A DNA stretch of 24,000 bases, taken from the NCBI GenBank assembly GCA_965247715.1, contig CBDFHS010000005.1, positions 54,113 through 78,112 of the forward strand. The letters run 5' to 3'. Within the stretch, counting starts at the first letter, position 1, and every line of letters begins with the position of its first letter. The position numbers and the translations under genes were made by a program. Source of the DNA: Nakamurella sp. Its GTDB lineage: Bacteria; Actinomycetota; Actinomycetes; Mycobacteriales; Nakamurellaceae. The notes below the pieces were generated by a model. The model saw only the letters and a program-made list of their open reading frames with translations, had not been told where the DNA came from and did not search any database. Of this stretch, positions 1-24,000 are shown piece by piece.

Positions 1-867
1 GCCGGTCGGCTGGCCGGCCTAGCCGACCGGTTCGCCGACGACGTACTGATCGTCATGCGCGTGTACGTCGAGAAGCCCCGTACCCGCCTTGGCTGGAAGG
101 GGATGGTCAGCGACCCCAGGCTGGATGGCTCCGATGACCTCGGCGGTGGCCTGCGGATGTCGCGGCAGCTGATGGTCGATATCGCCGACCGGGGCGTGCC
201 GGTGGCCTGCGAGTTCCTCGACCCGGTGCCGCACCGCTACCTGTCCGATGCAGTGTCCTGGAGCTCGATCGGGGCACGCACGGTGCAGAGCCCGGTGCAC
301 CGGCAGCTCGCCAGCGGCCTGCACTCCCCTGTGGGGCTCAAGAATGCCACCAGTGGCCAGGTAGAGGACGCGATCGACGCGATTCTCACTGCGGCTCACG
401 GACACGTCTTCCCTGGTATCACCGAGGACGGCCAGGCGGCTGTCGTCTCCACGGCCGGCAACCCGGATTGTCACCTGGTCCTGCGCGGCGGCAGCACCGG
501 GCCCAACTACGGACCCAAGCACGTCGGACGGGCCCTGGACCTGCTCGCCGCCGCCGGTCTGCCCCCGCGGCTGTTCATCGACGCCAGTCACGGAAATTGC
601 GGCAAGGACCACCGCCGACAGCCGCAGGTGGTCGCGGACGTCGCGGCCCAGATCAGCGGCGGGCAGCACGGCATCGCGGGGGTAATGCTGGAGAGCTTCC
701 TGACCGCGGGCCGGCAGGACCTCGTCCTCGGCCGGGCCGACCGGCTCACTTTCGGTCAGAGCGTCACGGACGCCTGCATCGGCTGGGACGAGACGGCCCA
801 GCTCGTCGAGCAGCTCGCCACAGCCTCCTTCCGCCGCTCGGCCCAGCGGGCCCCGCTGGCTGCTTAG
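1..867 (+). CDS. DAHP synthase, class I-alpha (AroG/F/H-like); 5' end lies outside the window
   Basis: Frame 1 is open from nt 1 (..DDVLIVMRVYVEKPRTRLGWKGMVSDP..). It is collinear by eye with E. coli AroG from VMRVYFEKPRTTVGWKG through GARTxxSxxHRxLASGL, PVGxKN, CHxxLRGG, IDxSHxN and DACIGW to the C-terminus. Stop TAG at 865-867. Confidence 0.9.
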   Translation, partial: AGRLAGLADRFADDVLIVMRVYVEKPRTRLGWKGMVSDPRLDGSDDLGGGLRMSRQLMVDIADRGVPVACEFLDPVPHRYLSDAVSWSSIGARTVQSPVHRQLASGLHSPVGLKNATSGQVEDAIDAILTAAHGHVFPGITEDGQAAVVSTAGNPDCHLVLRGGSTGPNYGPKHVGRALDLLAAAGLPPRLFIDASHGNCGKDHRRQPQVVADVAAQISGGQHGIAGVMLESFLTAGRQDLVLGRADRLTFGQSVTDACIGWDETAQLVEQLATASFRRSAQRAPLAA

Positions 868-891
868 GACTCAGCCGCTTAGGACTCAACA
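862..891. repeat. 15-bp tandem duplication spanning the DAHP synthase stop codon
   Basis: gcttaggactcagcc (862-876) is followed directly by gcttaggactcaaca (877-891). The first 12 nt are identical, so the TAG stop (865-867) recurs in frame at 880-882. Confidence 0.85.
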
Positions 892-907
892 GAAGGGAGC
901 CCAGTCC

Positions 908-3235
908 ATGAACGAAACCACGACATCGAGGTCGACGCTACCGTTGGCCCACCTCACCGGGACCCCGGTCGGCACAACGCACCGCGTCGCGATCACCGTC
1001 CCGGGTGGTGGCGACTGGCGCCGCCGACAGTATGCCGAGGCCGCCCTGGCGGTGCTGGTACATCGCTACACCGGCGAGACCGACCTGACCATCGCCAGCG
1101 ACGAGCTGGGCGCTGTGCTGCCGGTGCACCTCACCGCGGAGACGAAGGCCTGCGCCCTGCTCAACGCCATCGCCGCGGTGCCCCCGGGCACGCTGGACAA
1201 CCGTAGGGCCGTCGCCGCGGTGGTCGGCGTGGAACCCGCCGGCCCGCTGCCGGCACCACTCACGGTCGTCGTCGGTGACGGCGCTGCGGAGCTGCTGATG
1301 CCCGGTGACGAGTTTGACGACCGGGCGGTCGGGCAGTACGCCCGCCACCTCGTCCGGGTCATGGCGACGCTCTCGGCCGACCCGACTATCTCGGTGGGCG
1401 ACATCGCCCTGCTGACCGACGAGGAGACCCACAAGATCCTGGTCGACTGGAACATCACCGACGAGGACGTGCCGCCGGCCTTCTTCCACGAGATCATCGC
1501 CGACATTGCGGCGCGCACCCCGGACACCGTGGCGGTGGCCTCGCCCGGGGGCACGTTGACGTTCGGGGAGCTGGACCGGTGCGCCAACCAGTTGGCGCAC
1601 CGGCTCGCCGGGTTGGGCGCCCACCCGCACGACCGGATCGCGACCTGTTTCCCGCGCGGCCCGGAGAGCCTGATCGCCCAGCTGGCCTGCTTCAAGGCCG
1701 GAGCCGCCGCGGTTCTGCTCGATCCGGACTTCCCGGTGGACCGCCTCCGGTACATGATCGAGGACGCCGGCTCGGTGGTCGCCCTGACAATGGCCGAGCA
1801 TGAGCCGAAGCTGTACGGAATCTGCCCGGTCGTGCCGCTGGACACCGACGGCTGGCGCTCCGAGCCGGAGACCCCGGTCAACGAGCCGGTCACCGCGGAC
1901 GACCTCATCCACGTCTGCTACACCTCGGGTTCCACCGGAATGCCCAAAGCCGTCCTGGTCCGCCACGGTGCCGCCCGCAACCTCATCTACAGCATGCGCA
2001 AGGTGTTGGGCATAACGAGCGAGTCGCGCGGCACCTGGCTCGCCGCGCCCGGCTACGGCATGGTCGAGGTTGAGTGCTTCTCCGTGCTCGCGGCCGGTGC
2101 CCCGGTGCAGATCCCGGAGCCGCACGTGGTGACCTCGCCAGTCTGGTTGCGCGACTGGCTGGTGGCCGAGCGGATCACCCACACCTTGCTGATGAAGGCG
2201 ATGGCCGAGCGGCTGTGGACCCTGCCGTGGCCGGCGGACACGGCGTTGCAGAACATCCGCATCTGCGGGGAGCGGGTGCAGTCGTGGCCGCCGGCCGCAC
2301 TGCCCTTCCGGGTCTTCAACCTGTACGGCTCGGCTGAGGCCACGGTCGTGGCGACCTGCGACATCACCGGCCTCGGGCAGGAGCTCGGCGAACACGGGCG
2401 GGCGGTGGAGCTGCCGCCCATCGGCCGGCCGCTGCACAACGTCAAGACGTACGTCCTCGACGAGCGTCTGCGCCCCGTGCCTCCGGGCGTGGTCGGGGAG
2501 ATCTTTGTGGCCGGTGCCAGCCTGTCGGAGGGCTACCTCAACCAGCCGGCCGCGACTGCCGAGAAGTGGCTTGCCAATCCGATGGACCCGGTCCGGTACC
2601 CCGTCCTGTACCGCACCGGGGACATGGCCCGGTACTGGGCGGACGGCAACATCGAAATCGTCGGGCGGGCTGACAACCAGGTGAAGGTCCGCGGCAATCG
2701 GGTACACCTCGGCGAGATCGAAGTGGCCCTGGCCGCCCAGCCGGGCGTGCACCAGGCGGCAGTGCTAGCCAAGAAGGACGACGACGGCGACACCCGACTG
2801 GTGGCCTATCTGGAGCCGGAGGGCGGCGCCCGGATCGTCGTCCGGGAGATCCGCAGCGCCCTGCGGGACCGGCTGCCGTCCTTCATGATTCCGGTGGCCT
2901 ACATCGTCGGCGTCTTCCCGACCAGCACTAATGGCAAGATCGACCGCAAGACGCTGCCCGAGCCGCCGCGCTCGCGCCCGGATGTGGGCAGCGCGTATCA
3001 GGAGCCGCGCAACCCGATCGAGGAGCAACTGCACCTGTTGTGGACATCCACCCTGGACCTGGAGGGCATCGGGGTGCTGGACAACTTCTTCGAACTGGGT
3101 GGCGACTCGCTACGGGCCGCGACCCTGACAGCGAAGATCCAGGCGTTCTTCCGGGTCGACATCACAATCGACGACCTGTTCGACGAGGCCAGCATCGAGC
3201 GGATGGCCCTGACCGTCGGAGCCGCCCTGCGTTGA
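908..3235 (+). CDS. NRPS module: vestigial C-terminal half of a condensation domain, adenylation domain, peptidyl carrier protein (C*-A-T), 775 aa
   Basis: ATG at 908 with GAAGGGAG 8 nt upstream. A-domain cores: YTSGSTGMPKA (A3), NLYGSAEAT (A5), YRTGDMARY (A7), GRADNQVKVRGNRVHLGEIE (A8), NGKIDRK (A10). PCP motif FFELGGDSLRA. The first ~175 aa resemble only the distal half of a C domain (..LLTDEETHKILVDWN); no HHxxxDG motif is present. Confidence 0.9.
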   Translation: MNETTTSRSTLPLAHLTGTPVGTTHRVAITVPGGGDWRRRQYAEAALAVLVHRYTGETDLTIASDELGAVLPVHLTAETKACALLNAIAAVPPGTLDNRRAVAAVVGVEPAGPLPAPLTVVVGDGAAELLMPGDEFDDRAVGQYARHLVRVMATLSADPTISVGDIALLTDEETHKILVDWNITDEDVPPAFFHEIIADIAARTPDTVAVASPGGTLTFGELDRCANQLAHRLAGLGAHPHDRIATCFPRGPESLIAQLACFKAGAAAVLLDPDFPVDRLRYMIEDAGSVVALTMAEHEPKLYGICPVVPLDTDGWRSEPETPVNEPVTADDLIHVCYTSGSTGMPKAVLVRHGAARNLIYSMRKVLGITSESRGTWLAAPGYGMVEVECFSVLAAGAPVQIPEPHVVTSPVWLRDWLVAERITHTLLMKAMAERLWTLPWPADTALQNIRICGERVQSWPPAALPFRVFNLYGSAEATVVATCDITGLGQELGEHGRAVELPPIGRPLHNVKTYVLDERLRPVPPGVVGEIFVAGASLSEGYLNQPAATAEKWLANPMDPVRYPVLYRTGDMARYWADGNIEIVGRADNQVKVRGNRVHLGEIEVALAAQPGVHQAAVLAKKDDDGDTRLVAYLEPEGGARIVVREIRSALRDRLPSFMIPVAYIVGVFPTSTNGKIDRKTLPEPPRSRPDVGSAYQEPRNPIEEQLHLLWTSTLDLEGIGVLDNFFELGGDSLRAATLTAKIQAFFRVDITIDDLFDEASIERMALTVGAALR

Positions 3236-3314
3236 TGACGCCGGCCTTCCGATCCGGTGCGGTGTCTCGGCCGTGAGATTTTCACGATCGACCATGAAGT
3301 GTTCATACCCGATT

Positions 3315-3326
3315 GATGACGTCATC
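3315..3326. promoter_or_regulatory. Perfect 12-bp palindrome GATGACGTCATC in the NRPS-MFS intergenic region; candidate operator
   Basis: Self-complementary over 12/12 nt. It lies in the only AT-richer spacer of the cluster (3236-3499), about 175 nt upstream of the MFS start. Confidence 0.35.
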
Positions 3327-3499
3327 TGTAGGGGTGCGAATCTTGTCCGAACTACGCTGTCGGGGTGTCGGGAAAGCGTCGGCACGAAAGCGTGATCAAG
3401 CCTTTCCAACCCGTGCGATGTCAACCTTCGCGCCCTTTTTCACCGCAGCTGTGGATGCCGACGCCTCAATGATCCCAGAACAATGTGGAAGGAAGGGAA

Positions 3500-4948
3500 A
3501 TGGCTTCTCAAAATGGCGGTCGCCCGCCATTGGCGCTGCTTTGCAGTGCTCAGTTCATGTTGACCCTCGACTTCGCGATCGTGAATGTCGCGCTGCCCGA
3601 GATCAGCCATGGACTGAAGTTCAGCAGCGGCAGCCTGCAGTGGGTGATCGGCGCCTATGCCCTTTTCTTCGGCGGCTTCCTGCTGCTCGGCGGCCGGGCC
3701 GGCGACCTGTTCGGACGTAAGCGGATGTTCGTCGTGGGGCTCGTCATCTTCACACTCGCGTCTCTGATCGGTGGCCTCGCCACCGCGCCGATCATCCTGA
3801 TCGTCGCTAGAGCGGCCCAGGGGTTGTCCGCGGCAGCGGTCTCACCGGCCGTGCTCGCCCTGATCGCCGCCGGGTACACAGACCCGGCGGCCAGAGCCAA
3901 GGCCATGGGCGTCTTCGGCGCGGTTGCGTCGGCCGGTTTCGCCGGCGGAGTGCTCGCCGGTGGCATCCTCACCGAGTACCTCGGCTGGCGCTCGGTCATG
4001 TACGTCAACGTGCCAGTCGGCATCCTGCTGGTGGCTCTGGCCATCCGTAAGCTGGTTCCGGACCACCTCGGCCACCGGGCGCGCCGGGTGGATGTGCCCG
4101 GCGCGGTGCTGGTGACCGCGGCGTTCTGCCTCTTCAGCTACGCCCTCACCGCGGCCTCGGACCGGGGCTGGGGTGCGCCGACGGTCATCTGGCCGATCGT
4201 GGGTGGTAGCGTGCTACTCCTCGCCTTCCTGGCCCTGGAGGTCAGGGTCAAGGAGCCACTGGTCACGCTCAGCATCTTCAAGATCCGTAGTGTCACGGGC
4301 GGCAACGTGATCGCCTTCCTGTCCGGTGGAGTCATGTCGATCTCCACCTTCTGCCTGACCCTCTACATGCAGCAGATCCTGCACTACTCGTCGATCCGTA
4401 CCGGGCTGGCGTTCTTTCCGCAGGCATTGGTGGTCGTCCTGGCCAGCCTCCCGGTGGCCAAGATGACGACGCGGTACGGCCCGCGTCCGGTGCTGGTCGG
4501 TGGCGCGCTGTTCCTGGTGGCCGGTTCCTCGTGGCTGATCCTGGCCGACGGCCCGGGTACCTATCTGAGTCACGTGCTCCCCGGTGGTGTGCTCCTCGGC
4601 TGCGGGGTGACCGTCATGATGATCACCACGGCGTTCGCCGCCACCAGCGGGGTGTCGCCGCAGCACATGGGTCTGGCGTCGGGCCTGTACAACTCCCTAC
4701 GCCAGCTCGGGGTCGGCCTCTGCCTCGCGGTGGCGGTCGCCCTGGCCGGTTTCGGCGGCAGCGGCAGCGATGTGTCCCATTTCCGCACCGCCTTCATTCT
4801 GTCGGCAGTCCTATCCGCGGTCATCGTCGTCTCGGCGGTGCTGATCCCGGGCCGTAAGCCGGCCGCGGCCCCGGTCTCCCCGGTCTCCCCGGTTGGCCCG
4901 GCGTCTTCCCGTCCGGCCCGGGAGCGGGCGGCAGCCGGCACCGAATAG
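3500..4948 (+). CDS. MFS transporter, DHA2 (EmrB/QacA-like, 14-TMS type) drug/metabolite exporter
   Basis: ATG at 3500 preceded by GGAAGGAAGGGAAA; the ORF-track start at 3485 is a GTG inside that RBS. Motif A GRAGDLFGRKRMFVVG is present, with many hydrophobic segments across 482 aa. Confidence 0.85.
   Translation: MASQNGGRPPLALLCSAQFMLTLDFAIVNVALPEISHGLKFSSGSLQWVIGAYALFFGGFLLLGGRAGDLFGRKRMFVVGLVIFTLASLIGGLATAPIILIVARAAQGLSAAAVSPAVLALIAAGYTDPAARAKAMGVFGAVASAGFAGGVLAGGILTEYLGWRSVMYVNVPVGILLVALAIRKLVPDHLGHRARRVDVPGAVLVTAAFCLFSYALTAASDRGWGAPTVIWPIVGGSVLLLAFLALEVRVKEPLVTLSIFKIRSVTGGNVIAFLSGGVMSISTFCLTLYMQQILHYSSIRTGLAFFPQALVVVLASLPVAKMTTRYGPRPVLVGGALFLVAGSSWLILADGPGTYLSHVLPGGVLLGCGVTVMMITTAFAATSGVSPQHMGLASGLYNSLRQLGVGLCLAVAVALAGFGGSGSDVSHFRTAFILSAVLSAVIVVSAVLIPGRKPAAAPVSPVSPVGPASSRPARERAAAGTE
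4871..4894 (+). repeat. 9-bp coding tandem repeat (ccggtctcc x2 plus a partial copy) giving PVSPVSPVG in the MFS C-terminal tail
   Basis: ccggtctcc occurs at 4871-4879 and 4880-4888, then ccggtt. Confidence 0.8.
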
Positions 4949-4964
4949 GCATTGCCCTCCCCGA

Positions 4965-5002
4965 GACAGATCGGCCCCGCCGTCAGGCTGGGTCGATCTG
5001 TC
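4965..5002 (+). terminator. Hairpin downstream of the MFS gene (9-bp stem GACAGATCG/CGATCTGTC, 20-nt loop)
   Basis: Perfect inverted repeat 4965-4973 / 4994-5002, 17 nt after the stop codon. There is no U-tract. Confidence 0.3.
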
Positions 5003-5010
5003 GTGTGCGG

Positions 5011-5031
5011 GGCGGTTCTCGTGGAACCGCC
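5011..5031 (+). terminator. GC-rich hairpin (8-bp stem GGCGGTTC/GAACCGCC, 5-nt loop), I-shaped terminator candidate
   Basis: Perfect inverted repeat 5011-5018 / 5024-5031, directly after the first hairpin. There is no U-tract. Confidence 0.35.
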
Positions 5032-5155
5032 GGCTGTCCGCCGTCGTGGAATCGCGTGCCGGACAGGACTGACAAGTGCTGCTTATCGCGCCTCCATTGC
5101 CCTCCCGGCGGGTCCGACGTAGCGTTTTCGTTGGTAACAATGTAAAGGGAGAGCT

Positions 5156-6403
5156 ATGACCCACATACTCGTGGCCGGCGGCGGCATCGGCGGCCTGGCC
5201 GCTGCGCTGGCAGCCGCCGAGCGCCAACACCACGTCACGGTTCTGGAACGGCAGGACACCTTCGCGGAGTACGGCGCCGGCATCCAGCTGGCGCCGAATG
5301 CGTTCCATGCCCTCGACCGGCTCGGGGTGGGCCAGCTGGTTCGCCGCCGCGCGGTGTTCATCGACGAGTTGCGGCTGATGGACAGTCGCAACGGACGCAA
5401 GCTGGCCGCCCTGCCACTCGGCGAGGCCTACCAGCGGCGGTTCGGCAACCCGTACGCGGTTGTGCACCGCGGCGACCTTTACCTGGCGCTGCTTGACGCG
5501 TGCCGGGCCAACCGGCGCATCGAGCTGCGGCCCGGCACCGCGGTCACCGGGTACCGACAGAGGCCGGACCGGGTCGTCGCTCTGACCGCGGCCGGCGACC
5601 CGGTTGCCGGCACCGCCCTGATCGGCGCGGACGGTCTGCGCTCGGCGGTGCGTGCCCAGCTTGTCGGCGATGGCCGCCCCCGGGTCTCCGGCCACACCAT
5701 CTACCGGTGCGTCATCCCGATGAGCCAGGTCCCGCCGGAGCTGCGCTGGAACGCGGTCACGCTGTGGGCCGGCCCGGGCTGGCACTTCGTGCACTACCCG
5801 ATCGGCAGGGGGGAGTTCCTCAACCTGGCCGCCACCCGCGACGACGGCGCGGAGGCCGAGGTGAGCGGCGTGCCGGTCGACCGGGCGCACGTCTTCGGCC
5901 AGTTCCCGGGTCTGGGGCGCACCGCCCGCCGGCTGCTCGAGCTGGGCGACGGATGGCGGTCCTGGGTGCTCTGTGACCGTGACCCCGGTAACGCCTGGGT
6001 CGACGGACGGGTGGCCCTGCTGGGCGACGCCGCCCACCCGATGCTGCAGTACGCGGCGCAGGGCGCGTGCACGGCCCTCGAGGACGCCGTCGTTCTGGGA
6101 CGCTTCCTGGCCCCCGGCAGCCTGCCGCAAGGCCTGCTTGCGTACGCCGCGCACCGGCGGCACCGCACCGCCCGGATCCAACTGCTGGCCCGGGCCATGG
6201 GTGAGCGGCTCTACCACGCCTGCGGCGCCGAGGCCGACGACCGCGACAGCATGCTGACGGGGCTGACCGAGCCGGACATGCTCGACGCGGTCGCCTGGCT
6301 GCACGGCCCGGAGGCGATCGACGTCGACCCCGCCGGCACGGAGCCGATCGGCTCCGTGCCGGGTGGCCACCCCGTCTCGGTCGGCGTCGGGGGGCGGGGA
6401 TGA
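5156..6403 (+). CDS. FAD-dependent aromatic-ring monooxygenase (salicylate hydroxylase / 3-hydroxybenzoate 6-hydroxylase family)
   Basis: ATG at 5156 after AAAGGGAGAG. Motifs: [18 protein letters not shown] (GxGxxG), [10 protein letters not shown] (DG motif), [24 protein letters not shown] (GD motif). Confidence 0.85.
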
Positions 6404-7641
6404 GCACTCTGCGCTGGCTCACCGCCGGGGAGTCGCACGGAGCCGCGCTGGTGGCGACCCTGGAGGGACTGCCGGCCGGGGTGCCGGTCACCACCGCGGA
6501 CGTCGGCGCCGCGCTTGCCCGCCGCCGCCTGGGCCATGGCCGTGGCGCCCGGATGAGCTTCGAGCGTGACGAGGTCTCCATCGTCGGCGGGGTCAGACAC
6601 GGGCAAACGATCGGCTCGCCGGTCGCCATCGTGGTCGCCAACTCGGAGTGGCCGAAGTGGGAGCAGGTGATGGCGGCCGACCCGGTCCCAGCCGCGATGC
6701 TCAACGGGCTCGCCCGCAACGCGCCGCTGACCCGGCCGCGGCCCGGGCACGCCGACCTGGCCGGCATGCAGAAGTACGGGTTCGGCGACGCCCGGCCGGT
6801 GCTCGAGCGCGCCAGCGCGCGGGAGACGGCGGCCCGGGTGGCGCTGGGCGCGGTCGCGCGCGCCTATCTGTGCGAGACCGTCGGGGTGTGGATCGTCTCG
6901 CACGTCGTCGAGCTCGGCGGTGTCACCTCCCCGGCCGGCCGGTACCCCACCCCGGACGACGAGGGTGCTCTGGACGCCGACCCGGTGCGGTGTCTCGACG
7001 CGGCCGCGAGCAGCGCGATGGTGGCCCGCATCGACCAGGCGCACCGGAGCGGGGAGACCCTGGGTGGTGTCGTGGAGGTGCTGGCGTACCGCGTCCCGGT
7101 GGGGCTGGGCTCCCACGTCCACTGGGACCGCCGCCTCGATGCCCGCCTGGCGGCGGCGTTGATGGGCATCCAGGCGATCAAGGGCGTCGAGGTGGGGGAC
7201 GGGTTTGCTTCCGCGCGGGTGCCGGGCTCCGCCGCCCATGACGAGATCGTGGCGGGGGACGACGGGCTGCGGCGTACCTCCGCGCGTGCCGGTGGCATCG
7301 AGGGCGGCCTGAGCACCGGCGAGCCGCTGCGGGTCCGAGCGGCGATGAAGCCGATCGCCACGGTGCCGCGGGCGCTGGCCACAGTGGACGTGGCGACAGG
7401 AAAGCCGGCGCGCGCCCACCACCAGCGTTCCGACGTGTGTGCCGTGCCGGCCGCAGGCATCGTTGCCGAGGCCATGGTGGCTCTGGTGCTGGCGGACGCG
7501 GTGGCGGAGAAGTTCGGCGGCGACTCGGTCGCCGAGACCCGCCGCAACGTCCAGGGCTACCTGGAGCACCTGGCCGATCCGTGCCGGACGACCTGGGCGC
7601 CGGTGATTCCGGCGCCGGCGCTAGGCGAGAAGAATAGCTAA
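6400..7641 (+). CDS. aroC: Chorismate synthase
   Basis: N-terminus [24 protein letters not shown] is the chorismate synthase signature; further matches at [18 protein letters not shown] and GGxEGG. The start overlaps the upstream stop (ATGA at 6400-6403). Confidence 0.92.
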
Positions 7642-7727
7642 TCATCTTCCTGTTGTTCGGCGTGATGTTACCGACCTAGCGTTTACGTAGGTACCAACAC
7701 GCCGGCCGACCCGAAAGGATCACGTCG

Positions 7728-9074
7728 ATGACCGCTCCGACACCATGGCTTCACTACTTCGAGACCCGAGTCCCGCTGACCGCCCAGCCGGTCGAGGTCG
7801 CCGCAGGCCTTGCGGGCGCCGGACTGTTCGAGTCGTACGTGGTCTACGAGAGCGGCGGCCAATGGTCCTACGCCGGTGGTGCCCGCGCTGAACTGACCTT
7901 GGACCGCACCGGCGCCAGGCTGCAGCAGACCGGTTGCGCCGACGTCGTCCGCCCCTGGACCGATGAACCCTTGCACTCCGTCGCCGAATTGCTGGATATC
8001 GTGCGGGTGCCGAGCTGGCGGGCGTACGGCTGGGCCGCCTTTGAGCTGTCTTACGCCAAGTCCGGTGACCTCACCCACGCCGGCGAAAGCACCCTGCTGC
8101 ACCTGGTCGTCCCCGAGGCCGAGGTGCGCATCGCGAATGGCTACGCCGACCTACGCGCGGCCACCCAGGAGACCCTCACTCGGCTGCTCGACATCCTCTC
8201 CCACCCGCCGCGCATCCCCGGCTCCGAGCCGACCCCCTTCGACGTGCGCCGGCATGGGGAGGTCACCTACCGCGAGTCCGTGCGGCGCGCGGTCGACGAA
8301 ATCAACCGCGGCGAGCTGCACAAGGTCATCCTGTCCCGGGTCGTTGACGTCGACGAGGACATAGATCTGGTGGGCACCTACCTCGCCGGCCGACGCAGCA
8401 ACAACCCGGCCCGCTCGTTCCTTCTCAAGCTGGGCGGTGAGGAGGCCGTCGGGTTCAGCCCGGAGATCGTCGTCAGCGTCTCACCGGGCGGCCGGGTGAT
8501 CAGCCAGCCACTGGCCGGCACCCGTGCTCTGACGACGGACGAGCACGCCAACAAGATCCTGCGGGCGGACCTGTTCGGCTCCGCCAAGGAGATTTACGAG
8601 CATGCCATCTCGGTGAAGGTTGGTACGGACGAGCTGGGTGACGTCTGCGAGTCCGGCTCGATCGAAGTCCCGGAGTTCATGGGCATCCGCGAGCGCGGCA
8701 GCGTCCAGCACCTAGCTTCGCAGGTCGCCGGGCAGCTGGCCCCCGGGATGCAGGCGTGGGATGCGTTCGGTGCGGTCTTTCCCGCGGTCACCGCCTCCGG
8801 GGTGCCCAAGGCCGCGGCGTACACCTCGATCCGCCGGCACGAGGCCGAGGGCCGCGGGTTGTACAGCGGCGCGGTGATGACGATCGACCACGCCGGGGAG
8901 ATGGATGCGGCCCTGGTGTTGCGCAGCGCCTATCGCAAGAACGGCCGTACCTGGTTGCGGGCCGGTGCGGGCATCGTCGGACAGTCCACCCCGGAGCGCG
9001 AGTACGAGGAGACCTGCGAAAAGCTAGACAGCGTCGCCCGGTACCTGGTACCGGCCCGTTCCGGGAGTGCGTGA
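7728..9074 (+). CDS. Chorismate-utilising MST enzyme, MbtI/Irp9-type salicylate synthase (isochorismate synthase not excluded)
   Basis: 448 aa, ATG at 7728 after GAAAGGA. The N-terminal block YVVYESGGQWSYAGGARAELTLD resembles MbtI [22 protein letters not shown]. Also GELHKVILSR (Lys199), GFSPE and PLAGTR. Size matches MbtI/Irp9 rather than EntC/DhbC. Confidence 0.75.
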   Translation: MTAPTPWLHYFETRVPLTAQPVEVAAGLAGAGLFESYVVYESGGQWSYAGGARAELTLDRTGARLQQTGCADVVRPWTDEPLHSVAELLDIVRVPSWRAYGWAAFELSYAKSGDLTHAGESTLLHLVVPEAEVRIANGYADLRAATQETLTRLLDILSHPPRIPGSEPTPFDVRRHGEVTYRESVRRAVDEINRGELHKVILSRVVDVDEDIDLVGTYLAGRRSNNPARSFLLKLGGEEAVGFSPEIVVSVSPGGRVISQPLAGTRALTTDEHANKILRADLFGSAKEIYEHAISVKVGTDELGDVCESGSIEVPEFMGIRERGSVQHLASQVAGQLAPGMQAWDAFGAVFPAVTASGVPKAAAYTSIRRHEAEGRGLYSGAVMTIDHAGEMDAALVLRSAYRKNGRTWLRAGAGIVGQSTPEREYEETCEKLDSVARYLVPARSGSA

Positions 9075-10120
9075 TGCGCGTCGACGACGTCTATCTGGCC
9101 GGTGTCGGCAGTTACCTGCCGGCGGCGGTGCCCGTCGTACAGGCGGTCGACAACGGCTGGTGGGACGACGACGCGGCCACCGCGTCCGGCATCACCGCGG
9201 TCCGGGTGGCCGGCGACGTTCCGGCGCCCGAGCTGGCGGTCCGTGCCGCCGCGGTCGCCGTGCGGCGCAGCGGCCACGACGCGGACGACTTCGGCGCCGT
9301 CCTGCACAGCAGCACGTACCACCAGGGCCCTGACGGCTGGTCCGCCCCCCACTACGTGCTGCGGCACGCCCTGAACCGGCCGATCAGCGCGGTCGAGGTG
9401 CGGCAGGGGTGCCTCGGCATGATCGCCGGGCTACAGATGGCGGCACACCTCGTGACCGCGGACCGCGGTCACGAGGCTGTCCTGCTGACCGCCGGCGACA
9501 ACTTCGGTGCACCGCTGGTCGACCGGTGGCGGGCCTCACGTCTGTTCGTGCTCGCCGACGCGGGGGCCGCCGTGGTGGTCTCCCGGCGTGCCGGCTTCGC
9601 CCGGGTCCGGTCGTTCGCGGCCGTGTCCGACCCGCGGATGGAGGAGCTGCACCGTGGCGGCGAGGCGCTGTTCCCGCCCGGGGTCACCGTCGGCCGCGGC
9701 CTGGACTTCGAGGAGCGTACCGGGTACTGGCGGCGGCAGTGGGCCACGGGCGCCGCACCGCCGATGGGCAACTTCGGCGACTGCGTGGCCGATGCCGCGC
9801 AGCAGGCCCTGGACGAGGCCGGCATCGAGAAGGTCGCCCGGGTTTGCCACGTCGGGTACGCCCGTGGGCCGCTGCAGGCGATGCTGCTGGACCCGCTCGG
9901 CATCGACGCCGAGCAGGGCGTTTGGGACATCACCCGGGAGATCGGCCACGCCGGCGCCGCGGACCCGTTCCTCGCGTTGGAGCGCCTGTGGACCGACGGC
10001 TCGGTGACACCGGGCGATCACCTGCTGCTGATCGGCGCCACACCCGGCATGGAGGCCGGCTGTGCGGTCATCGAGATCATCGCTTCTTACCAGCCCGAAG
10101 GAGGGTCGGCACATGCTTGA
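9074..10120 (+). CDS. KAS III (FabH)-like acyltransferase, 348 aa
   Basis: ATG at 9074 overlaps the upstream TGA (GTGATG). Cys113 in VRQGCLGM aligns with FabH Cys112, and His259 lies in VCHVGYA. The FabH GNTSAAS position reads GHAGAAD (His292). The ORF-track start at 8756 is an in-frame extension through the upstream gene. Confidence 0.8.
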   Translation: MRVDDVYLAGVGSYLPAAVPVVQAVDNGWWDDDAATASGITAVRVAGDVPAPELAVRAAAVAVRRSGHDADDFGAVLHSSTYHQGPDGWSAPHYVLRHALNRPISAVEVRQGCLGMIAGLQMAAHLVTADRGHEAVLLTAGDNFGAPLVDRWRASRLFVLADAGAAVVVSRRAGFARVRSFAAVSDPRMEELHRGGEALFPPGVTVGRGLDFEERTGYWRRQWATGAAPPMGNFGDCVADAAQQALDEAGIEKVARVCHVGYARGPLQAMLLDPLGIDAEQGVWDITREIGHAGAADPFLALERLWTDGSVTPGDHLLLIGATPGMEAGCAVIEIIASYQPEGGSAHA

Positions 10121-11765
10121 CGGATGCACACCCTGGCCGGCGGAGCTCGCCGACCGTTACCGCAGCGCGGGATGGTGGCGGGGCGTCACCCTCGATGAGC
10201 TGCTCCGGTCCTGGGCACTGTCCTACGGTGACCGGGTCGCCCTGGTCAGCGGATCGCAACGGATCACCTACCGCGACCTCGACGCCCGGGTCGACCGGAT
10301 GGCCGCGGGCCTGCTGCGGCACGGGGTCGGGCCCGGCGACCGGATCCTATTGCAGCTGCCGAACGTACCGGAATTCGTCATCGTCGCGTTCGCCCTTTTT
10401 CGGGCCGGCGCCATGCCGGTGTTCTCGCTGGCCTCGCACCGTGCCAACGAGATCGGTCACCTGATCGAGCTGTCCGGTGCGGTGGGGTACGTCCTGCCCG
10501 GTGTGCACCGCGGCTTCGACCACCCGGAGTTGGCCCGGCGGATGCTGCGCGAGCAGCCCACCCTGCGTCAGGCCTTCGTGCTGGGCGGCGCCGACGGCCT
10601 GCTGGCCCTGGAGGAGGTCGACGCGGATCCCGTCCAGGGTCCCACCCCGGACCCCTGCGACGTGGCGTTCTTCCTGCTCTCCGGCGGGACCACAGCGCTG
10701 CCTAAACTGATCCCGCGCACCCATGACGACTATGCGTACCAGCTGCGCATCGTGGCGCAGCTGTGCGAGCTCGGCGCGGACGACGTCTACTTGGCCGCCC
10801 TGCCGGTGGAGTTCAACTTCACCTGGGGCTGCCCCGGGGTGCTCGGCACCCTGTCGAGGGGGGGAACGGTCGTGCTGGCCGCGGATCCCTCACCGGAGCA
10901 CTGCTTCGACCTGATCGCCCGGGAACGGGTCACGGTCACCTCCCTGGTCCCTACGGTCGCGCAGCTCTGGGTCGAGGCGGCCGAGTGGGCCGGGCGGGAC
11001 CTGTCAACGCTGCGCCTGGTGCAGATCGGCGGCGCCAAGCTGCAGTCCCACCTGGCCGCCCGGGTCGGGCCTGCACTGGGCTGCCGGTTGCAGCAAGTGT
11101 TCGGGATGGCCGAGGGGCTGTTGTCGATGACGCGCCGCGACGACGACCCGCGCTCGGTGCTCGAGACTCAGGGACGGCCGATCTCACCGGCCGACGAGAT
11201 CCGGGTGGTCGACGAGCACGACGCCCCCGTGCCGGACGGTCAGGTCGGTGAACTGCTCACCCGGGGCCCGTACACCTTGCGCGGGTACTACCGGGCGCCG
11301 GAGCACAACCGGCGGGCGTTCACCGCGGACGGCTTCTACCGTACCGGCGACCTGGCCCGGATCACGGCCCACGGCGACCTGGTCATCGAGGGCCGGCTCA
11401 AGGACGTGGTCATCCGCGGCGGTGACAAGATCGCCGCCGGCGAGGTGGAGAGCCATCTGCTGGCCCAGCCGCAGATCAGCCGAGCTGCCGTGGTGGCGGT
11501 GCCGGACGACTTCCTCGGCGAGCGCACCTACGCCTTCCTGGTATGCCCTGGCGATCGGCCCACGCTGCCGGACCTCAAACGCGCTCTGCACGCGCGCGGC
11601 CTCGCGGAGTTCAAGCTGCCGGACCGGGTCGAGCACGTCCGGGCGCTGCCGCTGACTCCGCTCGGCAAGGTCGATAAGAAGGTTCTCGCGGCCGCCGCTG
11701 CGGATCCGTCCGTGCCACGCGACTGGGCGCCCGCCGCAGAACCGGCCGCCCTCCAGAAGGGATGA
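10113..11765 (+). CDS. Aryl-acid adenylating enzyme (EntE/DhbE/MbtA family), salicylate-type specificity residues
   Basis: ATG at 10113 after GAAGGAGGG, overlapping the upstream gene by 8 nt. TPWPAELADRYRSAGWW resembles the EntE N-terminus. Motifs: SGGTTALPKLIPRTH, QVFGMAEGL, YRTGDLA, GRLKDVVIRGGDKI, LGKVDKK. The pocket residues read Asn235-Phe236...Cys240 (FNFTWGCPG). Confidence 0.88.
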   Translation: MLDGCTPWPAELADRYRSAGWWRGVTLDELLRSWALSYGDRVALVSGSQRITYRDLDARVDRMAAGLLRHGVGPGDRILLQLPNVPEFVIVAFALFRAGAMPVFSLASHRANEIGHLIELSGAVGYVLPGVHRGFDHPELARRMLREQPTLRQAFVLGGADGLLALEEVDADPVQGPTPDPCDVAFFLLSGGTTALPKLIPRTHDDYAYQLRIVAQLCELGADDVYLAALPVEFNFTWGCPGVLGTLSRGGTVVLAADPSPEHCFDLIARERVTVTSLVPTVAQLWVEAAEWAGRDLSTLRLVQIGGAKLQSHLAARVGPALGCRLQQVFGMAEGLLSMTRRDDDPRSVLETQGRPISPADEIRVVDEHDAPVPDGQVGELLTRGPYTLRGYYRAPEHNRRAFTADGFYRTGDLARITAHGDLVIEGRLKDVVIRGGDKIAAGEVESHLLAQPQISRAAVVAVPDDFLGERTYAFLVCPGDRPTLPDLKRALHARGLAEFKLPDRVEHVRALPLTPLGKVDKKVLAAAAADPSVPRDWAPAAEPAALQKG

Positions 11766-12031
11766 TCGACATGACCAGACCATTCGCCGGCCCGCCGGCT
11801 GCGGACGACCTGCGCCGCGTCGTCGCGGACCTGATCGGCGCGGACCCGGAGGGGATCGCCGGGGACGCCAACCTGGTCTTCCTGGGGCTCGGCTCGCTGG
11901 AGATGATGCGGCTGGCCACCCGGTGGCGCCGCGAGGGGTACACAGTGCCCTTCGCCGAACTGGCCACCGAACCCACCCTTGACCGGTGGGCCGCCCTGCT
12001 GGCCGCGAACTGGGTCGGTGGTACGCCATGA
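11762..12031 (+). CDS. Stand-alone aryl/acyl carrier protein (89 aa)
   Basis: ATGA overlap with the ligase stop. Phosphopantetheine-attachment-like motif FLGLGSLEMM. Size and position match ArCPs that partner EntE-type ligases. Confidence 0.75.
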   Translation: MIDMTRPFAGPPAADDLRRVVADLIGADPEGIAGDANLVFLGLGSLEMMRLATRWRREGYTVPFAELATEPTLDRWAALLAANWVGGTP

Positions 12032-13512
12032 GCCGGTTGCTGGTCAGCGGTGGCCACCTCTACCCGGCCGACGCCGCCGCCTCGGTCGTACCCGACGGCG
12101 CGGTCCTGGTCGACGGCGACCGGATCGTCGCGGCCGGCCCGGACGCGCAGGTGCGGGCGGCCATCCCGGCCGAGTGGCAGGCCACCCTGCGCACCATCGA
12201 CGCACGTGGGTCGCTGATCTTGCCCGGCTTCGTCAACGCCCACTGGCACGACCTGTTCGCCCTGCGGTTCCCCTTCAAGGGTGCCCTGCGCCCGCCGGTG
12301 GACCGCGGGGACCGGGCCGCGTTCATGGCTCTGGGGGGTGACCTGACCCAGATCTCCACCGTCTTCGACTCGTTCACCAACCGGCTCGCCCAGCTGGCCC
12401 CGGACGAGGCGCTGGCGATCGCCCGCTACTCGATGTGGACCCAGCTGCGGTCGGGCGTCACGACCCTCGGGGACGTCGGCTCGTACAACCGGCCGGAGGC
12501 CCTGGCCGCCGCGGCCCGGGACCTGGGCATGCGGGCGATGCTCAGCACCTGGGCGGGTGACACCGTGTGCGCGCCGGGGGAGTCGCGTTTCCGGCGCACC
12601 CGGGACGCGGACGCGGTCCTGCAGCCCATCGAGGCGCTGCTGGCCGCGTGCGCGGCCGATCCCGGCGGAACCGTGCGGGCTCGCCCCACCGCGGTGTACG
12701 GGATCAACATGAGCGACGAACTCGGCGCCGGCTTCCGGCAGCTGATCGACCGGTACGACGTGCCGTTCGCCACCCATGTCGGCGCTCTGCGCCACGAGGC
12801 GGAGGTGTCCCGCGCCTACTACGGCACCACCCCGGTGCGCCGCCTGGCAGACCTGGGTTTGCTCTCGAAGCGCTTCATGGCGGTCCACTGCGCGTTCGCG
12901 GACGCCGACGAGCGCAAGTTGCTGCTGGCCGCGAATGTCCACATCAGCCACTCGCCGGCAAAGTACGGCCCGGCCGGGGAGTCGACCCTGTCGGAGACCC
13001 GGGCGATTCCGGAGCTGCGTCGCGATGGTCTGGACGTCTCCCTGTCCACCGACGGCGCGGCCATGCCGCTGGGTGGCATGGCGGAGGCGATGCGGGCAGC
13101 CTGGCATACCTACACCGAAATGTACGCCGACCCCACGGAGCTGCTGCCCACCGGTGCCCTAGCCATGGCCACCGCCGTGGCGGCCCGCGGGCTCGACTGG
13201 GACGACGAAATCGGCAGCATCGAGGTGGGCAAGCAGGCCGACCTCGTCATAGTACCGGCCGACGACTGGCGGTACCTGCTCAACCCGCGCCCGCTGGAGG
13301 GATTCCTGACCCTGGGCGGATCCGCGGACGTCGACACGGTGCTAGTCGGCGGCAAGGTGGTGGTGTCGGGCGGTCGATGCACCAACATGGACGAGTCGGT
13401 CCTGGAAGCTGACTACCTGCGCGCGTTAGGCACCTTCTCGGTGCGGTGCCTGGGCGTCGACCCCGACGTGGTCGCCACACACCTGCGCCGGCGTGCGGGC
13501 GGGGGTAGCTGA
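12028..13512 (+). CDS. Amidohydrolase-superfamily metalloenzyme (494 aa), candidate heterocycle-forming cyclase
   Basis: ATGA overlap with the carrier-protein stop (12028-12031). It has an N-terminal beta-sandwich-type lead (VLVDGDRIVAAG) followed by PGFVNAHWHD, the HxH metal motif. Confidence 0.8.
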   Translation: MSRLLVSGGHLYPADAAASVVPDGAVLVDGDRIVAAGPDAQVRAAIPAEWQATLRTIDARGSLILPGFVNAHWHDLFALRFPFKGALRPPVDRGDRAAFMALGGDLTQISTVFDSFTNRLAQLAPDEALAIARYSMWTQLRSGVTTLGDVGSYNRPEALAAAARDLGMRAMLSTWAGDTVCAPGESRFRRTRDADAVLQPIEALLAACAADPGGTVRARPTAVYGINMSDELGAGFRQLIDRYDVPFATHVGALRHEAEVSRAYYGTTPVRRLADLGLLSKRFMAVHCAFADADERKLLLAANVHISHSPAKYGPAGESTLSETRAIPELRRDGLDVSLSTDGAAMPLGGMAEAMRAAWHTYTEMYADPTELLPTGALAMATAVAARGLDWDDEIGSIEVGKQADLVIVPADDWRYLLNPRPLEGFLTLGGSADVDTVLVGGKVVVSGGRCTNMDESVLEADYLRALGTFSVRCLGVDPDVVATHLRRRAGGGS

Positions 13513-13513
13513 G

Positions 13514-14284
13514 ATGGCTCAGCGAGTAGCCCTGGTCACCGGGGCCGCCGGGGGGATCGGCGACGCCGTCGCGCGGGCCCTGGCATCGCAGGGGACCGCG
13601 GTGGCCGTCCTGGACGCCCGCGCCGACCTGCTGGACCTGCTCGTCAAGGACCTCACCGCGGCGGGCCATCGGGTCCGTGGCTACCCGGTGGACGTGCGCT
13701 CGACCGCCGAGGTCGACGAGGCTGTCGGGCGGGCCGAGCTCGAACTCGGCCCCCTCGACAGCCTGGTCAACGCGGCCGGCGTGCTACGGATCGGCGCGGC
13801 CGCGTCGTTCACCGACGAGGACTGGGATCTCACCTTCGCGGTCAACACCACGGGGGTATTCCATGTCAGCAGGGCAGTGTCGGCCCGGATGATCCCACGC
13901 CGCCGGGGGGTCATCGTCACGGTTGCCTCGAACGCGTCACGTACCCCGAGGTGGCACATGGCCGCCTACTCGGCGTCCAAGGCGGCGGCCACGGCGTTCA
14001 CCAAGAACCTGGGCCTAGAGCTGGCCGAGTACGGCATCCGGTGCAACGTGGTCGCACCTGGCTCCACCGACACACCGATGCTGACCTCGCTCTGGACCGG
14101 CGACGACGCCCGACGCGCCTCCATCGAAGGCACCCCGGATACATTTCGCGTCGGCATCCCGTTGGGCCGTCTGGCTCGGCCGGAGGACGTCGCGGACGCG
14201 GTGCTGTTCCTGCTCTCCGACCAGGCCACGCACATCACCATGCACGACCTCACCATCGACGGCGGCGCAGCCCTGGGCCACTGA
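13514..14284 (+). CDS. SDR, 2,3-dihydro-2,3-dihydroxybenzoate dehydrogenase family (EntA/DhbA-like); here predicted DHHA dehydrogenase
   Basis: ATG at 13514, 2 nt after the upstream TGA. Motifs: VALVTGAAGGIGDAV (TGxxxGxG), NAAG and YSASKAA (YxxxK). Confidence 0.85.
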   Translation: MAQRVALVTGAAGGIGDAVARALASQGTAVAVLDARADLLDLLVKDLTAAGHRVRGYPVDVRSTAEVDEAVGRAELELGPLDSLVNAAGVLRIGAAASFTDEDWDLTFAVNTTGVFHVSRAVSARMIPRRRGVIVTVASNASRTPRWHMAAYSASKAAATAFTKNLGLELAEYGIRCNVVAPGSTDTPMLTSLWTGDDARRASIEGTPDTFRVGIPLGRLARPEDVADAVLFLLSDQATHITMHDLTIDGGAALGH

Positions 14285-14342
14285 CCACCCGGTCACGGCA
14301 CCACCTACCCCGATCTTCCGCCAAGTGAACGGAGGCACCCCC

Positions 14343-14990
14343 ATGGCCATCCCGGCGATCGCGCCGTACCCGATGCCGACCGAGGACGAGCTACCGGTGA
14401 ACGTCGCACCCTGGGCGATCCGACCGGACCGAGCGATGCTGCTCGTCCACGACATGCAGAACTATTTCCTCGGACCGTTCGCGCCGGACCGGGCGCCACT
14501 CACCGAGCTGGTGCGCAACGTCTCCGCGCTGCGGAAGGGGTTCAGCGCGGCCGGCGCCCCGATCTCGTACACCGCGCAGCCCGGGGGCATGAGCGACGAG
14601 CAGCGCGGCCTGCTCAAGGACTTCTGGGGGGTCGGCATGACTACCGACCCGGATCAGCGGAGGATCCTAGCGGAGGTCCAGCCGACCGGTGCGGACACGG
14701 TGCTAACCAAGTGGCGGCCGAGTGCGTTCTGCCGCACGGATCTGCTGTCGCTGATGCAGCGGCACGGCCGTGACCAGCTGGTCATCTGCGGCGTCTACGC
14801 ACACGTCGGCATCCTGATGACCGCACACGAGGGCTTCTCGAATGACATCGAGACCTTCGTGGTTGCCGACGCGGTCGCGGACTTCACCGCTGAGTACCAC
14901 CGGATGGCCCTCACCTACGCCTCCGCCCGGTGTGCGGTCACGGTGTCCACCGCGGCGGCGCTGCGAATGCTGGAAGGACCCCTGCCGTGA
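14343..14990 (+). CDS. Isochorismatase-family hydrolase (PhzD/EntB N-domain-like, no fused ArCP)
   Basis: ATG at 14343, 7 nt after GGAGG. MAIPAIAPYPMP...RAMLLVHDMQNYF parallels EntB MAIPKLQAYALP...AALLIHDMQDYF. It is 215 aa, so it carries the hydrolase domain only. Confidence 0.88.
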   Translation: MAIPAIAPYPMPTEDELPVNVAPWAIRPDRAMLLVHDMQNYFLGPFAPDRAPLTELVRNVSALRKGFSAAGAPISYTAQPGGMSDEQRGLLKDFWGVGMTTDPDQRRILAEVQPTGADTVLTKWRPSAFCRTDLLSLMQRHGRDQLVICGVYAHVGILMTAHEGFSNDIETFVVADAVADFTAEYHRMALTYASARCAVTVSTAAALRMLEGPLP

Positions 14991-16918
14991 CCGGAGCACA
15001 GCTTCTTGATCGGCTCCTGCTGCCCGGAGCGCCGCCGTTCGCGCTGCTGCACCGCCGCGGCGCCACCGGCGACGACCGGCTTGACATCGTCATCGGCACG
15101 GTCACCGAGCCGGCCCAGATCGCCGATATCGTCCTGCCTGGACCCGGGGACCGCGACCGCCACGAGGTGCTCGCGGTCCTGCCGTACCGGCAGATCGCGG
15201 AGCGGGGGTTCGCCTGCGTCGACGACGGGGCGCCGTTGCTGGCCATGACCATCACGGAGCAGGCCACCCTGGACCGAGCCGAAGCGATGAGCCGGCTGCC
15301 GGACGACCCGGTCGAGCTGACTGGCGGCGGCTTTGACCTCGACGACGAGCAGTACGCCGCCACCGTGCGGGAGGTGGTCGCCGAGGAGATCGGTCGGGGC
15401 ACCGGTGCTAACTTTGTCCTCAAGCGCACCTTCACCGCGACCGTGGAGGGCTGGTCCGCCCGTACCGCCCTGGCCTGCTTCCGCAGGCTGCTCGGCCGCG
15501 ATCACGGCTCGCACTGGACGTTCGTGGTGCACACCGGCGACCGCACGCTGGTGGGGGCCTCCCCGGAGCGGCACATCAGCCTCGCGGGGGGCACCGCAGT
15601 GATGAACCCGATCAGTGGCACGTACCGCTATCCCGCGGACGGCCCGAACCTGCCGGACGTGCTGTCCTTCCTGGCCGACGACAAGGAAGCCAACGAGCTG
15701 TACATGGTTCTGGACGAGGAGCTCAAGATGATGGGCCGGGTGTGCGAGCTCGGCGGACGCGCGGTGGGCCCGTACCTCAAGTCGATGGCCCAGGTGGCGC
15801 ACACGGAGTACTTCATCGAGGGACGCACCGACCTGGACGTGCGGGACGTGCTGCGTGACACTATGTTCGCCCCCACGGTCACCGGTGGCCCGGTGGAGAG
15901 CGCCTGCCGGGCGATCAGCCGCTTCGAGCCGGAGGGGCGCGGCTACTACGCCGGTGTGGTCGCGCTCATCGGACGCGATCGGGCCGGGGAGCGCGCGCTG
16001 GACTCCGCGATCGTGATCCGGACCGCGGAGGTCGACGCCGTCGGCCGGCTGCGCCTGGCGGTCGGCGCGACCCTCGTGAGGGACTCCGACCCGGCCGCAG
16101 AGGCGGCCGAGACTGTGGCCAAGGCTTCCGGGCTGCTGGACGCGCTGCGGGGCGCCCCGGCCGCGTCGCACCGGGCCGCGCCGACGGCCTCGCTCGGGGC
16201 CCACCCCGCGATCCGGCGCATGCTGGCGCGGCGTAACGAGTCGCTCGGCGAGTTCTGGCTGGAGGCCCCGCAGACGCGGCACCGCCGGGTGGCCGACCTG
16301 CTCCACCGGCGGATCCTGGTGATCGACGCGGAGGACAACTTCACCCTGATGGCCAGGCACATGATCTCGTCCCTCGGCTGCGTGGTGCACGTCCGCCGGT
16401 TCGACGAGCTGTACGATCTGCGGGCCTACGACCTGGTGATTGTGGGGCCGGGTCCTGGGGACCCGACGGACCGCGCCGACCGCAAGATCGCGTGGTTGCA
16501 GAACGAGACCCGCCGCCTGCTCGAGCTCGGTGTCCCCTTTTTTTCGGTCTGCCTCGGCCACCAGGTTCTCAGCACGGTGCTTAGGTTGCCGATCGTGCGC
16601 AACGCCACCCCCAGCCAGGGGGTGCAGCGCGAGATCGAGGTGTTCGGCCGCCGCGAGCAGGTGGGCTTCTACAACACCTTCTCCGCCCGCTGCGACACCG
16701 ACGAGGTGCCCAGCGTGCTGCGGCCCGGGACGGTCACGGTCAGCCGCGACCGGACGACCGGCGAGGTGTACGCGCTGCGCGGCCCGGGCTTCGCGTCGGT
16801 GCAGTTCCATCCGGTGTCTGTGCTGACCAGGCACGGGGCGGAACTGCTCGGTGAGGTGTTTAGCGATCTGTTGGCCGAGACCGGGTACCCGTCGCCTCCC
16901 CTGCTCGCCGCGGGTTAG
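14987..16918 (+). CDS. Fused MST + class I glutamine amidotransferase enzyme, PhzE-type 2-amino-2-desoxyisochorismate (ADIC) synthase
   Basis: GTG at 14987 in a GTGA overlap with the upstream stop; 643 aa. The N-terminus LLDRLLLPGAPPFALLHRRG is PhzE-like. MST motifs GASPERH and PISGT. The C-terminal GATase has FFSVCLGHQ (Cys522) and VQFHPVS (His608). Confidence 0.85.
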   Translation: MTGAQLLDRLLLPGAPPFALLHRRGATGDDRLDIVIGTVTEPAQIADIVLPGPGDRDRHEVLAVLPYRQIAERGFACVDDGAPLLAMTITEQATLDRAEAMSRLPDDPVELTGGGFDLDDEQYAATVREVVAEEIGRGTGANFVLKRTFTATVEGWSARTALACFRRLLGRDHGSHWTFVVHTGDRTLVGASPERHISLAGGTAVMNPISGTYRYPADGPNLPDVLSFLADDKEANELYMVLDEELKMMGRVCELGGRAVGPYLKSMAQVAHTEYFIEGRTDLDVRDVLRDTMFAPTVTGGPVESACRAISRFEPEGRGYYAGVVALIGRDRAGERALDSAIVIRTAEVDAVGRLRLAVGATLVRDSDPAAEAAETVAKASGLLDALRGAPAASHRAAPTASLGAHPAIRRMLARRNESLGEFWLEAPQTRHRRVADLLHRRILVIDAEDNFTLMARHMISSLGCVVHVRRFDELYDLRAYDLVIVGPGPGDPTDRADRKIAWLQNETRRLLELGVPFFSVCLGHQVLSTVLRLPIVRNATPSQGVQREIEVFGRREQVGFYNTFSARCDTDEVPSVLRPGTVTVSRDRTTGEVYALRGPGFASVQFHPVSVLTRHGAELLGEVFSDLLAETGYPSPPLLAAG

Positions 16919-16942
16919 GGGAGGGCGGCGGCGGGACCCGGA

Positions 16943-17347
16943 TCAGCGGGTGACCATGTCGAGGAAGTGGCGATTGAACATCACGCCGAGGATGTTGCCG
17001 AACGGGTCGATCACGGAAGCGGTGATGAAGCCGGGCCCGCGCTCCACCGGCTCACCGTGCCTGGTAGCCCCGAGCGACAGCAGGCGGTTGAAGGCCGCAT
17101 GCACGGCGTCCACGTGCCAGTAGACCACCGCGCCCGTCGCCTTGCCGGGGTCCCCGCTGGTCGCGAAGCGGCGGTCCATGATTCCCAGCTCGTGCTGCAT
17201 ATCGCCGATCCGGAACTCGACGTAGGCAGGAGGTCCCTGCTCCGGCCGCACGAAGTACGGCTCGACACCGAGCAATTCCTGGTACCAGTCAGAGGCCGAC
17301 TGGACGTCTTCGGCAAAGAAGCTGACAGTGGAGAGTCCTCGTAGCAA
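16943..17347 (-). CDS. VOC-family (glyoxalase/bleomycin-resistance/dioxygenase fold) protein
   Basis: LSTVSFFAEDVQSASDWYQELLG...YVEFRIGDMQHELGI...VVYWHVDAVHAAFNRLLSLGA...ASVIDPFGNILGV is a typical paired beta-alpha-beta-beta-beta layout. The chosen start is TTG at 17347, with GGAAGGA 7 nt upstream. Alternatives are GTG at 17413 or the ORF-track start at 17548. Confidence 0.7.
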   Translation of the reverse strand: MLRGLSTVSFFAEDVQSASDWYQELLGVEPYFVRPEQGPPAYVEFRIGDMQHELGIMDRRFATSGDPGKATGAVVYWHVDAVHAAFNRLLSLGATRHGEPVERGPGFITASVIDPFGNILGVMFNRHFLDMVTR

Positions 17348-17821
17348 GACGCATTCCTTCCGAGCTGTGAAACGTCGCACTGCGCGCAACGACCGCACGG
17401 TGGCGATGGACACGCCACCCGCACGGTAAGTTCCGTCATCCGGTGACCGGGCCGGCTCCACCGGGAAACACACGCAGTGCGAAAGCGTTCTTGGTCTGTT
17501 CCTTCCACGCGGCCACGTGTGACTCTGTGGCCACCGGTTCGGTGTCACCGCAGAACTGAAGGGCCATTACGGGACGTAAACATCGGTTTCTCTCGTACAC
17601 CTCTGCATCTCGCTCGCCGAACCCGATCCATCTGGCGATGCTGGACCGTCCCGGCTTTGTCGCGGCTGCTCTTGCCCTGCCCGGCACCTCCCGGATCAGG
17701 CTGCCGCCAGCTACGCTCTGCCCGCTGCGACGGGGCTCGCGGTGGAGGTCTTCCACCTCCACTCGGTCGAACAGCGCTTTCCGCGGCGCACGAACGTGTC
17801 AAGTCAATTGAGACATCAGAG

Positions 17822-18018
17822 TGAAGATTTTGTGGGTAGGTTTCAGTGATTTTCGATCGTGGACGGGGGCCGGTTGATCCAGGCCCGCTGGGGTAGCTCG
17901 GGTGCGGTCGGCTTGCCGCGGGCGAAGCGTTCGGGGTGTGTTTGGTACGCAGTGGTGAGGACGATTTGGTGGGCGTCTCGGATGTTTTCCAGGTGCCGTC
18001 GTGCACGGATGCTGGGGG
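17822..18018 (-). pseudogene. 3' remnant of an rve/DDE integrase-type (IS3/IS481-like) transposase gene plus a putative IS end
   Basis: Two frames read TPASVHDGTW then ENIRDAHQIVLTTAYQTHPERFARGKPTAPELPQRAWINRP, with the stop at 17843-17845. This is the characteristic C-terminus (HTPxxVHxG...HPERF...WINxP). The downstream TGAAGATTTTGTGGGTAGGTTTCA (17822-17845) has TG..CA ends. Everything 5' of about 18018 is missing. Confidence 0.6.
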
Positions 18019-18480
18019 CTGCTCGGGATAGGTTCGGCGTAGCCACGCGGCGATCTGCTCCGGGCTCCACTCCAGCTCAAGCTTCGCCTGCACCAGTGCG
18101 CGTAAGTCGGTGTCCACCAACAGCCGGCCGCGTCGTGGACGGCGAGCCCGTTCCCGGGAGCGACTGTGCGCGAGGTCGCCGTCATAGCTGACGTCGTGCG
18201 GGCGCACGTTGCGGCGTAGCTCTCGGCTTGATCGTCGAGGGATCTCGCCCGAGTTGTTCGGCGATCGCGCCCTTGTCGTCGCAGCGTCGCGATGCGCTGC
18301 CGCTCGAGCAGCGAGAGATAACGGCCAGACCGGGCCGTCTCGGCCACTCGAGTCGGCGCAACACCGCCGTGCTCGGCTCGCCACCGATAGCCGGGTCTTA
18401 CGGCCGATGCCAAGGATTCGGCACGCCTCGACCGTCCCGACGCCGGCCAGGATCATGTTCCAGTACAGAGTCTCGGTATC
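18019..18480 (-). pseudogene. IS30-family transposase, N-terminal ~150 codons only, with at least 3 frameshifts
   Basis: Reading across three frames gives AGVGTVEACRILGIGRKT / GYRWRAEHGG..RYLSLLERQRIATLRRQG / AIAEQLGRDPSTI / SRELRRNVRP..RARRPRRGRLLVDTDLRALVQAKLELEWSPEQIAAWLRRTYPEQP. This is the IS30 double-HTH region. The catalytic domain is absent. Confidence 0.75.
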
Positions 18481-19049
18481 TAAGCTTGACTTTTAAGTGC
18501 GCCACGAGCGCAGAAGGTGAGGTTGATGTAGGAATGCCTCATTGATGCGGTGCTGTGTAGATGATGAAGGTTTTGTGGCCCTTCGGCGTCGCCCTGCGGG
18601 GGGAGGCGTCAAACCGCCTCAAGCTGCGTTGGTTGAAGACCGTCGTGGTGAGCGTTGAGGGAGAAGGCGCGGCGTGATCGCGTCAGGTGGGGATCGGGAA
18701 GGCGAGCGTGAGCGAACCGCTGATGACGTGTCGAAACAAGTAGATGACATCAAAACCGGGGCGGTTAAATGGTGCCGAGAAGAGCCTGGCGGGTTCCCGC
18801 TTATTGGCCAGGTGGTGTCCGGCATGGAGGCGGCGCGAGTCCGGTCTGCGGCTTCTACATGGAACGTGGGAAGGCGAGTGCCGATACTGCCGTCCTGCAC
18901 CGGGGGTGTAAGGCGGTGAGAGGGAGTGTGTCGCGCGGCGGAAACCGTGAGGCGTTGAGTACCGATGCGGCACACGCTGGCGGACCGACCCGTAGTAGTG
19001 ACGAACCTCCGGTAATAGGAGGGGAGCGAAGGGGTCGGCTCATCAAGAT

Positions 19050-20345
19050 TTGTTTACGCGGACAACCGGGCGAAGGTCTGGGATGAAACGGGTGAGCATG
19101 TCAGGTCCACAGGATAAGTCGTTTGATGTTCCGAAGAGTTTGGTGTGGGAGGCGTACAAGCGAGTCAAGGCGAACAAGGGTGCTGCTGGGGTGGACCGGT
19201 GCTCGATGGAGGACTTCGAGAAGGATCTCAAGGGGAACCTTTACAAGATCTGGAATCGGATGTCGTCGGGTTCCTATTTCCCTCCGGCGGTAAAGGCGGT
19301 AGAGATCCCGAAGCCTGGTGGGACAAGAATTTTAGGTGTGCCGACTGTAGGTGATCGCATTGCGCAGACGGTGGTCGCGTTGACGTTGGAATCCCGCACG
19401 GAAGCGATCTTTCATGACGATTCCTACGGGTACCGGCCGAAGCGGTCCGCGTTGCAGGCGGTCGAGCGGTGCCGGCAACGGTGCTGGAAGAAAGACTGGG
19501 TGTTGGATCTGGACGTCCAGAAATTCTTTGACTCTGTGGATCACGCTCTCATGGTCAAGGCCGTGGAGGCGAATACCGACAAACCGTGGGTGGTGCTGTA
19601 CGTGCAGCGGTGGCTGGTAGCACCGTTGCAACTACCTGACGGGACCCTGCAACAACGAGACCGGGGGACCCCACAGGGATCTGCGGTTTCGCCCGTGCTG
19701 GCGAACATTTTCATGCATTACGCGTTTGATATGTTCCTGGTGAGGGAGTTCCCAACCGTGGAGTTTGAGCGTTACGCCGACGATGCGGTGGTGCACTGTG
19801 TGACTGAGCGTCAAGCCCGGCAGGTATGGGCGGCGCTCGCTGAGAGAATGGTCAAAGTCGGGCTGCGGTTACACCCCGACAAAACCAAGATGGTGTATTG
19901 CAAGGACAGCAGACGTCGGGGTTCGTACTCGGAGACGTCGTTTAAGTTCCTTGGGTACACGTTCGGCCCTCGGAAAGCACGATACCCGGATGGGAAGGCG
20001 TTCACGTCGTTCCTGCCCGCGGTGAGTCCGGAGGCACTCAAGGCGATGGGTCAACAGGTCCGTGAATGGCGGATCCATTTGCGCACCAGACTCGATTTGG
20101 ACGAGCTCGCTGATTGGATTAATCCGATCGTGTCGGGCTGGATGACGTTTTATGGTCGATTCTACCGGTCACAGCTTTATCCCTTCCTGCGACGTATCAA
20201 CACCTACGTGATGCGTTGGGCTCGGAAGAAGTACAAACGGTTACGTGGCTATAAACGCTTCAAGGCATGGTGGTCCGGGCTTATCGATCGAGAACCCGGG
20301 CTGTTTAAACATTGGGCGTGGGTCCGCGATTTCGTGTGGGTTTGA
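19050..20345 (+). CDS. Group II intron reverse transcriptase/maturase (no endonuclease domain)
   Basis: RT blocks: GAAGVDRCSMEDFEKDL, YFPPAVKAVEIPKPGGTRILGVPTVGDRIAQ, SYGYRPKRSALQA, DLDVQKFFDSVDH, GTPQGSAVSPVLANIFM, RYADDAVVHC (YADD). Maturase X region: FKFLGYTF...WINPIVSGWMTFYG. A more likely start is ATG at 19083 or 19098. Confidence 0.92.
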   Translation: MFTRTTGRRSGMKRVSMSGPQDKSFDVPKSLVWEAYKRVKANKGAAGVDRCSMEDFEKDLKGNLYKIWNRMSSGSYFPPAVKAVEIPKPGGTRILGVPTVGDRIAQTVVALTLESRTEAIFHDDSYGYRPKRSALQAVERCRQRCWKKDWVLDLDVQKFFDSVDHALMVKAVEANTDKPWVVLYVQRWLVAPLQLPDGTLQQRDRGTPQGSAVSPVLANIFMHYAFDMFLVREFPTVEFERYADDAVVHCVTERQARQVWAALAERMVKVGLRLHPDKTKMVYCKDSRRRGSYSETSFKFLGYTFGPRKARYPDGKAFTSFLPAVSPEALKAMGQQVREWRIHLRTRLDLDELADWINPIVSGWMTFYGRFYRSQLYPFLRRINTYVMRWARKKYKRLRGYKRFKAWWSGLIDREPGLFKHWAWVRDFVWV

Positions 20346-20351
20346 TGAGAA

Positions 20352-20385
20352 GAGCGGAATGACGGGAGACTGTCACGTTCCGTTC
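20352..20385 (+). ncRNA. Group II intron domain V (catalytic hairpin)
   Basis: GAGCGGAAUGACGG-GAGA-CUGUCA-CG-UUCCGUUC: an 8-bp lower stem containing the AGC triad, a 2-nt bulge (20376-20377), a 6-bp upper stem and a GNRA tetraloop GAGA. Confidence 0.9.
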
Positions 20386-20388
20386 TGT

Positions 20389-20425
20389 GGGAGCCCGGGG
20401 GTGTAATTCCCCCGGGCCACCCGAC
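20389..20425 (+). ncRNA. Group II intron domain VI with branch-point A, and the 3' splice site
   Basis: Stem 20389-20401 / 20409-20422. A20419 is unpaired and lies 7 nt from the last intron nucleotide; the intron ends in AC. Confidence 0.75.
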
Positions 20426-21884
20426 CCCTTTGGCTCCTGTTTGCCAGGCTTTGCGGTGTCGACTGTGGAGCGCTTTTTGCCGACGTCGTGCCGGGTGCGT
20501 GCGGGCCTCGTGGTCCCTTTAGGACGGCCAGGCCCGGCGATCGTGAATTTTGCCGTTCTAGCCGGAGTCCCGAGATGGCGGCGTAGCGTGGAAAAACCTC
20601 GACGGACCCGGCCCGGGGTCATCGCCCGTTGCGCGGGTAGCGGCTTCTCCCACCGGCGACGCAAGTCGTCGGTGAGAGTCTGAGCGAGACGTAGCTGGGC
20701 GTGTGCGGCCAGGATCAGCCAGGTCCACCGCTGGCCCTGTTCCGGAGTGCGGACCTGTGGGGCGGTCCAGCCGAGCATGCTCTTGAGGAATCGGAAGGTA
20801 TGTTCCACGTCGAAGCGGCGCAGGTAGGTCTTCCATAACAGGTCTAGGTCGAAGGCTGTGCCGGGCGGAGCGGTGTGCCATAGCCACAGATCCTGCGGCG
20901 CGCGGTTACCCGTAAGACGTTCGACCTGGATACGGATCACCGAACCCGCCACGACGGGCAGCGCCCCCAGGTGGCCTTTCCAAGCGCCCTGGCTGCTCAG
21001 TTTCTGGTGCAGCCCGTGCCACGCGCTGACCGTCACCGCCCCGTAGCGGGGGTTGTGACCCAGCAACGTCTGCTCGGCCTGGGGCAGGCCCGCTGGGTGA
21101 GAAAGCTCGAATCGGTTGCCGTGCAGCTTCGGCCGGCCCGGCCGGCCGTCGCGTAGCCGTCTGGGTGCGGGCGTGTAGAACACCCGGTCGCTGCGGACGC
21201 GCCCCAGAACCTGCACCCCGTGGGTGCCGGCAAGGTGGGTGATCCGGGTCAGGTCGTAGCCGGAGTCGAACACGAACACCGGGGCCGGACGCCCCGCCAG
21301 GGTGCCAGCTTGCGCGAGGCGGGCCATTACCGCACCGATCTGCGCGACCGTGACCACGGTCGCGTCGTCGTCCGGCCCGATCCGCGTCGCGTCCAGCACG
21401 GCCGTCCATGACGAGGCCCCCCATTCCAGCCCCGCGGCGAACGAGAACGGCCAACCCGGAACCGTCTTACGTGAACCGTCGCAGCGGCACGCCGTGTAGC
21501 AGTGACACAACCCCTCGGAGGTCACCGCGTCCGGACGCGGCCACGCCGACACGTCCATCGCGATCTTCACCGGCCCATGTCGGCCGGCTCCCACGTCCGC
21601 GTGATCAACGCAGCTAACGCGGCGACGTCCACTTCGCCGGACGCCACCGCGTCATACAACGCTCCGTGACCGCGCCGGAATGCCTTCTCCAGCGAGAGCT
21701 CCACGAGCGACGACACCGGACCATCCGCGGTCAGTACAGCATCGACCAGCTCGAACAACGCGTCCGCACGCCGCCCGAAACACTCGTACAACCTCTGCCG
21801 GAATTCCACTAACGCTGCACGACACGCCGCCGGATCAGTCACGACAGCGTCCGCGTTGGCTGACATAGTGGACCTCACGGCCAC
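20426..21884 (-). pseudogene. IS4-like DDE transposase, frameshifted near codon 100, with its stop codon displaced by the intron
   Basis: The N-terminal ORF (21884-21567) reads ..FRQRLYECFGRRADALFELVDAVL..RRGHGALYDAV..TRTWEPADMGR*. The next frame continues GPVKIAMDVSAWPRPDAVTSE...WKTYLRRFDVEHTFRFLK, so a 1-nt shift is needed near 21575-21585. With the intron removed the frame ends ..QEPKG then TAA (18493-18495). In the present DNA it reads 39 extra codons through antisense intron sequence to 20305. Confidence 0.75.
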
Positions 21885-21992
21885 CCCGCATCCCTCGAAG
21901 CTTCAACACTCCGAAGGATCACGGGTGGCCGTACCCATGTCCTACGACACACCGAAAACCGCCTCCACGACCCTCCGATCGTGGAAGCAGCA

Positions 21993-22010
21993 GGTTAAAA
22001 CTCAAGCTAA
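21993..22010. repeat. Intact terminal inverted repeat of the IS4-like element, equivalent to an unoccupied copy of the intron target
   Basis: GGTTAAAACTCAAGCTAA. Its reverse complement, TTAGCTTGAGTTTTAACC, matches the intron-split repeat at 16/18 nt. Confidence 0.75.
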
Positions 22011-22026
22011 TGTGGTATCTGGCGGT

Positions 22027-22340
22027 GTGATCGACAGTGTCATCAACGTGTTGTTCCCTCATCTGAATGGCGTGACAGTCGAGCGGGTCGAACGGCTGGG
22101 CAGGGGTTGCGGATCTGGTCCCAGACGGTGGCGCCCGGTGTGTTTGCCCGGGGTGTTCCCAGCTCACGTCTCGGGTGCACTCCCGGTATCACCGGACGCT
22201 GCAGGACGCCACGGTGGCCGGCCGCTCGGTGAGCCTACGGCTGCTGGTACGCCGGTTCCGTTGCCCAGCACCGGCCTGCGACGTGATGACCTTTGCAGAA
22301 CAGATACGGTCAGATCCAGTCTCAGGCCGCCGTCGACACA
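22027..22340 (+). pseudogene. ISL3-family transposase, N-terminal ~100 codons only, with 2 frameshifts
   Basis: Across three frames: (V)IDSVINVLFPHLNGVTVERVERLG / GLRIWSQTVAPGV / CPGCSQLTSRVHSRYHRTLQDATVAGRSVSLRLLVRRFRCPAPACDVMTFAEQI. This is the zf-ISL3 N-terminal pattern. It ends where the convergent ydeI-like gene stops. Confidence 0.75.
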
Positions 22341-22346
22341 CGCTGG

Positions 22347-22958
22347 CTACTTCTTCTTTGCCGGGCGGGGGTGGTTGGCGCGGATGTTGTGCGCCGCCAG
22401 GTCTACGGTCTGGGTCATTCGACGCTGGCGAGTTTCCGGCTTCTTCGCCTTCTCGATCCACTCCAGGATTAGCCGGCGCGAGGACATCGGGAATGCCTGG
22501 AAGTTGCGGAAGGCCGTCTCGTTATCGTCGAAGAGTTGCTGCAGGTCATCCGGTATGACACCGTTTTGAGCATCCGCGAGCGAGTCCCAGTTGTTGGTCG
22601 CCTTGGCCACGTCGATGGCGGCTTGGCCAGGCGGCCGCATGAGACCCTGGCGGATCATCTCCTCGGCGCGTTCCCTGTTTACCCTGCCCCACGTGCTCTT
22701 CGGGTTTCGAGGGGAGAACATGAGGAAGAAGCTTTCGTGGTCGCGGGGCGCGGCCCTGCTGTCGACCCATCCGAAACACAGGGCGTCCACGATGGCGTCA
22801 TGGAAGCTGACGCTGGGAACCGGGCTCTTCTTGTGGTAGATGATCAGCCATACGGACTTCTCTGACGGGCCATTGTGCTCCAGCCATTCGCGCCAGGACT
22901 CACGTGTCTCGGCATAGAAAGTGGCCACGCCGTCTTTCGTTCCGACCTGTGAACTCAC
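22347..22958 (-). CDS. YdeI/OmpD-associated family protein (DUF1801-related)
   Basis: FYAETRESWREWLEHN...VWLIIYHKKS...DAIVDALCFGWVDS...SPRNPKSTWGRVNRERAEEMIRQGLM..G...IPDDLQQLFDDNETAFRNFQAFPMSSRRLILEWIEKAKKPETRQRRM. Start chosen at GTG 22958, with GAGGGG 5 nt upstream; the ORF-track start at 23057 is an upstream GTG. Confidence 0.75.
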   Translation of the reverse strand: MSSQVGTKDGVATFYAETRESWREWLEHNGPSEKSVWLIIYHKKSPVPSVSFHDAIVDALCFGWVDSRAAPRDHESFFLMFSPRNPKSTWGRVNRERAEEMIRQGLMRPPGQAAIDVAKATNNWDSLADAQNGVIPDDLQQLFDDNETAFRNFQAFPMSSRRLILEWIEKAKKPETRQRRMTQTVDLAAHNIRANHPRPAKKK

Positions 22959-23298
22959 TGTGCCCCTCAATGGCGAGCAGCGCGCGCCGCGTTGATTATT
23001 CGTCCATCTGGTTCGCGGCAGATCACCGTCGGGCAATCTTACGGGAGGGCCTCGCACCGCTCAACTCCGCGGACACCCGGCAGGGGGCCGTACATGATAG
23101 TTGGTTCTTGCATTGCGTGGCTCCGCTTATCGACGAGACCCGAGACGTCATCGGGGCCACGCTGGATATCGCCGTTCAGCAGGGAAAACGTGCCCGAATG
23201 AAAGACCGGAAAGACATGCCACGTGCCGGAGAAGGGCGGCGGCGAGCGTTACCGGCTGCATTGTCCCCGCCGGCCGGCGGGACGTATCGTCATGGCCC

Positions 23299-24000
23299 AT
23301 GTTGCTAAACACCCGCGAATGGGGCGACGGTGACCGTGTAGCCGTTCTGGTGCACGGCATAATGGGGGAATCCCGCAGCTGGTGGCAGGTCGGTCCGGCA
23401 TTGGCAGACCGCGGTTACCGAGTCATCGCGGTCGACCTGCCCGGTCATGGTCATTCGCCACGATGCGCCACCGCGGACATCGCATTCTTTGTCGACTCTC
23501 TCATCGAATCCGTGCCGTCGCGGCCCGCCTTGACAGTCGCCCATTCCATGGGGGCCTTCATCCTGGCGGAGGGGGTTTCTCGTCTACAGCCCGAGCGGGT
23601 CGTCTACATCGACACGCCGTTCGGCCCCAGCCGCGGGGGCTTCGACGCCGCTGCCGTGACCGCCCTGTACACCCGGGCGAAGACTGACCAGACGGCCGCA
23701 GCTTTGCAACGCACCCGACCCCTGTGGTCCGAACAGGACCGTCAGACCGAGGTGCGGGCGGCCGCACTCTTCCACGTCCCCACGGCGGTGAGTCTGCTGG
23801 CGAGCGCGGCTGGCAAGGTTTACCAGCCGCCCACCGGTGTGCCGTCCCTGATGATCCGGCCCGAGCCGAGCCGTTACGTGCGGCCTGAGGCGGTCGAGGA
23901 GCTGCAGCGCCTCGGGATAGGCGTGCGATCTATCGCGGGAGCCGACCACATCGCCTGGCACGGACACCTTGAACCTTTCATGGCAGCGCTCGACGGCTGG
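23299..24000 (+). CDS. Alpha/beta-fold hydrolase; 3' end lies outside the window
   Basis: ATG at 23299, and frame 1 stays open to nt 24000 (234 codons). It is absent from the ORF track because no stop falls in the window. Features: VAVLVHGIMGESRSWW (oxyanion HG), VIAVDLPGHGHS, nucleophile elbow AHSMGA, and late ADHIAWHGH. Confidence 0.8.
   Translation, partial: MLLNTREWGDGDRVAVLVHGIMGESRSWWQVGPALADRGYRVIAVDLPGHGHSPRCATADIAFFVDSLIESVPSRPALTVAHSMGAFILAEGVSRLQPERVVYIDTPFGPSRGGFDAAAVTALYTRAKTDQTAAALQRTRPLWSEQDRQTEVRAAALFHVPTAVSLLASAAGKVYQPPTGVPSLMIRPEPSRYVRPEAVEELQRLGIGVRSIAGADHIAWHGHLEPFMAALDGW

Follow-up and report, generated by a model that had tools for sequence, protein, structure and literature searches.

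The analysed window, 24,000 nt of DNA from Nakamurella sp., contains most of a caboxamycin-type benzoxazole cluster based on salicylate and 3-hydroxyanthranilate (3-HAA), joined to a second aryl-loading module, a reading to which we assign a probability of about 0.6. The second module is widespread and uncharacterised and probably serves to extend the scaffold. The host is a high-GC actinomycete, and the nearest relatives of the cluster are found in Krasilnikovia. All thirteen co-directional genes of the original prediction, which was made from the DNA letters alone, were recovered on the + strand. They are real genes, with GC3 values of 0.86–0.92 compared with 0.71–0.81 in long antisense ORFs, and Pfam, NCBIfam and PDB matches agreed with the names given to them; refined coordinates are 9074–10120 for KAS III and 14987–16918 for PhzE. 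The description of the locus as having almost no spacers holds strictly for 7728–16918, where neighbouring genes overlap in TGATG, ATGA or GTGA or are separated by 1 nt, but not for the surroundings of the MFS gene, which is bordered by gaps of approximately 260 and 207 nt. Start and stop codon overlaps run from the salicylate synthase gene through PhzE, and the genes of 7728–16918 are translationally coupled.

In both content and order, 7728–16918 matches cbxA-B-C-D-E-G-H-I of the caboxamycin cluster (cbxR, cbxA-I) of Streptomyces sp. NTK 937, which has the same eight functions and likewise uses salicylate and 3-HAA as precursors (PMC5481532). The eight-gene order is common to 41 loci from Streptomyces, Nonomuraea, Embleya, Streptosporangium, Krasilnikovia and other genera, and cbxA, cbxB, cbxD and cbxE were shown to be genetically essential for caboxamycin (PMC5481532). 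The first gene (7728–9074), equivalent to cbxA, encodes a salicylate synthase of the MbtI/Irp9 type (TIGR03494, 451 bits, cut-off 325), with MbtI (315–332 bits) and Irp9 as best PDB matches. It is followed by the gene for a KAS III-like acyltransferase with a Cys nucleophile (KAS3a, 9074–10120; PDB matches 7vyu with 402 bits, then ChlB3, DpsC and CerJ), which is equivalent to cbxB, natS, bomK and myeG. This enzyme had been considered surplus to a minimal scaffold, which is incorrect given the essential role of cbxB. The aryl-AMP ligase of the DhbE family (10113–11765; cbxC/natL1 equivalent) is of the salicylate type: its best PDB match is the salicylate-AMP ligase 5wm2 (625 bits), followed by DhbE (607 bits), the TIGR02275 score of 631 bits is below the cut-off of 724, and the motif FNFTWGCPG provides N235, F236 and C240. 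Its original assignment as NatL2/BomJ partner of the amidohydrolase was therefore a misreading; it is not an ester-forming ligase of the NatL2/BomJ type but, like CbxC and NatL1, acts together with the free carrier protein, and no NatL2-type PaaK-like ligase was found in the window. This aryl carrier protein of 89 aa (11762–12031; PF00550, 40 bits), the cbxD equivalent, has a GLGSL serine motif.

The next gene (12028–13512), equivalent to cbxE, natAM, bomN and michA, encodes a NatAM-type zinc amidohydrolase, the benzoxazole cyclase. The protein matched NatAM (6sj0) with 603 bits, compared with 88 bits for the next family, shares 59.7% of its residues with NatAM and 68% with MichA, and retains all six catalytic residues of NatAM (H75, H77, H253, H290, K315 and D345). 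Owing to these identities and the conserved residues, a benzoxazole as product of the locus is well supported. CbxE itself has no more than about 62% identity with the Streptomyces megasporus member of the clade of the window. The cassette is completed by a 2,3-dihydro-2,3-dihydroxybenzoate-type dehydrogenase for the step from DHHA to 3-HAA (13514–14284; TIGR04316, 347 bits, cut-off 300; cbxG equivalent), a PhzD-type isochorismatase for the step from ADIC to DHHA (14343–14990; PhzD 1nf9, 240 bits; PF00857; cbxH equivalent) and a PhzE-type 2-amino-2-deoxyisochorismate synthase in which MST and GATase domains are fused (14987–16918; PF00425 and PF00117; cbxI equivalent), which matched the ADIC synthase 3r74 with 654 bits over residues 5–627. 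As salicylate and 3-HAA supply are combined with a NatAM-type amidohydrolase in the cbx gene order, the 2-(2-hydroxyphenyl)benzoxazole-type scaffold proposed originally remains the best prediction.

The real extra of the cluster is its left half (1–7641), where a half-C–A–T NRPS is encoded together with a type-I DAHP synthase, a chorismate synthase, a flavoenzyme and an MFS exporter. In contrast, cbx lacks the half-C–A–T NRPS, a second KAS III, a type-I DAHP synthase, a flavin hydroxylase, a chorismate synthase and a VOC protein (PMC5481532). What had been listed as extra parts is better seen as a single conserved sub-cluster, which is found again in dozens of genomes. The NRPS-like protein (908–3235, 775 aa; Pfam AMP-binding, AMP-binding_C and PP-binding) consists of half a C domain, an A domain and a T domain carrying GGDSL. 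Residues 1–195, which lack HHxxxDG, cover roughly one half of a condensation domain; they were modelled by AF2 with a pLDDT of 88 and matched by Foldseek exclusively to C domains, which justifies the earlier label C*. Neither a catalytic C or Cy domain nor a TE was found and, because the N-terminal region amounts to no more than half of a C domain, release would depend on another enzyme. The A-domain code obtained by alignment to GrsA, GMVLRCLVVK, has Gly in place of Asp235; it is near-invariant across approximately 50 orthologues, all of which have Gly at position 235. Such orthologues, with 56–78% identity, occur in more than 45 actinomycete genomes and include Orf6 of the microechmycin (mich) cluster.

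With Gly at the position of Asp235, the A domain is predicted to load no α-amino acid, and the reading as an ordinary amino-acid module is not supported, the code being the one seen in an aminobenzoate-associated clade. The genes of paralogues with the code GLVLRAVVVK have TrpE-like/GATase genes on one side and a DAHP synthase gene on the other, and the vicinity of these nearest paralogues to TrpE/G-like genes points to an anthranilate-type acid as substrate. However, the paralogues are just 45–53% identical, and the TrpE-like proteins encoded next to them do not reach the equivalog cut-offs and may instead be of the PabB type. In mich-type loci, the half-C–A–T module is paired with a NatL2-type ligase that replaces the salicylate cassette, which suggests that the module acts on top of a first benzoxazole-forming system.

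The DAHP synthase gene (1–867) encodes a type-I, AroG/F/H-like enzyme (PF00793, 202 bits; NF009395, 376 bits, cut-off 343), whereas cbxF, located between cbxE and cbxG, encodes a class II enzyme and cbx additionally contains a SARP regulator gene (PMC5481532). The profile is matched from position 38/75 onwards and about 75 N-terminal residues are missing, because the 5' end is cut by the window edge. The DAHP synthase gene adjoins the NRPS gene in 30 of the 41 related loci, and in 31 of them the NRPS is accompanied by a second, DpsC-like KAS III (KAS3b), in which the serine of SNG and the motif GHLGxxD align with Ser118, His297 and Asp302 of DpsC; the triad of KAS3b, DAHP synthase and NRPS is conserved, being linked in 30–32 of the 41 loci and located immediately upstream in Krasilnikovia. 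In Krasilnikovia, a second KAS III-like gene and a gene for an ABATE/zf-CGNR regulator lie upstream of the DAHP synthase gene. These relatives lend weight to the original expectation that the cluster continues upstream of nt 1, and by extrapolation from them we infer that the KAS3b gene of this cluster lies directly upstream of the window. Consistent with the earlier account, a complete C domain, a TE, a PPTase and a regulator were all not found in the window. The same KAS III/NRPS pair is present in the published mich cluster as orf5 and orf6, where no role was assigned to it.

Among the other left-half genes, the DHA2-family MFS efflux transporter (3497–4948; PF07690, 206 bits), which reached 210 bits against the EmrB subfamily model TIGR00711 and thus less than the 230-bit cut-off, probably functions in export or self-resistance. 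The class A flavin monooxygenase (5156–6403) resembles 3-hydroxybenzoate 6-hydroxylase (NF006021, 452 bits, slightly below the cut-off of 459), and its best PDB match, 4bjy, was deposited as 'probable salicylate monooxygenase'. Its gene was found in 12 of the 41 related loci, and the enzyme probably hydroxylates in the para position, either in tailoring or in precursor formation. The extra copy of chorismate synthase for precursor supply (6400–7641; PF01264, 380 bits) has counterparts in just two of the 41 core loci; in Streptosporangium vulgare, the chorismate synthase gene adjoins the NRPS and flavin monooxygenase genes.

In the pathway that we propose, chorismate, the supply of which would be raised by the DAHP and chorismate synthases, would be converted to 3-HAA by the PhzE-, PhzD- and EntA-like enzymes and to salicylate by the MbtI-type synthase. 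The DhbE-type ligase would adenylate salicylate and load it onto the free carrier protein, from which the Cys-type KAS3a would pass the salicyl group to the aminophenol of 3-HAA, and dehydration of the adduct by the amidohydrolase would yield 2-(2-hydroxyphenyl)benzoxazole-4-carboxylate. The half-C–A–T protein would then activate an anthranilate-type carboxylic acid, either 3-HAA or the benzoxazole-4-carboxylate itself, and hold it on its T domain until the thioester is off-loaded onto a nucleophile by the DpsC-like KAS III (Ser-His-Asp), the gene of which has this upstream position in all close relatives and probably also here, directly before nt 1. A hydroxyl group may be added by the flavoenzyme, and the product would be exported by the MFS protein. 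Most likely, the product is an extended scaffold. If the acceptor were a further 3-HAA-type aminophenol and the amidohydrolase acted twice, the outcome would be a UK-1-type bis(benzoxazole) acid with the unit sequence salicylate–3-HAA–3-HAA, which might also be hydroxylated; the final product is possibly of this type. Since the window lacks an O-methyltransferase, UK-1 itself is not expected. The nataxazole (nat) and A33853 (bom) pathways follow a comparable logic, with two aryl-transfer systems and one amidohydrolase leading to three-unit products, and share with the window a NatAM-type cyclase, the catalytic residues of which are the same, and the carrier-dependent aryl transfer of the NatL1/NatAC1/NatS type (PMC7204872). 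The window differs by lacking the NatL2/BomJ PaaK-like ligase, a 6-MSA synthase, 3-hydroxypicolinate genes and a methyltransferase, and the second activation falls to an NRPS-type A-T protein that has a DpsC-like KAS III of its own.

Expression of a mich BAC in a heterologous host yielded only mono-benzoxazoles and their esters but no bis-benzoxazole (PMC9864271), which speaks against a simple model with 3-HAA as acceptor, at least in that host. Alternatively, the cassette might produce plain or hydroxylated caboxamycin, and the half-C–A–T protein and KAS III might pass benzoxazole-4-carboxylate to a non-aromatic acceptor to form an ester or amide. The KAS III-like relatives CerJ, ChlB3 and DpsC are acyltransferases, microechmycins B–E are glycerol and phenethyl esters of a benzoxazole acid, and the mich authors found no esterifying enzyme and left orf5 and orf6 unassigned (PMC9864271). 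In Krasilnikovia, Luedemannella and Streptosporangium, the module is repeatedly preceded by LysW, LysX, transketolase, AMP-ligase and acyl-CoA-dehydrogenase genes, which could provide an acceptor. However, Streptomyces loci retain the module without the LysW/transketolase set, the window contains no acceptor-forming genes, so that the alcohol or amine would have to come from elsewhere, and the glycerol esters were racemic and were ascribed to host enzymes (PMC9864271). We therefore regard this alternative as possible but rather unlikely.

Formation of a mycemycin-like dibenzoxazepinone instead of a benzoxazole appears improbable. The mym and mye clusters, to which such a product was assigned, also encode a salicylate synthase, a DhbE-type ligase, a carrier protein, MymG/MyeG and a large amidohydrolase of 513 aa, deletion of myeD and myeG abolished production (PMC5867642), and KAS3a is 59% identical to MyeG. 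In mycemycins, however, the amino-aryl unit is derived from tryptophan via TDO and kynureninase, and the clusters contain genes for halogenases and methyltransferases but none for PhzE or PhzD (PMC5867642). The window has neither the tryptophan route nor halogenases, encodes the PhzE/PhzD/dehydrogenase path to 3-HAA as in cbx, and its amidohydrolase retains every cyclase residue of NatAM. Addition of a proteinogenic or other α-amino acid by the half-C–A–T protein, or a pathway to a salicylate-capped siderophore, is more improbable still. Phenolate siderophore clusters also combine salicylate synthase, aryl-AMP ligase, carrier protein and NRPS, and PchD, EntE and BasE are among the matches of the ligase, but the conserved Gly235 and the lack of a catalytic C or Cy domain and TE argue against this function. 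The NatAM-type amidohydrolase and the 3-HAA genes would have no role in such siderophores, and the genes are arranged as in cbx.

The preferred reading, a benzoxazole scaffold with an added module, thus confirms the original interpretation in part, namely for the scaffold and the upstream continuation, but not for the KAS III, the ligase and the C*-A-T protein. Apart from the MichA orthologue, the mich cluster of Micromonospora sp. SCSIO 07395 shares the 3-HAA genes and a YdeI gene with the window and holds the whole unassigned set of ALDH, SRPBCC, KAS III (orf5), DAHP synthase (MichG) and NRPS (orf6, 57%), but its ligase (MichE) is of the NatL2 type, an O-methyltransferase is present and a salicylate cassette is absent (PMC9864271). 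ALDH, SRPBCC and FMO genes are frequent in relatives; as they are missing here, the cluster of the window may be a truncated or decayed version beside mobile elements. Downstream of PhzE, and beyond the coordinates given in the original prediction, a gene for a VOC/glyoxalase-family protein (16943–17350, – strand; PF00903), conserved next to the cluster and with homologues of 51–75% identity in 19 of the 41 related loci, is a cluster member, and its product possibly confers self-resistance.

Searches against Pfam, NCBIfam and PDB sequences bore out the thirteen co-directional genes of the original prediction together with every functional assignment: nt 1-16918 of the window carry thirteen open reading frames (ORFs) on the + strand with a third-position GC content of 0.86-0.92, while the long antisense ORFs of the window show the GC1-high pattern that is typical of non-coding frames. 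The description of these genes as having almost no spacers holds for the series from the salicylate synthase through PhzE, where adjacent genes overlap (TGATG, ATGA or GTGA) or are 1 nt apart, but not around the MFS gene, which is flanked by two spacers of approximately 260 and 207 nt. The GC content of 1-17 kb is 0.68-0.76, apart from the stretch next to the MFS gene (3-4 kb), where it drops to 0.63. Genes of the left half (1-7641) encode a type I DAHP synthase with its 5' end beyond the window edge, an NRPS-like protein (908-3235) with A and T domains recognized by Pfam, an MFS exporter of the DHA2 family, a class A flavin monooxygenase with 3-hydroxybenzoate 6-monooxygenase as best model (452 bits, cut-off 459) and a chorismate synthase. 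In nucleotides 860-907, which include the 40-nt spacer between the genes for the DAHP synthase and the NRPS-like protein, CTTAGGACTCA occurs as a direct repeat whose first copy spans the DAHP synthase stop codon; a GGGAG Shine-Dalgarno-like sequence lies downstream of the repeat.

On every criterion that can be applied to a sequence, the right half (7728-16918) belongs to the caboxamycin-type family. In the caboxamycin cluster, cbxR is followed by cbxA (salicylate synthase), cbxB (KAS III), cbxC (AMP ligase), cbxD (ACP), cbxE (amidohydrolase), cbxF (class II DAHP synthase), cbxG, cbxH and cbxI; of these genes, production requires cbxA, B, D and E (PMC5481532). Content and order of the right half correspond to cbxA-B-C-D-E-G-H-I, the sole absentee being cbxF. 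The salicylate synthase scored 451 bits with TIGR03494 (cut-off 325) and had MbtI and Irp9 as top PDB matches. 3-Hydroxyanthranilate (3-HAA) would be supplied by a full-length PhzE-like ADIC synthase (3r74, 654 bits), a PhzD-like isochorismatase (1nf9, 240 bits) and a 2,3-dihydro-2,3-DHB-type dehydrogenase (TIGR04316, 347 bits, cut-off 300). The amidohydrolase goes with the benzoxazole-forming enzymes: it matched NatAM (PDB 6sj0) with 603 bits compared to 88 bits for the next amidohydrolase family, is 59.7% identical to NatAM and 68% identical to MichA from the microechmycin (mich) cluster, pairwise identities on which its placement is based, and retains all six NatAM residues defined by Song et al. 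(PMC7204872), namely H75, H77, H253 and D345, which bind zinc, and the catalytic pair H290 and K315. Because of this likeness and the conserved residues, an amidohydrolase from outside the benzoxazole-forming enzymes, which would have spoken against the assignment of the locus, was not what we found.

The aryl-AMP ligase belongs to the DhbE family, with the salicylate-AMP ligase 5wm2 as top PDB match (625 bits). Its specificity motif, FNFTWGCPG, was read by eye; the automatic code obtained via the GrsA alignment is unreliable because of an alignment gap in the motif. Cys240 in this motif is a marker of salicylate as substrate. The sole free ligase in the window is not the partner of NatL2/BomJ type that had been proposed, but of DhbE/salicylate-AMP-ligase type and a counterpart of CbxC/NatL1, which act through a carrier protein and a KAS III-like transferase (PMC5481532). 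No PaaK-like ATP-dependent ligase (NatL2/BomJ type, approximately 430 aa, forming 3-HAA esters without a carrier) is present in the window; such ligases occur in the mich-type relatives L007, L037 and L058. The free aryl carrier protein of the right half (89 aa, PP-binding) contains the serine motif and is joined to its neighbor by an ATGA overlap. Similarly, the KAS III-like enzyme encoded at 9074-10120 (KAS3a) had been considered more than a minimal scaffold needs, but must rather be counted among the core scaffold machinery, given that cbxB is essential and that KAS3a resembles MyeG (59% identity), which is required for mycemycin formation. Its best PDB match was 7vyu (402 bits, '3-oxoacyl-ACP synthase'), ahead of the acyltransferases ChlB3, DpsC and CerJ, and the catalytic triad consists of Cys within RQGCLGM and His and Asp within GHAGAAD; the CbxB type was set via MyeG and the PDB matches. 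A full-text literature search for the PDB code 7VYU returned no match.

The window's locus as a whole differs from all characterized benzoxazole clusters by a conserved module composed of the type I DAHP synthase, the NRPS-like protein and, probably encoded just upstream of the window, a second, DpsC-like KAS III-like enzyme (KAS3b). Residues 1-195 of the NRPS-like protein matched the Pfam Condensation profile below threshold (E = 0.057) and solely over its last 45 positions, the HHxxxDG motif was absent from an alignment of 21 NRPS orthologs, and the PDB matches of an AlphaFold model of the N-terminal domain (pLDDT 88) were exclusively condensation domains and X-domains, with approximately half a C domain covered (TMt ~0.27). 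For these reasons the designation "C*" is apt, and the half domain cannot catalyze condensation. The T-domain thioester has no C, TE or R domain to release it. The A-domain code was read by alignment to GrsA, after verification of the ten Stachelhaus positions of GrsA, as GMVLRCLVVK, with Gly instead of Asp at position 235. It is nearly invariant across approximately 50 orthologs, including mich Orf6 (GMVLRCLTVK). The substrate is not an α-amino acid because Gly235 removes the carboxylate that anchors the α-amino group. Position 330, Val or Thr in salicylate-type and mich-type clusters respectively, was considered as a substrate test and discarded since Embleya breaks the pattern. The next-closest NRPS clade (45-53% identity, approximately 580-1250 aa, many with C-A-T architecture) has the code GLVLRAVVVK, and in the two cases examined its gene sits between a DAHP synthase gene, immediately downstream, and genes for a PaaK-like ligase, a TrpE-like chorismate enzyme and a GATase, immediately upstream. 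Clusters with this gene order in Actinokineospora and Actinoplanes (L065, 6263-14856; L066, 5219-14727) have genes for a UbiA prenyltransferase and a SARP regulator nearby and form a family separate from that of the window. Because the GLVLRAVVVK paralogs adjoin TrpE-like and GATase genes, we infer that the A domain activates an anthranilate-type aromatic acid, either 3-HAA or the derived benzoxazole-4-carboxylate.

A scan of one genome per species yielded 63 loci with related amidohydrolases; in 41 of them the salicylate cassette is present with its gene order unchanged. In these 41 core loci, the 10 kb on either side of the amidohydrolase gene included an ortholog of the NRPS-like protein in 32 cases (55-65% identity over the full length, approximately 80% over the part covered in Krasilnikovia), the type I DAHP synthase in 30 and KAS3b in 31. 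KAS3b, DAHP and NRPS always adjoin one another in this order. In Nonomuraea, Umezawaea, Pseudonocardia and Spirillospora the trio precedes the salicylate synthase gene, and in Streptomyces and Embleya it comes after PhzE. The nearest relative is Krasilnikovia sp. M28-CT-15 (NRPS 78% identical), in which an ABATE/zf-CGNR regulator on the - strand is followed by KAS3b, DAHP (directly downstream of KAS3b), NRPS, MFS, a small HTH gene, the flavin monooxygenase and the salicylate synthase onward. The window starts inside the DAHP synthase gene, and by analogy to Krasilnikovia it most probably lacks KAS3b merely owing to the position of the cut. The flavin monooxygenase was found in 12/41 core loci and the chorismate synthase in 2/41 and additionally in Streptosporangium vulgare. 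In this species, the genes are arranged as ALDH–SRPBCC–KAS3b–DAHP–NRPS–flavin monooxygenase–chorismate synthase approximately 15 kb from the salicylate cassette; both loci (L001 and L067) are on contig JBHMBS010000004.1. Since the two halves sit so far apart on one contig, the window's locus consists of two separable modules. Krasilnikovia, Luedemannella and Streptosporangium (L064, 1-7066; L037, 2670-9111; L067, 1-4412) share a recurring gene set upstream of the ABATE regulator and KAS3b, made up of genes similar to LysW, LysX and a semialdehyde dehydrogenase, a split transketolase, an AMP-ligase and an acyl-CoA dehydrogenase, the last being represented in the mich cluster by orf-2. This set may be part of a larger cluster and the source of a further building block.

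By analogy with what is known of the cbx, nat and bom pathways, chorismate would be converted to 3-HAA and to salicylate, the latter would be adenylated and loaded onto the carrier protein, KAS3a would transfer the salicyl group to the aminophenol of 3-HAA and the NatAM-type enzyme would close the benzoxazole ring. Because mich-type loci pair the module with a NatL2-type ligase in place of the salicylate cassette, the module acts in addition to the first ring-forming system. In alignments, KAS3b is closest to DpsC, with an SNG serine and GHLGxxD on DpsC Ser118, His297 and Asp302, residues that fit an acyltransferase off-loading the T-domain thioester. A fourth step, proposed here, would be a second aryl transfer by the A-T protein and KAS3b. 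The A domain might load 3-HAA, which would be acylated onto another 3-HAA before salicylation, or it might load the finished benzoxazole acid for transfer to 3-HAA; with a second turnover of the amidohydrolase, both options would lead to one salicylate–3-HAA–3-HAA bis(benzoxazole) acid, a compound with the UK-1 skeleton that lacks the methyl ester of UK-1. The half-C–A–T protein and the DpsC-like KAS III would thereby constitute a thiotemplated alternative to NatL2, activating an anthranilate-type acid on a carrier domain and passing the acyl group to an aminophenol, and one NatAM-type cyclase would make two oxazole rings, a tentative reading to which we assign a probability of roughly 0.3. 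The 3-hydroxybenzoate-6-hydroxylase-like enzyme could add a para-hydroxyl group to a precursor or the scaffold, and is regarded as accessory because just 12 core loci have its gene. Chorismate synthase and DAHP synthase would raise the flux, and the MFS protein and a VOC protein (16943-17350, - strand, kept in 19/41 core loci) are candidates for export or self-protection.

Alternatively, the module may esterify or amidate a benzoxazole acid with a different acceptor. In the mich cluster of Micromonospora sp. SCSIO 07395 (OP432093), the region of orf3-orf6 contains the same ALDH–SRPBCC–KAS III–DAHP–NRPS set as in the window's relatives; the authors described esters with glycerol and phenethyl groups, identified no enzyme for the esterification and gave no role to this set, including orf5 (KAS III) and orf6 (NRPS) (PMC9864271). 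The A-T/KAS III pair is a candidate for the maker of these esters. The simplest bis(benzoxazole) model is additionally weakened because the mich BAC yielded no bis-benzoxazole (PMC9864271). A bis(benzoxazole) pathway, if confirmed, would account for mich orf5 and orf6 as well as for the mich esters as adventitious products. A dibenzoxazepinone product resembling mycemycin is possible too, as mycemycin clusters have the same cassette, but they rely on a tryptophan/kynurenine route and halogenases, and neither tryptophan 2,3-dioxygenase nor kynureninase nor tryptophan halogenase was found among the window ORFs. Addition of an amino acid by the NRPS module was rejected on account of Gly235 and the lack of a catalytic C domain, and a siderophore is contradicted by Gly235, the absence of catalytic C/Cy or TE domains and the cbx gene order.

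Benzoxazoles are privileged drug scaffolds, and the assigned bacterial pathways are few (calcimycin, A33853, caboxamycin, nataxazole, mich and closoxazole); the loci that a 2025 paper gave as identified were still solely those for calcimycin, A33853, caboxamycin and nataxazole. In the literature, we found no function assigned to the KAS3b–DAHP–half-C-A-T module, no description of a dedicated UK-1-type cluster and nothing relevant on benzoxazoles from Nonomuraea, Streptosporangium or Actinoplanes. The window's locus is one of more than 40 actinomycete clusters in a clade where the caboxamycin cassette nearly always accompanies a putative aryl-activating NRPS-like protein and a KAS III of the Ser type, and if the bis(benzoxazole) proposal is correct, this widespread family represents the missing dedicated pathway to UK-1-type bis(benzoxazole)s. 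Solving the role of the pair would show how three units are assembled into benzoxazoles without NatL2, provide a carrier-dependent aryl-transfer tool for biocatalysis and enable genome miners to distinguish two-unit from extended benzoxazole clusters.

The end of the cluster adjoins mobile DNA, and the GC content is 0.58-0.68 over 17-24 kb. Genes for an aldehyde dehydrogenase, an SRPBCC protein, which is fused to an FMO-type monooxygenase in some loci, and a YdeI protein come after PhzE in Krasilnikovia, Nonomuraea and Embleya. When positions 16919-24000 were compared to L004 and L006 (about 14.9-20.3 kb), tblastn detected no aldehyde dehydrogenase, SRPBCC or FMO-type gene in the window, and the YdeI/OmdA gene at 22347-23057 (- strand) is just 36% identical to the cluster-linked YdeI. 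Mobile elements have apparently replaced or rearranged the downstream part of the cluster, and because of the mobile DNA and the missing genes, the window's cluster may be a copy that has undergone rearrangement. A complete group II intron (18566-20425, + strand; Rfam D1-D4 at 18566-18688, 103 bits, and D5-D6 at 20350-20425, 58 bits) encodes a reverse transcriptase/maturase at 19050-20345 (+ strand, RVT_1 and GIIM). Mobile-element debris at 17545-18456 (- strand), an ORF split over two frames with weak HTH_32/HTH_38 matches, suggests an IS30-like N-terminus. The 3' end of the intron overlaps the end of a transposase ORF on the opposite strand (20305-21594, - strand, DDE_5/DDE_Tnp_1), in which the Pfam match begins at profile position 74.

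Follow-up and report, generated by a model that had tools for sequence, protein, structure and literature searches.

A NatS/CbxB-type KAS III-like protein as a probable aryl transferase in a benzoxazole-type gene cluster of Nakamurella sp.

The closest described systems are the gene clusters of actinomycete benzoxazoles and related compounds. In Streptomyces sp. NTK 937, deletion of cbxB abolishes production of caboxamycin (PMC5481532), and the four genes cbxBCDE are enough for benzoxazole formation, CbxB being the proposed bond-forming enzyme (PMC5445379). Likewise, knockout of myeG abolishes mycemycin (PMC5867642). The literature already models NatS, CbxB, BomK, and MymG as transferases. For neither NatS nor CbxB did the literature searched contain a biochemical assay, so the transfer reaction ascribed to this sub-clade would rest on genetics and analogy. 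Among more distant members of the clade, the Cys-His-Asp triad has been validated by mutation in CerJ and ChlB3 (PMC9573744), and corresponding triads are C113-H296-D301 in ChlB3, S113-H292-D297 in OxaC, and S118-H297-D302 in DpsC (PMC9573744, PMC12308425). The locus described here adds a further copy of the NatS/CbxB enzyme type, in which His in place of the decarboxylation Asn of FabH is a family hallmark.

The gene and its conserved neighborhood

The window, a stretch of 24,000 nucleotides from Nakamurella sp., contains a KAS III-like gene at positions 9074 to 10120 of the forward strand, encoding a protein of 348 amino acids (P0001) with the Pfam domains ACP_syn_III and ACP_syn_III_C. The reading frame opens with ATG at 9074-9076, preceded by GGGAG at a spacing of 6 nt, and closes with TGA at 10118-10120. 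Its first nucleotide is also the last one of the stop codon (TGA, 9072-9074) that ends the salicylate synthase gene, and the ATG of the aryl-AMP ligase gene at 10113 creates an overlap of 8 nt at the other end. Because homologues share the N terminus MRxxDxYLAG with this protein, we consider the annotated start at 9074 to be correct. Antisense open reading frames inside the gene were taken as the usual high-GC artefacts. The nearest versions of the gene occur in Krasilnikovia, and the host is a small-genome actinomycete.

The neighboring genes listed next also lie on the forward strand. The cbxA-like salicylate synthase gene (7728 to 9074) scores 451 bits with TIGR03494 (salicyl_syn) against a cut-off of 325. 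Downstream follow a cbxC/natL1-like aryl-AMP ligase (10113 to 11765) with AMP-binding Pfam domains and the salicylate-AMP ligase 5wm2 as best PDB match (E 8e-187), a free-standing, cbxD-like acyl/aryl carrier protein of 89 amino acids (11762 to 12031; PF00550 PP-binding, E 4e-10), and a NatAM/CbxE-type, ring-closing amidohydrolase (12028 to 13512; PDB 6sj0, E 3e-180). Upon alignment of the latter to 6sj0, His290 and Lys315 of NatAM are kept as His287 and Lys312. The region from 13493 to 16918 holds three genes for the supply of 3-hydroxyanthranilate (3-HAA), with the same roles as cbxG/H/I (PMC5481532): they encode an EntA-like dehydrogenase (13493-14284), an isochorismatase (14325-14990), and, at 14930-16918, a PhzE-like ADIC synthase that includes a GATase domain. 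For these three, the positions are those of the longest open reading frames, with unrefined starts.

The order of these genes, salicylate synthase, KAS III-like protein, ligase, carrier protein, amidohydrolase, and the 3-HAA genes, equals the cbxA-I order of the caboxamycin cluster. The exact layout of cbxR plus cbxA-I recurs in a Streptomyces halstedii locus (L066), whose KAS-like protein is 60% identical to P0001. Among 80 actinomycete loci from many genera, 73-78 preserve the order from the KAS gene to the 3-HAA genes. The ligase adjoins the KAS gene in 78, the carrier protein gene is present in 78, the amidohydrolase gene in 75, and each 3-HAA gene in 73.

Fold and catalytic residues

The AlphaFold (AF2) model of the KAS III-like protein has a pLDDT of 93.5 and a pTM of 0.92. 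In a Foldseek comparison, NatS of the nataxazole pathway (crystal structure 7VYU) ranked first, with TM scores of 0.93/0.96 and 54% identity. ChlB3, CerJ, and DpsC followed at 0.86-0.91, ChlB3 as second-best match with about 0.87-0.92, and FabHs reached only about 0.75. The same picture emerged from a phmmer search of the PDB (7VYU, E 4e-119; Mycobacterium tuberculosis FabH, E 1e-11). Just upstream of the window lies a second KAS III-like gene (L006:1174-2247) with DpsC as best match; its product carries the Ser nucleophile typical of DpsC and OxaC, whereas P0001 has Cys113. In a tree of the Cys-type and Ser-type KAS III-like paralogues with FabH as outgroup, the two types formed separate clades.

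Cys113 (TGC, 9410-9412) and His292 (CAC, 9947-9949, within the motif GHAGAAD) align with the Cys and the Asn of FabH, respectively, in both MAFFT and hhalign alignments. The reference was the genome's own FabH (L001), which shows the pattern C...THQAN...GNTSSAS. The original prediction had matched Cys113 by eye to FabH Cys112 and had read His292 in place of the decarboxylation Asn from the motif GHAGAAD, the counterpart of GNTSAAS in FabH, and proper alignment restores no catalytic Asn. Its codon assignments, its motif, and its overlaps of 1 and 8 nt were likewise recovered by direct reading of the sequence. The assignment of His259 (CAC, 9848-9850) to FabH His244 holds less directly. In both alignments, this residue sits one column off the FabH His, and we therefore rejected the direct alignment. 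The phmmer alignment to DpsC does pair His259 with the His of "lpHMGW" in DpsC, which corresponds to the His of "PHQAN" in FabH. In other words, the proposed equivalence of His259 and His244 stands transitively, via DpsC.

Among 120 homologues, Cys113 and His292 are invariant (120/120 each), and His259 and Asp297 (codon 9962-9964) are kept in 118 and 116, respectively. Across the 80 genome loci, Cys113 and His292 are again found in every case and Asp297 in 79. Since the pattern is kept across homologues, it is not due to chance. Judged from the sequence, Cys113-His292-Asp297 is the Cys-His-Asp triad already published for KAS III-like acyltransferases of the CerJ/ChlB3/DpsC clade. The Asn-to-His change, to which the original prediction had drawn attention, is the defining and previously published signature of this whole clade and no peculiarity of the present gene.

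We rejected an identity as canonical FabH, because the Cys-His-Asn triad lacks its Asn here and the scores with FabH family models are far below the cut-offs (TIGR00747, 49.6 bits against 292.1; NF006829, 47.9 against 249). The genome's separate canonical FabH gene adjoins a malonyl transacylase-like gene.

The proposed reaction and its alternatives

We consider P0001 with considerable confidence to be an orthologue of NatS and CbxB that uses its KAS III-like thiolase fold, without making a C-C bond, to transfer salicyl bound to a carrier protein onto 3-HAA in benzoxazole synthesis. In such a pathway, the salicylate synthase encoded next door would make salicylate and so supply the aryl donor. 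The aryl-AMP ligase, as its sequence suggests, probably adenylates this salicylate and loads it onto the 89-residue carrier protein. The His292-Asp297 pair may then activate Cys113, which would take over the salicyl group as a thioester in a ping-pong manner, as in CerJ and ChlB3. From there, P0001 would hand the group to 3-HAA, the product of the three downstream genes, most likely forming a C-O or C-N bond without decarboxylation. Finally, the NatAM-like amidohydrolase might dehydrate the adduct to the 2-(2-hydroxyphenyl)benzoxazole-4-carboxylate (caboxamycin) scaffold. The fold, the triad residues, the orthology, and the conserved surroundings of the gene are results of the present analysis. 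We infer that acyl-Cys113 is formed, that the acceptor is free 3-HAA, and which of its atoms is acylated, and the essentiality of the gene and the sufficiency of a four-gene cassette would carry over from papers on orthologues. The original prediction of non-condensing aryl transfer onto 3-HAA before cyclization is supported by the NatS structure, the triad, the synteny, and the genetics of cbxB. It coincides with the published model of the orthologues, given the cbxB deletion and the sufficiency of cbxBCDE.

With regard to the acylated atom, we lean toward O-acylation of 3-HAA to an ester rather than toward an amide, because NatAM uses an ester and treats the amide as a shunt product. Counting against an ester, amide formation is what has been proposed in print for CbxB, BomK, and MymG. 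According to these original proposals, an enzyme of the same family, using the same donor, would acylate the nitrogen, and the resulting N-salicyloyl-3-HAA would be cyclized by the amidohydrolase. This route is a serious contender, although we judge it distinctly less probable than the ester route. BomK of the A33853 pathway has been reported to be KS-like and to form an amide (PMC10006239), and CbxB and MymG/MyeG were proposed to form amides (PMC5445379, PMC5867642), MyeG (hit P0038) being 59% identical to P0001. For NatL2/NatAM, however, the ester is the true intermediate, from which the amide arises spontaneously as a dead-end shunt product (PMC7204872), and the amidohydrolase of the window is closely homologous to NatAM, whose catalytic His and Lys it retains. 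Given this resemblance, an amide found in extracts could be a rearrangement product.

Conceivably, NatS/CbxB-type enzymes are dedicated O-acyltransferases that would use a clade-specific His259/His292 pair to make a labile salicyl ester of 3-HAA from the carrier protein thioester. They would do with a carrier protein what NatL2, as an ester former, does with ATP. The amides reported for the clade would then be rearrangement artefacts. In the present cluster, such an enzyme would act beside the Ser-type KAS III-like transferase, the two jointly building an undescribed, decorated benzoxazole from a gene set found in about 30 actinomycete genomes. We offer this extended scheme tentatively, as somewhat more doubtful than not in its entirety.

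A role resembling that of ChlB3, in which the salicyl group is shuttled from the free carrier protein to the PCP domain of an A-PCP protein or to another carrier and 3-HAA is not acylated, appears unlikely. ChlB3 does have the same Cys-His-Asp triad (PMC9573744) and takes second place among the structural matches, and the cluster does encode a second carrier domain, in an A-PCP protein of 775 amino acids (908-3235). The cassette of KAS, ligase, carrier protein, and amidohydrolase genes is, however, found in 75-78 of the 80 loci, as opposed to a true orthologue of the A-PCP protein within the flanks of only about 15. Moreover, in clusters of the caboxamycin type, which encode only one carrier, cbxB is nonetheless essential and cbxBCDE is sufficient (PMC5481532, PMC5445379), and ChlB3 has Met where the clade of P0001 keeps His259. 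Since most orthologous clusters lack the second carrier protein, we rejected shuttling as the principal role.

Both condensing and transferase activity have been ascribed to DpsC. A FabH- or DpsC-like ketosynthase, condensing or priming by decarboxylative Claisen condensation of an acyl starter with a malonyl extender, would agree with the KAS III fold and Pfam domains and with the retention of Cys113 and His259, as in DpsC, but is highly improbable in view of the His that replaces the decarboxylation Asn in all 120 homologues, the FabH model scores of 48-50 bits against cut-offs of 249-292, the presence of a separate canonical FabH in the genome, the lack of PKS, malonyl, and KS-CLF genes in the window, and the products of orthologous clusters, which have no ketide-derived carbon at the junction (PMC5481532).

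Comparison with described systems

Automated pipelines call P0001 a "3-oxoacyl-ACP synthase III," and the main value of this analysis is a corrected annotation, namely, that the protein almost certainly serves benzoxazole biosynthesis as a non-condensing aryl transferase. With FabH it shares the thiolase fold, the dimer-type architecture, the Cys at the same helix N terminus, and the His244 equivalent. It differs by His292 in place of Asn274 and by the added Asp297, at only 17-23% identity and a TM score of about 0.75. CerJ, ChlB3/ChlB6, and DpsC/OxaC have the same fold and the same positions of nucleophile, His, and Asp as P0001 but are only 32-36% identical. They use sugar hydroxyls or carrier proteins as acceptors and malonyl, 6-MSA, or short acyl groups as donors, and DpsC and OxaC have Ser instead of Cys.

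BomK and MymG/MyeG belong to the same clade as P0001 and likewise join an aryl acid, bound to a carrier or to CoA, with an aminobenzoate. Their acceptors differ from that proposed for P0001, as BomK acts on the aryl amine of a preformed benzoxazole and MymG on anthranilate, which has no ortho-OH. With these acceptors, only an amide can form, and the new bond is not the site of a benzoxazole ring closure. The question of ester or amide is a family-wide one and not special to P0001.

NatS of Streptomyces sp. Tu 6176 has the Cys, the equivalent of His259, the His of GHxGAAD, and the Asp in common with P0001, and its gene likewise lies in a benzoxazole cluster, together with those for an aryl-AMP ligase, a carrier protein, and NatAM. 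NatS is thought to handle a 6-methylsalicyl group, in contrast to the salicyl group proposed for P0001, and the window lacks a counterpart of NatL2, the PaaK-like ligase of the nat cluster. CbxB is encoded within the same gene order (cbxA-B-C-D-E and then G-H-I), and its predicted substrates, salicylate and 3-HAA, are also those of P0001.

From the cluster, we predict a caboxamycin-like product for this actinomycete with its small genome. As a cbxBCDE-type cassette has been used in combinatorial benzoxazole synthesis, new orthologues widen the enzyme toolbox. The Ser-type KAS III-like gene upstream of the window merits separate attention. In comparison with the caboxamycin cluster, which has a class II DAHP synthase where the present one has class I, the extra genes are those for a chorismate synthase, an FAD monooxygenase, the A-PCP protein, and the second KAS III-like protein. 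On account of these differences, what the cluster makes in the end is probably not caboxamycin itself but a decorated relative.

Active site and nearest relatives of the KAS III-like protein

Read directly from the DNA, the gene at 9074-10120 (+) encodes a KAS III-like protein of 348 amino acids. The start at 9074 is right, since a GGGAG lies 6 nt 5' of the ATG and the N terminus (MRxxDxYLAG) is common to the protein and its homologues. Both overlaps described in the original prediction are present: the A of the ATG (9074-9076) is shared with the upstream TGA (9072-9074), and the stop codon TGA (10118-10120) overlaps by 8 nt the gene starting with the ATG at 10113. Likewise, Cys113 (TGC, 9410-9412), His259 (CAC, 9848-9850), and His292 (CAC, 9947-9949, inside GHAGAAD) were found as proposed.

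The replacement of the catalytic Asn of FabH by His withstood a proper alignment. The source genome encodes a canonical FabH (TIGR00747, 310.7 bits, over the cut-off; motifs C...THQAN...GNTSSAS), which we compared with the family by MAFFT alignment together with 120 homologues and by hhalign against the family profile. Both alignments placed Cys113 in the FabH Cys column and His292 on the FabH Asn (GHAGAAD versus GNTSSAS), and neither restored an Asn. The proposed equivalence of His259 and FabH His244 was borne out only indirectly: the direct MAFFT and hhalign alignments are one column off, but phmmer sets His259 opposite the His of DpsC "lpHMGW," recognizably the His of FabH "PHQAN," so that the equivalence holds by transitivity. 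Cys113 and His292 are invariant among the 120 homologues, with His259 in 118 and Asp297 in 116 (the remainder carrying Glu). A genome-wide scan yielded 80 loci with relatives 52 to 79% identical, in Krasilnikovia, Streptosporangium, Nonomuraea, Embleya, Umezawaea, Herbidospora, Nocardia, Streptomyces, and others; here, Cys113 and His292 are present in all 80, and Asp297 and His259 in 79 each.

Pfam finds both KAS III domains in the protein, which scores 48 to 50 bits with the FabH family models against cut-offs of 249 to 292. In a PDB sequence search, the best match was 7vyu (E 4e-119), followed by 9z38 and ChlB3 (about 5e-74), DpsC (7e-45), and CerJ (2e-40), with Mycobacterium tuberculosis FabH reaching 1e-11 at most. 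The AlphaFold2 model is confident (pLDDT 93.5, pTM 0.92; input alignment of 54 sequences). Its top Foldseek match was 7vyu, deposited under the title "Crystal structure of NatS" (TM 0.93/0.96, 54% identity), then came ChlB3, CerJ, and DpsC (TM 0.86 to 0.91), and FabH, PqsD, and OleA structures lay near 0.75. All close PDB matches carry GHxGxxD at the position of GHAGAAD. Catalytic triads have been published for ChlB3 (Cys113-His296-Asp301) and, with equivalent residues, CerJ, of which the C116A/S and H295N variants are dead (PMC9573744), as well as for DpsC (Ser118-His297-Asp302) and OxaC (Ser113-His292-Asp297) (PMC12308425). Hence, His in place of Asn is a known hallmark of a known clade and no oddity of this gene.

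Conserved cassette and probable role of the enzyme

The gene lies in a co-directional cluster, between a salicylate synthase (7728-9074; TIGR03494, 451 bits) and an aryl-AMP ligase (10113-11765; best PDB match salicylate-AMP ligase 5wm2, E 8e-187). A carrier protein of 89 aa (11762-12031), an amidohydrolase (12028-13512; 6sj0, E 3e-180) in which the counterparts of NatAM His290 and Lys315 are conserved, and the 3-hydroxyanthranilate (3-HAA) genes (EntA-like dehydrogenase, isochorismatase, and PhzE-like ADIC synthase; 13493-16918) follow. By tblastn with the window's proteins, ligase and ACP adjoin the KAS-like gene in 78 of the 80 loci, the amidohydrolase is found in 75, and the three 3-HAA genes in 73 each. 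A salicylate synthase match occurs in 65, some of these being weak (27 to 30% identity) and falling on the ADIC synthase gene.

Deletion of cbxB abolishes caboxamycin (PMC5481532), cbxBCDE with a salicylate source suffices for benzoxazoles, and CbxB has been proposed as the enzyme that links the salicyl unit to 3-HAA (PMC5445379). Knockout of myeG, whose product (homologue P0038) is 59% identical to the window protein, abolishes mycemycins (PMC5867642). These orthologue genetics, NatS as nearest structure, and the conserved cassette support the predicted aryl transferase. Going by the published genetics, the most likely mechanism would begin with the ligase charging the ACP with salicylate. 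His292-Asp297 would activate Cys113 to accept the salicyl group, the resulting thioester would be attacked by 3-HAA, and ring closure by the NatAM-like amidohydrolase would follow.

The original prediction allowed acylation at either the O or the N of 3-HAA. Amide formation has been reported for the KS-like enzyme BomK (PMC10006239). With NatL2 and NatAM, the pathway runs through the ester, and the amide arises spontaneously as a shunt product (PMC7204872). Since the window amidohydrolase is closely related to NatAM and shares its catalytic residues, we favor O-acylation of 3-HAA, which would give an ester. No published assay of either NatS or CbxB turned up in our literature search, and the ester-or-amide question concerns the whole family.

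A carrier-to-carrier shuttle, as for ChlB3, is unlikely as the core role, because most orthologous clusters hold a single carrier protein (80-locus comparison; PMC5481532). A condensing KS is likewise unlikely: no member of the clade has the catalytic Asn, the genome encodes a genuine FabH elsewhere, and the cluster is without malonyl or PKS components. Judged by sequence alone, however, the retention of His259, as in DpsC, leaves some room for condensation.

Extended cluster and surroundings

The caboxamycin-like core is joined by four genes (window 1-6403, with locus L006 extending upstream): a class I DAHP synthase (3' part, 1-867), a 775-aa A-PCP protein (908-3235) whose N-terminal ~200 aa lack a Pfam match, an MFS exporter (3485-4948), and a 3-hydroxybenzoate-6-monooxygenase-like FAD monooxygenase (5156-6403). 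This set recurs in Krasilnikovia, Nonomuraea, Umezawaea, Spirillospora, Actinokineospora, and Herbidospora, and in part in several Streptomyces, which suggests an uncharacterized family of decorated benzoxazoles. A chorismate synthase (6400-7641), overlapping the monooxygenase stop, is rare among relatives (2 of 80 loci, within 10-kb flanks).

Roughly 0.24 to 1.3 kb upstream of window position 1 lies a second KAS III-like gene of 357 aa (L006:1174-2247 (+), contig C5 about 52797-53870 of the source genome). Its nucleophile is Ser, set in a Ser-His-Asp arrangement (AASNGS...GIGHLGPAD), and among PDB sequences it matches DpsC best (E 1e-40). Of the 80 loci, 31 contain an orthologue (at least 55% identity), in every case with Ser, and these orthologues form a clade apart from the Cys-type enzyme. 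Loading or attachment of an additional acyl or aryl unit is a possible role for this second enzyme.

Downstream, a group II intron occupies 18566-20425 (+), with Rfam matches to D1-D4 (18566-18688, 102.9 bits) and domain V/VI (20350-20425, 57.9 bits) and an RT/maturase ORF (19050-20345) between them. GC falls here from about 0.70 to a range of 0.61-0.65, marking the cluster boundary. A DDE transposase ORF (20305-21594 (-)), matching its Pfam model from position 74 onward only, borders the intron and overlaps its 3' end; the intron may have inserted in or beside an IS element. Only 2 bases of the 78,114-base contig lie beyond the window. The assembly (4.6 Mb, 15 contigs, 98.8% estimated completeness) is small for an actinomycete with its nearest versions of the KAS-like gene in Krasilnikovia (Micromonosporaceae).

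Relationship to known systems

Members of the NatS/CbxB group (118/120) retain the His244 equivalent, as does DpsC, whereas ChlB3 and 9z38 have Met. The upstream Ser-type paralogue has Phe by motif comparison (TPFVG versus DpsC LPHMG), while automatic alignment puts Thr or Pro in these columns. Such variation may be linked to acceptor chemistry. From the salicylate synthase onward, the window follows the caboxamycin order cbxA-B-C-D-E-(F)-G-H-I (PMC5481532). The exact caboxamycin layout, including the divergent SARP regulator, is found in the Streptomyces halstedii locus (L066), where a class II DAHP synthase sits between amidohydrolase and dehydrogenase and the KAS-like protein is 60% identical to that of the window. 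In conclusion, the gene at 9074-10120 encodes a further enzyme of the NatS/CbxB kind, an already established family, in a caboxamycin-like cluster.
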